NCBI GenBank assembly: GCA_965369605.1
Contig: CBDURE010000001.1
Coordinates: 781 to 64,780, forward strand
DNA length: 64,000 bases
Origin: an uncultured bacterium
GTDB lineage: Bacteria; JAJVIF01; JAGGVT01
Direction: 5' to 3'
In this document: piece after piece, positions 1-64,000 of the stretch
Layout of the letters: the number at the start of each line of letters is the position of its first letter
Position numbering within the stretch: position 1 is the stretch's first letter
Position numbers and translations under genes: made by a program
Notes under the pieces: model-generated
Told to the model about the DNA's origin: nothing
Databases searched by the model: none
The model's input: the letters and a program-made list of their open reading frames with translations, nothing else

Positions 1-224
1 CTTACGTCTTCCTCAAGCGCAAAAATAATTTCATCACCCTCACGGCTCCTTTGTGAGTATAGACGTTCCAGCATAATCAGCTTAAGTGGTGTGCCGGCGG
101 GTAATATCAGGTTTTGTTTTTCAGGTGCGGGTTGTGATGTATCGTCATCAGCTGAAGCAATCGTAAAAGACTGACCTGACAACATGATAAGAAAAAGAAA
201 TGCAAACACAGTTACTTTTTTCAT
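1..224 (-). CDS. hypothetical secreted protein, 3'-partial at the window edge. Start is ATG at 222-224 (reverse strand) and the frame runs off the window.
   Basis: Reverse-strand translation gives MKKVTVFAFLFLIMLSGQSFTIASADDD..., a hydrophobic signal peptide followed by an acidic, low-complexity region. The ORF is open to position 1. Confidence 0.35.
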   Translation of the reverse strand, partial: MKKVTVFAFLFLIMLSGQSFTIASADDDTSQPAPEKQNLILPAGTPLKLIMLERLYSQRSREGDEIIFALEEDV

Positions 225-282
225 AGAATCTCTCCCTTAAAATTTGCATCTAGTACTAGTTCATAGATGATATAAACAATTA

Positions 283-762
283 TTAATTCTTGGAAATTGT
301 TCCAGAATAATTGATATCTCCAGAGGCATCACCGCAATAATCAGTGTAGATATTAATGTGTGCAGTTCCGCTTAAGTTGCCAAAGGTCGCCCCTGGAGAA
401 ATAGTGATTTTAAACTGACCTTCACCACTAGACAGGATTGAACCACAATCATAGCTCCAATCCTCTAAAGAGACTGCATTATGAATTGTTAATGTTGTGC
501 CATTATAACTCCATACTAAAGGACCATCAGAACCGATAACAGAATTTTGTGTAATCTGCAAATATCCTGAAACGGAATCTGCAAATTGAAGGGGACCTTC
601 AGGTGTGTTAATAGTGCCGGAAAATGTATACGCAATAGTCCATGTTCCCTCAAGTCCGCTTAAATCTCGTTCAGCAGGCGGTAAGGTTGTTCCTCCACCA
701 CCGCCACAGCTTATTGACACAAACAACATTCCCGTTGCAAGAAGTAATAGAAGTCGTTTCAT
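283..762 (-). CDS. small secreted lipoprotein, hypothetical
   Basis: 159-aa ORF. MKRLLLLLATGMLFVSISCGGGGG has a signal peptide and lipobox Cys, followed by a Gly linker. No recognisable catalytic motif. Confidence 0.55.
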   Translation of the reverse strand: MKRLLLLLATGMLFVSISCGGGGGTTLPPAERDLSGLEGTWTIAYTFSGTINTPEGPLQFADSVSGYLQITQNSVIGSDGPLVWSYNGTTLTIHNAVSLEDWSYDCGSILSSGEGQFKITISPGATFGNLSGTAHINIYTDYCGDASGDINYSGTISKN

Positions 763-1017
763 GACCTTCCTCCGTTATTGATAAGGATTAATGAATTTTA
801 AGGAAACCAAGTATACGGACTCTAAAATGTAAAGCAAGTGATTTAGTTAAGTATTTGGCGTTTTGATGCAATTCGTGGTGACAGATGAAACCTTTCCTCC
901 TATCTAATTTGCTACATAAATAACCAATATCGCGTTGTTATGGTAAAATCTATTTAGGGAAGATGGAGACAATTCTCCGGGAAAAATAACGATTTCCTTA
1001 TGACAGGGAGCGAGCAC

Positions 1018-4000
1018 ATGATCAAACCAACATTTTTTTCATTTCTGATCTTATTTGTGATTTTAATAATCACCGGATGCTCCTCCACTAAATCAACTCC
1101 GGTGATACCTGAAAATCCTCAAGCGGATATTAATTTACCCGCAACCGAACTTAACACAAGCGAATCATCCCGCAGTATCCTTGGCACATGGACACTCTCA
1201 ATAAACCACGAAACCCTCGAAGCTACAGTTGAACCCGACCGTACTCTCAACGCCCATCACAATGTTACAGGCATGATTCCTGACCCATTGATTACGATTA
1301 ACAGCTGGGACCCAATCGAGGAAATTGCCGATGTTGATATTCAGATTCACAATAATACCTGGATAAGTGTGTACGATGTCCGTCTCATCATCTACACCGA
1401 TGTTGCAGGTCACACACTCATCAACGCCGACAACTGGACTCCACTTTGGGATATTCCGGGAGGACAAATCGCAAACCCATTCAAGGCGTATGCAAAACAC
1501 GAAATTAATCGTGCTTACACAGGACTAATGTGGCACCAGGAGAATTTCCGGATTAAATGTCCAGGTTCGAATTACAGCGTCCAATTCGCAATTGATGTCA
1601 GCTATCCGGGTAATTGCGAGGAACCGTATGAGATCAGCAATTTCCAACAAGGCATCCTGTATGATGATATCGGAGCTGATGCTGTAGTTACAGTTGACGT
1701 TTTCGATTGGCAAAATGACGTGTCAGAGGTTTATCTTCATTGCCCTCAGATTACTGATGAACCTCAAACTCCATTTGAATATGATGTATTGAATCGATGG
1801 ATATTGAATCTAATCAATAATACTGGTGCTTTAGAAGGGGAATATATTGGATATCTGATTGCACGATCAGCAAACTCAAGCGCTTTGGCACTATATGATA
1901 GAGTTTCAATAATTGTAACTACTGGAACCGGTGGCCCAGATATACAACCACCAATATGGGATAGTACTGTCGGGATTGAAAGGGCGGTACCAAGATCCGA
2001 GGAGGTTGTGGTGGTTTGGGGAATTGCCACAGATGAACTAAGTCCACCTGTTGAATATTTGTTGTATATTGACACTGATTATAATCCATGGGATCAGGTA
2101 CCAGTAATTCACATCGACAACTCACCTTATACAGTTACCGGTCTTGAAAACGGCAGGGAATACTGGTTTGGCGTCAGATGTCGTGATAACGCTTCACCAC
2201 CCAATATTGATACAAACATTGTTGTTTTATCAGCAATACCCGATTCAGGTTTACCAATCGATCCTGTGATAATCGGCTCATATGAAAAAGCGATCTACAC
2301 GCCCTATGACTTGGCTTTCAGTGGTGATTTCGCGTTTGTTGCCGATGCCGGAGGACCAGTTAAATCTCTTGATATCAGTGATCCCTATTCTATTGAGATA
2401 ACGGGTGAAGTTGGTGTAACGGGAACCCGCAATATAGATGTAGATGAAGAATATGCCTATGCGGTTTCATGGGATAATCCAACAGATACATGGGAAATGT
2501 CTGTAATTGATATCTCAGATCCAACTGATATGCTTACGTTAGGATCATTGCAGGGATCCGGACGACCTTTTGATATCTCAGCCAGCAATGGAATTGTGTG
2601 CATAAGTGGAGAATTAGATGATACATACTATGGTTTTATGACAATTGATGCGTCTATTCCGAGTAATCCTCAAATTAAGTCGTTTTTTCATTTTGATTAC
2701 TGCGGAAGTCTTGAGGTTTCAGGGAACTATGTATATCTCGCTTGCTATCAAGATGGACTACGAATTTATGATATTTCGAATCCGGAAGCTCCTCAGTTTA
2801 TTAGCTCCTTAATCACGGGTAATAATTGCACTAATGTTGAATTAACACCAGGTTTTGCATTTATTATGGGAGGGTGGGATAGACATGGATATGTGGCAGT
2901 CATTAATATAAGTAACCCCCGGAATCCATTTGTTGTTGATGAAGCTTCATTCTTGAGTTATACCATGAATTTATCAGTCAGTATGTATGACATCACTATT
3001 GGTGATGATTTGTTATATGTTGGCTGGAATGACGCCTATGATGATGTTTTGTCGATTTATGATATAAGTAATCCGGGAGACATTGAATACAAAGGCGGTT
3101 TTGAAGGTCACCCTTTATATGGCTGGTCCCCAATCAAAGCTTACAGGGATTTTATGTATTGTTTAACTTCCAGCGGATTGAAAATTATTGATGTTCGAAA
3201 TCCAGTTAATCCAGAAATCGCAGGTGAGTTTAATGGCTATGATGCTCACAGAATCCGTACAGCAGGATCATACGCTTATACTATTGACATTTTTGATCAA
3301 ACCTTGTCGATATTTGATATCAGTGATCAGTTTCATCCCCATTATGTTAATGATATCAGCTTTGGATCTGGCGGTAGTACGTATTGGTACATTGGGATGG
3401 ATATTGCTGATGATAAAGTTTATATTGCCGATCCTGCAACCGGTTTGCTCATTATAGACATAACTTATCCAGTTAACCCTGTGATTATAAGTTTTTTAAG
3501 TTTATCAGAGTATGCAACGCAAATTATTGTTAAAGGTGACTATGCATATATTGTTTTAAGAGATTATGGGATGGCGATTGTTGACATCTCAGATCCTTAC
3601 AATCCGGAACTAATAGAAACTTATTTGCTTGATGGTTTAACGCACATAGATATCAAGGACAACCTGGTTTATTTAATACATGAGCAGGATTATCACGACG
3701 GTTTACACGTTGTTGATATAAGTGATCCACCCAATCCCCAATTATTGGGTATGGTGGAGGGTCTTTTATCGCCAAATGCGATTGGTATTTACAACGATTA
3801 TTGTTTTATTGGCTCCACTAACACTTTATATTGGACAGTGGATATTAGTGATCCTGCAAATCCAGTAATACTATCTGAGTATTCTGGTAGATCTTACTGC
3901 CGATATATCGAACCTGTATTTCCATATGCTTTTTTTGGTTCTTCCAGGTTCCAGGTGATGGATATTTCCACACCCGAATGGCCAACGCTTGTTAATGAAA

Positions 4001-4092
4001 TAAATATCGATTCATCAGATATTGAAATAAATGACAACATTGCTTACCTCGCTTGCGGGGAAGACGGCTTTAAAATCCTTGAACTATGGTGA
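1018..4092 (+). CDS. surface lipoprotein, family A conserved N-terminal module + C-terminal LVIVD-repeat beta-propeller region
   Basis: Signal peptide with lipobox (LIITGCSS). The conserved N-module (TPVIPENPQADINLPA..WTLSINHETLEATV..YDVRLIIYTD..NPFKAYAK..NCEEPY..DVFDWQNDV) is shared with 4086, 6992 and 40373. The C-terminal half carries ~40-aa repeats of the form GNYAYxA..GL.IxDISNPxNP, typical of the LVIVD repeat found in bacterial and archaeal surface proteins. An in-frame ATG at 1000 is also possible. The RBS-like GGGAG precedes 1018. Confidence 0.8.
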   Translation: MIKPTFFSFLILFVILIITGCSSTKSTPVIPENPQADINLPATELNTSESSRSILGTWTLSINHETLEATVEPDRTLNAHHNVTGMIPDPLITINSWDPIEEIADVDIQIHNNTWISVYDVRLIIYTDVAGHTLINADNWTPLWDIPGGQIANPFKAYAKHEINRAYTGLMWHQENFRIKCPGSNYSVQFAIDVSYPGNCEEPYEISNFQQGILYDDIGADAVVTVDVFDWQNDVSEVYLHCPQITDEPQTPFEYDVLNRWILNLINNTGALEGEYIGYLIARSANSSALALYDRVSIIVTTGTGGPDIQPPIWDSTVGIERAVPRSEEVVVVWGIATDELSPPVEYLLYIDTDYNPWDQVPVIHIDNSPYTVTGLENGREYWFGVRCRDNASPPNIDTNIVVLSAIPDSGLPIDPVIIGSYEKAIYTPYDLAFSGDFAFVADAGGPVKSLDISDPYSIEITGEVGVTGTRNIDVDEEYAYAVSWDNPTDTWEMSVIDISDPTDMLTLGSLQGSGRPFDISASNGIVCISGELDDTYYGFMTIDASIPSNPQIKSFFHFDYCGSLEVSGNYVYLACYQDGLRIYDISNPEAPQFISSLITGNNCTNVELTPGFAFIMGGWDRHGYVAVINISNPRNPFVVDEASFLSYTMNLSVSMYDITIGDDLLYVGWNDAYDDVLSIYDISNPGDIEYKGGFEGHPLYGWSPIKAYRDFMYCLTSSGLKIIDVRNPVNPEIAGEFNGYDAHRIRTAGSYAYTIDIFDQTLSIFDISDQFHPHYVNDISFGSGGSTYWYIGMDIADDKVYIADPATGLLIIDITYPVNPVIISFLSLSEYATQIIVKGDYAYIVLRDYGMAIVDISDPYNPELIETYLLDGLTHIDIKDNLVYLIHEQDYHDGLHVVDISDPPNPQLLGMVEGLLSPNAIGIYNDYCFIGSTNTLYWTVDISDPANPVILSEYSGRSYCRYIEPVFPYAFFGSSRFQVMDISTPEWPTLVNEINIDSSDIEINDNIAYLACGEDGFKILELW

Positions 4093-6893
4093 TTAAGAAA
4101 ATGAGAAAGTACTATTTTATAATTGTTATTTTTTTTCTTTTCCTCATTGGATGTTCCTCCGGCAAATCAACTCCGGTGATACCTGAAAACCCTCAAGCGG
4201 ATATTAATTTACCTGCAAACGAACTCAACACAAGCGAATCACTACACAGCATACTCGGCGCATGGACACTCTCAATAAACCACGAAACTCTCGAAGCGAC
4301 AGTCACACCAAACCGCTCACTTGAGAGACATTACAACGTGAAATATCTTATCCCAATTCCCGAAGTATCCATCAACACAATCTATCCAAACTATGTCATC
4401 GACGCGGATGTTACTCTCACGAATCCCTACACTTTCCCCGCCTACGATGTCCGCCTGATAATTTTCACGGACGAATACGGCCATTTCCTCGACAACGCGG
4501 ACGTCTGGACCGACCTCTATGACATCCCAGTCGGGCAGGACATCAACCCGTTCAAGGCATACGCAAAAGACCAACCCAATCGCATTTTCGAAGGTGAAAC
4601 ACAACACACCGAAAATCTTCTGGTTTTCAACCCACCCCCCGGTCACCCAATCCAGTTCGCGATAGATGCATCCTACCCCTGCAACTGCGAAGAACCTTAC
4701 GCCTTTGAGAATTTCCAACAAGATGTTTTACATCCGCATGTCGGAGCAAACGCTGCAGTCACTATTGACGTTCTCGACTGGCAAAATGATGTATCAGAGG
4801 TTTACCTGCAATGCCCGGAAATCACCAACGAACCTGAAACCCCGTTTGAGTTTGTTGCTTCAAACTCATGGAGCTTGAATCTGGTTAATAACACAGGTGC
4901 TCCGGTCGGTGAATATAACGCCATTATCTATGCGAAATCGTCCGGGTCAGGTAATCTTGAATTAATAGACAAGATAAAAATCAGGATATCAACAATTGGA
5001 ATCCCGCTTAGTCCGGTAAATGTAGGTGAATATCGTACACCTTTGGCATCATGCAAAGATGTTTGTATCCACAATGGTTATCTGTTTGCATTGGATTCCT
5101 ATTATGGTTTATATGTGTTAGACATTTCGAATCCTTCTGAACCGGATATTATCAGTAATCTTCCACTGGAACTTGCAGGCTTTTATAACAGCAAATGCAG
5201 ATTAGATTGTTCAGGTAATTATGCGCTCGCAGGTCCCTCACCTAATAATGGAGGTATCTACACTTATTATGTTGTTGATGTTTCTACCCCACGCCACATG
5301 GAAGTCGTGGGTTCAATTGAACTGAATTATGAAATGGTTGATATATCATACGATGGGAATTACGCGGTTTTGGGAGCGGATTCGGCATTACTAGTATTAG
5401 ACTTGAGCACACCCGGTAATCCTTTTGTGGCGGGAACGTTGGAGATACCATCAGAGTATCCCGTTTTACAGGGGAATTATGTTTATACAGATTCACAAAG
5501 GGATTATCAAAATATAATGTCAGTAGTTGATATAAGTGATCCTGGGAATCCTGTCGTTGTGAGTGAATATGATGTGATGGGTGACTTTTTTTCTTCAAAC
5601 TCCGTGGCTTTAGATGGGAACATTCTTTGCGTGGCAAGCAACACACGTCCTGAACCTGATCTTTCGTGTTATCTGGAAACTGTAGATATCAGTGACCCGC
5701 ATAATCCTGTCAGGTTGGATTATATCGAATTCACCGGATACGCTTTTGAAGAACCCGGTGATGAATTTCGAAGTGTTACTATTTCAGGCGGTTACGTTCT
5801 TTTAACCTGGGAATATTGGATTTCCTGGGATTTGTCTGTTTGCAAGATTCAGTTGCTGGACATCAGTAATCCAGGCTATATCCAGGAAAAAGGCTATTGC
5901 GTACAATCTTTTCTCAATGGCGCAATAGACGGTAATTTCTGTTATGTAGATAATTTTGGATTGGGAATTATAGATTTTAATGATCCTGATAATCTGCAAT
6001 ACAAAAGAGGGTTTTACGGGTTGGATGCTACTGAATTAAAAATAACTGATACAGATCTGGCTTATGTAGCAAACAGTTTTTATAACCTTTGCGTATTTGA
6101 TGTGAATAACCCGCAGAACCCACAAAAACTGAGCGATTATAATCTGCAATATTATAACATCAGAGCTTTAGATTCCTTTAATGATTATGTTTTTCTTTCC
6201 CTGTATGAACCCTCCTGGTATTCCCCAGTGCCTGACAGAATTCTGGTACTGGATGCATCCGATCCCTACTCGTTAAGTGAAACTACTTTTCTTGATGTGG
6301 ATTACCCAATATATGATCTAAATTGTAATGGGGAATATTTATTTGTAGCTTCAGATTGGGGACTTGTTATATTTGATGTTTCGAATCCTCAAATTTTGGG
6401 TCTGACAGGTTCTATCGCTACAGAAATGCTTAACAAAATAACTCAGCAGGATAATTATGTTTATGCTGTAAAGTGGGGATCTTATGGGAAATTCATAGTA
6501 TTTGATATTTCAGATCCCTCAAACCCATGGATTGCTAGTGAAACAGATTGTTATTGTCCATATGATCTTGAAGTTAAAGATAACCTTGCATTTCTTCTTG
6601 GAAAGGGTTATCTGAAAATCTACGATATCTCAACTCCAGCTAATCCGGTTGAAATTACTGAATTTGAACCGCTTGATGATTCTAATTATAGACTTACTGT
6701 CTCGGGGAATTTTATTTATCTTGGTAGGACAGGCGAAATATGGGATATTACGGATCTCCAAAACCCGCAGTATCTAAGCCAACTGGACATTCCTCAACAA
6801 ACTTTATTGAGATCTTATGATTATGAAATAGTCGATAATTATGCATTTTTAAGCTGCGGTGGATTCGGTCTGCAGGTAAACAAGTTGTGGTGA
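4086..6893 (+). CDS. surface lipoprotein, family A N-terminal module + LVIVD-repeat region (paralog)
   Basis: Start overlaps the stop of the upstream gene (ATGGTGA), suggesting translational coupling. Lipobox LIGCSS. The N-module is ~60% identical to 1018 and nearly identical to 6992. C-terminal repeats of the form xNYAxVxxxxxLxVxDxSxPxxP are LVIVD-like. Confidence 0.8.
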   Translation: MVIKKMRKYYFIIVIFFLFLIGCSSGKSTPVIPENPQADINLPANELNTSESLHSILGAWTLSINHETLEATVTPNRSLERHYNVKYLIPIPEVSINTIYPNYVIDADVTLTNPYTFPAYDVRLIIFTDEYGHFLDNADVWTDLYDIPVGQDINPFKAYAKDQPNRIFEGETQHTENLLVFNPPPGHPIQFAIDASYPCNCEEPYAFENFQQDVLHPHVGANAAVTIDVLDWQNDVSEVYLQCPEITNEPETPFEFVASNSWSLNLVNNTGAPVGEYNAIIYAKSSGSGNLELIDKIKIRISTIGIPLSPVNVGEYRTPLASCKDVCIHNGYLFALDSYYGLYVLDISNPSEPDIISNLPLELAGFYNSKCRLDCSGNYALAGPSPNNGGIYTYYVVDVSTPRHMEVVGSIELNYEMVDISYDGNYAVLGADSALLVLDLSTPGNPFVAGTLEIPSEYPVLQGNYVYTDSQRDYQNIMSVVDISDPGNPVVVSEYDVMGDFFSSNSVALDGNILCVASNTRPEPDLSCYLETVDISDPHNPVRLDYIEFTGYAFEEPGDEFRSVTISGGYVLLTWEYWISWDLSVCKIQLLDISNPGYIQEKGYCVQSFLNGAIDGNFCYVDNFGLGIIDFNDPDNLQYKRGFYGLDATELKITDTDLAYVANSFYNLCVFDVNNPQNPQKLSDYNLQYYNIRALDSFNDYVFLSLYEPSWYSPVPDRILVLDASDPYSLSETTFLDVDYPIYDLNCNGEYLFVASDWGLVIFDVSNPQILGLTGSIATEMLNKITQQDNYVYAVKWGSYGKFIVFDISDPSNPWIASETDCYCPYDLEVKDNLAFLLGKGYLKIYDISTPANPVEITEFEPLDDSNYRLTVSGNFIYLGRTGEIWDITDLQNPQYLSQLDIPQQTLLRSYDYEIVDNYAFLSCGGFGLQVNKLW

Positions 6894-6991
6894 CCAGGTT
6901 AAAAGACTAAAACAATTTTTCATTTTTTTTAAGGATGACGGAGGCAATTCTCCGGAAACTCCGGGATTTTGTTATGACAGGGAGCGGGAAA

Positions 6992-9289
6992 ATGATTAAA
7001 TCAACATTTTTTTCATTTCTGATCTTATTTCTGATTTTAATAATCGCCGGATGCTCCTCCACTAAATCAACTCCTGTGATACCTGAAAACCCTCAAGCGG
7101 ATATTAATTTACCTGCAAACGAACTCAACACAAGCGAATCACTACACAGCATACTCGGCGCATGGACACTCTCAATAAACCACGAAACTCTCGAAGCGAC
7201 AGTCACACCAAACCGCTCACTTGAGAGACATTACAACGTGAAATATCTTATCCCAATTCCCGAAGTATCCATCAACACAATCTATCCAAACTATGTCATC
7301 GATGCTGATGTTACTCTCACAAATCCGTATATTTTCCACGCCTATGATCTCCGGTTAATTATCTTCACTGACGAATACGATCATTTCCTAAACAACGCGG
7401 ACGCCTGGACTGACCTCTATGACATCCCAGACGGTCAGGATATCAACCCGTTCAAAGCATACGCAAAAGACCAACCCAACCGCATCTTCGAGGGAGAATC
7501 ACAACATACTGAAAATCTTCTGGTTTTCAACCCACCACCCGGTCACCCAATCCAGTTCGCGATAGATGCATCATTCCCAAATAACTGCGAAGAACCATAC
7601 GAAATTTCAGGCTTCACTCAGGATGACCTTTTCGATCAGGCTGGCGCAGTAGCTAATGTAGAAATAACGGTTAAATCATGGGCTGATAATCCATGTGATG
7701 TTTATCTATATTGCCCGATTATATGTGGTGCAGGATTACTTGAATTCAATCATATTGCGGATGATATCTACGGCGCAAACCTTGTTAATAATACCGGAGC
7801 ATATTCAGGCACTTATGAGGGTTTTATCGTTGCGTATTCCTACAAACACGCTCAAATTGCTCTATATAATGATGTGATGATATCAATTGAACCGAGTAAA
7901 AATGGTTGGGCTCGAACCTGGGGAAGCACAGGCAGTGAGGAGGGCAGCAAGGATGTCGTTGTTGATGATTTCGGCAATATCTATGTGTGCGGTTGGTTCG
8001 AAAATACTATCGACCTGGACCCCGGTCCGGGAGAGGATATCCACTTTTCGCTGGGGCAGTGGGATACTTATGTCAGCAAGTTTAATTCCGATGGCGGTTT
8101 TATCTGGGGGCGTACATGGGGCAGCCCCGGTGAATATGATACTCCAAGGGGTGTCATACTCGATAATGATGGTGGTGTGTATATATGCGGTGGATTCCAT
8201 TACACCGTGGATTTCGATCCCGGCCCCGGTGAAGCATTATTCACTGCTGAAAATAATAGCAACCGTGATGCTTACCTCAATAAACTTGACACTGATGGAA
8301 ATTATGTCTGGACAAAAACATGGGGTGGAATCGGTGGTTGGGATGTCGCTTACGATGTCCAGTTTGATGGTATCGATAAACTCTATGTAATTGGTTTATT
8401 CAATGAAACAGTGGATTTCGATCCGAATTCAGGCTATGACTCTCGCAGCGCTGAAGGAGAATATGATTCCTACCTTTGCCAGCTCGATATTCATGGAAAT
8501 TACTACTGGGTTCAGGCCTGGGGCGGTTCTCACATGACAGTTGCCACAAGCCTGGCATACGATGGAAATGCGAGCCTTTACATAACCGGATGGTTTGATG
8601 GAAACGTCGATTTTGATCCATCGAATGGTGTTGATCAACATGAATCCAGTGGAAGTTGGGATGCATACCTGAGTAAATTCAATACATCAGGTGATTTCGA
8701 ATGGGTCGGAGTTTGGGGCGATCCGGAACCTCAGCATGGTGTACGTGTTGACACTGACAGTTTTGGCAGTGTTTATGTGGCTGGTCATTTTTTTGGGACA
8801 GTTGATTTTGATCACGGTGCTGGAATTGATGTGCGAACGTCAAATGGTAACTTTGATTCATATGTAAGTAAATTAACACCCTTTGGTGAACAGGTCTGGA
8901 CTCTTGCCTGGGGCGCTGAAGAAAATGACTGTTGTTACGGGATAGGTTTGGATGAAAGCGATAACCTTTATGTGACAGGCTCCTTCAGGAGTACAGTTGA
9001 TCTCGATCCGGGTCCGGGCATGGAAGAAATAACATCGAATGGAAACGCAGACATCTTTCTAACACGATTCACGCCAGAAGGTGATTTTATCTGGTCACGC
9101 GCATGGGGTGGTGCAGGACACGACATGGGTTATGAACTCATCACCGACTGCAATGGAAATATTTTTGTTAATGGAAACTATTCCGATGTAGTGGATTTCG
9201 ATCCCGGACCCAATACAGAAGAACATACCTCAAACGGTCAACACGACGCATATATCATAAAACTACTGCCTAACGGTTATTGGGAATAA
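6992..9289 (+). CDS. surface lipoprotein, family A N-terminal module + C-terminal SBBP-type beta-propeller repeats
   Basis: The ORF is open from 6935, but the conserved MIKSTFFSFLILF... signal peptide starts at 6992. The N-module nucleotide sequence is 100% identical to 4086 over ~230 bp. The C-terminus has ~8 repeats of the form DxxGNIYVxGxFxxTVDFDPGPG...DAYLSKFNxxGxxxWxxxWG, typical of SBBP beta-propeller repeats. Confidence 0.8.
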   Translation: MIKSTFFSFLILFLILIIAGCSSTKSTPVIPENPQADINLPANELNTSESLHSILGAWTLSINHETLEATVTPNRSLERHYNVKYLIPIPEVSINTIYPNYVIDADVTLTNPYIFHAYDLRLIIFTDEYDHFLNNADAWTDLYDIPDGQDINPFKAYAKDQPNRIFEGESQHTENLLVFNPPPGHPIQFAIDASFPNNCEEPYEISGFTQDDLFDQAGAVANVEITVKSWADNPCDVYLYCPIICGAGLLEFNHIADDIYGANLVNNTGAYSGTYEGFIVAYSYKHAQIALYNDVMISIEPSKNGWARTWGSTGSEEGSKDVVVDDFGNIYVCGWFENTIDLDPGPGEDIHFSLGQWDTYVSKFNSDGGFIWGRTWGSPGEYDTPRGVILDNDGGVYICGGFHYTVDFDPGPGEALFTAENNSNRDAYLNKLDTDGNYVWTKTWGGIGGWDVAYDVQFDGIDKLYVIGLFNETVDFDPNSGYDSRSAEGEYDSYLCQLDIHGNYYWVQAWGGSHMTVATSLAYDGNASLYITGWFDGNVDFDPSNGVDQHESSGSWDAYLSKFNTSGDFEWVGVWGDPEPQHGVRVDTDSFGSVYVAGHFFGTVDFDHGAGIDVRTSNGNFDSYVSKLTPFGEQVWTLAWGAEENDCCYGIGLDESDNLYVTGSFRSTVDLDPGPGMEEITSNGNADIFLTRFTPEGDFIWSRAWGGAGHDMGYELITDCNGNIFVNGNYSDVVDFDPGPNTEEHTSNGQHDAYIIKLLPNGYWE

Positions 9290-9355
9290 ATACGGCAGGT
9301 GTCAGCCAACACATTTTCCCGGGAAATGGATTCCCGGGCTACACTGGTTTGGTGG

Positions 9356-9628
9356 TTAGGTGTCAGCCATGGTGACAGCCACGTTGGGTATGTACTCACG
9401 CATGTCCTTGTAATATTCATCACGCCCAAACTTATTTATTATTACATGAAGCGGAGCTTTACCTTTACGAAATCCCTCAACACTTGAGTTTTCAATCATG
9501 TTTTGATCGAATTCCGATTTAAGGTTGAGTGCATCTTCGTTTTCCAGTACGATGGACACTAGAAAACTGATCTCGGTTAATTGTTGTATGTTATGTGTTA
9601 ATTTCATCAATATTACAAATAAATACAC
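9356..9628 (-). pseudogene. tig: trigger factor N-terminal (ribosome-binding domain) remnant
   Basis: The 90-aa ORF contains the trigger-factor signature GFRKGKAPLHVIINKFG in the right position relative to the N-terminus. It stops after ~85 residues, and no downstream sequence could encode the PPIase or C-terminal domains, because the 6992 gene ends at 9289. Confidence 0.4.
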
Positions 9629-9652
9629 TCTGAATAGTCTTTATTAAATGTA

Positions 9653-11050
9653 TTAACCTAGAGAAACAATATACGATTCATTCATATTTTGATTTAGATT
9701 GTCATTGAATGTGCATACAATTCTGCCATCAGGTGCGGGTAAAATCTGCCAGAAACATAATCGGGCATTGTCAGGAATAATTTCTAAGTCCTGAATATTT
9801 ATTTCCCATATTGTAACACCATCTTCACCTACCAAGGAAATACTATTTGAATGGCTATATAAAATCTTCCCATCCGAATATACTACTACCGCAGACATAT
9901 ACTGAAATTCTTCTATACTATTTGACCATTGTGCGCTTCCATCTTTGTTGATAGCTTTAAAACTATAAAAGCAACTATTCACCGTTTTTGACTGTGAATT
10001 CTTCATTGTGGGATCATTTGTGGAATAGATTAAAACATCACCGCTACTGTTTACTCCAGCTACTCTTGTTTGTTTTAGTATTGAGTTTAATTCTGATTTT
10101 ACGATTGAACCATCTTGGATTTCAATTAACTCAAACTCATCATAGGTTGATATAGCGATTTGTCCGTTGGATGAAACAAGTACTTGAGTAAATAAATCTA
10201 ACGAAAAAGTGCTATTGTTAATGTTATATTCCCAAATTGGTTCTAAATATTCTGTATAGCATGTTAAGGTATCACTCTTTAATTGTATCCAACCACCTGA
10301 GTCAATCTCCATAGCTTTTATAAAACTTGAGTTAGATATCCTTGGTTTCTTGTTATTGATCTTATTGACAAAATCATTTAAAGCCAACTGATTAAGTAGT
10401 GCTCCATCAGACATTGCATAAGTATTATATAGACTGGAACCTCCGTGACTTACTGGCATCATTATTCGATTGTTCGATATTCTCCATGCACCGGGTTCTG
10501 AATAAATTGCGGTGGCAGGTTCTGTTCTCCAGAGAGTATTTAGATCTAAATCAACACATTCCAAACTCACTAAGTGGTTTATACTTTCACGGAATTCATG
10601 GTTGATAAATATTATTACATTTTTGGTTAATGCAATTGGAGGATACATCTGATAGCTAGGTTGTGATTTAGACAATAGTACTGAACCTTCTTTTGACAAT
10701 TTAACAATATCAAATGGAGCTTTTAAATCAATTAATATTTTATCACTAATATTACTTTGAGTATATTTTAAAAACCATGTATGGCCGTTAGAATCAACAA
10801 TAAGACCACTGTTTAGTTTTATATTCTCCTTAACATACCATTCAACAGATGGTATGTTAGTAGGAGCTGTATAATCACATGCAATTGAATATGTTGACTT
10901 CAAGGGTTGATACTTCCAAGAATTATATAATAATTCTGAATTATTTAATGAGCGATGAAGAATACGACTAGGCAATATATCATCTCTTGGAATAGTGCAA
11001 CTAGTAAATAGGAATATTAATAGTAAAAGGATTAAGAATGAGTATCGCAT
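9653..11050 (-). CDS. hypothetical lipoprotein (possibly beta-propeller-like)
   Basis: 465-aa ORF. MRYSFLILLLLIFLFTSCTIP has a signal peptide and lipobox. It sits immediately downstream of the RHS-family gene on the same strand. Confidence 0.6.
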   Translation of the reverse strand: MRYSFLILLLLIFLFTSCTIPRDDILPSRILHRSLNNSELLYNSWKYQPLKSTYSIACDYTAPTNIPSVEWYVKENIKLNSGLIVDSNGHTWFLKYTQSNISDKILIDLKAPFDIVKLSKEGSVLLSKSQPSYQMYPPIALTKNVIIFINHEFRESINHLVSLECVDLDLNTLWRTEPATAIYSEPGAWRISNNRIMMPVSHGGSSLYNTYAMSDGALLNQLALNDFVNKINNKKPRISNSSFIKAMEIDSGGWIQLKSDTLTCYTEYLEPIWEYNINNSTFSLDLFTQVLVSSNGQIAISTYDEFELIEIQDGSIVKSELNSILKQTRVAGVNSSGDVLIYSTNDPTMKNSQSKTVNSCFYSFKAINKDGSAQWSNSIEEFQYMSAVVVYSDGKILYSHSNSISLVGEDGVTIWEINIQDLEIIPDNARLCFWQILPAPDGRIVCTFNDNLNQNMNESYIVSLG

Positions 11051-11075
11051 TTCAATCTACCTCTGGAAAATTCTA

Positions 11076-12926
11076 TTATATATAAATCGAATAAGGTTCA
11101 CTCAATCCGACAAAAAGATCGGGTCTTGCTTCATAACATTCCTTCGTAATTCCAGCACAATAACCAGGGAGACCATAAAATAAAAGATTAATATCAGAAC
11201 AACTTTCTGGTACAAACATTAAACTCCTAAAAGAAGGCGAACATGAGCTTATTTTACGACCCAAACAACCAATACATGCTTCAACGGTGCATGTACAAAT
11301 CATTCCACAATTCGGGCAATTAGCATCAAAAGAGTCATTCCTAATATCAGCAAAGAAAACGCAATGAGGAGCCTCTCTAACTAAACAAGCACAATACTTC
11401 TCACTAGCGCAAGACCTACAGTTGTCATAATTATCTTCTATTTTACCTACATTACATTGATATGCCGCCAAAAGCTGGTGAGACAAGCCGGGTAGTGGAA
11501 GAGGAGTTCCCGCAAGACATCCAACATAAAAATCATAAGCAGCATCTAAACACTTTCTAAGTTTGAGGCCTGGCCAGCGGAAAAATTTATGTACGCATTC
11601 TTCTTGATCCGATATCCACAGCTTATAACACCACAAGGGATCTCTACCCCATCTCGCATCAAGAGCGAGTGAAATACGCTTTATCTCATTGTTGCATTGT
11701 TCCATCTTTTCTTCCAACAGCAGTTTAACATTTAAACATTCCAATACATCACTGAGCCATATAAGTGCGCATTCAGCTCTTATTAAAAACATGTTATATT
11801 CGCTACAATCCAATCCAGTTCTATCAGTTGAAATAGTTGGCTTATTATTTGCATATCTATAGGGATTTAATCCAGCTGGATTTTCGCTAAGTTGACTAAT
11901 GTAATTCTGGCTGGCTGAGACCATCAGCGGTTCCCTCTGCAGGAAGATACCGAGGAATGGGAGGTAGTGGCGATGGTCGGTGTGATAGAGAGCCTGGTTG
12001 TCGTTGGTGGAACCGGAGTCACAATAGTCCTCTACACGAGTTGAGATATATCGCATGAAGTGCGCCCCGTTGGAATGTGCGTCGTCGAAATCAAGCCATG
12101 CGCCGTAACCGTCGGTGTTGTACCGCTCAGTCGTGACAGTGTATGCACCGCCGGAATACGTCACATTCACAATCGCCCGGACACTCCCCTGCGCGTCCTT
12201 CACCAGATAGCCCTCCTCATCGGGATCGGAATTGAAATCGATATCCTTCAGGTATCCGGTCTCACCGACATAGAGATCGTACGCGATGTCGCGCGAAACA
12301 ACAACTCCCTCCCTGGTCTCATCCCAAATCTGCATCAACGTCCTGCCGTCATGATAGAAAACCTGCGTGTAAGATGTTTCACCCACCGTCCAGGTCTTTT
12401 CCCGAATTCGCCCAAGCGCATCCCACTTCAGAGTGCGAGTGTCACCAGAATTGATTTGGTAAGTACTCAGGCGGTTCTTTCTGTCGTATGTGAAATCCAT
12501 TTGCAAAAGGTCGAACTGACTGGGGCCACTGGTAACAGTAACCGCAGGCAACTGAGTCATATTACCGTTAGCATCATACGTTGGCACAAGATTGCTGCTC
12601 GCACTACCACCACCTGAGACCGCATTGTCCCAATCGGTAATGTGCGCACCTTTGGAATATGTGATTGTGTATTCGATCGAGTCATCACCCTCCAGAATCT
12701 TCTTTTTGGTCATGTTTCCGTTTATATCGTAGGTGTACTCCCGTGCACGGTAAACATCCATTCTCTCGGTAGTAGAATTATACTTGAGATATCTTTCCTC
12801 CACCAGCCTGTCGCGGTAATCGTATTCGTAAATGGCGTTATACTGAGGCCAGGTGTCTTCGCGTGTATTCCACACAGTCTGACGGACTCTGCGTCCCTTT
12901 TTGTCATATTTATACTCAACAGCCAC
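11076..12926 (-). CDS. RHS/YD-repeat family protein (short, no N-terminal secretion domain) with Cys-rich C-terminal toxin-like domain
   Basis: YD repeats are present (YEYDYRDRL, YTYDINGNM, YDANGNM, FTYDRKNRL). The RHS core ends in NPYRYANNKPTISTDRTGL, which matches the conserved PxRYxxNNP...DPxGL core terminus. This is followed by ~245 aa of unrelated sequence with many Cys pairs (CxxC/CxC). There is no signal peptide. The ORF cannot extend 5' because the upstream gene ends 82 bp away. Confidence 0.7.
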   Translation of the reverse strand: MAVEYKYDKKGRRVRQTVWNTREDTWPQYNAIYEYDYRDRLVEERYLKYNSTTERMDVYRAREYTYDINGNMTKKKILEGDDSIEYTITYSKGAHITDWDNAVSGGGSASSNLVPTYDANGNMTQLPAVTVTSGPSQFDLLQMDFTYDRKNRLSTYQINSGDTRTLKWDALGRIREKTWTVGETSYTQVFYHDGRTLMQIWDETREGVVVSRDIAYDLYVGETGYLKDIDFNSDPDEEGYLVKDAQGSVRAIVNVTYSGGAYTVTTERYNTDGYGAWLDFDDAHSNGAHFMRYISTRVEDYCDSGSTNDNQALYHTDHRHYLPFLGIFLQREPLMVSASQNYISQLSENPAGLNPYRYANNKPTISTDRTGLDCSEYNMFLIRAECALIWLSDVLECLNVKLLLEEKMEQCNNEIKRISLALDARWGRDPLWCYKLWISDQEECVHKFFRWPGLKLRKCLDAAYDFYVGCLAGTPLPLPGLSHQLLAAYQCNVGKIEDNYDNCRSCASEKYCACLVREAPHCVFFADIRNDSFDANCPNCGMICTCTVEACIGCLGRKISSCSPSFRSLMFVPESCSDINLLFYGLPGYCAGITKECYEARPDLFVGLSEPYSIYI

Positions 12927-13008
12927 GGTGACAGCCTATATCAAGTTCTATATTATGCATAATAGAGTGTAAACGCTTATAGAGTTGTCTGCGGAACGGA
13001 ATTTTCCC

Positions 13009-14214
13009 CTATTCCTTAAATAGATTCTCCCGCTTCACAGTAATCCTGACTTTATTCCCATATCTGTCAAATACAAATGAAATCTCACTGCCAACCTCAC
13101 CCATTACCATTTCAGATATTTCGAGTGCATCAAAGCCGGTAACATCGATTCCGTCAATCGTGAGTATTTTGTCTCCAACCTGAATGTCGGCATCCATCGC
13201 GGGTGTGTCGGGGAGAACATGATCGACAAAGGGAGCGTTGTCCTCGTACGCCACCATGAATCCGACTGAATCGAACAAGTGAGGCCATCTGTCCCTGAAA
13301 TGTTCGTACGGTTCGAGTATCAGGCGCTGGTTCGGGTAATCGAAAGTAACACGAAAATATCGCAGGAATGTCCAGCCGATAACGCCATGCACAGGCTTTC
13401 CGGCGATAAGGTTAAGCCCCATTCCCAATATGCCGGCATCAATAACGGCTGTGACCATCGATTCAATGCCTGCGTCGCCGATATGGAATTTCGGCATGAG
13501 GAAAATATCAGCCTTTAATTTACCAAGAAAAGTCGCTTCCTCCCATCCGGCTGAGCATGCCCAATTTTCATAGTTAGGAAATTTATTCGCCAGTCGATGC
13601 TTGAAGTAAACCGTGCTTGTCGCGCCAGTATCAACAAGGAAAGCAAACTGCTCATCCGAGTCCATGGGACGGGCATAGAGGAACACCATTTTATTCAGAA
13701 CGTGAATTGGCGTTGCTATCGCGTCAGAGCGTAAAACAGGCGGTTCATCTGATAGCGTGAAGTAACTCTCCTGGTAATCAACTGTCAGATAGTATTTCTG
13801 CAGAAAATCACCTCCGAGAATCGCCATCAGCTCGAATCCGAGATGCCTGTCAACGATTGACAGGTCGAAACCGGTAACAAGGACATCATCGAAATACCAC
13901 TCGCCGAATCCAAATTCCTCAACTTCGTATTGGTCTATCATACCGGCTCCAAGCAAAGCCAGCGGACTCTTTTTCTTCTCAAGCCCGATTCTTTCAGCTA
14001 CTTTTGTGTTGATAATGGATGTGTCCGCGCCGGTGTCCAGAAGGAATATGCCCTCCACTCCGTTTATTTCACCCTCGAACAGGATTATTCCAATGAAATT
14101 CGTGAAATCAACCCGGTTGACATCCGCGCTTGCGAGTGTCGGGCAAAAAGCAATCGAAGCGATTACAAACAGCAGTATGAAAAGTAGATTTTTAGTTTTG
14201 TTCATGTTAACCAT
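13009..14214 (-). CDS. secreted retropepsin-like aspartic protease (two DTGA lobes) with C-terminal PDZ domain
   Basis: Signal peptide present. Two aspartyl-protease active-site motifs, LLDTGADTSII and LVDTGATSTVY. The C-terminal segment (IQVGDKILTIDGIDV...GSEISFVFDRYGNKVRITV) looks like a PDZ fold. Confidence 0.7.
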   Translation of the reverse strand: MVNMNKTKNLLFILLFVIASIAFCPTLASADVNRVDFTNFIGIILFEGEINGVEGIFLLDTGADTSIINTKVAERIGLEKKKSPLALLGAGMIDQYEVEEFGFGEWYFDDVLVTGFDLSIVDRHLGFELMAILGGDFLQKYYLTVDYQESYFTLSDEPPVLRSDAIATPIHVLNKMVFLYARPMDSDEQFAFLVDTGATSTVYFKHRLANKFPNYENWACSAGWEEATFLGKLKADIFLMPKFHIGDAGIESMVTAVIDAGILGMGLNLIAGKPVHGVIGWTFLRYFRVTFDYPNQRLILEPYEHFRDRWPHLFDSVGFMVAYEDNAPFVDHVLPDTPAMDADIQVGDKILTIDGIDVTGFDALEISEMVMGEVGSEISFVFDRYGNKVRITVKRENLFKE

Positions 14215-14360
14215 CCGTATAATTCCAGAATTAGTTATGCAATCAGATTTAATCGCACATTGTATAGGAGCGCTTTACAAAAGTAAAATCTCAGATTCTG
14301 TAGTATTCACTACAAGCAAACTTTCAAGGTCATGTATAATATCGCCATTGCCGGAGGTAA

Positions 14361-15407
14361 ATCATCAATATCGATTTCCTAAATAACGAAGACACAACGC
14401 GGTTTCGCAATCTTGATGAAATCTTCCTTAAACCGCGCGATGAATTACAGCGCGAATTCTCCGATTATTTCGTCAAATATCACGCGAGGTTAATTCGTGA
14501 AAGCGGATATTTATCCTGCGTTCTCAATTATGTCCGATGGTTTTCCGACCTGCTTGAGGTTTCTGATAAGGAGATTCTGGATATCGGCTGCGGCTTTGGC
14601 GTTTATACACTGATGTTCGCTTTCTTCGGCGCGAGGCGGGTTTACGGCGCTGACCACAATCAGGAAAAAATTGCTCTGTTCGAAAAATTGCTTGCGCAAA
14701 TTCAACCTGAAATAAAAAACGTATCTCCATCTTTGCAGGATGGACTCACACTAAATTACGAAAGCGGCAAATTCACGGCGATTTTTGTCAAGGATGTCAT
14801 TTCACACGTGCGTGAACTCGGGGGATTTCTGGATGAGATGTCGAGGCTTCTCGCACCCGGCGGTTTGATTCTGATCACGGATGAAAACAACGCGCTTGAA
14901 TTCGCGGGAAAGAGAGAACGCCGCGAAAAATGGCTCGCATGGGAGGATAGGGGAGTTAAAAAAGAGGACCTTAGAAAAGGCGAACCTCATCAAACCTACT
15001 TTGAAATGAGAAGAGAGGATATCGCGAATCACATTTCAAACCTGGATTTACCATCCAGCGATATCGACCGTGATAATCTGCTCGATAAATTAGCGTCAAT
15101 GACAAAGGGCCTATGGGGAGATGAAATTGCTCAGGGCGTGAATCAGATTCTTGAATCGGGTGAATTGAAAATCAAACCGGAATTTTTATATCGGCATCCA
15201 CGAACAGGCGAATTCATGGAGCGTGAGTTTAATCCGTTCAAACTAGCGACCGTGATGGGCAATCACGGCATTAATGCCAGAGTTGTTCCGGCTCGATTTT
15301 TCACCCAAAAGCCAATGCTTAATTTCGCGGGGAAAGTGATTAGCGCGATGCATCCGCTTTCGATCTACATCCAGCCGAATTTTTATATCCTTGGTGAAAA
15401 ACAGTAA
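14361..15407 (+). CDS. class I SAM-dependent methyltransferase, with an unclear or non-canonical start
   Basis: The first in-frame ATG is at 14613. The SAM-binding motif ILDIGCGFGVY, encoded at ~14574-14606, lies upstream of it in the same open frame. That frame is open back to the stop codon at 14358-14360, with no ATG, GTG or TTG in between. A motif II-like LAPGGLILI follows downstream. Either the gene uses a rare start codon or it is 5'-disrupted. Confidence 0.5.
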   Translation: MINIDFLNNEDTTRFRNLDEIFLKPRDELQREFSDYFVKYHARLIRESGYLSCVLNYVRWFSDLLEVSDKEILDIGCGFGVYTLMFAFFGARRVYGADHNQEKIALFEKLLAQIQPEIKNVSPSLQDGLTLNYESGKFTAIFVKDVISHVRELGGFLDEMSRLLAPGGLILITDENNALEFAGKRERREKWLAWEDRGVKKEDLRKGEPHQTYFEMRREDIANHISNLDLPSSDIDRDNLLDKLASMTKGLWGDEIAQGVNQILESGELKIKPEFLYRHPRTGEFMEREFNPFKLATVMGNHGINARVVPARFFTQKPMLNFAGKVISAMHPLSIYIQPNFYILGEKQ

Positions 15408-15598
15408 TAGCCATGCGTAAGAGTGCCGCTTGGAATTTGTCTCAGAACCTCCAAACAGAAAGATAAACATAATTCGAGCGTAAGCGGCAGTTAAGAAACT
15501 ATAGGTTTTAAATGTAACCCGGCATCCCTTTGCCGGGGAAACAGGTGGCTATCTCACGCAAAGCCGCGGTGAAGGGACACCGGGTTACAATTTGTTCT

Positions 15599-15625
15599 GT
15601 CATTCTTCGCTTCGCTCAGAATGAC
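15599..15625. repeat. GTCATTC-family hairpin (gtcattc-ttcgcttcgctca-gaatgac)
   Basis: Perfect 7-bp palindromic arms. The inner sequence matches 51933-51953. It is embedded in a 300-bp structured convergent intergenic region with further inverted repeats (tgtaacccgg/ccgggttaca). Confidence 0.55.
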
Positions 15626-15719
15626 ATTGTTTTGCACATAATTCTATGTTTTGAGACAGCTTATGAAACACGTTCCAAGGTTCGCCCCCCACGATACTTC
15701 CATCTACATAATCGACTTT

Positions 15720-16307
15720 TTACAAAGTCGGCGGATTGCCCTCAACGAAATTCACAGGCGCTTTGAATATGAATTTCTCCGCAAGGCCGATATGCACATT
15801 GCGTGACAACGTTGATGTAAACTCACCCTCAACTGATTCACCCGCTGTCTGCGACATGTTAACAATTGAAATATCGATTGAGTCACCAACGAAAACATCT
15901 CTGTCATCGTTAACATCCATCCATGTCATAAATACGCTAGATGCGAGGTCTTGGGCGATATTGTATTGCCCTCCCGCGCTGGCCTGATAGATATCACTGA
16001 TTTTCAGCGCGACATACGGTTTGAAATCCGTTGTGACAATGTCGTTCAAATCAATCGATTTAGGAACGAAATAAATCCAGATTGAATTGTCAAGCGGAGT
16101 GCCTGCGGTGTCAGTGTAGACAACAGCGTAAATGTCTCGAATAGCAAGGTCAACGGTAATGCCGTCAACTTCGGTGTTGGCGTAGTAGATTGGGTCGATT
16201 ATGAATCCGGGATAACCAAAATATCCCCCGCCACCATCGCCGGTGCAGCCGTAAAGCGACATCAGAAGGATAACGATTATGAAGGCATAGGTAATCTTTT
16301 TCATCAT
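15720..16307 (-). CDS. hypothetical lipoprotein
   Basis: 195 aa. MMKKITYAFIIVILLMSLYGCTGD has a signal peptide and lipobox. Confidence 0.55.
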   Translation of the reverse strand: MMKKITYAFIIVILLMSLYGCTGDGGGGYFGYPGFIIDPIYYANTEVDGITVDLAIRDIYAVVYTDTAGTPLDNSIWIYFVPKSIDLNDIVTTDFKPYVALKISDIYQASAGGQYNIAQDLASSVFMTWMDVNDDRDVFVGDSIDISIVNMSQTAGESVEGEFTSTLSRNVHIGLAEKFIFKAPVNFVEGNPPTL

Positions 16308-16411
16308 GAAGCACCATCCGTGAAGTTATGAGTTTTCCATGACATTTTAAGTTTAATAAAATAAGATTGCAAATTAATTTGGTGGATATTAAAGATTGTT
16401 TCAGCGGGGAT

Positions 16412-17620
16412 TTAGCCATCAACCTCAATATAGTAATTATCGAAACTGGCCCATGAACCGGCGCAGACATACAGGCCGGCGAATCCTGAACTGAGGTCAT
16501 TCTTCACTTTTAAATTTTTCACTTTCTTATCATTCACATACAGCCTGAAATCATTGCCTTTTACCTGAATCTCAATCCGATTTTCCTGGTATGGTTTCAT
16601 GTTTGAGATGTAGATTTTTTCCACCAGCGTTTCAAATCCGCCCTTGTAACGGTAAAGAGCGTAAAAGCCTTCGGGAGATAAATCAAACAGGTAAAATCCT
16701 TCTTCCGACCCTCTGAATACGAGTCCGTTGCCCGTCATCGGATGTCCGCCCTCGAATCGGATATCAACACCCATTTTGAAATCGTAAATATCGAGATCAA
16801 TGTCCGGCACGTAAACATCGATATTCTTATCCCGGTTGTCCACATGATAACGCCCGTTCTCGTAATACTGCCGACGGCTGCCGTAATCATCGCTTGTTTC
16901 ACCGGCGGGGAATCTTGCGGGATACTCGAAATCATCAAAGATAATTGATTCGCTGCCGTCCGCGTTTTCAACATTCGTCATCATATTGGGGTCGCTATCA
17001 TACAGGTACAATTCTGAATTATTCGTGGTGTTTGTCGGAGTGCCGTAGTACCAGTGATTCTTCACCGCGAGAAATGAAATCCTGTGCGATTTGCTGTCGA
17101 ATTTGATAGTTTTTACAATTCCGAAAATTTCATCCTGGCCATCTTCATCATAGCTATAGAAAATAGCTTTGAGGAAATGGTCGCCGACTCTTGAAAATAA
17201 GAGGGTTAATTTAGGGAATTCGTGCTCAGGATTTGAGGACATGGATAAACTGGCGCAAGTGCAGTCAAGATCGCCGATTTTTTCCTCTTTCAATTCGATA
17301 TCCTCGGACATGGATATTTCAAAGAGCGTTTCATTGGCAAACTCGATTAGAGAAAGTCCCTTTACCGGGAAGAAACTTAAAAATAATTCAGCAGTGTCGC
17401 TGTGGATTGATTTGATTTCAATCATGTAGTCACCGCGCTCAGATATTTCACCATTGTCTGTAACTACCCATCCATCGGGAACATCAAGAGTAAATCCGAA
17501 GATTCGCTGATGGTACACATTGTCGCTGATATCGTAGATTGCCTCAGCAGACCATGCCCACATGCCAATGCAGATGGCGATAAGAAGAGTGAAATATGCA
17601 ATCGCGTAAGTGAAGCGCAT
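16412..17620 (-). CDS. hypothetical secreted protein
   Basis: 402 aa. An N-terminal hydrophobic signal or anchor (MRFTYAIAYFTLLIAICIGMWAWSAEA). No recognisable motif. Confidence 0.55.
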   Translation of the reverse strand: MRFTYAIAYFTLLIAICIGMWAWSAEAIYDISDNVYHQRIFGFTLDVPDGWVVTDNGEISERGDYMIEIKSIHSDTAELFLSFFPVKGLSLIEFANETLFEISMSEDIELKEEKIGDLDCTCASLSMSSNPEHEFPKLTLLFSRVGDHFLKAIFYSYDEDGQDEIFGIVKTIKFDSKSHRISFLAVKNHWYYGTPTNTTNNSELYLYDSDPNMMTNVENADGSESIIFDDFEYPARFPAGETSDDYGSRRQYYENGRYHVDNRDKNIDVYVPDIDLDIYDFKMGVDIRFEGGHPMTGNGLVFRGSEEGFYLFDLSPEGFYALYRYKGGFETLVEKIYISNMKPYQENRIEIQVKGNDFRLYVNDKKVKNLKVKNDLSSGFAGLYVCAGSWASFDNYYIEVDG

Positions 17621-17916
17621 ATGTAATAAAATCGCATTTTGGGAGCTGATGGTTATTCATTAATCTTAACGTTTAAGTGGATTTTGGTTGATTTCATACC
17701 ACTAATAATGCTATAAATATACTTAACTTAAAAGAGTCTGGGGAGTTTCATTAGTATTGAATCAATTTTAAGGGAAAAGTTTTCCTCAGAGAGGGAGTTA
17801 TATCCTCTCAAAAGATTTACTACCGGGATAATGAAGTTCGGTAATAGTAGTATATCCATAATATTAGGCCTAAGTAATGAAATTTAAAGCTATCTATCAA
17901 CTCTTGGAGGTTAGTC

Positions 17917-20900
17917 ATGTTTAGATTTATCACTACCCTTTCTTTGGTTTTGATGCTTGTGGCAATGGTCACGGCATGTTCTTCAGGAGGCAGTATCATA
18001 CCGGATGGTCCGGATGGATTTTCAGCATCATCCCAAATGCCGATCTATCTTAATCCTTCGACTGAAGGTGTGAAATCCGGGACTGGTGCTCTGGGCGTTT
18101 ACCAGATTATCATCGACAATAGTTCGTTGAATTATGATGTGCTTCCGCTCAGGTATTCAAGTTTTGTGCCAAGAGAGTATGAAACGGATTTAACACTGGC
18201 ACTGACATCATCTTTCTGCAAGGATTGTTTCAAAGTAAACGGCATTACACTTAATGCCAGCGAAAATATCCTTCTGGAAGTTGGAGTAAAACACCCCTTT
18301 TCGCAGGTTACAAATTTGCCGGCACCGAGACCGCAGCGGCCTGACCTGCATGTATTCGATGTCCAGGGAATTGTTGTGGTTGAAGGCACAGCTGGTTTCC
18401 CACGATCAGGAATAACACTGAATCCTGATTTCGTGGTTAATCCTGAAGGCTTTACCAGTGTCTTTGACGCAGCGATTGACAGTATTGGCGGTTCGTTCAC
18501 AACCGCAGCAAACGCTCACCCTTTCAAGATTCTCAGTATGGGCAATTTTGTTAATCCGAGCGATGATATTGGCAACTATGATCCGAGCAGCCTGAACGGA
18601 TATCCAAATCCAAGCGGGATCATGAATCCAACCGGATTTAACGTAATGAAAGGCGGATGTGAATATTTCAATACAACATACGAATTGAAATCAGAGGGAG
18701 CATCAACAAGCTTCTTGTTTGCTGTTACCTGTTCATTCGGCGAATCCGCCAAAGGAGTGGGCTCCGATCTTCAAAAACGTGACAGTCCCATTTACCTGCT
18801 GCCGGCTTTCTCGAAGCCTGAAGCATGGAAGGTGGCTGTTGATATTGAAAACAACGATCTTGCGGATAATGATAACACCTCAACAGCTGATATTGTTATA
18901 CGCGTGGCGGACTGGCAGGAAGCATACGGCGCCACTCCTCCGAATCCGGCTTTTGACCCCTCTATCGATGTCGCGGTTGCTAGAAACACGCTTATCCAAG
19001 CAAGTGGAATCCACAATGTGGTGGTTGATATTCCCAGCTTGAACTTCATGGGTGATGACGCCATAGCTCAGAGTGAAATTCCCACAGGCGATTCCACCTA
19101 TCTGGTTCCAAGCACATACAGAATCACTGTCAACAACGATGAGTTCGCGAGTGAAATACCTAATCCGAACAATCCTCCACAGTTCTGGGGCCTCGTGGCG
19201 ATCCAGGATGACCTTGCCGGAACGGCAAATCCGAATGGGGGTATTGATCGTGAGCTGATCGTACCGGATTCCATATTCTCGATAAGTGATTACACAACCT
19301 ATCAGGTTTTTGGAATCAGCATTTTCCCACCGAATATTCCACCGACTCCGAACATTACATGTGTTGTTCCGGGTGGAGTTGAACCATTCCCAATCAACTC
19401 AGGCGACTTTCCTGATTTCCACGGGAATTCATCAATTGACTCGGATGGCGCAATTGTTGATTACGAGTGGGATTTCGATTATGACAACATAACTCATAAT
19501 TTCGCCGACCCCTCTGACCCTGAATATTACACTGATGCTGACATAACCGTTGCGGCTGATCCTCCGCCCCATAAGATGAACAATCTTCTGGCTGTTAACG
19601 CATCGAAGTATGTTGCCCTTCGCGTTACTGATGATTCAGCGGGCGCAACGACAAGTATCATGTATGTCGAGGTTGATATTGGTCCTAACCTGAATCCAAT
19701 ACCTGATTTGGGCATTACATTTTACGGTACCCTGTTTCCTGCCGCGCCATATACTTTCTATGAGGATGAGAGAGTAACACTGTTGCCGGGACCCTTGACA
19801 AGCGATGATGGCGCTATCGTAACCTATCAGTACGATTTCAGTTATGATGGCACGCAATTCTACGTTGAAGCCGCGAACACCAACGGTGATCCGATTCTCT
19901 CGCCTGTTCAATTTCAGGGAGCTGTAACTATGGCAACCAAGGTGAACGATAATGGACAACCGTACGCGAGCGCAATTGACTCGAAAGTGGTTACCGTTCT
20001 TGGAACTGCGGTGAATATACCGGTGCAGGTTTCCCTGGTGGGCGCTTCCGGAGTCGATTTGGTTAACGCAGGATTCAAATCAATCGCTGCTGGAAACACA
20101 ACTATTGCTTGCGCGTGGGCGCAGACCGGAAATATGGCTGACATTTTTTATTCAGTTAGTGTTGATAACGGTCTCACATGGGCCGCCCCTGCGATTCTGA
20201 ATACCACCGCAGTTGCAACCCAGCAGAGTGTGTCGCTTACTGTTAACCCGACAACTGATACGTACTATGCAGCCTTCGAGGATAACTCAGGAGGTCCTCT
20301 GGGTATTTCCTGGGCGATTTCCGATGCCAATTGCGCGGGATGGCAAGCGATCAATCAGGGACTTTTACCTCCTGTGGGAACGAATCCGGATGATCCATCC
20401 ATCGCTATTAATCCCACTACCGGCCAGGTCTATATTACATATATTGATACTCTGGCTGGTCAAAAAGAAGTAATCGTTCGGACATCGCTTGACAACGGCA
20501 CGACTTGGAATGTCCCGGTTGGCGGAGTCAACTCCGATAACACCAGCGACCGCACAGACCCAAGTATCACTTGGGATGCGACTGGCAATCTGGTTGGTGT
20601 CGCGTGGGATGATTACAGAAACAGCAGCGACTACCAGATTTATTTCAATTGGAGTAATGCTACTGCTACTGCATTCCAGGTGGCGGATGTTCAGGTTGTC
20701 CCAACTGCGGATGGCCAGAATGACCCATCGCTGGAATGTGATGCAGGAACATGGATTATGACTTACGATGATTTGTCCGCAACCACTGAACTTTATTTCA
20801 CATCAAGCGCTGATGGAATAACGTGGCTGGCTCCGGTTGATGTAACCGATAATACGGACAGTGTTCATAATAACTCCTCGCTCTGTATTGATGGCCTTGG

Positions 20901-21147
20901 AGTTTATTATGTTGCCACCAGAGACGCTCGCGAAACCGGAATGGCTTCCAGACCGGACATCTATATTTTCAAGAGTCTGGACAATGGAGTTACATGGATA
21001 CGCGGCATTTGCGCGAACGACAGAACTGGCACTGAGAATGCCTACAATCCGAATATTACCGGATTGCCGGGAGCGCTTGGTGGATTCATTGTGATGTATG
21101 AATCACCTGACGATACCGTTTTCTGCGCTGTCAGCAACGCGTATTAA
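17917..21147 (+). CDS. surface lipoprotein, family B conserved N-terminal module + PKD-like domains + C-terminal BNR/Asp-box (sialidase-like) repeats
   Basis: Lipobox VTACSS. The N-module shares LGVYQII..CKDCF..KHPF..DLHVFD..KPEAWKV..ADWQ motifs with 25383c and 33736. Two PKD-like segments are present (DGAIVDYEWDFDYD and DGAIVTYQYDFSYDG). Four BNR motifs, SxDxGxTW, are present (SVDNGLTWAAP, SLDNGTTWNVP, SADGITWLAP, SLDNGVTWIRG). Confidence 0.8.
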   Translation: MFRFITTLSLVLMLVAMVTACSSGGSIIPDGPDGFSASSQMPIYLNPSTEGVKSGTGALGVYQIIIDNSSLNYDVLPLRYSSFVPREYETDLTLALTSSFCKDCFKVNGITLNASENILLEVGVKHPFSQVTNLPAPRPQRPDLHVFDVQGIVVVEGTAGFPRSGITLNPDFVVNPEGFTSVFDAAIDSIGGSFTTAANAHPFKILSMGNFVNPSDDIGNYDPSSLNGYPNPSGIMNPTGFNVMKGGCEYFNTTYELKSEGASTSFLFAVTCSFGESAKGVGSDLQKRDSPIYLLPAFSKPEAWKVAVDIENNDLADNDNTSTADIVIRVADWQEAYGATPPNPAFDPSIDVAVARNTLIQASGIHNVVVDIPSLNFMGDDAIAQSEIPTGDSTYLVPSTYRITVNNDEFASEIPNPNNPPQFWGLVAIQDDLAGTANPNGGIDRELIVPDSIFSISDYTTYQVFGISIFPPNIPPTPNITCVVPGGVEPFPINSGDFPDFHGNSSIDSDGAIVDYEWDFDYDNITHNFADPSDPEYYTDADITVAADPPPHKMNNLLAVNASKYVALRVTDDSAGATTSIMYVEVDIGPNLNPIPDLGITFYGTLFPAAPYTFYEDERVTLLPGPLTSDDGAIVTYQYDFSYDGTQFYVEAANTNGDPILSPVQFQGAVTMATKVNDNGQPYASAIDSKVVTVLGTAVNIPVQVSLVGASGVDLVNAGFKSIAAGNTTIACAWAQTGNMADIFYSVSVDNGLTWAAPAILNTTAVATQQSVSLTVNPTTDTYYAAFEDNSGGPLGISWAISDANCAGWQAINQGLLPPVGTNPDDPSIAINPTTGQVYITYIDTLAGQKEVIVRTSLDNGTTWNVPVGGVNSDNTSDRTDPSITWDATGNLVGVAWDDYRNSSDYQIYFNWSNATATAFQVADVQVVPTADGQNDPSLECDAGTWIMTYDDLSATTELYFTSSADGITWLAPVDVTDNTDSVHNNSSLCIDGLGVYYVATRDARETGMASRPDIYIFKSLDNGVTWIRGICANDRTGTENAYNPNITGLPGALGGFIVMYESPDDTVFCAVSNAY

Positions 21148-21184
21148 TCAGCGGTTTGGGACTCACATAAAAGCGTTTAATTCA

Positions 21185-21210
21185 AAGGCTCCTTCGGGAG
21201 CCTTTTTTTA
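21185..21210 (+). terminator. rho-independent terminator
   Basis: Hairpin aaggctcc-ttcg-ggagcctt followed by a T7 run, just after the stop of the 17917 gene. Confidence 0.6.
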
Positions 21211-21274
21211 TGCATCTAAAAACATGCCGCGATAATATGATAAAATTTCCACATTAAATTCAGGAGAGTTTCTT

Positions 21275-21994
21275 ATGCGCGTATCAATCTGCATGCCGGC
21301 ATACAACGAGGAGGACAACATCGAAAAAACGGTGCGGGATTGCTTTAAATCGATATCTGATTTAAATATCACAGGCGAGGTCTGTGTTACCGACGACTGC
21401 TCCAAAGACAAGACTCCTGAAATCCTGGCTAAACTGAAAACGGAATTTCCCAATCTCGTGGTGGTTACTCATGAGGGAAAAAACGAGGGCTACGGCCGCG
21501 CGTTGCGGGACGCCATTCACGCTAGCCACGGTGAGCTGGTTGTTACAATCGATTCGGACGGCCAGTTCGATATCCTCGAACTCGGACGTCTGCTTGAACT
21601 GCTCGACAGCAACCTCGACATGGTTGTCGGATTCCGCGACCGCAAAAAGGATTCGCTTCTGAAAGTATTCGCTGACCGTGTTCTTAACCTGATGGTCAGA
21701 ATGATGTTCGGTGTAAAAGTGCGCGACACCAACTGCGCCTATAAACTAATCCGCGGCGATTTAATCCGCGACTTGAACATAGAAACAAACGGATTCCAGA
21801 CACCGACTGAAATCCTCCTTAAACTCTACTACGGCGGCGCTAAATTCAAGCAGGCGAAAATCACGCATCGCGAGCGCGAGGGCGGGCAAAGTTCGCTTAA
21901 ATTCTTCAAAGTGTCGTGGGATTTCACATGCTACCTGTTCTACATGCGGGGGAAAGTAAAACTCTGGCGCAGGGGAGTTCTTGCGCAGCTGTGA
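21275..21994 (+). CDS. family 2 glycosyltransferase (dolichyl/polyprenyl-phosphate sugar transferase-like)
   Basis: VSICMPAYNEEDNIEKTV...VCVTDDCSKDKTPEIL and DGQFD motifs are typical of GT2 and DPM1-like enzymes. Confidence 0.75.
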   Translation: MRVSICMPAYNEEDNIEKTVRDCFKSISDLNITGEVCVTDDCSKDKTPEILAKLKTEFPNLVVVTHEGKNEGYGRALRDAIHASHGELVVTIDSDGQFDILELGRLLELLDSNLDMVVGFRDRKKDSLLKVFADRVLNLMVRMMFGVKVRDTNCAYKLIRGDLIRDLNIETNGFQTPTEILLKLYYGGAKFKQAKITHREREGGQSSLKFFKVSWDFTCYLFYMRGKVKLWRRGVLAQL

Positions 21995-22148
21995 GCAAAA
22001 AAGGGGGATGTCCCAACCAAGCCCATAGAATGCAATAAACACTGGGGTTATGAATGAATCTTATTGAAATCATCAAGTTTGAAGCCTGTTGTGGACTGTC
22101 CCCTTTTTTGCGGAGCTTATCTACAATGTCTATGAGGTTTGCCATCGC

Positions 22149-22886
22149 ATGATAATAATTCTACTTCCGGCATACAACGAGGAAAATTCACTACTCCTGC
22201 TGTTTGAATCGCTCGATGCTGCACTTCAAAATCTGGGCGACTATCGAATCGTCGTTGTCGATGACGGCTCCTCTGATAAAACGCCTGAAATTCTTGACGG
22301 CTTGAAATCCACTTATCCGCTGACCGTTCTAACGCACGAGACGAACATGAATCTCGGACGCGCCATGCTGACCGGGCTTTCATGGATTCGCGACAACGCG
22401 TCGGATGATGATCTCGTAATCACGATGGACGCCGACAACACACATTCGCCGGACGTTATCCAATCGCTGATAAGTGGCGCGGGAAACGGGGATGTCGGGA
22501 TAGCGTCGCGATATGAAAAAGGCGGCGGCGAGCGTGGGTTAAGCGGATTTCGCAGCGTAATGAGCCGCGGCGCGGGTTTCCTGCTCCAGATGGCATTTAA
22601 CGTACCGAATGTCCGCGATTACACCTGCGGATTCAGGCTCTATCACCCGCGGATTATCCGTCGCGGATTCGATAAATTCGGCGATGATTTTGTCAGTGAA
22701 ACCGGCTTCACAGCGATGGCGGAAATCCTGATTCGCCTCCACTTCACCGGCGCCAAATTCTACGAAGTCCCCCTCCTCCTGCGCTACGACCTCAAAGCCA
22801 GCCCCAGCAAAATGCACGTCTTCAGAACGGTGATGAGATATTTCAAGCTGATAGCGAAGTTAAAGCGAGTTGGGAGAAAACGTTAG
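22149..22886 (+). CDS. family 2 glycosyltransferase (second tandem copy)
   Basis: MIIILLPAYNEENSL...IVVVDDGSSDKTPEIL, and DADNTH supplying the DxD motif. The ORF is open from 22089, but the conserved GT2 N-terminus starts at 22149. Confidence 0.7.
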   Translation: MIIILLPAYNEENSLLLLFESLDAALQNLGDYRIVVVDDGSSDKTPEILDGLKSTYPLTVLTHETNMNLGRAMLTGLSWIRDNASDDDLVITMDADNTHSPDVIQSLISGAGNGDVGIASRYEKGGGERGLSGFRSVMSRGAGFLLQMAFNVPNVRDYTCGFRLYHPRIIRRGFDKFGDDFVSETGFTAMAEILIRLHFTGAKFYEVPLLLRYDLKASPSKMHVFRTVMRYFKLIAKLKRVGRKR

Positions 22887-22896
22887 TGTGCATCAC

Positions 22897-22984
22897 GCCA
22901 GCAATAATGCGGAGAGGCAACAAAGTTGCTTTTTTAAATCAACCTAACACCAGTGTTAATGCCCAAAGAAAAAGGTGACTGACC
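22897..22984. repeat. repeat family 2, copy A (terminator-containing intergenic element)
   Basis: ~85% identical to 28237-28322. Contains the hairpin gcaac-aaa-gttgc followed by a T6 run. Confidence 0.6.
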
Positions 22985-23033
22985 CAATTAACGCTCTATT
23001 TTAAGCTGTTTGAATTCTTTTCCAGTGTTTTGG

Positions 23034-24917
23034 TTAGACACCGGTTTCTTCTCCACCTGATTGTAAATCAAGAATATCGAGCAAATTGCGAATCTTATGA
23101 ATCTCTTGTTGCATTCCTATTTCTTTGAACAGATCCAATCCCATCTTAAAGTATTCACGTGCTTCCTGTGTGTAACCTTGTGTTGCATATGCAAGCCCAA
23201 AATTACAGAAATGCCTTGCCATACCTTCCTTATTCCCAAGTTCATCATCCAGACTCAAAGCTTTCCCAAGTAACCTGTCAGCCTTCGCAAAATTATTGAG
23301 AGTGATAAAAATACATCCTAGGTTGCCATAATTTAACGCTATGCCTTTTTTGTTACCTAATTCCTCATTCAGATGTAAAGCCTTTTCAAACATCTCAACT
23401 GCTTTTTCAAAATTCCCAGTTACCTGATAGACAGTCCCAAGATTATTGTAATCTAACGCAATTTCAAATCTATCTCCGATTTCATCATGTATCTTTTTTG
23501 CTTGTTCAAACATCTCAATAGCATTACTATGACTACCTTTCATTGCATGAATATTCCCCAAATTGCCTAAAGCTGATGCTTTTCCTATCATGTTTCCCAT
23601 TTCGTCACAAATTTTCAGCGATTTTTCATACATTTCGCTAGCCAGATCAATATCTCCCCGAAACTGATATCCAGTTCCTAGAAGATTATAATCTGATGAC
23701 ATTGCGACTTTATTCATCATTTCCTCATCAATCTTCAATGCTCTCTCATACATTTCTATAGCCTTCGTAAGATCACCTTGGGATCTATAATGATTGCCCA
23801 GATTATTATGTACAATTGCCATTTGCTCTTTATTGTTATTGCTATCAAATATGCTCAGGGCTTTGTCATACATCTCAACAGCTTTATCAAGATCACCACG
23901 AAATGAATAAACAATCCCAAGATTGCCGTATTGAAAGGCCATTCCCTCTGCATCGCCGATTTCCTCATTCTGTTTCAATGCTTTCTTATACATCTCTTCA
24001 GCCTTATTGAAGTTACCTTGTTGATGGTAAACAGTGCCAATGTTACTGTACGATCTCGCAATCCAATCTTTCAGTCCCTTTTCCAAAGAAATTTGCATTA
24101 CTTTCTTGTATATTGATTCCGTCTTATCCAAGTCACCATGAAATTGATGAATCATTCCGAGCCTAGTTAATGCAAACATATCATCTGGGATATGAACTAG
24201 AATCTCATTAACTGCCTCAAGAGCATCATCAAGGTTACCAGTGATATATGCCAATGCTGCAATCTCAGATTGAATCTCAATAAACTCATGCTTTGAACTT
24301 TCAGCAATTCTCTTTAATTCACTTATCAATGTCGATGGGGTTTTTTCTCTACGAAGTTGTTCGAGTTTATTTTCACTTTCTGCTGGTTTTTGCGAAATAA
24401 TTCGAACCACACCTTCAACAGCTCTATCTTCATCCTTCTTTTCCCCTGGTAAGATGACTCCAGCCAATTCCTGTGATGAATTCCTTTTCATTTCATTAAG
24501 CAATTCTTGAATTGCTGCTAATTGTTCGGGGAGTGGCTCAATTGTATCTTTTAAACGTGCTAGTTCGCCACTATCACCTTTATTTGATTGGTCTATCATT
24601 GCTTTAGCTAATGCTATAAAACAACCTCCTAAAAACAGACCTAGGAATAATGAAGTATCCGGTGGGACATCAATCATCTCATTATCGACAATTCGTTCAG
24701 TTTTAATACCAAATCCTTCCCAACCTATAATTTTCCAAATCTGCAATTCTGGAAATGATGAATAGAAAATGCATCCGATACATACTGGGCCTAATGCTGC
24801 AACTAAATATGCAATGAATTTATTTTCAGGTAATGCTCTAAATGCGCATTGCCGCATTAAGAATATGCTTAAAACAGCAATTGAGACCATAATTACGATG
24901 CTTATATTTGCACTCAT
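23034..24917 (-). CDS. membrane-anchored tetratricopeptide (TPR) repeat protein
   Basis: N-terminal hydrophobic segments, followed by ≥10 TPR-like 34-aa repeats with the pattern A..Y..AL.I......N.G. Confidence 0.7.
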   Translation of the reverse strand: MSANISIVIMVSIAVLSIFLMRQCAFRALPENKFIAYLVAALGPVCIGCIFYSSFPELQIWKIIGWEGFGIKTERIVDNEMIDVPPDTSLFLGLFLGGCFIALAKAMIDQSNKGDSGELARLKDTIEPLPEQLAAIQELLNEMKRNSSQELAGVILPGEKKDEDRAVEGVVRIISQKPAESENKLEQLRREKTPSTLISELKRIAESSKHEFIEIQSEIAALAYITGNLDDALEAVNEILVHIPDDMFALTRLGMIHQFHGDLDKTESIYKKVMQISLEKGLKDWIARSYSNIGTVYHQQGNFNKAEEMYKKALKQNEEIGDAEGMAFQYGNLGIVYSFRGDLDKAVEMYDKALSIFDSNNNKEQMAIVHNNLGNHYRSQGDLTKAIEMYERALKIDEEMMNKVAMSSDYNLLGTGYQFRGDIDLASEMYEKSLKICDEMGNMIGKASALGNLGNIHAMKGSHSNAIEMFEQAKKIHDEIGDRFEIALDYNNLGTVYQVTGNFEKAVEMFEKALHLNEELGNKKGIALNYGNLGCIFITLNNFAKADRLLGKALSLDDELGNKEGMARHFCNFGLAYATQGYTQEAREYFKMGLDLFKEIGMQQEIHKIRNLLDILDLQSGGEETGV

Positions 24918-25197
24918 AGAAACCTCTAAAATAGAGAACAGAGTCCTATTTTTTCTACGATTAACACTAGCTATTTGATTTCTTAGGACGTCCCTTCTTT
25001 TTCTCCAGGAAATCCATCCCTGCCAGTTTGCCCATTTTCATCAGAACTTCTTGCCCCCAGTGGCACACCGGATATTGTCCGTTTCTTGATCAAGTCGACA
25101 TCCTCTTTGCCAAGCATCTATCTTATAGCTTGCGTCCTGATGCGTCAATAATAAAGGTGCTGCTCCTTTTTATAAATACAAAACAAAATCCTCCCTG

Positions 25198-25395
25198 GGG
25201 TGGTTAAAAGGGGACAGCGCCCTTTGATGTCGCCGATTATAAACGCTTTCGTGAACAACCTCGTTTACGTTAGACGCATTCTGCTCTCGCTTCCCTCACT
25301 ATCATGTCAACAAAAAAACAAAACCCGGAGCGTCTGTCGCACCCCGGGTGATTTTATTTTCTACCTTATTCCACCAACACTACTACGGCCCGAAT
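25198..25395. repeat. repeat family 1, copy A (~200 bp, terminator-containing, overlaps the 3' end of 25383c)
   Basis: ~85% identical to 31873-32055, with one ~40-bp indel. Contains the hairpin cccggggtgcg..cgctccggg followed by a T-tract (minus-strand sense). Confidence 0.6.
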
Positions 25396-28103
25396 CGTGC
25401 GATGAACACTTCGTAGCCATAAACATGGCTTAAATTTGTCTCGTTTGGATCACCCGGACCGAATGTGGCCGGACTTCTATATAAACCTGTTATTGCTATT
25501 GAATTATCCGGAAGCGCTGCGATGTCTCGAGAAGAATTATACTCTACTCCAGTGGCGGCGTGTTCAGCCCAATGGACTGTTCCATCGGGATTGTACCACG
25601 CGATAAACGTATCTGTTACATTTCCTGTGGTTAGAGTTCTCTCGTTCGGTTCGGATTGCCCGAATACGATTTCGTCCGTGAAATATCCTGTCACAACGCT
25701 TATATCTCCGAGAATTGTTGTGGCTGCGTACGCTGAATCAGAATTAACCCCACTGGCGCACTTTGCCCATATCAGTGCTCCGTCAGCATCATACCGGGCG
25801 ATGAAAATTTCAGCGGCACCAGCGGAGACAAGTGTTGTCTCGTTCGGGTCACCTTCACCGAAAATCGCCGAATCTGTGAAATATCCCGTTACTGTTACAG
25901 AATCATCCGATAGTGTTGTAATCCCGTGGGCTGAATCCGCAGTTGGGCCACCGGCTTTTTTTGCCCACATAAGTGTTCCGTCGGTATCGTACCTTGCTAC
26001 GAAAATATCCCTAACGCCGTCACAAACAAACGATGTCTGATTAGGCTCGCCCTGACCGAAAAATGCAGTGCCATAAAAATATCCAGTTACTACTGCCGTA
26101 CCGTCTGAAAGCGCTGTGACTGCAATGCCATCGTTACGTCCTGCCGATCCGCCAGCCCGTTTTGCCCAGGCAAGCGTTCCGTCCGGATTGTACTTTGCGA
26201 CAAAGATATCCCTGTATTCAAAGCCATTATAACCAGCGCCATTTGTCAGGCTGGTCTCGTATAGCTCGCCTTTACCGAATGTATATGTACCCGCAAACCA
26301 TCCAGTTGCAATTGTTGAATCATCTGAAAGCGCTGTGACCCCATTGCCATATGCTCGCCCGGTTCCACTGATTGCCTTTGCCCATTCAAGAGTGCCATCA
26401 GGATTATACCGTGCCACGAAAACACCATCGTTTGGATAGTTCTGCAGTGTAATCTGGTTTGGTTCTCCCTGTCCGAATGTGACTGCCCATCCGAAAATTC
26501 CCGTTATTACTACCGAATCGTCTGAAAGAGCTGTAATTCCAAAAGTGGTTTCCCAACCTGCCGCGCCTACGCGTTTCACCCAGAGAAGCGCGCCATCGGG
26601 GTCATACCGCGCGATGAAGATATCGTTCTGCCCGGCTGATCCCACAGTAGTTTCGTTCGATTCACCCATGGCAAATGTGAGATTGCTTCGGAATAATCCC
26701 GATACGACTGTCGAACTGTCCGAAAGCGCTGCGATTGCAAAGCTTTGATCATTATCAGGTCCGACGGCATTTTTCGCCCAGAAAATATTACCGGGCGGCA
26801 CAAATGGCTCTTCAACAACAGTCGCGTTGAAAACCTGATAAACAGCGTATTCAGGAATAATGTAATTATTAAGAAGCACTCCGTCAGGTGAGTCAATCAT
26901 GAAGTCTCGTGGTTCAATTTGCCAGTCAGAGCTTGGGATTCTTTCATCAGTTACTTTAACAAGCCCGGTATATTGCCCCGCTTCAAGGAGGTTTTCGTTT
27001 ACCACGGAAACATTAAAAACAAGGGGATCATCAGGTGTTCCCGTGCCTGAAACAGCCGTGTTTGCCGATGGAAGTGAGTTTGTCATGCCAGGGATTTCCA
27101 CCGAAACCGATGCTATATCACTGGACGCAAAAATGTTATCACCGGGGGCGTTTTCAAAATCATCAGGGGTGGCATAAACTGTCGCGTCTTGCTGCCAATC
27201 GTAAGCACGCACCTCTACATCAAATGGCGTAGTGTCATCATTCTCTACCCAGGTTGATCCAACCTCCGCGGGTCCCGGAGGAGACACATCCACTTTCCAT
27301 GCGGCCTTGCGATTGAACTCGGGATTGTAATATTTCGGAATCAATCGATTGGGTTTCTTCGCGCTAAAGCCATAGCCCATTGTAAGATACATGTTGAACA
27401 TGAGGATTTGATCGGACAGGTTGAATCCGGCATCGAAAGTTTGGTTCGCACCCATTATGAATTTGTTCCATGTGCTTGAGCCTGTTTCGCTGTCATTAAC
27501 GACAAGGAAATACGGCATCGCGGCTGTGTCATCCAGAAGGCTTGAAAGTTCGCTTGTATAACCATCCGCACCTGCGCATGCTCCGGCGTAAATGCTTTTA
27601 CCGGTAAGAGAATAGGTATCCGGTTCGATATTAATCGGCTGAATGAGAAGCGCCAAATCAAAGACATCAAGATCCAGGCGGTTTACCGCGGTCGGTGGCT
27701 TCAATGAATCGCCAGGGTCGAAAGGATGTTTGATATCGAATGTGATAATCACATTAAAATCCAAATCAATGCTCACACTTTCTAATTTTAAACAATCCGT
27801 GCAGGGGTTAATCGTGAAGAAAGCCATTCCACTCACAATGTAAGCCTCACCGATAGCCCCGGATCGTTTGGCAACAAGATTGGCGGTTAACTCATCCGGG
27901 TTGATTGCCAGCTCCCAGGCGCCCATCATTCCAATCGCGCTGATTATGTCCCCCGTATCAGAAAGGCCAATAATGCCAGGTGATAAACCGGAGGCATCAT
28001 CCTGCGTTCCAGCACTACTGCCCGGCGCAAGGGGATTATCACCGGATGAGCACCCCGCCAGCCATACAGCTATAACCAATAGGAGATACGTAAACTGTCT
28101 CAT
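25383..28103 (-). CDS. surface lipoprotein, family B N-terminal module + C-terminal SBBP-type beta-propeller repeats
   Basis: Lipobox LAGCSS. The N-module has GAWELAINPDELTANL..CTDCL..KHPFDPGD..DLDVFDLALL..YYNPEFNRKAAWKV..YDWQ. The C-terminus has ~9 repeats of the form DIFIARYxPDGxLxWAK..GG......GITxLSDxSxxVTGYF, typical of SBBP. Confidence 0.8.
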   Translation of the reverse strand: MRQFTYLLLVIAVWLAGCSSGDNPLAPGSSAGTQDDASGLSPGIIGLSDTGDIISAIGMMGAWELAINPDELTANLVAKRSGAIGEAYIVSGMAFFTINPCTDCLKLESVSIDLDFNVIITFDIKHPFDPGDSLKPPTAVNRLDLDVFDLALLIQPINIEPDTYSLTGKSIYAGACAGADGYTSELSSLLDDTAAMPYFLVVNDSETGSSTWNKFIMGANQTFDAGFNLSDQILMFNMYLTMGYGFSAKKPNRLIPKYYNPEFNRKAAWKVDVSPPGPAEVGSTWVENDDTTPFDVEVRAYDWQQDATVYATPDDFENAPGDNIFASSDIASVSVEIPGMTNSLPSANTAVSGTGTPDDPLVFNVSVVNENLLEAGQYTGLVKVTDERIPSSDWQIEPRDFMIDSPDGVLLNNYIIPEYAVYQVFNATVVEEPFVPPGNIFWAKNAVGPDNDQSFAIAALSDSSTVVSGLFRSNLTFAMGESNETTVGSAGQNDIFIARYDPDGALLWVKRVGAAGWETTFGITALSDDSVVITGIFGWAVTFGQGEPNQITLQNYPNDGVFVARYNPDGTLEWAKAISGTGRAYGNGVTALSDDSTIATGWFAGTYTFGKGELYETSLTNGAGYNGFEYRDIFVAKYNPDGTLAWAKRAGGSAGRNDGIAVTALSDGTAVVTGYFYGTAFFGQGEPNQTSFVCDGVRDIFVARYDTDGTLMWAKKAGGPTADSAHGITTLSDDSVTVTGYFTDSAIFGEGDPNETTLVSAGAAEIFIARYDADGALIWAKCASGVNSDSAYAATTILGDISVVTGYFTDEIVFGQSEPNERTLTTGNVTDTFIAWYNPDGTVHWAEHAATGVEYNSSRDIAALPDNSIAITGLYRSPATFGPGDPNETNLSHVYGYEVFIARFGP

Positions 28104-28236
28104 TTGCCTGCCTCCAGGATAGATTTTTTTAATGCAATTCTCTTAAGAAGATGTACTGTGCATATACCATTATATAAAATTTTCCCGACATTTACGAACT
28201 TATGCACAAATTTTTAAAGAAGTCTAATCCCAGCCC

Positions 28237-28322
28237 CAGCAATAATGCGGAAAGGCAACGATTCCGCTTTTTTAAATCCACCCTAACGCCAGTATTAATG
28301 CCCAACTAAAGGGTGTCTGACT
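28237..28322. repeat. repeat family 2, copy B
   Basis: Matches 22897-22984 (ccagcaataatgcggaRaggcaac...cttttttaaatc...taacRccagtRttaatgcccaa). Confidence 0.6.
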
Positions 28323-28341
28323 TCAATGACACTTTGTAGAC

Positions 28342-29013
28342 TTGCGCTCATGGCGAGTAGATAGTACACTCTCTTTTGTGAAGAAAGAGATGATAACCTT
28401 AGCCGATAAACAAATTAGAGATGCACTTCATCGTAAGACACTCCGCAAACACCATCGTGCGCCAAATACACTTGTAGTGGATGAATTGGGATTGATGCAC
28501 GGCAAATGTCGAGCAGATATTGCTGTTATTAATGGTCATCTCTTTGGATATGAGATTAAGAGCGATGAAGACACTCTTTCAAGACTTCCTGAACAAGTCA
28601 GAGCGTATTGTGAAGTCTTCGATCGCGTAACTGTTGTAGTCGGGAAGAAGCATGTGAATTTAGTCAGAAATATTGTCCCGGATTGGTGGGGCATCACTGT
28701 TGCCCAAAGAGGGGAACGAGGTGCGGTTAATTTTGAATCTGAAAGATCTGGTCAATTCAACAAGAATCTAAATCTCTTTTCAATTGCTCAGTTGTTGTGG
28801 AAAAGCGAGGTCAGTCAAATTCTTAGCGAATTGGGTGTACCATCGAAACTGTTACGGCAAAGACGTTCTGAACTCTACCGACTGCTCGTAGAGTTGATGA
28901 AACCTAATGACTTGCACCGCAAAGTTAGGGATTGCCTAAGGAGTCGTAAAAATTGGAGATGTCATCCACAACCTTCTCAATATGATGATTCGTACCCACC
29001 CATCTCCAAGTAG
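28342..29013 (+). CDS. PD-(D/E)xK nuclease-fold protein (sce7726/MmcB-like family)
   Basis: The motif block RADIAVINGHLFGYEIKSDEDT fits the D...E.K catalytic core of the PD-(D/E)xK fold, and the size is right for this family. The gene is convergent with the beta-protein gene and overlaps it by ~89 bp. Confidence 0.55.
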   Translation: MRSWRVDSTLSFVKKEMITLADKQIRDALHRKTLRKHHRAPNTLVVDELGLMHGKCRADIAVINGHLFGYEIKSDEDTLSRLPEQVRAYCEVFDRVTVVVGKKHVNLVRNIVPDWWGITVAQRGERGAVNFESERSGQFNKNLNLFSIAQLLWKSEVSQILSELGVPSKLLRQRRSELYRLLVELMKPNDLHRKVRDCLRSRKNWRCHPQPSQYDDSYPPISK

Positions 29014-30049
29014 TTAGATTTCCTGTGCTTTCTTGCCCACTTCCGCACTCAGCAATATAATTATCACCGCAGGAGAAATCTTCACCAGAATAATGTGGTG
29101 ATTTTGTGACAATCTGGCAAAGATCCCTAAATTGCTTGTAACCATTTTTGCGGACATTTGTACCTTTTACAATTAGCCAAAAATCTTGTGTTGTATACCT
29201 GATTGTTGCAGAAGGTGTTAGGAATCGCATATCACGCTGGATAACTTTTGGATGATTTATTCCATAGTCACCAAAAGTAGGTAATCTGCCGTTATCAGCA
29301 GTTAAGATTTCAATAATGCGTTTATACAATAGCCATTCAAATCTATTCTTAAGAGTTTGGCCCTGCTTAATCCCCCCCATTGATTCAGGAAATGAAGTTC
29401 CACAGAGTATAAATGAGCGCCAGTGATGGATGTTGGGCAAATTTTTAATAATAGAAACACAAAGTTTAGCGAACCCTTCAAGTGGTTCAAAATTTGGAGA
29501 TCCAAGATCAAGCAGCAGATCGCATTGCTCAGCTTTCAAGTCGTTCATTCCAAGAATCTTTTTAATAAATTTTGTTAACTCAGGTTTGGCTGATTCCTCG
29601 ATGTTAATACGAAAGCATAATCCGTTATTATCTTTAGAAGTGATTGTTTTAATTTGTGACATGAATGCTTTATCACTGTTAGGCCTGATTACTGGTGTTG
29701 CCTTGCATTTATTTTTTCTTAATTCATCGAAGATAAACTTCAGAGGGTGGCGATTACGAGATAATCGCACATCTTGGCCAAGGAGTGAGATATCTAGAAA
29801 ACAAGGCTTAGCACCCCATTTTTCTATTATCCTCTTCGCAAATGGTTTAAGATGCTCATCGATAGTTTTACTAGGTTCTCGTGTCTCGAAATCAAATCCT
29901 ATCTCGGGCACTTCTATCAATGGAGTAATAGAAGCTTTGGCTTCTTCTGACAAGCGCAGTACAGCTTGATACTCTCCTTGTTTCCATCGAAGACATGGAA
30001 CGTAATGTTTATGGTCAAATTCCAATTTTTTACCTCCGTTTCTATCCAA
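28925..30049 (-). CDS. 'beta protein' family protein (sce7725-like), partner of the PD-(D/E)xK gene
   Basis: The N-terminal HYVPCLRWKQGEYQAVLRL matches the YVP.LK.K.GE..AL signature I associate with the beta-protein family (PF14350). Its start overlaps the upstream XRE-ImmA gene by 8 nt, suggesting an operon. Confidence 0.5.
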   Translation of the reverse strand: MDRNGGKKLEFDHKHYVPCLRWKQGEYQAVLRLSEEAKASITPLIEVPEIGFDFETREPSKTIDEHLKPFAKRIIEKWGAKPCFLDISLLGQDVRLSRNRHPLKFIFDELRKNKCKATPVIRPNSDKAFMSQIKTITSKDNNGLCFRINIEESAKPELTKFIKKILGMNDLKAEQCDLLLDLGSPNFEPLEGFAKLCVSIIKNLPNIHHWRSFILCGTSFPESMGGIKQGQTLKNRFEWLLYKRIIEILTADNGRLPTFGDYGINHPKVIQRDMRFLTPSATIRYTTQDFWLIVKGTNVRKNGYKQFRDLCQIVTKSPHYSGEDFSCGDNYIAECGSGQESTGNLTTWRWVGTNHHIEKVVDDISNFYDSLGNP

Positions 30050-40372: not shown

Positions 40373-43057
40373 ATGTATCGAAATTACCTGTTTCTTCTTG
40401 CTTTATGTTTTGTATATGCAATGTCATTTGGATGTTCATCATCCGCTACATCACCGGTAGCGCCATCTGCCCCATATATTGAGGATTTGTGCCAACTGCC
40501 TGTTTCGGATGTTTCTGATTCAGATCGAACGCTTTTGGGCATATATACTGCGTCATTCGATATCGAATCATTATCTGCCACTATCGAACCAGATCGTACA
40601 ACCACAGTTCATTACAATATCACGTCATGGCTGTCACCGGGAATTGTTGTGAACGGTTATAACCCGGTCAGCGGAATTGTCGATGTCGATTTCACAATTA
40701 CAAATCCGTATGCAATCAACGGCTACGATGTCCGGCTGATTATCTACACTGATGCGGTCGGGCATAAACTGATAAACGCGGATGACTGGACAGGTTTATA
40801 TGAACGCGCGGGCGGTTTGCCGATTAACCCGTTCAAGGCTTTCGCCAAAAATGAGGATATGCGCAGATTTGCAGGACTGGGTCATCATACGGAAAACCTG
40901 TTGATATACCTTCCGGGAGGAAATCCTAATGTAACATTTGCGGTGGACGCATCATATCCCGCCAACTGCGAGGAGCCATACAGCATTTCAAATTTCACTC
41001 AAACACGATTGAAAGATGAAACAGGCGCGACAGCGCATCTGACAGTCGATGTTCTTGACTGGCAGGATGATGTAAACAATGTGAATTTGTTCTGTCCGGT
41101 AATTACTTCGGTTACAATGGCAGGATTTACTTATAATGCATCTGATGAATACTGGGAAATGGATATAATAAACTACACAGGCGCATCAGCAGGTGAATAT
41201 ACCGGTTACATGATTGCAAAATCCGCGAATTCCGGCTCGCTTGTGCTATATGATGAAGTGATTATTACTGTCTCGCCCGGGAATGTTCCACTAAATCCAA
41301 CAATAATTGGTGGAATATACATGCTGTCCACATGCTTCGATGTCGCTGTTCAGGGCGATTACGCTTATGCGGTGGATTGGGACGGCGGCTTGAAGGTGAT
41401 TGACATTAGCAATCCGGTGAATCCATACATTGTCGGTGTTCTCGAAACGGATGATTATGCAATCGGTGTGGCTGTTGCGGGTAATTATGCCTGCGTTGCT
41501 GATCTGTGGGATGGTTTATATGTGGTTGATATCAGCGTACCGGAGCATCCGGTTGAAACAGGCAGAGCGAATACATCTGGAAATGCGCTGGCGGTCGCTG
41601 TCCAGGGTAATTATGCCTATGTCGCTGATGGGATCGGAGGACTGGCGGTTGTGGATTGCAGCAATCCAGCCGAACCGGTAATTACAGGAGTCGCACCAAC
41701 GGATGATGAAGCAAAAGGTGTTGTTGTTTCGGGCAATTATGCTTATGTCGCTGACCGTGACGGCGGTTTGAAAGTGGTTAACGTGAGCAATCCGAATGCC
41801 CCGTTCATTGAGGGTGAGATTGACAGTCCTGACGGTCTTGCAGCCGGTGTCGCGATTTCCGGAAACCTTGTCTATGTGGGATTTACCAGCGGTGGATTGA
41901 AAATTGTTGATGTCAGTACAAAGTCATCGCCCGTGATAATAGGTGAGGTTTCTATCGATGGTCTTGTTTACGGTGTCAAGGTTAACGGTGATTATGCCTT
42001 TCTTGCAAACACATATCGCGGAATGACTGTGGTTGATATCAGCGTTCCAACAAATCCGACAGAAGTTACTAATGAAGTAACTGATGGGAATGCACTTGAC
42101 CTGGCGATCAATGGTGACTATGCCTTTATCGCAAATGATGATAATGGCATAAAGGTTTTGTACATAGGTAACCCAACCAATCCTGACGTTGTTGGTGCGA
42201 TGCCAACAAACGGCGGTGGTTATGGCGTTACTGCAGATGGCAACTACGCATACCTCGCCGCAAAAGTCGGTGATTTGAAAATAATAGATATCACTGATGA
42301 TTTCAATCCTGAAATTGTTTCCAGCATTGATACATCCACCTGGGCTTACGATGTCACTGTTAGAGGCAATTATGCATATATCGCCAATTATTATTATGGA
42401 TTATCTGTTGCGGATATTTCAAATCCGCTTGCTCCTTTCATTGAAGGTACAGTGGACACCGATGGTTACGCGTGGGGTATTGATGTTCAGGGCGATTATG
42501 CTTATATCGCCGATTACAACGGTGGGCTTCAGGTTGTGAATATCAGTGTGCCATCAGATCCGCAGGTTGTTGCCGCGCTTGATACTGTCGGATACATAAA
42601 TGATGTTGTTGTGTCCGGCTCATACGCGTATGTTGCCGATGTCAATGGTAAAATGCACGTTGTCAATATAAGTAATCCAAACGATCCTTTTGTTGAAGGC
42701 TTTGTTAGTACTGGGAATTCCGCGAATGGAGTTTTCATATCCGGCAATTTCGTTTATGTTGCCGTGAACTGGAGAGGATTGCTTGTTGTTGATGTCAGCG
42801 TGCCAAACGCACCGGAAATCATTGGTGAGGCGGATACTGCTGGCACGGCGATTGATGTTGATGTCTCAGGGAATTTCGCCTATATCGCAAATGGCAGGGA
42901 TGGTTTTATCATTGTGGATATATCCGACCCAACTGACCCATTTGTCTTCAGTTCAATGCAAACCGATGGTTATGTCGATGATGTCGCAATAGTGGACAAC
43001 ATGGCATATCTTGCTGATGGCGGCAGCGGTTTCAAGGTTGTTAAATTGTGGCTATGA
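40373..43057 (+). CDS. surface lipoprotein, family A N-terminal module + long array of LVIVD repeats
   Basis: Lipobox SFGCSS. The N-module is shared (YDVRLIIYTDAVGHKLINADDWT..NPFKAFAK..NCEEPY..DVLDWQDDV). It carries ~14 repeats of the form GNYAYVADxxGGLxVVDVSNPxxP. Confidence 0.85.
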   Translation: MYRNYLFLLALCFVYAMSFGCSSSATSPVAPSAPYIEDLCQLPVSDVSDSDRTLLGIYTASFDIESLSATIEPDRTTTVHYNITSWLSPGIVVNGYNPVSGIVDVDFTITNPYAINGYDVRLIIYTDAVGHKLINADDWTGLYERAGGLPINPFKAFAKNEDMRRFAGLGHHTENLLIYLPGGNPNVTFAVDASYPANCEEPYSISNFTQTRLKDETGATAHLTVDVLDWQDDVNNVNLFCPVITSVTMAGFTYNASDEYWEMDIINYTGASAGEYTGYMIAKSANSGSLVLYDEVIITVSPGNVPLNPTIIGGIYMLSTCFDVAVQGDYAYAVDWDGGLKVIDISNPVNPYIVGVLETDDYAIGVAVAGNYACVADLWDGLYVVDISVPEHPVETGRANTSGNALAVAVQGNYAYVADGIGGLAVVDCSNPAEPVITGVAPTDDEAKGVVVSGNYAYVADRDGGLKVVNVSNPNAPFIEGEIDSPDGLAAGVAISGNLVYVGFTSGGLKIVDVSTKSSPVIIGEVSIDGLVYGVKVNGDYAFLANTYRGMTVVDISVPTNPTEVTNEVTDGNALDLAINGDYAFIANDDNGIKVLYIGNPTNPDVVGAMPTNGGGYGVTADGNYAYLAAKVGDLKIIDITDDFNPEIVSSIDTSTWAYDVTVRGNYAYIANYYYGLSVADISNPLAPFIEGTVDTDGYAWGIDVQGDYAYIADYNGGLQVVNISVPSDPQVVAALDTVGYINDVVVSGSYAYVADVNGKMHVVNISNPNDPFVEGFVSTGNSANGVFISGNFVYVAVNWRGLLVVDVSVPNAPEIIGEADTAGTAIDVDVSGNFAYIANGRDGFIIVDISDPTDPFVFSSMQTDGYVDDVAIVDNMAYLADGGSGFKVVKLWL

Positions 43058-43104
43058 TTACGGGAATAATAAAATAACACCATGCTTTAGCGTGGGGCGT
43101 GTAA

Positions 43105-43132
43105 CCCGGCGTCCCCTCGCCGGGTTTTTTCC
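43105..43132 (+). terminator. rho-independent terminator
   Basis: cccggcg-tcccct-cgccggg followed by a T6 run. Confidence 0.6.
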
Positions 43133-43133
43133 T

Positions 43134-43829
43134 TTAGACATCCATCAACGGCTGCAGAATTTCGATTATTTTTTCTTTCTCCATTGGGCCATCATACAGG
43201 CCGATAAAACCGCCGTTTTTATCAAACACCATTTGCGACGGCACCTCCACGATATTCGCCATGCTGGTAAGTCCGACCTCCTTGTCAGTATCAACCGTTT
43301 CAAAATGGACTTTGCCGCCGATGGATGATGCCACTTCATCCATTGCAGCGTCAGTTTCGTGGCCCTTGTCGCACCATTCAGCGCTGAAGTTTACAAAAGC
43401 GGGGATGTCTGTTGGGAGGTTCAGAGCGATAGCAACAAAATGAGCAAATCCACCCCTTTCAACATGAACGAGTTGCCCGTCATCCCGGACTAGAATGTTG
43501 ATTGGCGGAACGGCATGGTGTGGGAAGTTAATCGCATTACACGCTTTAACCGTAGCCCAGCGAGTTTGCTCAAGGACATCCTCAAACACTTTTCCCGATT
43601 GCGCATCAGGTTCAATCTCGATTGTGACTGTGAGTTCGATATCCGGTTTGCGCCACGCGACCTCGGTTATTTTTGCAGGATAATCTTCTGAGTGAAATGC
43701 CAATAACTTATTTTCAATTTTCTCTGTTGATTGGTCGAACGATTTATTCGCCGCGCACGAGATGCTTATTGCGCAGATGCAAAAAGCGAATGTAATCAGC
43801 CAATATGAATATTTTAGTATTTTCATCAT
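43134..43829 (-). CDS. thioredoxin-fold lipoprotein
   Basis: Signal peptide with lipobox (AISISCAAN). A WCxxG-type motif (AEWCDKGH) sits within a thioredoxin-like beta-alpha-beta core. Confidence 0.5.
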   Translation of the reverse strand: MMKILKYSYWLITFAFCICAISISCAANKSFDQSTEKIENKLLAFHSEDYPAKITEVAWRKPDIELTVTIEIEPDAQSGKVFEDVLEQTRWATVKACNAINFPHHAVPPINILVRDDGQLVHVERGGFAHFVAIALNLPTDIPAFVNFSAEWCDKGHETDAAMDEVASSIGGKVHFETVDTDKEVGLTSMANIVEVPSQMVFDKNGGFIGLYDGPMEKEKIIEILQPLMDV

Positions 43830-43833
43830 ATAC

Positions 43834-44082
43834 CTAATCAGGCACAGGGCATGCGTTTGATATTTTCAATGTCATTACGATTTGAGAATTTTCGCTAACT
43901 TTCTCAAATGCCTCCTGTAATGCGGGAAACAGTTTATCGCTGTCCCCTGAAATGATACTGCTCATCTTTCCCGGTTCAATTTTGATTCCCTGTTTAATAA
44001 GAACATTGATCAGATCATTAATTGCGGGTGACTGCGATTTCGCACCCAGTGTATAAAGGCTAATCTCAGCTTGTATTGTCAT
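43834..44082 (-). CDS. MTH1187/YkoF-like small protein (thiamine-binding family)
   Basis: The 82-aa pattern AEISLYTLG...IEPGKMSSIISGDSDKLFPALQEAFEKV resembles MTH1187 family spacing (PLG...pm.T.ieG..de). Confidence 0.4.
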   Translation of the reverse strand: MTIQAEISLYTLGAKSQSPAINDLINVLIKQGIKIEPGKMSSIISGDSDKLFPALQEAFEKVSENSQIVMTLKISNACPVPD

Positions 44083-44744
44083 AGTTTCACTCTCCCGACA
44101 ATAAATTCGCCCCAGTTGGCGTTTAGCATTTTGCCTATTGGTTCAGTTACGCAATTCAGCCATGATGCGGACAGCGGCACAAACGCGCAGACTTGAATTT
44201 CTGGCTTGCCGAACTGCGACAGCATTTTACGAAATGAATCGATATCTGGCAGATGCGCATTTATATAAGTTTCTTTTTTTTCACGAATGCGCCTAGCGTT
44301 CAAAAGCCCGTTTCTATTCAGGCATCCGACCCAAAGGTATCCATCGCCTTTCACAAATTGCGCCATCGTGTTTAACGCCAATTGCGGGTCATGGGTAAAT
44401 TCAATGGACGCCATCGCGCACGCAATGTCGAACGAATTTTTCTCATAAGGCAATTTGAAAATATCCTCAACGTGAAATTCAGCGTTTGCGATATTTTTCG
44501 ATTTCGCGATATCGACCATTTCCGGTGAGATGTCTATTCCTGTTACATGGAATCCATGAGCGGAGAAAAACGTACTCCAATGCCCTGTGCCTGAACCGAC
44601 CTCAAGCATTTTGGGATGCTCTTTGGAAGGTGGCATCATTCGGACAACGGCGGATTTTTCAAGGCGGTCATAAATCCTGCCTTTTTCAGATTCATAGAAT
44701 GAATCGTAGCTGCTGGCGATATTTCCAAAATCGAATAAGCTCAT
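44079..44744 (-). CDS. class I SAM-dependent methyltransferase
   Basis: MLEVGSGTGHWSTFF, followed by HVTGIDISPEMV, resembles the Methyltransf_11 family. Confidence 0.7.
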   Translation of the reverse strand: MSLFDFGNIASSYDSFYESEKGRIYDRLEKSAVVRMMPPSKEHPKMLEVGSGTGHWSTFFSAHGFHVTGIDISPEMVDIAKSKNIANAEFHVEDIFKLPYEKNSFDIACAMASIEFTHDPQLALNTMAQFVKGDGYLWVGCLNRNGLLNARRIREKKETYINAHLPDIDSFRKMLSQFGKPEIQVCAFVPLSASWLNCVTEPIGKMLNANWGEFIVGRVKL

Positions 44745-44810
44745 TTTGAACGGAAAACCTTTTATCTAATCGCGGTTTATGATATATGATATTGCATTGT
44801 AAAAAAAGAA

Positions 44811-44925
44811 TAGATTCCGGGTCAAGCCCGGAATGACATTAGCTTGTCATTGCATAGTAGCTTGTCATTGCATAGCAGCTTGTCATTGCATAGTAGCTTG
44901 TCATTCCGGCGAAAGCCGGAATCCA
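44811..44925. repeat. composite hairpin/tandem-repeat element (GTCATTC family): terminal hairpins flanking 3.5 copies of an 18-bp unit
   Basis: attccggg-tcaagc-cccggaat, then (agcttgtcattgcatagt)x3.5, then gtcattccggc-gaaa-gccggaat. An inverted copy lies at 58864-58953. Confidence 0.7.
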
Positions 44926-44970
44926 TCCTTGTTCAGATGTATGTAAAAAGCAAAAGGACAGGAGCAGTCG

Positions 44971-46422
44971 ATGAAATTTGAATCACTGCAGGACTTTGTG
45001 GGATTCCTTGAATCAAAAGGTGAACTTATTCGGATATCCGAGGAGGTTGATCGTGACCTTGAGATAACCGAAATCACTGACCGTGTCTGCAAGTCGGACA
45101 ACAACAAAGCGCTGCTTTTTGAAAACGTTCGAGGATTTGAAACTCCCGTACTGATGAACGCTTTCGGCTCATTCGACCGTATGGCGTGGGCGCTTGGAGT
45201 TGGGAATATAGATTCAATTGCGAATGAAATACAAGATTTGATCAATCAGGAAATCCCTGAAAGTTTATTGGATAAAGTTAAGCTGCTTCCGAAACTCGCG
45301 CAGTTCGCCCAGTTTACGCCAAAGGTTGTTAAATCAGCGCCGTGCCAGTTCATTGAAACCGAGCCTGACCTTGATGCAATCCCAATTCTTAAATGCTGGC
45401 CTGATGATGGCGGACGATTTATCACGCTGCCTCTTGTTATAACCAAAGACCCTGACACGAAAATCCGCAATATGGGAATGTATCGCATGCAGGTTTATGA
45501 TAAAACCACAACCGGCATGCACTGGCATATTCACAAGGGGGGAGCATCGCATTTTGAAAAGAGTAAAAAAATGGGGATTGAACGCATGGAGGTAGCAGTC
45601 GCAATCGGCGCAGATCCCGCGACAATATACTCCGCGACCGCTCCACTGCCGGATGGAATCGATGAATTCCTCTTTGCCGGATTTTTGCGAAAACGTCCGG
45701 CTGAACTGGTTAAATGCAAAACTGTAGATTTGGAAGTTCCCGCGAATGCCGAGTATATTCTTGAGGGTTATGTTGATACCAGCGAACTCAGGCGTGAAGG
45801 CCCATTCGGAGATCATACCGGATACTATTCGCTTGCGGATGATTATCCTGTGTTTCATGTAACGCACATGACGCATCGCGAAAACCCGATCTATCCCGCG
45901 ACAGTAGTCGGCAAGCCTCCGATGGAGGATTGTTTCATGGGCAAAGCGACCGAACGCATTTTCCTCCCTCTTTTAAAATTAGCTCTGCCTGAAATTGTCG
46001 ACATGAATCTGCCATTAGAAGGCGTTTTTCATAATCTCGCTTTTGTCTCGATTAAAAAATCATATCCCGCTCATGCGCGGAAAGTGGCAAGTGCAATCTG
46101 GGGCATGGGTCAGATGATGTTCACTAAGCTTATCGTCATCGTTGATGAGGATGTCGATGTGCAGAACACATCCGAGGTTTTATGGAAACTTGGAAACAAC
46201 GTTTCTCCCGAACGAGACACGATGATTGTCGAGGGGCCTTTGGATGCTCTCGATCACGCATCACCGCAGGCGAATTACGGGAGCAAAATGATGATTGACG
46301 CGACGAAAAAAACTCCGGACGAGGGGCATAATCGCGAATGGCCTGATGCGATTACCATGAGCGATGATGTGAAAAAGCGCGTGGATGAGATTTGGGGCAA
46401 GCTGGGGTTGAATGATTATTAG
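44971..46422 (+). CDS. ubiD: UbiD-family decarboxylase (menaquinone/ubiquinone biosynthesis; MqnM-like in futalosine-type pathways)
   Basis: 483 aa. Conserved UbiD blocks (RNMGMYRMQV, GGASHF, EGPFGDHTGYY). Confidence 0.8.
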   Translation: MKFESLQDFVGFLESKGELIRISEEVDRDLEITEITDRVCKSDNNKALLFENVRGFETPVLMNAFGSFDRMAWALGVGNIDSIANEIQDLINQEIPESLLDKVKLLPKLAQFAQFTPKVVKSAPCQFIETEPDLDAIPILKCWPDDGGRFITLPLVITKDPDTKIRNMGMYRMQVYDKTTTGMHWHIHKGGASHFEKSKKMGIERMEVAVAIGADPATIYSATAPLPDGIDEFLFAGFLRKRPAELVKCKTVDLEVPANAEYILEGYVDTSELRREGPFGDHTGYYSLADDYPVFHVTHMTHRENPIYPATVVGKPPMEDCFMGKATERIFLPLLKLALPEIVDMNLPLEGVFHNLAFVSIKKSYPAHARKVASAIWGMGQMMFTKLIVIVDEDVDVQNTSEVLWKLGNNVSPERDTMIVEGPLDALDHASPQANYGSKMMIDATKKTPDEGHNREWPDAITMSDDVKKRVDEIWGKLGLNDY

Positions 46423-46559
46423 CGCCTTGCTTTTTCCCCCACCCCAGCCCTCCCCGCAAGCAGGGAGGGAGAATTTGTTATAACCGAATAGGGGGGAATG
46501 ACACATTTTGTTTCCCCCCACTTGTGGGGGAATTAAGGGGGGAAAGTGAATTACAAAAA

Positions 46560-47309
46560 ATGTCCAACGACGAATTCCTGAATAAAGCACTTGAACGCGA
46601 TGAGGAGACAATCAGCGCGATGTTTTCCCGCTCCGCGGATAAATACGATTTCCTCAATCACCTGCTTAGTTTGAATCTTGACAGGGGATGGCGTCGCGCG
46701 CTGGTTAATCGTTCCGGCTATCAGAACTATGGCGATGATGTCCGCGTTCTCGATTTATGCACGGGTACCGGGGATGTCCTGTTCGAGTTTTTCAGGCGAA
46801 AGGATTTTGCAGGAAACGCAATCGGGATTGATTTCGCAGTCGGGATGCTTGAAATCGCTGAAAGGAAATCTGTTAAAAAACGACTGAGTGATAGAATCCG
46901 CTTTATCGATGGCAACGCGCTTGATTTAAAATTCGAGGATGAATCGTTCGATTTGGTAACAATCGCATTTGGATTGCGAAACCTTGGCAGTCTTGAGCAG
47001 GGATTAAAAGAGGCGTTTAGAGTATTAAAACCAGGGGGGATATTTCTGTCGCTTGAATTTTTCAAGGCTGACAGGAGGTTTTCACGTTTGCTTTCTGACT
47101 GGTATATAAAAGGTGTAATTCCCGTTGTCGGCAGGATTGCAAGCGGTCAGCGCGGCGCGTATGATTATTTGCCGGCATCACGCGATGAGTTTCTTTCAGC
47201 ATCGGAGTTCAACGCCAAACTGAATGATGCCGGGTTTGTTAAAATCAATCATGGGTATTTTCTATTCAGAATCGCGGCGTTACATGTCGCGCATAAACAA
47301 CGAGTATAG
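46560..47309 (+). CDS. ubiE: demethylmenaquinone/ubiquinone C-methyltransferase UbiE/MenG
   Basis: MFSRSADKYDFLNHLLSLNLDRGWRR and VLDLCTGTGD SAM motif. The ORF is open from a GTG at 46524. Confidence 0.8.
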   Translation: MSNDEFLNKALERDEETISAMFSRSADKYDFLNHLLSLNLDRGWRRALVNRSGYQNYGDDVRVLDLCTGTGDVLFEFFRRKDFAGNAIGIDFAVGMLEIAERKSVKKRLSDRIRFIDGNALDLKFEDESFDLVTIAFGLRNLGSLEQGLKEAFRVLKPGGIFLSLEFFKADRRFSRLLSDWYIKGVIPVVGRIASGQRGAYDYLPASRDEFLSASEFNAKLNDAGFVKINHGYFLFRIAALHVAHKQRV

Positions 47310-47311
47310 AT

Positions 47312-47896
47312 ATGAAAACTGATAAACAGAATGAACATCCACTTGTAGTTGCCATTACTGGAGCATCAGGAGCAATGTATGCCTGCCGTACGTGTGAGAT
47401 GCTTCTTAAGGCTAACGCATCCGTGCATCTTATAATCACAAAAACTGCTGAGGAGATTATTCAAACCGAACTATCATCTGAGAAATCTGATTATCTTCTC
47501 AACAGTAAAGACTTTATTCATCACGACCCCAACACATTTTCAACGGAAATAGCATCCGGATCGAATCAGACTCTGGGAATGGTGATAATTCCAGCAAGCA
47601 TGGGCACAGTGGGACGGATTGCGAACGGAACAAGCGATAATCTTGTCGCCCGAGTCGCGGACGTTCACTTAAAAGAAAAGCGAAAACTTGTGATAGTTCC
47701 ACGTGAAACACCGTTGAATAGAATCCATCTGGAAAATCTGCTGAAACTAAACGATGCCGGAGCGTTGATTCTGCCGGCGATGCCATCGTTTTATTCGGGC
47801 GCTTCGACGATCGAAAATCTGATTGATACAGTGGTTGCTCGTGTGCTTGATTATTTGGAAATAAAGCATGATCTTGATGTTGGTTATATGAAATAA
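47312..47896 (+). CDS. ubiX: UbiX-family flavin prenyltransferase (MqnL-like)
   Basis: PLVVAITGASGAMYA...LVIVPRETPLNRIHLENL are typical UbiX/Pad1 motifs. Confidence 0.8.
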   Translation: MKTDKQNEHPLVVAITGASGAMYACRTCEMLLKANASVHLIITKTAEEIIQTELSSEKSDYLLNSKDFIHHDPNTFSTEIASGSNQTLGMVIIPASMGTVGRIANGTSDNLVARVADVHLKEKRKLVIVPRETPLNRIHLENLLKLNDAGALILPAMPSFYSGASTIENLIDTVVARVLDYLEIKHDLDVGYMK

Positions 47897-47899
47897 GAC

Positions 47900-48763
47900 A
47901 TGTTTCAAAAACTTGGAAAGATATTTTCAGATATCAAACTCGCGCACACAATTTTCGCGCTGCCGTTCGCGCTGTCGAGCGCGCATATTGCGTTTGATGG
48001 CAATTATGATTTTACAACGCTCGCTCTTATTCTTGTCTGCATGTTCACTGCTCGTTCAGCCGCGATGGCGTTTAATCGCTGGCTTGATCGCGATATCGAC
48101 ACAATTAACCCGCGTACGAAATCGAGGTCGATTCCATCCGGCGTTGTCGCTCCGAAAACCATGCTCGGTTTCGTGATTTTCTGTTGTGTGATTTTTGTAA
48201 TCACAACATGGTTTTTAAATATTCTTGCGTTCGTGCTTTCGCCTGTGGCTCTTGCAGTTGTGCTTGGATACTCATATTTCAAACGGTTTACATCGTGGTC
48301 GCATCTGGTTCTGGGTTTGAGCCTGGCAATAGCGCCGGTTGGCGCGTGGATTGCAATCCGGGGCGAGTTTGATATTTTACCTCTGATACTCGCTGCCGCG
48401 GTTATATTCTGGGTTGCGGGATTCGATATTATCTACGCATGCCAGGACATTGAATTTGATTTGCGAATCGGGCTTCACTCAATTCCAAAGCGATTTGGAA
48501 TAACAGGCGCTTTGGCGATTTCTTTGGTTTTTCATATTCTTACAATAGGATTATTCCTGCTATTTGGACATCTTGCCGGATGTGGGATAATTTATATGGG
48601 ATTCATTGCCGTAATTGCGATGATACTATTAGTGGAACACATGGTAGTGACTCCGAAAAGTTTGGAGCTTATCGGTGTCGCGTTTTTCACGCTGAACGGA
48701 TTCGTGAGCATGTTGTTCTATCTGGCAGTCATATTGGATAGTGGTTTCCACGGAGGCAGTTAA
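47900..48763 (+). CDS. UbiA-family aromatic prenyltransferase (MenA/MqnP-like)
   Basis: NRWLDRDIDTINPRTKSRSIPSG (first Asp-rich motif) and DIEFD (second motif). Multiple TM helices. Confidence 0.75.
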   Translation: MFQKLGKIFSDIKLAHTIFALPFALSSAHIAFDGNYDFTTLALILVCMFTARSAAMAFNRWLDRDIDTINPRTKSRSIPSGVVAPKTMLGFVIFCCVIFVITTWFLNILAFVLSPVALAVVLGYSYFKRFTSWSHLVLGLSLAIAPVGAWIAIRGEFDILPLILAAAVIFWVAGFDIIYACQDIEFDLRIGLHSIPKRFGITGALAISLVFHILTIGLFLLFGHLAGCGIIYMGFIAVIAMILLVEHMVVTPKSLELIGVAFFTLNGFVSMLFYLAVILDSGFHGGS

Positions 48764-49171
48764 ATGAAAGTAGCTTTCGATAATGTAACTTTCGCGGTCA
48801 GTGACATCGACAGCGCGCTTGACTTTTTCATTCACAAGCTTGGACTGAAAAAGGACAAAGTCTGGGACATCCCGGACATCAAGACAAAACTGGTTGAGGT
48901 GAAGGGGGATAATTTCACAATCAAATTGATGCATGATGAACGCCGAATCGCCCGTGCGAGGGAATTGGGCGATGCGCCTGATTATCCGCTTGGGTACGCT
49001 CACATGGTTTTCAAGGTTGATGATATTGATGTAACGTATCAAGACTTGGTAAGCCGTAATGTGATATTCAAAACTGAAATTATCGAGACTCCGGATGGCG
49101 CGAAACGAGCGTTTTTCGTGGGCCCCGATAATATTGAACTTGAAATAGTGCAGCATCCGGTTTCGGAGTAG
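48764..49171 (+). CDS. VOC (glyoxalase/bleomycin-resistance/dioxygenase) family protein
   Basis: 135 aa with beta-alpha-beta-beta-beta modules. HMVFKVDDID is typical of VOC and methylmalonyl-CoA-epimerase-like proteins. Confidence 0.55.
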   Translation: MKVAFDNVTFAVSDIDSALDFFIHKLGLKKDKVWDIPDIKTKLVEVKGDNFTIKLMHDERRIARARELGDAPDYPLGYAHMVFKVDDIDVTYQDLVSRNVIFKTEIIETPDGAKRAFFVGPDNIELEIVQHPVSE

Positions 49172-49181
49172 CCTGTAAACA

Positions 49182-49436
49182 ATGGCAAGGGAAACGATAG
49201 AAGATGTAAACGAAATCCTGGAGTTTGAGATCCCACCGCTAATCGGCGATGAGCGAATTCCGTACGGTTATCGCATTTTTGATTTCACCGCGATTGGCGT
49301 AAACGTGCTGTTCATGCTGCTTTGGGCAGTTGTGTGTTTAACAATCTGGGTTGCGATAAGCGCGCCATTTTTCATCATTCTCTGGCTGATTGCGACCCTG
49401 TTTGACATACTCTCCAAACCATTCAGGAAAAATTGA
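49182..49436 (+). CDS. small membrane protein, hypothetical
   Basis: 84 aa with two hydrophobic helices. Confidence 0.4.
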   Translation: MARETIEDVNEILEFEIPPLIGDERIPYGYRIFDFTAIGVNVLFMLLWAVVCLTIWVAISAPFFIILWLIATLFDILSKPFRKN

Positions 49437-49477
49437 TACGATTAATGAGAAACAGGCTACATTAGAACAAAGAAAAG

Positions 49478-49563
49478 AACCGAGCCCCGAACGTTAGTGA
49501 GGGGTAACCTTAAATCCTAAATAATCCCCATTCATACCCCTCACTCACGTTCGGGGCTCGGTT
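49478..49563. repeat. long near-perfect hairpin (29-bp stem, 28-nt loop)
   Basis: aaccgagccccgaacgtTagtgaggggta ... tacccctcactcAcgttcggggctcggtt, 28/29 bp complementary. Confidence 0.8.
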
Positions 49564-49664
49564 ACAAATGAGTTTTTATTATAATAGCAATTATGCAACC
49601 CAGTGTTCATCCCCTGTAACCTGACATCCCCTCGTCGGAAAAATGCTGGTATAATCACTCCATT

Positions 49665-50741
49665 ATGACAATCAATTCAGATTTAAAAACAATCGAACGC
49701 AAGGTTCAAGACGGCGAACGTTTAACCCGCGATGATGGCATCTCTCTTTATGAGTGCCGTGACATTGTGGAAATCGGGCGGCTTGCGAATATCGTTCGCC
49801 AAAAAAAACATGGCGACGTGGCGTATTACATAGTCAACAGCCATATCAACCATACGAATATCTGCGTCAACGGCTGCGGCTTTTGCGCCTTTTCAAGAGT
49901 GAAAGGGGAAAAGGGCGGGTATGAAATGAAACTGGAGGAAGTTATTAAAGCGGCATCACCCGGCTATGATGAATTCCACATCGTGGGCGGATGCCATCCT
50001 GATTTGCCATATGAATACTACCGTGAAATCATTCGTGAACTTAAAGCGCGCTATCCCGATACTGTAATGCAGGCGTACACTGCTGTTGAGATTGATCACA
50101 TTGCGAAAATCGCAGGCATGAGCGCAGAGGAAACGCTGCGGGATTTGAAATCAGCCGGCCTTGATTCACTCCCCGGCGGCGGCGCGGAGGTTTTCAGCGA
50201 GAGAATCCGAAATAAATTATTTCCTAAAAAGATTCCATCTGAAAGATGGCTTGAGATTCACGGAATCGCGCATCAGATGGGTATCCCCACAAACGCGACA
50301 ATGCTGTACGGCCACATCGAAACGCCTGAAGAGAAGGTTGATCATTTTATCAGGCTGCGTGAACAGCAGGATAAAACAGGCGGATTCCTCGCTTTCATTC
50401 CTCTTGCGTTTCATCCTGAAAATACAAAACTCGACCATTTAAGCAACACATCCGGATATGAGGATTTGCGCGAACTTGCGATAAGCCGGTTAATGCTCGA
50501 TAACTTCCCCCATATAAAGGCGTTCTGGATTATGATTGGGGAGAAACTAAGCCAGGTTTCTTTGTGGTTTGGAGTGGATGATGTTGATGGCACGGTCGAG
50601 CAGGAAAGAATAACGCATATGGCTGGCGCGAAAACGCCGAAAAAACTCGCTGAGGATTTTCTTCGCAGTTTAATTAAACGCGCGGGATGCTGTCCCGTAA
50701 GGCGGGACACGCTTTATAATATAATCGAGGTTGATGATTGA
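49665..50741 (+). CDS. radical SAM menaquinone-biosynthesis enzyme of the MqnC/MqnE family (futalosine pathway)
   Basis: The CxxxCxxC motif in NICVNGCGFCAF, the size (358 aa) and the neighbourhood with UbiD/UbiX/UbiA/UbiE homologues all fit. MqnC and MqnE are not distinguishable by eye. Confidence 0.7.
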   Translation: MTINSDLKTIERKVQDGERLTRDDGISLYECRDIVEIGRLANIVRQKKHGDVAYYIVNSHINHTNICVNGCGFCAFSRVKGEKGGYEMKLEEVIKAASPGYDEFHIVGGCHPDLPYEYYREIIRELKARYPDTVMQAYTAVEIDHIAKIAGMSAEETLRDLKSAGLDSLPGGGAEVFSERIRNKLFPKKIPSERWLEIHGIAHQMGIPTNATMLYGHIETPEEKVDHFIRLREQQDKTGGFLAFIPLAFHPENTKLDHLSNTSGYEDLRELAISRLMLDNFPHIKAFWIMIGEKLSQVSLWFGVDDVDGTVEQERITHMAGAKTPKKLAEDFLRSLIKRAGCCPVRRDTLYNIIEVDD

Positions 50742-50743
50742 TT

Positions 50744-50821
50744 GTAGGGGCGCCGCTTGCTGCGCCCCGGTGTGCCGCATTAGACATGGTAACTTCAGGG
50801 CGCAGCAAGCAGCGCCCCTAC
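50744..50821. repeat. long near-perfect hairpin (24-bp stem, 30-nt loop) between convergent genes
   Basis: gtaggggcgcCgcttgctgcgccc ... gggcgcagcaagcAgcgcccctac. Confidence 0.8.
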
Positions 50822-50848
50822 GTAATCCTTATGATATTCATAAACACG

Positions 50849-51805
50849 TTAAATATATCCAAAATGATTGAGAGCATAATAAATCGCAAATGGGAATGCG
50901 ATGATGACATGCGCCATGACAGATCGGAACATATCAATATAATTGACACGCGCGAGAATGCGAATCTGGATTGTGAGGAAAAATAATTGCGCAAGGATAA
51001 TTGAAATCTTTATTATCAACGGAATAGCTGTGTAATAGCCTTTCCATGGGCTGTCCAGAAGATAATCTGAATGCCTGTTTAGAAGTTGATTTGAAATATT
51101 AAACAGAGCGAGAAGAGTTCCAAGAAGAAGGAATTCACCATACAGCATGGAACATATCGCCCGGCTGGTTCTTTCGAGTATGCCGCGGCCGCGTACGATA
51201 ATCGCGCCGAGCTGAAGTATCACTGTGTATAAAAGCAGCAGCCACGGGAAAACCATCACAATTGCAGCCATGCTTATCATGAGGAATGTTCCAAGCGGTA
51301 TTTCAGATTCCCAAACTACAATCGGTTTGCTTCCTCTCGACAAAAACACCACGACACAAAACGCGATGAACGAAAGCGTTGTCCATAAAACGGGCTGGAT
51401 GAACGATGTCCATCCCAAACGGTATGGCTGAGTGTCAACGAATTTCGCTGGATTTGTAATTAGCAGGGGGAATCGTGCCATGAAATCGGTGAGGAATTCA
51501 TCCGGTATGTCCGGATTCTCCGGTGTTTTTAATCCGCAGACCTGGCAGATTTCAAGTCCCTCGATATCCTGCCCGCACCTGATGCATCTATAGATTTCCT
51601 TTGTTTCCTCAAATATTTCATACGCGTCAGTTGGGCGGTCAGGTGGAGATTCGATATCGCGTGTTTGCATTTCTTTTTGTGGAGGAGAAATGTCTCCCAG
51701 GAAAAAACCGCATTCAGCGCAGTACCGCGCCTCGTGGAGGTTGTTATGGCCACACTTGGTGCAGGAGTTGCCGCGATGTTCATATTTCGAATCAGCGTTG
51801 TTCAC
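50849..51805 (-). CDS. zinc-ribbon domain-containing membrane protein
   Basis: Two CxxC...CxxC ribbons (CTKCGHN...CAECG and CIRCGQ...CQVCG), followed by several TM helices. Confidence 0.55.
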   Translation of the reverse strand: MNNADSKYEHRGNSCTKCGHNNLHEARYCAECGFFLGDISPPQKEMQTRDIESPPDRPTDAYEIFEETKEIYRCIRCGQDIEGLEICQVCGLKTPENPDIPDEFLTDFMARFPLLITNPAKFVDTQPYRLGWTSFIQPVLWTTLSFIAFCVVVFLSRGSKPIVVWESEIPLGTFLMISMAAIVMVFPWLLLLYTVILQLGAIIVRGRGILERTSRAICSMLYGEFLLLGTLLALFNISNQLLNRHSDYLLDSPWKGYYTAIPLIIKISIILAQLFFLTIQIRILARVNYIDMFRSVMAHVIIAFPFAIYYALNHFGYI

Positions 51806-51852
51806 AGTTATTTTGTATTGTCTGATTTTACCACAAAATTTTTACCGTTCTG

Positions 51853-51955
51853 CGCGCAGCGAAGAATCTATGCGCGATAACATAAATATTTCTCATTAGA
51901 TATAATCATCAACAAAGTAGCATATAGATTCTTCGCTGCGCTCAGAATGACAATG
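51853..51955. repeat. GTCATTC-family hairpin element
   Basis: An inverted repeat (cagcgaagaatctat / atagattcttcgctg), plus ttcgctgcgctcagaatgaca, which matches 15605-15627. Confidence 0.55.
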
Positions 51956-52159
51956 TATCCTGTTTACATCAAGGTTCTAAGGCATTTCCCAAGCGGCGTC
52001 CCTACACATGGCGCTTTTTAATGTCCCAGCCATGCTCCCGATACCGGAATGTATTTTAATGAAGACTTTCAACCTTAATAAACCGGATTAACAACAAATC
52101 GCAATTTAAAGTGAAATTATATACAGGAAATATATTTCAGATGAAACAGGTGATTTATC

Positions 52160-52609
52160 ATGGACCCTCAGGGTGCGTTAAATCCTGAAATGATTCGTTA
52201 CGCGGAGTACGCATATTTCGCAGGTGGAATAGCGGTGATAATTCTGGGTGGTGCCGGGACGATATTCCTTATTCTGGGAATACTGCAGATTAAATTCCTG
52301 AAGCCATTCAAACAAAAGTATCCCTATGAGCAATTTCATAGCTTTGAGGAATTTGCCAGCCAGAAACCGGCTAATCCCGATGGCACTCCGGGAGTATTAG
52401 ACCCACAGGAGCGAATTCAACGCAAGGAGGAGGTAGCAACGGACTCTCCCGTTTTAACATGGGAAAATGCTCCGGACGCGATTGAATCCTTGACAAAGGA
52501 TGATGTGGAATCAATTCAGGAGAACACATCAGCGGATAATGTTTCCTCCACACAGGATGCTGACTCCGAAGAGACACCTGAAAAGAAAGAAGAAATTCCT
52601 GTCGGTTAA
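52160..52609 (+). CDS. hypothetical membrane protein with acidic C-terminal tail
   Basis: 149 aa. One N-terminal TM helix, then a D/E-rich C-terminus. Confidence 0.45.
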   Translation: MDPQGALNPEMIRYAEYAYFAGGIAVIILGGAGTIFLILGILQIKFLKPFKQKYPYEQFHSFEEFASQKPANPDGTPGVLDPQERIQRKEEVATDSPVLTWENAPDAIESLTKDDVESIQENTSADNVSSTQDADSEETPEKKEEIPVG

Positions 52610-52658
52610 CTCTACCTCTTCGCTTTTTTTTATATTCAGTCTTTGAGACAATAACGTC

Positions 52659-53954
52659 ATGGATTCAACATGCATTATATCCGCACGGATTGCCGTTACG
52701 ATGTGTTCCGCTCCCATACCGGATGGCGCTGTCGCTTTCAGGGATGGGAAAATAATTTCTGTCGGAGCCAAATCTGAAATCATTCGGGAATTTGAAAAGG
52801 CGCGAATAATCGATGTCGGCGATTTCGTCCTCATGCCTGCTCTGGTCAACGCGCATACACACATTTCACTGAGCGATGCGGGAAAAGTAAACACGAAAAA
52901 ATCTTTTGCCGAATGGTTTGAAGGCCTTATGGCGTATCGAAGGCCACTGGCTGATTCGGATTTTGTTACTGCGGCAACCAACGGATTAAAAGCGCTTATG
53001 CGCAACGGCATTACAACAATTGGCGATTCAGATCCCGGCCTGATTCCTCTTAAATGCGCATTGGCAAATGATTTCAGAGGAGTTTTCTTCTTAGAGGTTT
53101 TCGGCATTGCCGATGTGATTCAATTGTTCGCAATCTGGAAATATAAACGGGAGATGAAAAAAGCGAGTAAACTCGCAAACGAAATCACGCGCGTGGGAAT
53201 ATCTCCGCATACGCCATATACGGTAACTCCATCTGTTCTGAGATTTGCATCTAGTTATGCGAACCAGAACAAGCTGCCTGTAAGCATGCACGTTGCAGAA
53301 AGCAGGGGTGAGATTGAATTTATGCGCTCAAGAGATGGCGAATTAAGAAAGCTGTTCTCTCCGTTTGAGCGCCGTATCCCAACCACTGAACTGACGCCGC
53401 TTAATTACGTCGATTCAAACGGAATAATCAACAATCGTTTTATCTGCGCGCATGGAGTTCATCTGACCGATGATGAATTCAAACTTCTGGCGAGACGCTC
53501 AGGCAGCCTGGTTACATGCCCGTCGAGTAATCACAATCTTCACGCGGGGCATCTTGATATTCGTAAACCTCTGAACGCCTCTGTGAACCTGTGTGTGGGA
53601 ACTGATTCACCAGCATCCGGTGATGGTTACGACCTTTTCCATGAATTAAGGCTTGCGCTGCGAATTCCTGCTGGCGATAAAATTTCAATTGAACCTGTGA
53701 AAGCTCTTGAGATGATAACCACGAATCCCGCAAAAGCTCTTGGTTTCGAGGATGATATCGGCACGATTGAACCCGGCAAATCAGCTGATTTAATCGCGCT
53801 TAAAATGCCCGGTGGTTTCAATTGGGATGCGGATGATGTCCACGATGCGATTGTTCAACAGATAACCGGCGATGATGTGATGCTGACGATTTCATCGGGG
53901 AAAGTGCGTTATTCCAGGTTAAGTGATGTTCCGATTGAGAGTCCGGTTGTGTGA
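52659..53954 (+). CDS. amidohydrolase-superfamily deaminase (MtaD/SsnA-like; possibly aminodeoxyfutalosine deaminase)
   Basis: The metal-binding motif PALVNAHTHIS and the downstream GTDSP block are typical of cytosine/MTA/guanine deaminase-like amidohydrolases. Confidence 0.65.
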   Translation: MDSTCIISARIAVTMCSAPIPDGAVAFRDGKIISVGAKSEIIREFEKARIIDVGDFVLMPALVNAHTHISLSDAGKVNTKKSFAEWFEGLMAYRRPLADSDFVTAATNGLKALMRNGITTIGDSDPGLIPLKCALANDFRGVFFLEVFGIADVIQLFAIWKYKREMKKASKLANEITRVGISPHTPYTVTPSVLRFASSYANQNKLPVSMHVAESRGEIEFMRSRDGELRKLFSPFERRIPTTELTPLNYVDSNGIINNRFICAHGVHLTDDEFKLLARRSGSLVTCPSSNHNLHAGHLDIRKPLNASVNLCVGTDSPASGDGYDLFHELRLALRIPAGDKISIEPVKALEMITTNPAKALGFEDDIGTIEPGKSADLIALKMPGGFNWDADDVHDAIVQQITGDDVMLTISSGKVRYSRLSDVPIESPVV

Positions 53955-54128
53955 ATTGCCGATGAAATCATGCGTTTCACCCTCAACCCAGCACCACAAC
54001 ATTCACCTGGTAGAGATAAGATTTAATGCTATTAATGGCCATTGGGTTTGATGCATTCTGAATGCAACTTAGCATTAAATCAACGTAACGTCGTTTTGAA
54101 TTAGTTTAATGCCTTTCCTGAAATGCTC

Positions 54129-55607
54129 TTAAGCGTGGTGTTGTTTACGTGATAGGGGAAGCCGGATTGCGAATGTAGTACCTTTTGTTGATGTCTTCTC
54201 AATCACGAGTGTTCCGCCGTGTTGCTTGATAATCGTCCTGCTGGCAGGCAAACCAAGTCCGGTTCCCTGTCCGGGGTCTTTTGTTGTGAAAAACAAATCG
54301 AATATTTTTTCGAGGTTCTCCTCTGCAATGCCTGAACCTGTGTCGGAGATTCGAACTATTATTTCTTGCGTGGCAAAGTCATATTCAGTGCTGAAAGTGA
54401 TAGTGCCCTTTTCCCCCACAGCCTGCGCGGCGTTTAGAAACATATCGTGCAGCACCTGTTCTATTTTTCCTGAATCACAACTGATAATGGGAATAAAAGT
54501 ATCCAGGTCAAGATCTATCTTTAACAGATTGTAGTGGGGTTTGAAGAAGGCAACTGTCTGGTTCACGAGGATGTTTATGCTGATTTCACCTTCGACATCA
54601 ACATCTTTTCTGGAATAGTCCAGAAGCCCTTGGGCAACTTTGCTTATTCTCTCAAGATTATGAAGAATGATATCGATAGAATCCGTACTCCTGTGGTTTT
54701 TTTCAGCCTTCATTTTCATCATCTCCATCCTGCCGGTGATAGTGGTCATCGGGTTATTTATCGTATGCGCGACACCAGCCGCAATTTCACCGATGGATGC
54801 GAGTCTGCTTGTTTCCTGAAGTTTTTCCTCGATTAGGAGTTTCTCAGTGCGGTCCTCAATCAGAATTGCGACTCCCTCGATTAAGCCCTCAGGCGAGAAT
54901 AATGGCGTTTCTATTACGTTCACGATTGGTTTGGAATTGTCATCAGCAAGAAGCGGAATATTTTCCAAATCGGATTTGCGGCCCGAAAGCCCTAATTCAA
55001 TAACCTCAATTATTTTTTGATTGAAAACAGGCTCGTATTTATCGATGTTTTCGCCTTCCTGCAGCTGAATTTTCGTTTGAAATCCTATCTTGAGCATTAC
55101 GTTGTTGATAACAGTGAGGTTGCCATCGACATCGAGACAGAAAATACCAATAGGGGCGTGGTTGATTATCGTGCCGAAAAACTCCCTTCTTTTGCGAACT
55201 TCCTCCTCGTGTTGTTTCAGGTATGTTCTGTCGGATGCGCAAAACAAAATCATGAAATCATCGTTGGAATCCTCGCCGGGGATGATGCTGGCTGATACTG
55301 ATGCCGGAAACGACGCATCTTCACCTTGCATGAGAAGTTCACCATGAAAGAAGCCATCGTTTATGATTGTAATCAGAATATCCTGAGTGAGGTCAGCAAG
55401 GTTTGAATCGAATAGTTTGGTAAAACGTTGTCCTGTCAGATTGTCGGGACTTGTTCCAATTTTAGCGGCAAGAGTATCGTTTGCCCAGACAATCTGCGCA
55501 TTGCAATCTATCAGGGCGATGAAATCATGGCTTGCCTGAAATGCTCTGACAATGTTATTTGCCAATTCAGGATTATTTATCTCTGCCAATTTCGTACCAC
55601 CCAGCAA
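54129..55607 (-). CDS. PAS-domain sensor histidine kinase
   Basis: H-box GVAHTINNPMTTITG and a HATPase_c G-box (DTGSGI...GTGLGL). Two PAS-like segments upstream. Confidence 0.8.
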   Translation of the reverse strand: MLGGTKLAEINNPELANNIVRAFQASHDFIALIDCNAQIVWANDTLAAKIGTSPDNLTGQRFTKLFDSNLADLTQDILITIINDGFFHGELLMQGEDASFPASVSASIIPGEDSNDDFMILFCASDRTYLKQHEEEVRKRREFFGTIINHAPIGIFCLDVDGNLTVINNVMLKIGFQTKIQLQEGENIDKYEPVFNQKIIEVIELGLSGRKSDLENIPLLADDNSKPIVNVIETPLFSPEGLIEGVAILIEDRTEKLLIEEKLQETSRLASIGEIAAGVAHTINNPMTTITGRMEMMKMKAEKNHRSTDSIDIILHNLERISKVAQGLLDYSRKDVDVEGEISINILVNQTVAFFKPHYNLLKIDLDLDTFIPIISCDSGKIEQVLHDMFLNAAQAVGEKGTITFSTEYDFATQEIIVRISDTGSGIAEENLEKIFDLFFTTKDPGQGTGLGLPASRTIIKQHGGTLVIEKTSTKGTTFAIRLPLSRKQHHA

Positions 55608-56709
55608 ATATTTTTATGAATTCAATCCACGCGCCGTGCAAATCATCTGATTCCAATTCCTCGAGTTTTATCTTACCAATGCAAACAGGATAAACCCAAC
55701 GGATATCATTGGAGCGTTTCTTGTCGTGACAGATGAAATCATGCAATATGTTCCATTCAAGGTCAATAGCGCGATTAACATTATCGGCTGGAATTGCATT
55801 TGCAATAGGCATGAACAGATTACGGATTTTTTCAAAATCCTCATCAGGCATGTCGTGATTGTTATTTGATACCCATGAAATAAACAGCGTTCCAATGCAG
55901 ACAGCTTCGCCGTGGGTTATATGTTCAAATCCCAGCGCGGCTTCCAGCGCGTGTCCGAGAGTGTGTCCGAGATTCAGTACGATTCTCCCCGCGCGGTCAA
56001 ATTCATCCCGCTCGATAACATTCGCTTTAAATCTGCATGATTCCTCTATTACTACGGCAATTGTATTTTCATCCTTCGCAAGCATTTTTTTGCGGACTTC
56101 ATTATCCCATATTGAGAAATTCTCGTTTCCGGGAAGAATTGCCATCTTCATGATTTCAGAAAGTCCGCCAAGGTAATTTCTCTCTGATAGTGTTTTTAGA
56201 AATTCAGGATCTATAAAAACCAGTGATGGCTGATGAAAAGCGCCTATCAGGTTTTTTGCGCCGGTGAAATGAACAGACGTTTTCCCGCCGATACAGGCAT
56301 CCGCCTGCGCTAGTAAAGTTGTTGGAACACAGGCCCATCTTATGCCTCGCATGTATGTCGCCGCGACCAGTCCCGCGAGGTCATTAACAACCCCGCCGCC
56401 CAATGCGATGATGATATCATTGCGAGTGAAATTCCGCTCAGCAAGGTACTCTATTAATAGAGAGTAGTTTTGTATATTTTTTGATTTTTCCCCGGGCGGG
56501 ATTGGGTACGTTTCAGCATCCAGAGGAATATTTCGAAAACGATAATCAACTTCATCGTAGTAATATCGCTGGACCTCGGCGTCAGTTACAAACAGAACTT
56601 TTGAATATCCGCCAAGCTGTTTCAACCTTGCGGGAATTTGCGATACGCATCCCGATTCGATAATAACCGGATATGAACCTGATGAAACTGTTACTTGAAA
56701 TTCAGCCAT
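55573..56709 (-). CDS. aroB: 3-dehydroquinate synthase family protein (AroB-like)
   Basis: GGGVVNDLAG...ACVPTTLLAQADACIGGKT is the DHQS NAD/metal-binding signature. Overlaps the kinase gene by 35 nt. Confidence 0.65.
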   Translation of the reverse strand: MAEFQVTVSSGSYPVIIESGCVSQIPARLKQLGGYSKVLFVTDAEVQRYYYDEVDYRFRNIPLDAETYPIPPGEKSKNIQNYSLLIEYLAERNFTRNDIIIALGGGVVNDLAGLVAATYMRGIRWACVPTTLLAQADACIGGKTSVHFTGAKNLIGAFHQPSLVFIDPEFLKTLSERNYLGGLSEIMKMAILPGNENFSIWDNEVRKKMLAKDENTIAVVIEESCRFKANVIERDEFDRAGRIVLNLGHTLGHALEAALGFEHITHGEAVCIGTLFISWVSNNNHDMPDEDFEKIRNLFMPIANAIPADNVNRAIDLEWNILHDFICHDKKRSNDIRWVYPVCIGKIKLEELESDDLHGAWIEFIKIFAGWYEIGRDK

Positions 56710-57537
56710 TTACCATTTGTCCCGTCTGGATTTAAGCGTGTTGTTGGCAGTGCGAATGAGAATTTCATCGCTGCCGTATTCATCCTTTTTAAGCCCTATC
56801 TTTTCCCTGATTCCATTTGCGATTTGCTCCGCCATCTCCCGCCTTTGGGATAGTTGCAACTGATGCCTTCGGCTCATGAACATTTCGATTACTCTGGCAT
56901 CCTCATCTTTGAGCTTTTGGAATCTGGCATCCAGTTTAGCGTTGTTATTTGCCTGTTTGCCGGATGTGGATTTCAGATAATGGTCAAGGTCAGCCAGCGT
57001 GATACTTCTGTCGCGCACGACAATTGTGCCGGCGGCGAAATCACCCGGCCGTTGGCTGAGTTTGGAAAGAAAGAGAATTAGGAATCCGATAGCGAAAGAA
57101 AACAGGAGGATATCTACAACGCGCATGAGATTCCTAATCGCTGATGAGGCAAGGTCAACCGGCAGTCCGCCATAGCGCATTACCCGTATGTGCATAATGC
57201 GTTTTCCGGGAGTCTGCCCGTTCCATTTATATTCCAGATAAATATAGTAGCCGAATGACGCAAGGAATCTAAGTATAACCTCAGCACCGATTGCGACTGA
57301 CCATAGGTAATAATCCTCGGATTGTACGATGGCGAAAATCATAGACCAAATGAACGAAATCAGAACATTAAGAAGAACGATAATTATCAGGTCGATAAAT
57401 GCCGCGGCAAATCGCGAACCCAAACCCGCTATGGGGAAATTGAGTTCAACTCGTTCAGGAGTAACAACTTCAATGAGGTCTTCATCAAATGGCATATCAA
57501 GGCTTATTATACTAGAAAGTCGCCCCTGAAAAACCAT
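56710..57537 (-). CDS. RDD-family membrane protein
   Basis: GLGSRFAAAFIDLIIIVLLN resembles the RDD-domain consensus. Confidence 0.55.
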   Translation of the reverse strand: MVFQGRLSSIISLDMPFDEDLIEVVTPERVELNFPIAGLGSRFAAAFIDLIIIVLLNVLISFIWSMIFAIVQSEDYYLWSVAIGAEVILRFLASFGYYIYLEYKWNGQTPGKRIMHIRVMRYGGLPVDLASSAIRNLMRVVDILLFSFAIGFLILFLSKLSQRPGDFAAGTIVVRDRSITLADLDHYLKSTSGKQANNNAKLDARFQKLKDEDARVIEMFMSRRHQLQLSQRREMAEQIANGIREKIGLKKDEYGSDEILIRTANNTLKSRRDKW

Positions 57538-57571
57538 GTTTTAAGATATTGCGTTTCATAAAAATATCTTT

Positions 57572-57750
57572 TCCCGGGAGCGCTGGTCTCTGACCGGCAC
57601 CTGAACGGGCTAACTAAAATGTAAAAACGGGAATCTTACAAACATGGTTGATTAACCCAACGCAAATCTTTTGGTATCTTGTATGTTAGATAAGCTCAAT
57701 TGATTTCTATTAACCTTGTCCAGGTGCCGGTCAGAGACCAGCGCTCAGGG
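57572..57750. repeat. 31-bp terminal inverted repeats enclosing ~117 bp (MITE-like or structured element) in a divergent promoter region
   Basis: cccgggagcgctggtctctgaccggcacctg ... caggtgccggtcagagaccagcgctcagggg, 29/31 bp complementary. Confidence 0.8.
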
Positions 57751-57820
57751 GAAAAGAATTGTAGAACGCTACATTTTAAAATATGGTTTTTAAGAAACGA
57801 GTGTAAAAATATCTGTTAGA

Positions 57821-58831
57821 ATGGTTGATGTGGGAAAACGTGAATTCATAGCGTCGAGACGGCACAGCTGGGAGGAGACCGAAAACCTGCTGCGACGGAT
57901 TCGCAGGCACGGCATGAAATCGTTGAATGAGGAGGAACTTCTAAGGCTGGGGATGCTTTACAGGCAGGCAGCGGCTGATCTTGCAAAGGCGCGCGCGGCT
58001 GAACCGTTCGGGGATGTTACTCTTTATTTAAACCGCCTTGCCGCAAACACACACTCCGTGATTTATGTCGATCAATCACGGCCGTGGGAAAGTTTCCTCC
58101 GGTTCATTTCAGCGGATTTTCCATCACTGATAAGAAGCCAATCGAAAGTGGTTTTGTTTTCAGCGTTGGTTTTTATTTTATCATCGACTCTCGGCTACCA
58201 CTGGATGAACACCGACCCTGAATGGATGAGGCGATTTGTTCCGATGATTAGCCAGGTTATCGAACAGATGTCTGGCCAGTTGGAATCGGGCCCCGCGCTG
58301 TTGGCATCCGGGAATATCTCAAAAGAATCAATGCCGGAAGTCTCAAGTTTAATCATGGTGAATAATATTCGCGTTTCAGCTTTAGCTTTCGCAAGCGGGA
58401 TTACATTCGGGCTGGGTACAGCTTACGTGCTTACCACAAATGGCGTTATGCTGGGAGGAGTAGCGCATTTGTATCTTGCCCGCCCTGTGGAATATGGCAT
58501 TTATTTCATGGCTGGAATTCTGCCGCATGGGGTAATCGAACTGACAGCGATTGTATTCAGCGCAGCGGCGGGATTTATTCTCGCAGGCGCGTTGATAATG
58601 CCCGGAAGCCTCAGGCGTGTCGATGCGTTGAAATATCACAGCAGAAGCGCGATTCGGATAATGTACGGCGTTGTTATCATGCTGGTTATCGCCGCGTTGA
58701 TTGAGGGTTTCATTACTCCGATAAAGGTGGATGGCAATCAGCAGATTGTCGATTATCTGAAAATAGGATTTTCAGTTATCCTTGGTTTCCTTATGATTGT
58801 TTATTTTTCGTTAGCCGGACGAGGCAGGTAG
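57821..58831 (+). CDS. SpoIIM-like (DUF95) integral membrane protein
   Basis: An N-terminal soluble helix pair (EELLRLGMLYRQAAADLAKARA...YLNRLAANTHSVIY), followed by ~5 TM helices. DUF95 genes are commonly found adjacent to RDD genes. Confidence 0.45.
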   Translation: MVDVGKREFIASRRHSWEETENLLRRIRRHGMKSLNEEELLRLGMLYRQAAADLAKARAAEPFGDVTLYLNRLAANTHSVIYVDQSRPWESFLRFISADFPSLIRSQSKVVLFSALVFILSSTLGYHWMNTDPEWMRRFVPMISQVIEQMSGQLESGPALLASGNISKESMPEVSSLIMVNNIRVSALAFASGITFGLGTAYVLTTNGVMLGGVAHLYLARPVEYGIYFMAGILPHGVIELTAIVFSAAAGFILAGALIMPGSLRRVDALKYHSRSAIRIMYGVVIMLVIAALIEGFITPIKVDGNQQIVDYLKIGFSVILGFLMIVYFSLAGRGR

Positions 58832-58863
58832 TCTGTATAATGTTGAGGCTTCTGAAAAAGGAT

Positions 58864-58953
58864 GGATTCCGGCTTTCGCCGGAATGACAAATTCTGGAAT
58901 GACAAATTCTGGGATGACAAGATAATGTCATTCCGGGCTTGCCCCGGAATCCA
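58864..58953. repeat. composite hairpin/tandem-repeat element (GTCATTC family), inverted relative to 44811-44925
   Basis: attccggc-tttc-gccggaat is the exact reverse complement of 44903-44922. It is followed by (ggaatgacaaattct)x2.7 and the hairpin attccggg-cttg-ccccggaat. Confidence 0.7.
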
Positions 58954-59045
58954 TTTTTAGCTTACGAAAGTTAATATAATTTCTTTCTTTTTCAGAGGCC
59001 TAATGTTTTGATTCTTTTCAATTCCAATATTCGGGGGAATAACCT

Positions 59046-59852
59046 TTGCGTCAGATACAGGAATTCGAAACAATCCGATTGGAATGCGCCGATGGTATCG
59101 GCTTCATGGTCATGGACAGGCCGAATGTTCACAACGCCTTCAACGCGGACATGATCTCTGACATGCTTGATGCGGTCAGCCTGATAAAAGAACTAACAGA
59201 TGAAATGAAAGTGCTTGTTTTGACAGGAGAGGGCAGGAGTTTCTGCGCGGGTGCGGATATCAACTGGCTACAGGAAATCAAGGAGCAGACATACGAGGAA
59301 AATATTCGCGAATCGCTTGAAATGAGCGATCTGATGTACGCTCTTTATTCACTGCCGATTCCAACAATCGCATCGGTCAACGGAGCGGTTATAGGATGTG
59401 GAGTTGGATTTGTCTGCGTATGCGATCTCGCTGTGACGTCCATTAACGCAGTGTTTGCCGTGACTGATGTCCGGGTTGGAGTTTCACCCGCGGTCGCGAT
59501 GCCATATATCGTGCGAAAAATCGGCGAATCCAACGCACGCGAATTGTGCCTGACCGCTGAGAGCATTGACTCTGAACGGGCGCTTGCAATCGGGCTTGTA
59601 CACAGAATTGTCGAGCACGTTGAACTTGACAACGAAGTGAAAACTCTGTGCGACAAACTAATGGAGTGTGGCCCTGAAGCTCTGGCGACAACAAAAAACC
59701 TGATCGAGAAAACCCCGTTGATGTCATTCACGGAAGCAAGAGTTTACACTGCTGAGGTTACTGGAAGGCAGCGTATAAGCGAGGAGGGACAGGAGGGCAT
59801 GGAGGCGTTCATTGAAAAGAGAAAGGCATCGTGGGCGAAGCCCACGTCCTGA
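59046..59852 (+). CDS. enoyl-CoA hydratase/isomerase (crotonase) family protein
   Basis: LVLTGEGRSFCAGADINWLQE is the oxyanion-hole motif. TTG start. Confidence 0.75.
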   Translation: MRQIQEFETIRLECADGIGFMVMDRPNVHNAFNADMISDMLDAVSLIKELTDEMKVLVLTGEGRSFCAGADINWLQEIKEQTYEENIRESLEMSDLMYALYSLPIPTIASVNGAVIGCGVGFVCVCDLAVTSINAVFAVTDVRVGVSPAVAMPYIVRKIGESNARELCLTAESIDSERALAIGLVHRIVEHVELDNEVKTLCDKLMECGPEALATTKNLIEKTPLMSFTEARVYTAEVTGRQRISEEGQEGMEAFIEKRKASWAKPTS

Positions 59853-59893
59853 GCGAACGAAGCGAGTCGAAGGGGAAACAAAACGAGTCAAGA

Positions 59894-60646
59894 ATGCACA
59901 ACCTATCCGGGAAAATAATACTCGAACTTAAAGATGTCGATTACACTCATCCGAGCAGTTCCGATGCCAGCAGCGAACCTGCGTTGAGAAAAATCAATTT
60001 CAAAATCCGCGAGGGCGATTCAGTATCGGTCATAGGCCCATCTGGATGCGGCAAGTCCACTCTCCTTCGGCTTTTAAACAGAATGGCTGACCCTGATAAT
60101 GGCCAGATTTTCTATAATGAAAAACCATTGAAAGAACATGACGTTCTCAAACTTCGACGTGAGATTCTTCTTGTTCCTCAGGAAATATTTATCGCGCCGG
60201 GTACACTCGCTGACAATCTGAGAATTGTTAAACGCGATGAGGAAATAACCGACGATGAATTGCATCGTGTTCTGAATTCAGTAGGACTGGGCGGCAAGTC
60301 GCTGCAACTGGATTCAACAAGCATGTCAGTCGGCGAGAAACACCGCCTTGCACTCGCGCGGGCGTTTTTACTGAAACCGAAAATTCTCCTTCTGGATGAA
60401 CCGGCGGCATCGCTCGACCTTCCAGCCGCGCGGGGAATAATAGATACAATCAGCGGTTTGCATGAAAAATTCAATAATACTGTTGTCATGGTAACTCACC
60501 GATTCAGGCTCGCTAGACGGATTGGCGGGTCTGTTGTGATGATTGATGATGGCCGTATCGTGGAAATAGCGGAATCACGGGATTTCTTTCGCAATCCTCA
60601 ATCGCCACAGGCGCGAAGTTTCATCGAGGATGCGGGTGAGGATTAA
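59894..60646 (+). CDS. ABC transporter ATP-binding protein (FetA/YbbL-like)
   Basis: Walker A GPSGCGKST, ABC signature SVGEKHRLALAR and Walker B ILLLDEP. The ORF is open from 59831, overlapping the previous gene. The Met at 59894 gives a typical N-terminus. Confidence 0.7.
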   Translation: MHNLSGKIILELKDVDYTHPSSSDASSEPALRKINFKIREGDSVSVIGPSGCGKSTLLRLLNRMADPDNGQIFYNEKPLKEHDVLKLRREILLVPQEIFIAPGTLADNLRIVKRDEEITDDELHRVLNSVGLGGKSLQLDSTSMSVGEKHRLALARAFLLKPKILLLDEPAASLDLPAARGIIDTISGLHEKFNNTVVMVTHRFRLARRIGGSVVMIDDGRIVEIAESRDFFRNPQSPQARSFIEDAGED

Positions 60647-60655
60647 AAATAACAA

Positions 60656-61444
60656 ATGGAAAACATACAGCAACTGACATATTTTGACCTCATCTGGGCG
60701 TTTGTCCTGATTCTCATTATCGGAATCATCAGCGTTTGGGAGAGTTTGAAATTCGAACGCGATCTCGCAATCGGCGTTGTCAGAACTGTTTTGCAGCTGA
60801 CCCTGATGGGTTACTTCCTGAAATATATATTCAAACTGAATAATTTCTGGATAATTCTTCTTATTATGATAGTGATGCTGATAATCGCATCACACACCGC
60901 GCAGGGACGCCTTAGGAACAAAAAAGTCCACGGATCTCAATGGCTAATCGGGCTTTCACTTGGTGTTGGCGCGACAATCACAACGATTTTCGCAATAGTG
61001 CTGACAGTCAATGCTGAGCCGTGGTGGAATCCGCAGTATCTTCTTCCGCTGTTCGGAATGATTCTCGGAAACGGCATGAACAGCGTCGCGCTTTCCGGTG
61101 AACGCCTTCAGGCTGAATTGAATCACAGGCGGATTGAGATTGAAACTCTTCTAGCGCTTGGATACTCCGCGCATGAGGCATCGAAACATGTGCGCCGTGA
61201 TGCTGTCCGCGCGGGGCTTATTCCCTCTATCAACATGATGATGGTCGTTGGAATTGTTGTCCTTCCCGGATTGATGAGCGGACAGATAATCAGCGGTATT
61301 GATCCGACTCTCGCGGTGAAATATCAGATTATGGTTACTTTCATGATTGCGGGAAGCCGCGGAATCGCCAGCTGGCTTCTGATTCGACTTATGCTGTCAC
61401 GCTATTTCACCCCCTCACACCAGTTAAAATACTGGATGCTTTAA
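60656..61444 (+). CDS. ABC permease of the UPF0014/FetB(YbbM)-like family
   Basis: 262 aa with ~7 TM helices, immediately downstream of the FetA-like ATPase. Size and hydropathy are like YbbM. Confidence 0.5.
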   Translation: MENIQQLTYFDLIWAFVLILIIGIISVWESLKFERDLAIGVVRTVLQLTLMGYFLKYIFKLNNFWIILLIMIVMLIIASHTAQGRLRNKKVHGSQWLIGLSLGVGATITTIFAIVLTVNAEPWWNPQYLLPLFGMILGNGMNSVALSGERLQAELNHRRIEIETLLALGYSAHEASKHVRRDAVRAGLIPSINMMMVVGIVVLPGLMSGQIISGIDPTLAVKYQIMVTFMIAGSRGIASWLLIRLMLSRYFTPSHQLKYWML

Positions 61445-61543
61445 ATCGTATTAACCCTTTTTCACCCGTATTTCATGACATTAATAGACAGGAAAAGAGA
61501 TTTCTTGTCTTTAAATACTATACGCAATATTACGGAGGGTCAT

Positions 61544-63331
61544 ACAATGTCCTCAAATATTAGAATTGCTTTGCTTTTGATTATTCTATTTGTCATTATC
61601 GCGACAGTTGTTGCTAATTGTAGTGGAGGTTCCGGTGTTGCTCCCAATCTGCCGGGCGACACACCACCACCAACCGAGGGTAGCGATGATTATTATGAGC
61701 CATCCGATAATTTGAAAGATGTTGATAACCTGTCCATGAACCTGTCCGGTGTGGATGACAATACTTACACATTCGACTATTCAGGCGCGTCGCCTGATAT
61801 CAACATCGGTGACATCCTTTCAGGTTCTGCTAATGGCGGTTATTTGCGGGAAGTTACAGATGTCGTTGACACGGGAACTCAATTGGTTATCTCGACGTTA
61901 CAGGCGTCCATTGATGACGCAATTGGCAGTGCCCAGATGTCCGCACAGATTGATTACTCTGAACGAACGAATCAAACATATTTCAGAACACCGGGATGTG
62001 AACCCACTCCACCGTCGGGATATGTTGTTGGCCTTGACGGCATCATCATCTACCAGGATGATGAGGTTACAGTCAAAATTCATGATGGCGAAGTTGTTTT
62101 CAATCCATCAGTCAACATCGAAATGAACTATGACATTTTCCAGGGCCTGACATTCTTCAAAGCGACAGCGGTCGGTGATTTGAACTTTGATTATGACATG
62201 AAAGTTTATGGAACCGGCGATTTCGATGTCAACGCCGAGAAACTCGTTCACACATCCGATCCTGTTCTTTTCCAGATCGGACCTGTATGGGGAACGGTTG
62301 AAGTTGATTTCTTCGCGGGCGTCGATTTCGATGGCTGCGTTGAAGACTGGCTCATTTCCGGCATTGACACTGATTTGTGTGTTGAAGTCGGTACAAAATA
62401 TGAAAATGACGAGTGGACACCGATCTCTGAGGTGAATCATAATTTCAGTCCGGGAACGATTCTGGGAACCGCTGATGGTGAAGTTTCTTTCCGGGGATAT
62501 ATACGGCCTGAAGCGCGAGTTCTTTTCGCGGGAATTGAGGGGCCTTCATTTAACTGTGACTCGATATTCGAAATGGGTGGCACAGGTGAACTGGTTTCGC
62601 CTTGTTTGGTTTACGATTTATACGGCGGCCTGCGAGCGGAAGCGACTGTTCTTGTCGAGATGATATCTGATGAAATGCTGCCGTGCACAATTGAACTGCT
62701 AAACATTAGCGAACACGTAGCTGAAGGTTCCGTTGGACAGTGCGGTGAAACCGGTGAACTGATTGTAAGCGAAATTTCCGGCTCGGATGTTATTAACAAC
62801 GGAGGATTCGCGCAGTACACGGTCAACGCAAGCGGCGATACGGGAATCACGTATTCATGGCTGTGCATTCCTGAATCGGGCGGTGTGTTTTCTACTCCGA
62901 ATGCCTACAGCTCACAATTCACGGCAACGGAAGTTACGTCCGACACCAATGTCGTGATAAAGGTAATTGTCAAATCCGACACTTGCACAGAAGGTGTGCT
63001 AAAAACTCTCGACGTGCTTGTTGCATACTCAGATTGCCCATACGCTGTCTCGAATATTAAGGGCGCGGACTATCTGTATGAAATGCAGTCAGGATTCTAT
63101 TCGGTTACAGTCCAGCCGTACTCAATCCAGGGATTATCTTTCAGATGGACATGCGCACCGCCAGCTGCGGGTTATTTCCTTAGCAACGACAGTGAGTTGA
63201 TTGAATTCTTCGCGAATCCGGTTGATGAGAACACGGTGATCAACCTTGAATTAGAGGTCGATTCAGACCAGTGCGACCCGATTACTCGCGAGAAGCAGAT
63301 AACGGTCAAGAACGAGGCGCAGGGAGAGTAG
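61544..63331 (+). CDS. secreted lipoprotein with C-terminal Ig/PKD-like domains
   Basis: MSSNIRIALLLIILFVIIATVVANCSGG signal/lipobox with GGAGGG RBS 8 nt upstream. The ORF is open from 61475. The repeated C-terminal ~90-aa segments have conserved Cys/Trp. Confidence 0.6.
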   Translation, partial: TMSSNIRIALLLIILFVIIATVVANCSGGSGVAPNLPGDTPPPTEGSDDYYEPSDNLKDVDNLSMNLSGVDDNTYTFDYSGASPDINIGDILSGSANGGYLREVTDVVDTGTQLVISTLQASIDDAIGSAQMSAQIDYSERTNQTYFRTPGCEPTPPSGYVVGLDGIIIYQDDEVTVKIHDGEVVFNPSVNIEMNYDIFQGLTFFKATAVGDLNFDYDMKVYGTGDFDVNAEKLVHTSDPVLFQIGPVWGTVEVDFFAGVDFDGCVEDWLISGIDTDLCVEVGTKYENDEWTPISEVNHNFSPGTILGTADGEVSFRGYIRPEARVLFAGIEGPSFNCDSIFEMGGTGELVSPCLVYDLYGGLRAEATVLVEMISDEMLPCTIELLNISEHVAEGSVGQCGETGELIVSEISGSDVINNGGFAQYTVNASGDTGITYSWLCIPESGGVFSTPNAYSSQFTATEVTSDTNVVIKVIVKSDTCTEGVLKTLDVLVAYSDCPYAVSNIKGADYLYEMQSGFYSVTVQPYSIQGLSFRWTCAPPAAGYFLSNDSELIEFFANPVDENTVINLELEVDSDQCDPITREKQITVKNEAQGE

Positions 63332-63361
63332 TGGAGATTATTTAATCAGAAACGCAACAAG

Positions 63362-63391
63362 ACCCGCCCTGAGAAGGGCGGGTTTTTTGTG
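63362..63391 (+). terminator. rho-independent terminator
   Basis: cccgccc-tgagaa-gggcggg followed by a T6 run. Confidence 0.7.
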
Positions 63392-63859
63392 TTTGCATGC
63401 AAAGGTATAAACATACGTTTGCTGTACTTGCTAAACAAATATTGAATATACATCAAAAAAGTTTGATTTAAAGGTTGTTTTTTCCAGAAATATATATTAT
63501 CATTAAAGGGAATTAACAGTTCTTTGGAAATTAGAGTTTTGTGTTTTTACTTCCTTTCAAGCGCCACGTTTATATCGTGCATCGAAGAGAACTCAGGTTT
63601 TCTTCACCTTCATCAGCACTAATGAAGGTCTTGAAAAGAAAGGTTACATCATTTGGGTGTGCACGAACTGCATATTCATATGTAAAGAGTATTATATCCT
63701 ATCTGATTAATTACTTACATGATCTTAGATGTGAGTATAGATGGGTCATATGATTTGTAATCCTTTCTCTCAAGTACCCATAGGCAATAATAATAATTGC
63801 TTATCAATTTACAGGGCGAAAGCCTTGGGATCAAAAAAGCTGAATGGAGGTGAAATCAA

Positions 63860-64000
63860 ATGAAATCTCTAATTAACAGGGAATTGGAGCGGGTTGAAAA
63901 ATTAATTCAATTAGTGCTGGATTATAAAAATTTGACAACTCGTGATCCAGGAGAAGTTGAATCGATTATTGAAGAAATAGCTCAAGAACTGAAAACTCAT
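63860..64000 (+). CDS. hypothetical protein, 3'-partial
   Basis: ATG preceded by GGAGGTG RBS. The open frame (MKSLINRELERVEKLIQLVLDYK...) runs to the window end. Confidence 0.35.
   Translation, partial: MKSLINRELERVEKLIQLVLDYKNLTTRDPGEVESIIEEIAQELKTH

Follow-up and report, generated by a model that had tools for sequence, protein, structure and literature searches.

A large lineage-specific family of putative envelope lipoproteins built on an unnamed N-terminal all-beta module

The BACON domain (Bacteroidetes-Associated Carbohydrate-binding Often N-terminal) is a feature of lipoproteins of Bacteroidota, which run from a lipobox through a tether to an Ig-like beta-sandwich beside the lipid anchor and on to varied enzymatic or binding domains, with many paralogues per genome. 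Whether BACON serves as a spacer or as a binding domain is a question that applies equally to the module described below. SLH-domain proteins and the CWB2 proteins of Clostridioides difficile likewise present one anchoring module in dozens of paralogues with unrelated functional domains; these modules belong to known Pfam families and bind cell-wall polymers non-covalently. The Vlp/Vsa lipoproteins of Mycoplasma and lipoprotein paralogues of Borrelia are encoded by tandem genes with near-identical recombined 5′ ends, and combine short conserved leaders with repetitive variable regions for antigenic variation. In Rhs/CdiA polymorphic toxins a near-identical constant region, a demarcation motif and a variable C-terminal toxin are accompanied by a downstream immunity gene. 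VP37, VP26 and VP28 of white spot syndrome virus (WSSV), built as a beta-barrel on a membrane anchor, are also among the closest known systems. The choice-of-anchor families of NCBIfam owe their name to domains that are paired with alternative anchoring signals in other phyla.

Here we describe a family of putative envelope lipoproteins in which an N-terminal module of two sub-types (families A and B) precedes C-terminal regions, hereafter heads, of many unrelated kinds. Seven such genes had been recognized in the window, that is, the whole 64-kb stretch of DNA analysed. All seven open reading frames (ORFs) are present, four of family A and three of family B, and an HMM scan of every ORF in the window returns exactly these seven. 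Their layout is as follows (genes are named by the first coordinate, with c for the reverse strand).

1000 to 4092, forward strand: family A lipoprotein gene, 1030 aa; lipobox Cys at aa 27; N-module aa 58-308 (nt 1171-1923), module HMM E 2e-116; head of LVIVD beta-propeller repeats through to the C-terminus (LVIVD E 9e-43).
4086 to 6893, forward strand: family A lipoprotein gene, 935 aa (ORF, module HMM, lipobox pattern); lipobox Cys at aa 23; N-module aa 54-303 (nt 4245-4994); C-terminal LVIVD propeller.
4149 to 4686, forward strand: tract shared with 7049-7586 (genes 4086 and 6935), direct repeat D1, delimited by sliding-window identity.
6935 to 9289, forward strand: family A lipoprotein gene, 784 aa counted from the first ATG (ORF, module HMM); lipobox Cys at aa 40; N-module aa 71-319 (nt 7145-7891); C-terminal SBBP beta-propeller repeats (Pfam, E 2.8e-12).
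17917 to 21147, forward strand: family B lipoprotein gene of a divergent sub-type, 1076 aa, module HMM E 1.2e-72; lipobox Cys at aa 21; N-module aa 56-469 (nt 18082-19323); C-terminal PKD-like domains and BNR/Asp-box propeller.
25383 to 28103, reverse strand: family B lipoprotein gene, 906 aa, module HMM E 1.7e-167; lipobox Cys at aa 18; N-module aa 57-430 (nt 26814-27935); C-terminal DUF5122/delta-60/SBBP-like propeller repeats.
33736 to 35427, forward strand: family B gene, 563 aa, module HMM E 1.4e-133; hydrophobic N-terminus; N-module aa 49-427 (nt 33880-35016); C-terminal ~140 aa with no Pfam or NCBIfam match, possibly Ig-like.
40373 to 43057, forward strand: family A lipoprotein gene, 894 aa (ORF, module HMM); lipobox Cys at aa 21; N-module aa 52-301 (nt 40526-41275); head with 13 LVIVD repeat matches behind the module (LVIVD E 8e-130).

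The first two genes overlap by 7 nt. The ORFs of the first and third family A genes open at 1000 and 6935, and the ATGs at 1018 and 6992, originally taken as starts, lie inside them; 6992 is nevertheless the likely start of gene 6935, favoured over the first ATG. By eye, an Fn3-like stretch can be made out at about aa 320-415 of gene 1000. The window also contains an RHS-repeat fragment at 11076-12926, unrelated to the module genes.

The module had been given a length of about 250 aa throughout, which holds for family A; that of family B extends over about 375-415 aa. Family A proteins are 41-74% identical to one another (BLASTP, E 1e-65 to 1e-133). Within family B, 25383c and 33736 share 41% identity (E 2e-80), and the product of gene 17917 matches both at about 24% (E 1e-13 to 1e-17). 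The first-pass annotation had proposed that the two families are homologous, a similarity that would have to survive profile alignment, as it does: with signal peptides removed, hhalign aligns the A and B profiles over 224 columns at Prob 96.4% and E 1.1e-9. Reversed-profile controls fail (E 0.14-0.29, Prob <0.5%), and an artefact of signal peptides or composition is thereby ruled out. Some A-type homologues retain the B-type CxDC motif. Residues invariant among the B paralogues are C52, C55, H77, R93, D95, D100, N164, Y209, W220, the D253-W254-Q255 triplet, N320 and D337, and family A retains NPFKA and NCEEPY.

As had been suspected, the module corresponds to no named domain. Pfam searches at E up to 10 return no family, BACON included, save one spurious UQ_con match at E 0.004, and searches of NCBIfam and of PDB profiles with the N-modules return no match. 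AlphaFold predicts an all-beta structure for the A module (gene 40373, aa 45-305; pLDDT 76.7) and models the B module of 25383c at pLDDT 87.6 and pTM 0.88. Fold searches yield generic beta-sandwich matches only, at 5-15% sequence identity; both A and B weakly resemble WSSV VP37.

All seven proteins begin with a signal peptide, and six end it with a lipobox Cys, as first reported, when scanned with a PROSITE PS51257-type pattern ([LVI][ASTVI][GAS]-C at the signal peptide end); gene 33736 has Asp at the Cys position and falls outside the pattern. Applied more widely, the scan detects a lipobox in 17 of the 18 homologues of A, 80 of the 94 of B and 93 of the 112 representatives. Among the lipobox proteins, residue +2 is Ser without exception, and a Pro/Ser/Asn-rich tether of about 30-40 aa separates the anchor site from the module. 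These signals suggest that the module proteins are lipidated, and they may be exposed at the cell surface.

Unrelated C-terminal modules are paired with both N-types in the window genes and in homologues (Pfam), in agreement with the initial description, and LVIVD repeats occur, as stated there, in three window genes (Pfam, E 3e-30 to 8e-130). PF08309 scores 143.8, 103.7 and 422.4 bits for genes 1000, 4086 and 40373, above the gathering threshold of 20.2 and in the C-terminal regions only. On the same regions the choice-of-anchor B model TIGR04312 scores 62.2, 34.9 and 73.4 bits, under its 100-bit cut-off (NCBIfam); the LVIVD heads are related to that family, but the proteins fall short of membership under its curated threshold. 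The LipL53-type SBBP model NF047494 (Lepto_SBBP_lipo) gives 113.4 bits for gene 6935 and 57.4 bits for gene 25383c, both under its cut-off of 400. The heads of four window genes share repeat classes with choice-of-anchor B and LipL53-type proteins, but these known families cover the heads and not the N-module, and full-length models score under cut-off.

Other head assignments stand in part. SBBP repeats had been assigned once to each family; the assignment holds for gene 6935, and 25383c matches DUF5122 (Pfam, E 5.8e-14) and delta_60_rpt (NCBIfam, E 3.8e-16), its C-terminus being homologous to that of 6935 (BLASTP, 6e-25). The PKD plus BNR/Asp-box head of gene 17917 is seen at E 0.0035 for PKD and E 9e-5 for BNR_2, both under curated cut-offs, together with a weak ColH-PKD match (E 0.014) and four SxDxGxTW Asp-boxes visible in the sequence. 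For the Ig-like domain proposed at the C-terminus of 33736, a weak match to PDB chain 9ncf_S (E 0.002) is consistent with such a fold. Across the wider family the heads match some 20 Pfam families or more, with propellers, PKD, LRR and peptidases among them: LVIVD, SBBP, DUF5122, PKD, fn3, GH85_C, Peptidase_C11, Peptidase_M23, PQQ propeller, RGI_lyase, LGFP, PD40, BNR_2, FG-GAP, LRR, beta-helix, TolB-like and PrcB_C. Many B members consist of the module alone (about 405-435 aa) and carry no head.

The module genes are paralogues that make up a large family specific to one uncultivated lineage of bacteria. A search of 1.84 billion proteins gave at least 1,284 family B representatives at 50% identity. 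The B module is N-terminal throughout, starting within the first ~63 residues in all 150 representatives listed, usually with a lipobox ahead of it. In the parts examined of one 3.2-Mb metagenome-assembled genome, AUK107, there are at least 36 module genes, at least 30 of type B and at least 6 of type A, often in tandem. AUK107 is assigned to GTDB phylum UBP7_A, class 4484-113 (supplementary tables, PMC9213671). Literature searches for AUK107 and JAGGVT01 gave no mention in main texts.

Tandem copies in the window are mosaic at their 5′ ends. In the 4149-4686 tract, the first 300 nt are 96-100% identical to the downstream copy and the remainder, to about 4686, 86-92%; beyond that point, still within the N-module, identity drops to about 50%. 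A second tract, 1015-1135 against 6989-7109, is 90-97% identical at the nucleotide level. Such tracts bear the signature of gene conversion. Near-identical recombined 5′ ends of tandem paralogues (here 96-100% nucleotide identity) recall Mycoplasma Vlp/Vsa and Borrelia lipoproteins, but here it is a large folded domain that is conserved, and no switching mechanism of that kind was found in the module family. Programmed cassette switching, whether of the Rhs/CdiA or the antigenic-variation type, can be rejected because the paralogues are divergent and the breakpoints of recombination fall within the module rather than where it meets the head. The likeness to Rhs/CdiA suggested earlier does not hold either: the supposedly constant parts are paralogues of 41-74% identity, the heads are propeller, PKD, Ig or enzyme domains and not toxins, and no small gene recurs downstream in 20 loci and the window.

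Among the systems compared, BACON matches the module in its logic of layout and number of paralogues. The two have no sequence relationship; the module is 3-4 times larger, comprises several subdomains and belongs to a different, uncultivated lineage. SLH and CWB2 models find no match in the seven window proteins (Pfam), and here the anchor is presumably lipid.

Our favoured reading, to which we give about an even chance, is a lineage-specific family of envelope lipoproteins whose module acts as a membrane-proximal pedestal or interaction module, in the manner of BACON; an anchoring or pedestal role is plausible. Each protein consists, in order, of a lipobox signal peptide (Cys then Ser), the tether, the all-beta module and a variable head or none. 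Within the module, a beta-barrel or sandwich subdomain precedes an Fn3/Ig-like one, and sub-type B has an insertion of about 100 aa. As a pedestal it would hold swappable heads (beta-propellers, PKD/Ig, LRR, peptidases, glycan-active domains) at a set position in the envelope. Its many invariant polar and aromatic residues make a single conserved contact probable as well, the partner being either the module itself or a component of the envelope. The family would have diversified through duplication in tandem, through the fusion and loss of C-terminal domains, and through gene conversion of 5′ ends. The same data also count against a pedestal: a passive spacer would not require so many invariant polar residues, and the stand-alone module proteins show that the module does something by itself, which could be to bind a ligand and not to support a head.

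A reading that we regard as somewhat unlikely makes the module a domain for ligand binding or targeting, of the CBM or adhesin type, that docks variable enzymatic or binding heads on one common substrate, either a polymer or the surface of another cell. Stand-alone module lipoproteins, which are common, would then be simple binding proteins, and the invariant aromatic and polar residues (YYNPEFNRK..W, YDWQ and DGYT in B; NPFKA, NCEEPY and DWQ in A) would suit a binding site. However, the structural matches are generic at their 5-15% identity, and the strict N-terminal site beside the lipid anchor fits a pedestal better than a domain that must reach a substrate. A pro-domain or intramolecular chaperone removed after export is highly improbable: the module does precede peptidase heads (M23, C11) in some members, but propellers, PKD and LRR domains, which make up most heads, need none, stand-alone modules occur, and the module-head boundary has no evident conserved cleavage motif.

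The first-pass annotation had favoured a dedicated sorting, anchoring or pro-domain system, likened to T9SS cargo and PEP-CTERM. Its export version, in which the module is the recognition or carrier domain of an undescribed, lineage-specific system for export, sorting or surface assembly (lipoprotein surface translocation or an S-layer-like lattice, for example), draws on the fixed N-terminal position, strong conservation and very many paralogues in one lineage only, on the many cargo types that share one module, and on the weak likeness of A and B to membrane-anchored VP37. We nonetheless consider it improbable. When all non-family ORFs of 20 loci and the window (~350 kb) were clustered, no neighbour gene family recurred save a generic TPR cluster (4 loci) and glutamate dehydrogenase, and four metagenome contexts were heterogeneous, with no common operon. 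Pfam and NCBIfam searches (E up to 0.01) match none of the seven to a sorting-signal model, T9SS and PEP-CTERM included; a folded beta-sandwich of 250-400 aa is unlike a sorting tag and far larger than the short sorting signals known, and head-less B members have no cargo. Equally improbable is a reading in which the module serves as a shared handle for envelope assembly by an undescribed system of candidate phylum 4484-113/UBP7_A; if true, dozens of lipoproteins per cell would be exported to the surface, or assembled there, by way of the module's conserved contact, either through lattice self-assembly or through docking on a dedicated translocon whose genes lie elsewhere in the genome. On present evidence this is not a new kind of system.

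The module defines a sizeable unnamed protein domain family, and hundreds of proteins currently called hypothetical could be annotated with a model of it. From gene count and sizes we roughly put its share of coding capacity at a few per cent in at least one genome of a little-known uncultivated phylum. It is probably a major part of how this lineage displays binding proteins and hydrolases at its envelope, and the strict position of the module beside the lipid anchor makes it a tractable subject for structural studies of how lipoproteins are displayed beyond the model phyla.

Seven large genes of the window encode proteins with a conserved N-terminal module, and the ORF list and translations verified all of them (each is named below by its start, c marking the complementary strand):

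1000-4092, + strand, family A gene
4086-6893, + strand, family A gene
6935-9289, + strand, family A gene
40373-43057, + strand, family A gene
17917-21147, + strand, family B gene
25383-28103, - strand, family B gene
33736-35427, + strand, family B gene

As the first-pass annotation had it, six of the seven proteins carry a lipobox Cys, matched by a PROSITE-type pattern (...[AGS]-C) and followed by Ser; the exception, 33736, has a hydrophobic N-terminus with Asp where the Cys is expected. In an all-against-all BLASTP comparison, ~280-340 N-terminal residues are 41-74% identical within group A (E 1e-65 to 1e-133), 25383c and 33736 share 41% identity over 394 aa (E 2e-80), and 17917 is a divergent member of group B with ~24% identity to these two (E 1e-13 to 1e-17). 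When every window ORF of at least 80 aa was scanned, the module HMMs matched exactly these seven genes. A module length of ~250 residues, as first estimated, holds for A; the B module is larger, at ~375-415 residues.

The distant homology proposed for A and B is borne out by profile comparison. For 19 A and 91 B module sequences, with signal peptides and tethers (the ~30-40 aa between lipobox Cys and module) trimmed off, hhalign aligned 224 columns with a probability of 96.4% and E = 1.1e-9; the reciprocal profile search gave E = 5.5e-10 and reversed-profile controls gave E 0.14-0.29 at a probability <0.5%. The motifs co-register, with LLGxWT, NPY...YDVRLII, V.DWQ and N.TGA..G.Y of A opposite LLGAYEL, HPF...DLDVFDLALVI, VYDWQ and NENLL..G.Y of B, respectively, and B bears a ~100-aa insertion containing the YYNPEFNRK motif. 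A CxDC/CxxC pair, otherwise typical of B, is kept in the A-type homologues P0012, P0016, P0019 and P0021 and in three copies from AUK107, a metagenome-assembled genome (MAG) with many copies of both types; such sequences bridge the two. Judged by their sequence profiles, the two sub-types are demonstrably homologous.

The module was said to match no named domain, and this stands. Neither Pfam nor NCBIfam matched any N-module of the seven proteins, isolated modules compared with Pfam at E up to 10 gave a single spurious match, and module profiles found nothing among PDB sequences at E up to 1. AlphaFold models are all-beta for both types, confident for B (pLDDT 87.6, pTM 0.88) and moderate for A (pLDDT 76.7, pTM 0.52). 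Fold searches with the predicted structures returned no enzyme-like fold, query-normalised Foldseek TM-scores being at most 0.21. The module is a real domain family that has no Pfam, NCBIfam or PDB counterpart.

Word-indexed searches recovered 21 clusters for A with a single query and 46 with a profile, and 109 clusters for B, with top identities of ~55-60%; the few named matches are unclassified 'bacterium' MAG proteins, bar one labelled Nanoarchaeota. With the B profile, an HMM search run exhaustively over 1.84 billion representatives yielded 1,284 proteins at E up to 1e-3, of which 670 score 1e-10 or better and 423 score 1e-30 or better. The module starts within the first ~63 residues in 150 of the 150 matches listed, in proteins of 320-1,515 aa. 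Many B members are module-only proteins of ~404-434 aa; one of them, P0093, is an isolated gene on 17 contigs. A scan of 185,579 species genomes, seeded by one peptide pattern that overlooks divergent members such as P0130 from a Gly/Ala-rich protein, placed the B module in only two: AUK107 (JAGGVT01), with 19 loci, and a MAG labelled Nanoarchaeota, in a single contig that is probably mis-binned. Supplements of PMC9213671 list AUK107 as PB_MBMC_061, a 3.2 Mb, 91.7% complete genome from Auka vent sediment, Pescadero Basin, assigned to GTDB p__UBP7_A and, in one table, to class 4484-113. By HMM scan of the fetched loci it holds at least 30 B and at least 6 A genes, often adjoining each other. 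The module family is greatly expanded in this uncultivated lineage.

The C-terminal heads behind the module are diverse. Pfam verified LVIVD repeats in 1000, 4086 and 40373, the three occurrences first described. SBBP repeats, expected once per family, are present in A gene 6935; those of B gene 25383c are propeller repeats of the DUF5122 / delta-60 type (Pfam, NCBIfam), homologous to the 6935 C-terminus (BLASTP 6e-25). For the PKD plus BNR/Asp-box head of 17917, four Asp-boxes (SxDxGxTW) are legible in the protein, PKD_4 and BNR_2 fall below threshold and a ColH-PKD match is weak; the 140-aa tail of 33736, a putative Ig-like domain, has a single match, a weak Ig-like one in the PDB. Heads in AUK107 include PKD, fn3, GH85_C, Peptidase_C11, Peptidase_M23, PQQ propeller, RGI_lyase, LGFP, PD40, SBBP, DUF5122 and BNR_2, and other homologues add FG-GAP, PrcB_C, LRR, beta-helix and TolB-like heads. 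Since LVIVD is found behind both A and B modules in the homologue set, the proposed swapping of heads between N-types holds at family level.

Genes 1000, 4086 and 6935 lie in tandem: the first two overlap by 7 nt, and 42 nt separate the second from the third. Nucleotides 4149-4448 and 7049-7348, in 4086 and 6935, are 96-100% identical; beyond, identity is 86-92% to ~4686 and then ~50%, the drop still lying within the module. The signal-peptide regions of 1000 and 6935 are 90-97% identical. This mosaic identity indicates 5'-end gene conversion. A cassette-switching device is ruled out because the breakpoints lie away from the module/head boundary. Two metagenome contigs, L021 and L027, have a common downstream Fumerase_C, DUF2007, Fumerase block (14777-16737 and 11029-13111). 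The family genes at the corresponding site encode 735 and 745 aa in L021, extending C-terminally past the module, and 423 and 431 aa in L027, the size of the module alone (P0050 is itself module-only); this suggests that an orthologous locus has gained or lost its C-terminal part.

Intergenic repeats accompany some of these genes. An 8-nt tandem repeat, GTTAGCA(G/A), occurs in 7.6 copies at 40194-40254, 119 nt upstream of 40373, and in 5-13 copies between genes of AUK107 (L007 1-43, L019 9264-9370, L014 9413-9557, L020 1000-1106), one array sitting between an A and a B gene; this lineage-conserved repeat may be an array of regulator-binding sites or a promoter element prone to slippage. A second intergenic group, with core GGAATGACA / TGTCATTCC, units of 15-25 nt and up to ~20 copies, is found in the window (44840-44905, 58881-58920) and in AUK107 (L003 9550-9597, L005 5752-5808, L009 8895-9249, L019 6794-7091), twice ~100 nt upstream of family-A genes. 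Paired elements, 78-86% identical, lie just beyond the 3' ends of 25383c and 32040 (25207-25390 and 31903-32047) and near 22886 and 28342 (22898-22944 and 28236-28282); one has a GC-rich hairpin with a T run after it, terminator-like, and the pairs may represent a dispersed terminator or REP-like element.

The rest of the window is functionally unrelated, comprising an aspartyl protease with a PDZ domain, two GT2 glycosyltransferases, TPR proteins, a histidine kinase and the following:

11076-12926, - strand, RHS fragment, a 616-aa ORF with GTG start, RHS repeats and Cys-rich C-terminal region
28925-31865, - strand, three successive genes: Beta_protein (PF14350), HTH + Peptidase_M78 (ImmA/IrrE-like), DUF6932
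32040-33305, - strand, glutamate dehydrogenase
35573-38635, + strand, 1020-aa STAND NTPase (DUF4062 + NACHT/nSTAND1 + TPR)
38834-40192, + strand, glutamate dehydrogenase
44971-50741, + strand, quinone-biosynthesis cluster: UbiD, UbiE-type methyltransferase, UbiX-like flavoprotein, UbiA prenyltransferase, MqnC/CofH-like radical SAM enzyme

The RHS ORF looks like an orphan or N-terminally truncated Rhs C-terminal module, and is followed by a 465-aa lipoprotein-like ORF without family match (9653-11050). The STAND architecture resembles proteins of anti-phage or signalling type, and the three-gene set, which lies between two family-B genes, may have been inserted there as a mobile or defence-associated cassette. 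The glutamate dehydrogenase paralogues are separated by 5.5 kb, and AUK107 has a third homologue beside a family-B gene (L018 8343-9620).

The first-pass annotation proposed a dedicated sorting, anchoring or pro-domain system. When all non-family ORFs of the window and 20 further loci were clustered, the only recurrent neighbours were TPR proteins (at 4 loci) and glutamate dehydrogenase, and metagenome contexts with precomputed Pfam annotation were likewise heterogeneous; no co-located sorting or secretion machinery was therefore seen in either set. A dedicated sorting or assembly system built on the module is a low-probability reading, and a pro-domain role is unlikely. The module sits strictly behind lipobox and tether, has a beta-sandwich architecture, carries a very wide range of heads and lacks partner genes in these sets, all of which points to a membrane-proximal pedestal. 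Its many invariant residues of polar and aromatic type, like its stand-alone forms, speak for an additional, specific contact, and a ligand-binding or targeting role is thus the main rival to the pedestal.

In logic, the nearest parallel is the BACON domain of Bacteroidota lipoproteins; the SLH and CWB2 anchor-module families come next, and none of these is related to the module in sequence. On present evidence this is not a categorically new system; the domain family is a fresh version of a known design, in which modular lipoproteins keep a conserved module close to their anchor.

Follow-up and report, generated by a model that had tools for sequence, protein, structure and literature searches.

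A tandem array of lipoprotein genes

The window, by which we mean the whole 64-kb stretch of DNA analysed, contains three tandem, co-oriented paralogues, g1, g2 and g3, and a solitary fourth member of the same family, g4. The genes, a motif common to them and the flank downstream of the array are as follows.

1018..4092, forward strand: g1, lipoprotein of 1024 aa (open reading frame)
4101..6893, forward strand: g2, lipoprotein of 930 aa (open reading frame, Pfam)
6992..9289, forward strand: g3, mosaic lipoprotein of 765 aa (open reading frame, Pfam)
40373..43057, forward strand: g4, solitary fourth family member with an LVIVD propeller (Pfam)
4683..4700 in g2, 1612-1629 in g1, 7583-7600 in g3 and 40964-40981 in g4, forward strand: NCEEPY codons (family alignments, structure model)
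9653..12926, reverse strand: variable flank downstream of the array, with an ORFan lipoprotein (9653-11050) and an RHS-repeat protein (11076-12926)

The products of g1 to g3 consist of a lipoprotein signal peptide, a disordered tether of ~30 aa, a stalk of two domains (D1 and D2) and a variable head. In g1, the signal peptide and lipobox (Cys codon 1078) lead into the tether, a type A D1, D2, an FN3-like segment and an LVIVD beta-propeller (Pfam E = 9e-43); the ATG at 1018 is preceded by a GGGAG Shine-Dalgarno motif 8 nt upstream. g2 has an unrelated signal peptide of its own, the shared tether and a type B D1; its D2 is related to the g1 D2, and its head is an LVIVD propeller. Its alternative starts at 4086 and 4089 both overlap the g1 stop codon, and the database protein P0139 is the g2 protein called from the GTG at 4089. 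g3 carries a 5'UTR and signal peptide of the g1 type, a tether and D1 of the g2 type, and a unique D2 and SBBP propeller. The products of g1 and g3 are identical to P0140 and P0141, respectively. The two head types named in the first-pass annotation were confirmed by Pfam, LVIVD being in g2 and SBBP in g3, and the head of g1 is LVIVD as well. LVIVD scored 143.8 bits in g1, 103.7 in g2 and 422.4 in g4 (PF08309 cut-off 20.2), and SBBP scored 46.8 bits in g3 (PF06739 cut-off 20.5). Lipoboxes and hydrophobic signal peptides were read directly from the translations; the lipoboxes are ITGC in g1, LIGC in g2, IAGC in g3 and SFGC in g4, the last being off the consensus [LVI][ASTVI][GAS]C at position 1.

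The shared N-module is predicted to fold as the disordered tether and two beta-sandwich domains joined at NCEEPY, which in the structure model is a low-confidence D1/D2 hinge at residues 178-183. The N, C, E and P residues of the motif are invariant across the family alignments. No match to the N-module was found in Pfam, NCBIfam or PDB, and its family comprises ~1,600 cluster representatives. It is a protein family not previously described, to which g1-g3 belong as lineage-specific, presumably surface-exposed lipoproteins. Patchworks made by gene conversion are a familiar route of evolution for bacterial surface-protein families, met here in an undescribed one.

Mosaic structure of g1, g2 and g3

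The blocks shared between the genes are listed below.

953..1100, forward strand: Block I, g1 copy (5'UTR and signal peptide); UTR 74% and coding part (1018-1100) 95.2% identical to g3
6928..7074, forward strand: Block I, g3 copy (informative sites)
1075..1234, forward strand: tether block, g1 copy; other copies at 4149-4308 (g2) and 7049-7208 (g3)
4176..4402, forward strand: exact 227-bp tract, g2 copy (sequence comparison)
7076..7302, forward strand: exact 227-bp tract, g3 copy (sequence comparison)
4403..4701, forward strand: older shared D1 block, g2 copy, 86.6% identical to the g3 copy and ending at NCEEPY
7303..7601, forward strand: older shared D1 block, g3 copy, pair of 4403..4701
4702..5000, forward strand: D2 of g2, closest to the D2 of g1 at 1630-1930 (informative sites)

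Informative sites assign these blocks to different partners. Over 6910-7083, 52 sites group g1 with g3, whereas 8 and 5 sites support the two alternative groupings, and g3 switches to the g2-like pattern between 7063 and 7090. Across three successive blocks the counts are 52/8/5, 7/166/16 and 19/17/68, the last being D2, where 68 sites group g1 with g2 against 19 and 17. The block patterns differ (chi-square 316, P = 3e-67). The topology thus shifts twice along the gene, from (g1,g3) to (g2,g3) to (g1,g2), and the segment identity matrices agree. g3 is a three-block mosaic, with a g1-like 5' part, a g2-like middle and a unique D2 and SBBP propeller.

The 5' end of g3 is 87.4% identical to that of g1 over 953-1229 and 6928-7203. 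The first-pass annotation had put the 5'UTR and signal-peptide region at ~95% identity; this holds for the coding part (95.2% for 1018-1100 against 6992-7074), not for the UTR (961-1017, 74%), and the whole range comes to 81.5%. The dS of the g1 and g3 signal peptides is 0.08. The tether is homogenised across all three genes (87-98% aa), with a dS of 0.08 between g2 and g3 and of ~0.4 between g1 and either of them. Beyond the tether, where g1 and g2 are 87% identical, g1 stands apart, with identities to g2 of 51% (D1) and 55% (D2); the N-module as a whole comes to 58-59%, in agreement with the earlier estimate of ~60% at the protein level.

Between g2 and g3, a tract of perfect identity had been noted over ~230 bp (4183-4410 and 7088-7315), and it was recovered here as 227 bp, 4176-4402 being equal to 7076-7302. 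It encodes N-module residues 10-85, that is, most of the disordered tether and the first D1 strands. The tract has 0 synonymous differences over ~52 synonymous sites, and the next 300 bp have a pS of 0.446 (P ~4e-14). When 45 mismatches were permuted, 0 of 200,000 permutations reached a run of at least 227 (longest 168; analytic bound 6e-10), and on third codon positions only the chance bound is 4e-7. A chance origin of the tract is excluded.

Past the tract, g2 and g3 remain similar up to NCEEPY. Over the ungapped range 4149-4701 against 7049-7601, tract included, identity is 91.9%; the post-tract part alone, put at ~90% by the earlier reading, is lower, at 86.6% (40 mismatches in 299 bp), with pS 0.45, dS 0.68 and dN 0.055. 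Over the D1 segment the g2-g3 dS is 0.47 and every other pair is saturated. D1 is the most conserved segment family-wide, so D1 protein identity alone is weak evidence and the silent sites carry the argument. In the segment identity matrix the D1 of g2 and g3 groups with L001b/c, L027 and L018x at 68-75%. NCEEPY is the 3' breakpoint of this block and coincides with the predicted interdomain hinge. As the earlier reading had it, g2 and g3 diverge completely beyond the motif: identity is 38-50% per 50 columns immediately after it, and synonymous sites are saturated. D2 of g2 is 36% identical in amino acids to D2 of g3 (7601-7900), and D2 pS is saturated in every pair. A donor of the unique portion of g3, its D2 and SBBP propeller, was not found; the closest match to the D2 is at 44-46%.

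Synonymous divergence is thus graded by block, from 0 through 0.08, ~0.4 and 0.68 to saturation. Because silent-site divergence differs by block, at least four exchange events of different ages are required.

The array in related genomes

L058, the syntenic locus of a related genome from a metagenome, has flanks 85-91% identical to those of the window and two array genes, h1 and h2, as compared with three in the window. Both combine a g1-type UTR and signal peptide with g2-type D1 and D2, and they are 90% identical to each other over 884 nt, including a 65-nt exact run. The five propellers of g1-g3, h1 and h2 are all mutually unrelated (15-29% aa, pS saturated). The different gene number and heads at the syntenic locus therefore indicate that the array exchanges modules on a short timescale. 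The window tethers reach at most 51% identity to the family members retrieved prior to L058, as against 93-96% to h1 and h2. In the tract region, g2 equals g3, yet both differ from h1 and h2 at pS 0.33-0.44, and the region was therefore homogenised after the split from L058. The signal peptides of h1 and h2 are identical and differ from those of g1 and g3 at pS 0.20-0.28. In the older D1 block the four copies (g2, g3, h1 and h2) are about equidistant (pS 0.35-0.52), with no excess of similarity within a genome. With the graded silent sites, the double change of topology and the altered array of L058, the proposal that the genes are truly mosaic and that exchange has been recurrent and recent is upheld.

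Similar rearrangements are seen elsewhere. The D1 type of g1 is paired with differing heads in P0154 (SBBP head, 84%) and P0163 (LVIVD head, 83%). Contig L001 and its syntenic counterpart L027 differ in gene number, with three and one respectively; between the positional orthologs the head shares 37% identity, as compared with 88-93% for the flanks. A frameshift and a deletion in L001 lie exactly at recombination joints, which reflects either imprecise recombination or a liability of such arrays to misassembly. Most tandem family pairs in other MAGs show saturated synonymous divergence in every segment; conversion is therefore episodic and not general or built into the family. g4 served as a stable control, with an ortholog of 83% aa identity in MAG AUK107 (L008), conserved synteny and pS 0.07-0.39.

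Origin of the mosaics and comparison with known systems

With its tracts, breakpoints, gradient of silent-site ages, incongruent topologies and different array in a related genome, the locus was probably shaped by repeated homology-driven gene conversion and unequal crossing-over among the tandem paralogues, which made g1-g3 mosaics. Non-reciprocal conversion patches would homogenise the 5' modules (UTR, signal peptide, tether and D1), and unequal or homeologous crossovers at conserved islands such as the tether and the NCEEPY hinge would alter gene number and join a kept stalk to a different head. A minimal history within the window would comprise four events. D1 would have become common to g2 and g3 with its 3' breakpoint at NCEEPY (dS 0.68), the tether would then have been homogenised in all three genes (dS ~0.4), about when the lineage parted from the sister genomes, g1 and g3 would have exchanged the signal-peptide region (dS 0.08), and the exchange of the 227-bp patch between g2 and g3 (dS 0) would be the youngest. 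The enzymology is presumably RecA-type homologous recombination, and the benefit may lie in diversifying the binding heads while anchor and stalk are kept.

Could the tract, or the whole 5' half of g3, be an assembly artefact produced by collapse, bubble-popping, mis-mapped polishing or a chimeric join? The source looks like an uncultured organism, the family is multicopy, the defects of L001 fall exactly at block joints, and the nearest relative is MAG AUK107 at 85-90% DNA identity. The window array is known from a single assembly, and no near-identical contig was found in the collections scanned. However, homologous but diverged sequence borders the tract on both sides in both copies, and the g2 and g3 reading frames are both intact. 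A collapse needs copies that are already near-identical, which would still imply recent conversion given the flank pS of 0.45, and the older blocks with graded dS (0.08, 0.4 and 0.68) cannot be artefacts. The independently assembled L058 also shows homogenised 5' modules of the same kind. We therefore regard an artefact as very unlikely. Purifying selection, whether for the protein sequence or for an element in the RNA or DNA, is an extremely improbable cause of the identical tract and the similar 5' blocks. Although D1 is strongly constrained (dN/dS ~0.08) and 5' coding regions can carry translational signals, the silent sites that are identical between g2 and g3 differ from those of the orthologous h1 and h2. 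The tract is mostly disordered tether, a segment poorly conserved in the family members outside the syntenic locus, its RNA fold z-score is 0.04, and no Rfam match was found.

The first-pass annotation likened the locus to antigenic-variation or contingency loci. A dedicated system of this sort would exchange cassettes with the tether and the NCEEPY hinge as recombination sites and swap heads frequently within a population. Breakpoints do recur near NCEEPY/HPIQFA in two genomes, heads turn over completely between close relatives, arrays differ in gene count (3 vs 2, 3 vs 1), and 5' regions are conserved or homogenised. Against this, g1, g2 and g3 are all full length, every one of them has a start codon and a lipoprotein signal peptide, and there is no silent cassette among them; scanning the window with an HMM returned only four complete family members and 0 fragments, and truncated or promoterless cassettes are absent. 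Cassette antigenic variation of the vls/pilS/tprK/msp2 type, which needs silent donors, was rejected on these grounds. A phase-variable contingency locus was rejected as well, since in 801-9400 no 2-6 nt unit is repeated at least five times and the longest homopolymers are T7-T8; the sole repeat reported by TRF is a 12-nt unit x 2.1 in the signal peptide. For an invertible promoter or shufflon, 0 inverted repeats of at least 30 bp were found in 1-12000, and a Pfam scan of the 40 larger ORFs of the window found no recombinase, invertase or reverse transcriptase. A diversity-generating retroelement likewise lacks its reverse transcriptase among these ORFs, and the mismatches are not adenine-biased (A in g2 at 4/45, A in g3 at 16/45); 31 of the 45 g2/g3 mismatches are at third codon positions. 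Most arrays elsewhere are static at silent sites, and breakpoints at the hinge are also expected under selection for foldable recombinants. The comparison is thus not supported beyond analogy, and programmed diversification is unlikely.

Among known systems, homologous exchange between complete genes has a close counterpart in Helicobacter pylori, where complete, expressed paralogues (babA/babB/babC and sabA/sabB/hopQ) swap segments by intragenomic gene conversion thought to be RecA-dependent, giving chimeric genes whose copy number and locus occupancy vary between strains (PMC3960876). The present array resembles bab/sab in that complete paralogues exchange segments. Whereas the H. pylori genes are dispersed loci for beta-barrel outer-membrane proteins with dinucleotide-repeat phase variation and exchange allelic mid-regions, the array consists of tandem lipoprotein genes without repeats and replaces whole propeller heads, and its organism is probably free-living. 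For Borrelia vlsE/vls, Neisseria pilE/pilS and Treponema tprK, a published account (PMC9159922) describes short non-reciprocal conversion tracts bounded by conserved sequence. The array shares with them such tracts with conserved borders in genes for surface lipoproteins or adhesins. There, a single expression site is accompanied by arrays of silent cassettes that are truncated, and variation arises in the course of one infection, whereas the array here has complete genes only. In prokaryotic concerted evolution, gene conversion keeps paralogues of the same genome more alike than their age predicts (PMC6053082). The tether, signal peptide and tract of the window fit this definition. Classical concerted evolution homogenises whole genes (tuf, rRNA), whereas here only the 5' modules are homogenised and the 3' heads are kept different or replaced.

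The lipoprotein paralogues of Leptospira (ligA/ligB) and Mycoplasma (vsp/vlp) are near-identical at the 5' end (upstream region, signal peptide and first domains) and then diverge fully, as in the array. The stalks of lig/vsp/vlp are Big domains or repeats, unlike the stalk domains here, and vsp/vlp use site-specific inversion or promoter repeats. The head of g3 has a weak similarity to NF047494, the SBBP lipoprotein family of Leptospira LipL53; the match is confined to the propeller and scores 114 bits, below the cut-off of 400. In polymorphic toxin loci (Rhs, CdiA), recombination at a junction motif that is itself conserved attaches different C-terminal modules to a conserved N-terminal body. 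The array likewise joins a conserved body to an exchangeable C-terminal module. Its heads, however, are beta-propeller binding domains and not toxins, and the immunity genes and orphan C-terminal fragments of Rhs/CdiA are absent. An RHS-repeat gene adjoins the array in the downstream flank, where GC is 35.5% over 10001-12000, and at the same position L058 has a 321-aa ORF and a HepT/MNT pair instead.

Mosaic structure of the tandem lipoprotein genes

The array consists of three tandem genes for putative surface lipoproteins, and a solitary member of the same family served as a stable control.

1018-4092: g1, co-oriented with g2 and g3, overlaps or abuts g2
4101-6893: g2, co-oriented with g1 and g3, overlaps or abuts g1
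6992-9289: g3, co-oriented with g1 and g2, starts about 100 bp past g2
40373-43057: g4, the solitary fourth family member

The signal peptides of g1, g2 and g3 are of the lipoprotein type with GCSS at the end, and the three proteins have in common an N-module of about 280 residues, for which no match was found in Pfam, NCBIfam or the PDB. Based on the AlphaFold model of the g2 N-module (19 input sequences, mean pLDDT 72), residues 1-33 are predicted to form a disordered tether, residues 35-175 a beta-sandwich domain (D1) and residues 184-285 a second beta-sandwich (D2); the low-confidence hinge at residues 178-183 of the model is the NCEEPY motif, in which N, C, E and P are invariant across the family alignments. 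Foldseek with this model returned generic tandem Ig-like folds only. The N-module, as the combination of a tether, two beta-sandwich domains and the NCEEPY hinge, is undescribed. The C-terminal part is by Pfam an LVIVD beta-propeller in both g1 and g2, and in g3 an SBBP propeller. At 6951-6965, 58 nt past the g2 stop, is a terminator-like hairpin with a T-run behind it. It falls in the stretch with homology to the g1 5'UTR, and the g1 copy has no such hairpin. The hairpin could terminate a g1-g2 transcript or attenuate g3. Rfam, tRNA and terminator/promoter scans gave nothing specific, with no Rfam match anywhere in the window.

The first-pass annotation described g1, g2 and g3 as mosaics of one another, and self-BLAST together with a three-way alignment bore this out. 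The perfect g2/g3 identity, put at about 230 bp, is 227 bp long (4176-4402 = 7076-7302) and lies within a gapless alignment (4149-4701 / 7049-7601) of 91.9% identity. All 45 mismatches between g2 and g3 fall outside the tract, 31 of them at third codon positions. The reported divergence past NCEEPY was also found, the identity immediately 3' being only 38-50% per 50 columns. Between g1 and g3 the identity is 87% over 953-1229 / 6928-7203; the figure of about 95% claimed for their 5' ends holds from the start codon to 1100 (95%) but not for the 5'UTR (74%). The tether block (g1 1075-1234) is 80-96% identical among all three genes, and beyond it g1 falls to about 50%. The informative sites fall into three blocks with different closest pairs (heterogeneity chi-square 316, P = 3e-67).

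Informative sites supporting each pair, by block (g3 coordinates)
Block; g1=g3; g2=g3; g1=g2
6910-7083; 52; 8; 5
7084-7580; 7; 166; 16
7606-7805; 19; 17; 68

Can chance or uneven rates of evolution account for such a pattern? A run of 227 bp was reached in none of 200,000 permutations of the mismatches, the longest being 168, and the analytic bound for it is 6e-10 (4e-7 with third positions only). By Nei-Gojobori estimates, the roughly 52 synonymous sites inside the tract show no difference between g2 and g3; rounding to codons (4176-4403) admits one, at 4403, just beyond the tract. Over the 300 bp after the tract, pS is 0.446, dS 0.68 and dN 0.055, and the chance of zero differences in the tract at this flank rate is about 4e-14. 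The RNA fold of the tract is nothing unusual (z = 0.04). Past NCEEPY, synonymous sites are saturated in every pair, g2-g3 included, so that the NCEEPY boundary is a real ancestry breakpoint and not a product of faster protein evolution. Fast evolution as the sole cause of the g3 D2 was rejected on the same evidence, the dS of 0.68 giving way abruptly to saturation there. A donor of the g3 D2 was searched for and not found.

Ages of the exchanges and a syntenic array

The silent-site divergence differs among the shared segments. The dS is 0.08 for the signal peptide of g1 and g3, about 0.4 for the tether of g1 versus g2/g3, and for D1 of g2 and g3 it is 0.68 outside the tract and 0 inside. As a calibrator we used g4 and its syntenic ortholog (83% amino acid identity) on contig L008 of AUK107, the nearest-relative MAG. 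Since their pS is 0.07-0.39, the separation from the closest relatives known is older than at least the two most recent events. The locus offers an unusually clean, datable run of conversion events. Within the LVIVD region of g4, local identity to this ortholog drops to 57-63% at 42065-42184, as compared with 80-98% elsewhere; the dip may be a small replaced patch or conversion between intragenic repeats.

Two proteins from the profile search (P0142 and P0143) led to L058, a contig from JGI sample 3300042089 that is the syntenic counterpart of the array locus. Its right flank is 85-91% identical to the window over 7.9 kb and its left flank 87.8%, as far as the end of the g1 tether. The L058 array has two genes, h1 and h2, each with a g1/g3-type UTR and signal peptide, the shared tether, a g2/g3-type D1 (89-95% amino acid identity) and a g2-type D2 (76-80%). 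h1 and h2 are themselves homogenised, with 90% identity over 884 nt and identical signal peptides. Compared with h1 and h2, the tract region of the window has a pS of 0.33-0.44, an ordinary interspecies level. The propellers of g1, g2, g3, h1 and h2 are 15-29% identical to one another, with pS saturated. Because the two genomes, with flanks at 85-91%, share stalks and none of the five propeller heads, the arrays are hot spots of surface-protein innovation in a little-known lineage. Next to the array, 9653-12926 is low in GC (35.5%) and encodes an ORFan lipoprotein (9653-11050), without a homologue among 5.8 billion proteins, and an RHS-repeat protein with no obvious N-terminus; L058 has in its place a 321-aa ORF and a HepT/MNT toxin-antitoxin pair.

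The family in other genomes and the nature of the exchange

A word-indexed search gave 18 homologues, and the full profile search 1,620 representatives at 50% clustering, 465 of them at E <= 1e-30. Among GTDB genomes the family is concentrated in a few MAGs, often in tandem; a dozen or more loci were fetched from each, and the three largest MAGs carry at least 23, 17 and 17 copies. The family is rare overall and locally very large, reaching dozens of copies in single genomes of a few uncultured lineages. By its AroB matches (best 90%, then 73%, 62%, 53% and the rest below 46%) the organism belongs to a lineage with sparse sampling. Scanning metagenomes with the N-terminus of g3 gave one distant match at 24% identity and no population variants, and exact-protein look-ups with g1, g2 and g3 gave no record.

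Stalk and head are decoupled elsewhere as well, one D1 type occurring with different heads across other genomes. On contig L001 there are three tandem members, against a single one on the syntenic AUK107 contig L027. Between the positional orthologs, L001c and L027, identity is 96% in D1 and 37% in the heads, with flanks at 88-93%, and L001b is L001c-like up to HPIQFA and L001a-like beyond. At the L001 joints (L001:7237-12572), deletions of 10 nt and 116 nt start at the same nucleotide, after CAATTCGC; as both sit at joints and share this start, misassembly is possible. Some family genes of other MAGs are split near the cysteine of NCEEPY. Its recoding, as selenocysteine or otherwise, was rejected, since the family gene at L011:7346-9730 has TAG in place of a Glu codon within the motif (NCM*PY) and that at L018:9785-11030 has a frameshift and a short duplication. 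The family is rich in repeats, and its interrupted members in L011, L018 and L001 are either pseudogenes or errors of assembly. L005 (JAHIRU010000075.1), a 5.6-kb contig binned as 'Nanoarchaeota archaeon', carries a typical SBBP-type member with D1 73% identical to that of g4 and is probably a mis-binned bacterial contig. The arrays of the family are likely to cause problems when metagenomes are assembled and binned.

As the best explanation of the mosaic we take gene conversion and unequal crossing-over of the ordinary homologous kind within the tandem array. The breakpoints that pass selection are concentrated where modules meet, in the tether and at the D1/D2 hinge. The two copies of the perfect 227-bp tract, direct repeats spaced 2.9 kb apart, would now themselves offer a substrate for deletion of the g2 body or for a g2/g3 fusion. 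It is possible that an assembly artefact lies behind the perfection of the tract, though not behind the mosaic as a whole; the mosaic finding itself is real. Recent conversion as a property of the whole family was rejected, because most tandem pairs in other MAGs are saturated in pS across tether, D1 and D2. Recent exchange is accordingly episodic, and the high D1 protein identity of those pairs reflects purifying selection, not conversion.

The likening of the array to antigenic-variation or contingency loci was right as to exchange among paralogues, but features of programmed variation were not found. We found no silent or truncated cassettes, no simple-sequence repeats, no inverted repeats of 30 bp or longer, no adenine-biased mismatches between g2 and g3, and no recombinase or reverse transcriptase in a Pfam scan of the 40 larger window ORFs. 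As documented analogues, the adhesin paralogues bab and sab of H. pylori (PMC3960876) and prokaryotic concerted evolution in general (PMC6053082) come closest; vls-type systems (PMC9159922) are a looser analogy. That tandem surface-protein families undergo gene conversion and unequal crossing-over is textbook knowledge, and as a process the locus is another example. We consider it quite unlikely that this array, and the family's tandem arrays generally, are a dedicated system for swapping heads in a bacterium that is uncultured, free-living and deep-branching. If they were, the invariant NCEEPY hinge and the 5' modules that have been homogenised would be built-in recombination sites, through which a cell lineage could rapidly re-equip a constant anchor and stalk with different beta-propeller binding heads, for example for phage evasion or a change of substrate or partner. 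In function this would be comparable to antigenic variation, without the host-immune context.

Other elements in the window

Two glutamate dehydrogenase paralogues lie upstream of g4.

32040-33305, - strand: glutamate dehydrogenase paralogue
38834-40192, + strand: glutamate dehydrogenase paralogue

Between them, 33607-38215 has no counterpart in AUK107 contig L008, which is otherwise syntenic. This segment contains a 563-aa ORF without a Pfam match and most of a 1020-aa DUF4062-NACHT/STAND-TPR protein (35573-38635), and looks like an inserted defence-type island. A three-gene cluster at 28925-31865 (- strand), encoding a 'Beta protein' (PF14350), an HTH and IrrE/Peptidase_M78 protein and DUF6932, may be a phage-defence or toxin-antitoxin-like module. 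The intergenic region between the second glutamate dehydrogenase gene and g4 holds an 8-nt tandem repeat, AGTTAGCA x 7.6 (40194-40254). AUK107 loci L008, L011, L012, L017, L027, L029 and L044 have arrays 85-97% identical to it, and it seems to be an intergenic repeat element dispersed through genomes of the lineage. Short intergenic tandem repeats also occur at 44840-44905 (18-nt unit x 3.7) and 58881-58920 (15-nt unit x 2.7).

Follow-up and report, generated by a model that had tools for sequence, protein, structure and literature searches.

The segment between positions 9364 and 12936 of the window (the whole 64-kb stretch of DNA that was analysed) is, with a probability that we put at about 60%, a displaced cassette of the 'orphan' type, copied from an rhs / partner / Trigger_N-like polymorphic-toxin locus. 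It represents a toxin module of a familiar type with new parts and not a new kind of system. As cargo, the unit would comprise the last 372 residues of an RHS shell with its putative self-cleavage motif, a 244-aa tip, a lipoprotein and the first ~80 codons of a Trigger_N-like gene. The following features, all on the reverse strand, are referred to in the text:

13009..14214 (-): secreted product combining two retropepsin-like DTGA lobes with a PDZ domain, a neighbour outside the module
12920..12936 (-): 5′ copy of a 17-nt direct repeat, GGCTGTCACCGTGGCTG on the gene strand, including the GTG start
11811..12926 (-): RHS/YD-repeat core fragment, residues 1-372, ending in NPYRYANNKPTISTDRTGL; G+C 49.1%
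11076..11810 (-): Cys-rich C-terminal tip, residues 373-616 plus stop codon, 24 Cys; G+C 38.4%
9653..11050 (-): 465-aa lipoprotein, PQQ-type (BamB-like) beta-propeller, presumed cognate immunity protein; G+C 32.3%
9356..9628 (-): Trigger_N-like ORF, truncated to about 83 aa (counted from an ATG at 9607)
9364..9380 (-): 3′ repeat copy (17 nt), GGCTGTCACCATGGCTG, lying 3556 nt away from its 5′ counterpart
9359-9368 and 9298-9307 (-): two further copies of the 10-mer GGCTGACACC, in the stretch 9298..9368
9318-9338 (-): hairpin CCCGGGAATCCATTTCCCGGG between the two copies of the 10-mer, separating the unit from the convergent gene end at 9289

The RHS open reading frame

The 616-aa RHS ORF was confirmed at 11076-12926 on the reverse strand, as were the positions and strands of the two other ORFs, coding for the lipoprotein and the protease. 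It starts with the GTG at 12926 and, as the preliminary description had held, cannot be extended upstream: in-frame stops lie 4, 8 and 37 codons before the GTG, and the end of the protease gene is 82 nt away from it. No Shine-Dalgarno sequence precedes this start, although GGAGG is present at many genes of the window, and no signal peptide was detected on the 616-aa product.

The reading of this product as an RHS/YD-repeat protein was borne out by matches to Pfam RHS_repeat (PF05593, E=1.4e-5) and to the YD repeat of TIGR01643 (E=8.8e-5), by the terminal motif NPYRYANNKPTISTDRTGL, which can be aligned with the motifs at which a teneurin-like protein and YenC2 are cleaved, and by Foldseek, which returned Rhs cores as top matches of the 616-aa AF2 model (E about 1e-10), matches that reflect the RHS part only. 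That model had a mean pLDDT of 57 and reached moderate confidence only at residues 1-170 (beta hairpins) and in helices at ~380-520. The Rhs core model TIGR03696 scored 31.1 bits on residues 307-372, slightly below its cutoff of 32.5 bits.

Among 15 proteins sharing the core, the motif residues Y356, R357, Y358, N361, P363, D368 and G371 are invariant; D368 is kept, and the upstream putative catalytic position (E332 in the window ORF) is a Glu (QREP) in 15/15 members. This upstream position was assigned by what we take to be the canonical xDPxG...DPxGL spacing of the Rhs C-terminal protease. The Glu that stands in this clade where the canonical Rhs protease has its first catalytic Asp counts against the orphan-cassette reading.

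Solved Rhs cores have ~1020-1050 residues, as compared with 372 in the window ORF, which is about one third of the shell; the ORF contains neither a complete shell of ~1000 aa nor an N-terminal plug or secretion domain. A frameshifted upstream RHS continuation was considered and ruled out by a search of the 64-kb window, which gave no other RHS homology and no second RHS gene even at E=10; the ORF itself is intact.

Boundaries of the unit

The unit is flanked by two unrelated genes in convergent orientation and has the order RHS′ - lipoprotein - truncated Trigger_N gene, the genes at both ends being truncated. The two copies of the 17-nt repeat, identical at 16/17 positions, are located exactly at its ends (9364-12936), and the chance expectation for such a repeat is 0.17 in the whole window, even allowing 3 mismatches. 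The 5′ copy abuts the first RHS-homologous codon, RHS homology beginning at 12923. At the opposite end, the Trigger_N-like ORF, whose homologues are 217-268 aa long, loses homology at ...REYI, three codons before the 3′ copy. Both copies read AVT(V/M)A in frame. The window mean of G+C is 43.9%, to be compared with the values listed above for core, tip and lipoprotein, and the composition break falls exactly at DRTGL. No conserved DNA motif was seen at the cassette 5′ junctions across the related loci.

A full-length counterpart and related cassettes

The window ORF aligns, tip included, with residues 1383-1989 of P0016, a full-length RHS protein of 1999 aa, at 53% identity, its core residues 1-372 corresponding to residues 1383-1754. 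P0016 matches RHS_repeat with E=2e-42, and its N-terminus gave only a weak DUF6531 match. The gene order at its locus is the same as in the window, with the RHS gene followed by a gene for a 452-aa homologue of the lipoprotein and by a Trigger_N gene; the window-type tip is found on full-length RHS in both P0016 and P0017 (1999 aa).

About 20 relatives are similar C-terminal cassettes, many of them in tandem arrays (L016, with 5 cassettes, L011, L002, L007, L013 and L015). Their 5′ ends are scattered, corresponding to P0016 residues 1012, 1227, 1320, 1334, 1341, 1355, 1381, 1383, 1396, 1414-1419 and 1475, and RHS homology always starts right after a stop codon. Small RHS relics occur in the related loci as well; one copy, P0005, is interrupted by an IS element, and the N-terminus of P0004 looks frameshifted. 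The 5′ ends of the window, L023 and L007 cluster within about 5 codons; L023 shares the 5′ end of the window but has an unrelated upstream flank, and L007 holds an in-frame Trigger_N(~100 aa)::RHS chimera. The full-length rhs of L007 is located after flagellar hook genes. Insertion bracketed by repeats, together with recurring Trigger_N junctions, may be a route by which the cassettes spread.

In the 15 proteins, the common core shows 31-67% identity in full-length alignment and 46-83% in best local alignments, and it carries at least five unrelated tips; a conserved core with differing tips is, at the level of sequence, the pattern of polymorphic toxins. The dN/dS ratio of the core is 0.19-0.20 at dS 0.73-0.81 against L022 and L023, and 0.12 over the first 60 codons against L023, indicating purifying selection on the RHS core (dN/dS about 0.2). 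The preliminary description had allowed for a degraded fragment of a gene with a full-length copy elsewhere. Such a copy was found, but, because the ORF is intact, no frameshifted continuation exists and the core is under purifying selection, we read the window ORF as a displaced cassette rather than a degraded fragment.

Two possibilities had been proposed for this ORF, a truncated RHS gene or a 'mini-RHS'. The alignment with P0016 settled the matter in favour of truncation, while the heterogeneous 5′ ends and the arrays spoke against the stand-alone protein. The latter, a ~600-aa product made from its own start or as a Trigger_N::RHS fusion and working without the N-terminal 1380 residues, is unlikely in our judgement. 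It could pair with another YD protein, or free its tip after lysis, and its fusion variant would need a tandem duplication or circularisation of the unit. The intact ORF with its GTG start, the dN/dS values given above, the near coincidence of the 5′ ends of the window, L023 and L007, and the chimera of L007 are all in its favour, as is the in-frame AVT(V/M)A of both repeats, so that joining the unit ends would recreate the fusion. However, 5′ ends spread over residues 1012 to 1475 and arrays with relics indicate displaced fragments, and the truncation of the Trigger_N ORF at the opposite end of the unit likewise points to an arbitrary fragment. The start has no Shine-Dalgarno sequence, the product has no signal peptide and a core about one third as long as the solved Rhs shells, the window holds no partner YD gene, and purifying selection could date from the time inside full-length genes.

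It is likewise improbable that the RHS fragment is a dead relic, non-functional and never re-used, beside which only the lipoprotein (as an orphan immunity protein or an unrelated envelope protein) matters. The truncated genes at both unit ends, the absence of a main rhs gene nearby within the 64-kb window and the 5′ decay in close relatives (the apparently frameshifted P0004 and the IS-split P0005) would agree with a relic, but a 1.85-kb stop-free ORF in DNA of 38-49% G+C, with dN/dS about 0.2 at dS about 0.8 and all invariant cleavage-region residues kept, argues against it.

The Cys-rich tip

After DRTGL (residue 372) the sequence runs on for 244 aa and contains exactly 24 Cys, compared with a single Cys in the 372-aa core. 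The Cys residues include CxxC pairs (503/506, 537/540 and 551/554) and CxC pairs (512/514 and 544/546), and 20 of the 24 are invariant across four homologues. No His is conserved in these homologues, and no catalytic motif could be recognised; apart from E137/R185 (tip numbering), no conserved polar set suggestive of catalysis is evident. Searches for the tip gave no match in Pfam even at E<=5 and none in the PDB by sequence, a profile search of the PDB yielding only noise (E>0.4). The preliminary description, which had announced a Cys-rich post-cleavage domain of no recognised similarity, was correct in this respect, and the assignment to a known non-toxin domain, which it had named as the opposite outcome, received no support from the Pfam and PDB searches.

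Searched exhaustively by phmmer with the tip, a set of 1.84 billion representatives yielded two true relatives, P0005 and P0016; P0015, which appeared in the same result, was discarded as a spurious repeat protein. A profile of the tip returned nothing from a 5.8-billion set, in which the known members were missed too. Hidden homology between the tip of P0006 and that of the window was also considered and rejected (hhalign probability 0.8%). Structure prediction, which had been suggested as a check, supported the resemblance of the core to Rhs cores and gave no confident fold for the tip, with a mean pLDDT of 40 when AF2 was run on this domain by itself from an alignment of 3 sequences; the 616-aa model predicts helices in the first half of the tip. 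From its sequence features, we regard the tip as a previously undescribed Cys-rich family of toxin type, and as a candidate toxin.

Every tip of the clade is Cys-rich (4-10.4% Cys, versus 0-1.5% in the cores), and the partner genes of nearly all related loci code for lipoproteins or membrane proteins, which have binding scaffolds of the beta-propeller, LRR or TPR type. The partner at L001 shows a weak thioredoxin-like match. Because its own partner is exported, the tips of the clade are all Cys-rich and their partners are nearly all lipoproteins or membrane proteins, we infer that the window tip would act outside the cytoplasm, stabilised by up to ten disulfides.

The lipoprotein partner

The lipoprotein gene starts 25 nt past the RHS stop with its own Shine-Dalgarno sequence, AGAGGT, and no terminator was found between the upstream protease gene and the lipoprotein gene; with this ribosome-binding site, and no terminator back to the protease gene, the lipoprotein is probably made. 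Its lipobox is LFTSC, with Cys18 invariant in five homologues, and lipoboxes are present in all homologues of this family (lipo465). A single-sequence search with the lipoprotein gave no matches, and its relatives came only via tblastn in the fetched loci. It is a very small family of highly divergent sequences (23-28% identity); its profile matches PQQ-type propellers of the PDB (E=3e-11 to 7e-8), and Pfam PQQ_2 matches 3/5 members.

A lipo465 homologue is found immediately downstream of 4/4 RHS genes with the window-type tip versus 1/18 with other tips (p about 7e-4, hypergeometric). As it is present after all four RHS genes with this tip, the lipoprotein is probably the cognate immunity protein of the Cys-rich tip, and its place in the immunity position, pointed out earlier, proved to be that of a partner of the tip. 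It would guard the envelope against the same tip arriving from relatives. One unrelated tip class (P0006) is also accompanied by lipo465 proteins, and family membership alone is therefore no proof of specificity; the copies beside the P0006-type tip are slightly closer to the window lipoprotein (28% vs 23% identity).

These data bear also on the idea that the Cys-rich domain is a metal-binding (Zn-Cys4) or an adhesive/ligand module, with the lipoprotein as its receptor, folding helper or co-factor, an idea that we consider highly doubtful. It is suggested by the 20 invariant Cys in CxxC/CxC spacing without a recognisable catalytic motif, by the lack of homology with any toxin family, by a partner unusually large for an immunity protein and by the thioredoxin-like match at L001. 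Set against this, the post-cleavage position, the swapping of tips and the tip-partner linkage are the defining signature of polymorphic toxin/immunity pairs, no His is conserved, and the exported partners imply an oxidising compartment, in which disulfides are likelier than Zn sites.

The neighbouring protease and the search for T6SS genes

The upstream neighbour of the unit has a signal peptide, two stretches matching Asp_protease_2 (PF13650, E=7e-15), and matches to TIGR02281 (E=4e-10) and PDZ_6 (E=2e-9); its translation contains the active-site motifs LLDTGADTS and LVDTGATST (clan AA retropepsin-like). No homologue is present in any of the 26 related loci. For this reason the protease was excluded from the system: on this comparison it is a bystander, and the functional link to the RHS unit that had been considered falls away. 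A T6SS link for the RHS cassette was also dropped, since no PAAR, VgrG, Eag-type or other T6SS neighbours or domains were found in the window or in the scanned genes of the related loci.

Comparison with known systems

According to the displaced-cassette reading, the 616-aa product, without the N-terminal 1380 residues, would be unable to encapsulate or export its tip. With about one third of a shell and these residues missing, the tip would be a silent stock, which could be armed if the ~1.1-kb core segment recombined homologously with a full-length rhs elsewhere in the genome, a partner that is assumed here. Arming of an orphan rhs by homologous recombination was shown in Salmonella (PMC3967940).

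Modules of the rhs-CT/rhsI orphan type are known from Enterobacteriaceae (Poole et al., 2011, PMC3150448; Koskiniemi et al., 2014, PMC3967940). Like these, the window unit combines the 3′ part of a core with a variable tip and a downstream partner and is devoid of the N-terminal region needed for delivery, a full-length Rhs with the same tip exists in another genome, tandem arrays are seen among the relatives, and the composition breaks at the core/tip boundary. Cassettes downstream of a main rhs, as in enterobacteria, do exist in the related loci L007, L011 and L016. The window unit, in contrast, does not follow a main rhs and lies, bracketed by the 17-nt repeat, between unrelated convergent genes. 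It also differs in keeping a long core piece (372 aa), in having as partner a 465-aa exported beta-propeller lipoprotein instead of a small cytoplasmic protein, and in the third, Trigger_N-like gene that travels with the module. Orphan cassettes are characterised by missing translation initiation signals; the window ORF has a GTG 3 codons behind a stop and no Shine-Dalgarno sequence.

Some observations count against the orphan model. No full-length rhs adjoins the cassette, unlike in classical orphans; the intact ORF with a GTG start and a core dN/dS of about 0.2 are compatible with selection in the truncated form; and the 5′ end of the window cassette recurs in L023 behind an unrelated flank, several 5′ ends being clustered.

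The window cassette leaves the general picture of RHS systems unchanged. It adds one tip family and one partner family, both without annotation and both from a lineage of uncultivated bacteria, to the polymorphic-toxin repertoire, and the orphan-cassette logic known in enterobacteria operates in this lineage as well.

With the T6SS Rhs effectors of solved shell structure (RhsA 7q97, Tse15 8uxt and Salmonella bongori Rhs 8qjc) and the Tc-toxin proteins TcC/YenC the window protein shares, according to its predicted model, the YD-repeat beta-sheet fold, and also the C-terminal motif NxYRYxxNxPxxxxDxxGL, directly followed by the tip. It differs from T6SS Rhs and TcC in having about one third of the shell and the invariant Glu (QREP) for the first catalytic Asp, in the lack of T6SS genes at any locus and in a core too divergent for direct PDB sequence matches.

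In the Lipocone/TelC-TipC class, lipoprotein or membrane immunity was used to infer toxin interception outside the cytoplasm (PMC12419801). The clade resembles such envelope-acting toxins in having lipoproteins or membrane proteins as partners, and the window tip also in the helices predicted for its first half. Membership of the tip in Lipocone/Wnt found no support, as it has no Wnt or Pfam sequence match, and only the site-of-action logic was borrowed. We predict that the RHS proteins of this clade deliver disulfide-stabilised toxins to the cell envelope, because all clade tips are Cys-rich and the partners nearly always exported lipoproteins or membrane proteins.

Least probable of all, the ~3.5-kb unit would be a discrete movable cassette and no accidental fragment, one that inserts at a short repeated site of the GGCTGWCACC type with a 17-nt duplication and is expressed, once its ends join by tandem duplication or circularisation, as an in-frame Trigger_N::RHS resembling that of L007; if true, polymorphic-toxin tips would be mobilised and turned on here by a mechanism not described before, in a clade of uniformly disulfide-rich tips acting in the envelope.

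As regards the partner, the lipo465 proteins resemble BamB and other PQQ-type eight-bladed propeller lipoproteins in their lipobox and PQQ-like propeller repeats. The match to BamB itself is weak (E about 0.1), and the lipo465 gene, unlike that of BamB, is tied to an RHS tip and not to the Bam machinery.

A probable displaced RHS toxin cassette

This locus is best explained as a displaced RHS toxin cassette, a familiar type of module in which the tip family and the partner family are previously undescribed. The preliminary description had placed here a YD/RHS ORF with a Cys-rich end between a lipoprotein and a protease gene; coordinates, domain matches and the count of 24 Cys agree with it.

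Genes at the locus
9653-11050, minus strand: lipoprotein, 465 aa
11076-12926, minus strand: RHS ORF, 616 aa, GTG start
13009-14214, minus strand: protease, 401 aa

The RHS ORF matches Pfam RHS_repeat (E=1.4e-5) and TIGR01643 (E=8.8e-5), and its residues 307-372 fall near threshold for the Rhs-associated core model TIGR03696 (31.1 bits, cutoff 32.5). In a profile of the RHS family, the terminal motif lines up with the motifs at which a teneurin-like protein (NLYAYVHNNPVTLRDPSGL) and YenC2 are cleaved, and the top Foldseek matches of the AF2 model were solved Rhs cores (E about 1e-10). Solved Rhs shells span about 1020-1050 residues, so that the 372-aa YD/RHS part (the core) represents about one third of a shell. 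The 244 residues following DRTGL (residue 372), referred to as the tip, contain 24 Cys, including three CxxC and two CxC pairs, versus one in the preceding 372. The G+C content steps at the DRTGL codons, from 49.1% in the core to 38.4% in the tip, with 32.3% in the lipoprotein gene and a window mean of 43.9%. As previously proposed, the ORF has no room for extension upstream, with in-frame stops 4, 8 and 37 codons 5′ of the GTG and 82 nt between this codon and the end of the protease gene. The sequence LQREP is invariant in 15 of 15 clade members (residues 329-333 of the window protein, about 11928-11942), at the position that we take to be the canonical Rhs xxDP, site of the first catalytic Asp; the clade spacer ahead of DxxGL is about 12 residues longer than in canonical Rhs cores.

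A word-index search returned 13 relatives of 347-664 aa, 46-83% identical in the RHS part and mostly different at the C-terminus, and the only real relatives found by an exhaustive tip-only search were P0005 and P0016. The latter is a 1999-aa YD-repeat protein (RHS_repeat E=2e-42), and the window ORF is 53% identical to its residues 1383-1989, tip included. The start points of RHS homology were mapped in the 26 related loci fetched (L numbers), using only cassettes that do not run off a contig. Numbered as in P0016, these cassettes begin at residues 1012, 1227, 1320, 1334, 1341, 1355, 1381, 1383 (window), 1396, 1414-1419 and 1475, and small RHS relics at 1534-1590. In every cassette mapped, the stop-free frame opens at most about 50 codons 5′ of the RHS homology, usually within 15. 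Cassettes form tandem arrays, five of them in L016 and others in L002, L007, L011, L013 and L015. L003/L024 (two copies) and L007 are the only loci in which full-length rhs genes were seen. No second RHS homology was found anywhere in the 64-kb window, even at E=10. The preliminary description, largely right in its interpretation, had offered a truncated RHS gene or a "mini-RHS"; the P0016 match and the scattered 5′ ends argue for the former over the latter; a link to the protease is to be dropped.

An orphan rhs-CT/immunity module is a piece of a full rhs gene that retains part of the conserved core but neither export nor initiation signals, and homologous recombination can join it to the main gene (PMC3967940). 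The window cassette has the same anatomy.

In L004 (2697-5727), an IS element (DDE_Tnp_1 transposase, 3101-4114) separates an RHS cassette into a fragment covering residues 17-97 upstream and P0005 downstream. Two modules with related tips stand in tandem in L004, and a homologue of the 465-aa lipoprotein (lipo465) follows each of them.

Lipoprotein partner and Cys-rich tip

The lipoprotein had been noted to occupy the immunity-gene position, and the related loci bear this out. Homologues of lipo465 (23-28% identity, lipobox in all) are located directly 3′ of all four RHS genes with a homologous tip (window, P0016/P0017 and the two tandem modules in L004), versus one of 18 cassettes with other tips (hypergeometric p about 7e-4). 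The exception is P0006 in L011, the tip of which is unrelated to the window tip (hhalign probability 0.8%). A five-member lipo465 profile matches PQQ-type beta-propellers in the PDB (E=3e-11 to 7e-8), and Pfam PQQ_2 (BamB family) matches three of the five members. A good Shine-Dalgarno sequence precedes the lipo465 gene, the start codon of which lies 25 nt past the RHS stop. We read lipo465 as the predicted cognate immunity protein of the tip, within a family whose scaffold also serves another tip class.

The tip, for which no recognizable similarity had been reported, gave no Pfam match even at E≤5 and no PDB sequence relative. Its alignment with homologues (four sequences) contains 20 invariant Cys and no invariant His. 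Across the clade, tips of unrelated sequence contain 4-10.4% Cys, versus 0-1.5% in the cores, and some carry hydrophobic, membrane-like segments. The genes 3′ of clade cassettes encode almost exclusively lipoproteins or small membrane proteins, the lipoproteins including PQQ and SBBP propellers, LRR and TPR proteins and one thioredoxin-like protein. Since the partners are exported, the toxins would be met outside the cytoplasm, as has been argued from partner location for other polymorphic toxins (PMC12419801). There, disulfides are the simplest prediction for 20 conserved Cys, an even number; alternatively, these residues may form Zn-Cys4 sites. With AF2, the tip alone reached a pLDDT of 40; in the 616-aa model its first half forms four long helices (pLDDT 65-78), with no model for the final, Cys-dense 100 residues.

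The Cys-rich tip of P0007, which differs from the window tip, is paired in L001 (2037-3929) with a 630-aa lipoprotein whose N-terminus gives a weak thioredoxin-like match (PF13899, E=0.002); this partner may use redox chemistry to neutralize a disulfide-rich toxin.

A repeat-bracketed unit

Two copies of a 17-nt direct repeat, at 12920-12936 and 9364-9380 (16/17 identical, exact to the pattern GGCTGTCACCRTGGCTG), bracket the cassette; even with three mismatches allowed, 0.17 such repeats would be expected by chance across the window. The upstream copy includes the GTG start and directly adjoins the first codon with RHS homology, and the downstream copy is located three codons past the end of the homology to Trigger_N, the trigger-factor ribosome-binding domain, in a small truncated ORF. 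From these positions, the bracketed 3.56-kb unit consists of RHS(1383-end), lipoprotein and Trigger_N(1-~80). The intact gene order in L024 is RHS P0017, a 452-aa lipoprotein homologue and a 225-aa Trigger_N gene and, by sequence comparison, the unit is a slice of this type of gene order. The truncation of both end genes points to a copied fragment rather than to genes assembled by design.

The unit lies between the 3′ ends of the convergent gene orf784 (ending at 9289) and of the protease gene (ending at 13009). The window contains six copies of the 10-mer GGCTGWCACC, where 0.11 would be expected. Four of them lie at the unit ends, two of these flanking a hairpin (9318-9338); the related loci searched contain none. 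Target duplication, an att-like core and microhomology-mediated dispersed duplication are candidate origins of the 17-nt repeat. The two copies of the 10-mer GGCTGTCACC away from the unit, inverted (37979-37988, minus; 40629-40638, plus), enclose about 2.6 kb with a second glutamate/leucine-type dehydrogenase gene (38834-40192), possibly by chance.

A Trigger_N-only gene (217-268 aa) recurs after "RHS + partner", twice within one locus, and looks like a third module member or a preferred boundary.

Trigger_N-only genes
Window 9356-9628, minus strand: truncated, about 83 aa (217-268 aa in homologues)
L001 4099-4752
L024 6735-7541
L024 17385-18062
Also in L006, L007, L008 and L013

Use of the truncated ORF

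A minority reading is that the truncated ORF is expressed as it stands, alone or as a fusion. Between the window and the L022 and L023 cassettes, the core dN/dS is 0.19-0.20 at dS 0.73-0.81, and 0.12 in the first 60 codons versus L023, values equally explained by selection dating from a time inside full-length genes. The L023 cassette has its 5′ end at most two codons from that of the window, in unrelated upstream DNA. In L007 (~12490-13257; Lac Pavin MAG JAPKYR010000147), a Trigger_N-like N-terminus (~100 aa, ...PKFEFADWE) is joined in frame to an RHS cassette beginning YDGKGRKVRQT, three codons further in, within a few codons of both the L023 and the window 5′ ends. Both window repeat copies read AVT(V/M)A in frame, so that joined unit ends would yield an L007-type Trigger_N::RHS fusion. 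Growth of arrays by duplication of RHS′-partner-Trigger_N′ segments, however, would explain Trigger_N′|RHS′ junctions equally well, and the one in L013 contains a stop codon. The window ORF lacks a signal peptide, as already described, and also a Shine-Dalgarno sequence, in contrast to the many genes here with GGAGG.

In L001, the RHS core (REYEFD, 452-469) and the Trigger_N gene (PEYEFAD, 4373-4390) share an 18-nt microhomology (16/18), a possible substrate for recurrent Trigger_N|RHS junctions.

Protease and other neighbouring genes

The secreted protease comprises two retropepsin-like DTGA lobes, both within the N-terminal ~300 residues, ahead of a PDZ domain. It had been treated as a flank of the RHS system; no homologue was found in any of the 26 related loci, and it is therefore a neighbour outside the module. 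No terminator was detected between its gene and the cassette, thus read-through transcription into the latter is possible. Secreted bacterial retropepsin-like enzymes are already known (PMC12239564, PMC4140852); no description of the tandem-lobe-plus-PDZ form was found in the literature searched. The first retropepsin-like domain (residues ~44-149) matches the PADLOC candidate defence family PDC-M08B (E=4e-10), probably a domain-level resemblance only.

The convergent orf784 (6935-9289, plus) encodes an SBBP beta-propeller lipoprotein, homologues of which are found in partner position, directly 3′ of RHS cassettes, in L016 (8335-10041 and 11895-13409) and L020 (~2030-2953); orf784 may be an orphan partner gene. 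Elsewhere in the window, a "Beta_protein" (PF14350, E=1e-85) adjoins an HTH protein at 28925-31328 (minus), and a 1020-aa DUF4062-NACHT/STAND-TPR protein is encoded at 35573-38635 (plus); islands of conflict or defence genes often contain both types. Several secreted proteins of very large size with beta-propeller repeats (LVIVD, DUF5122) are encoded at 1000-6893 (plus), 40373-43057 (plus) and 25383-28103 (minus), and exported propeller proteins seem to be abundant in this genome.
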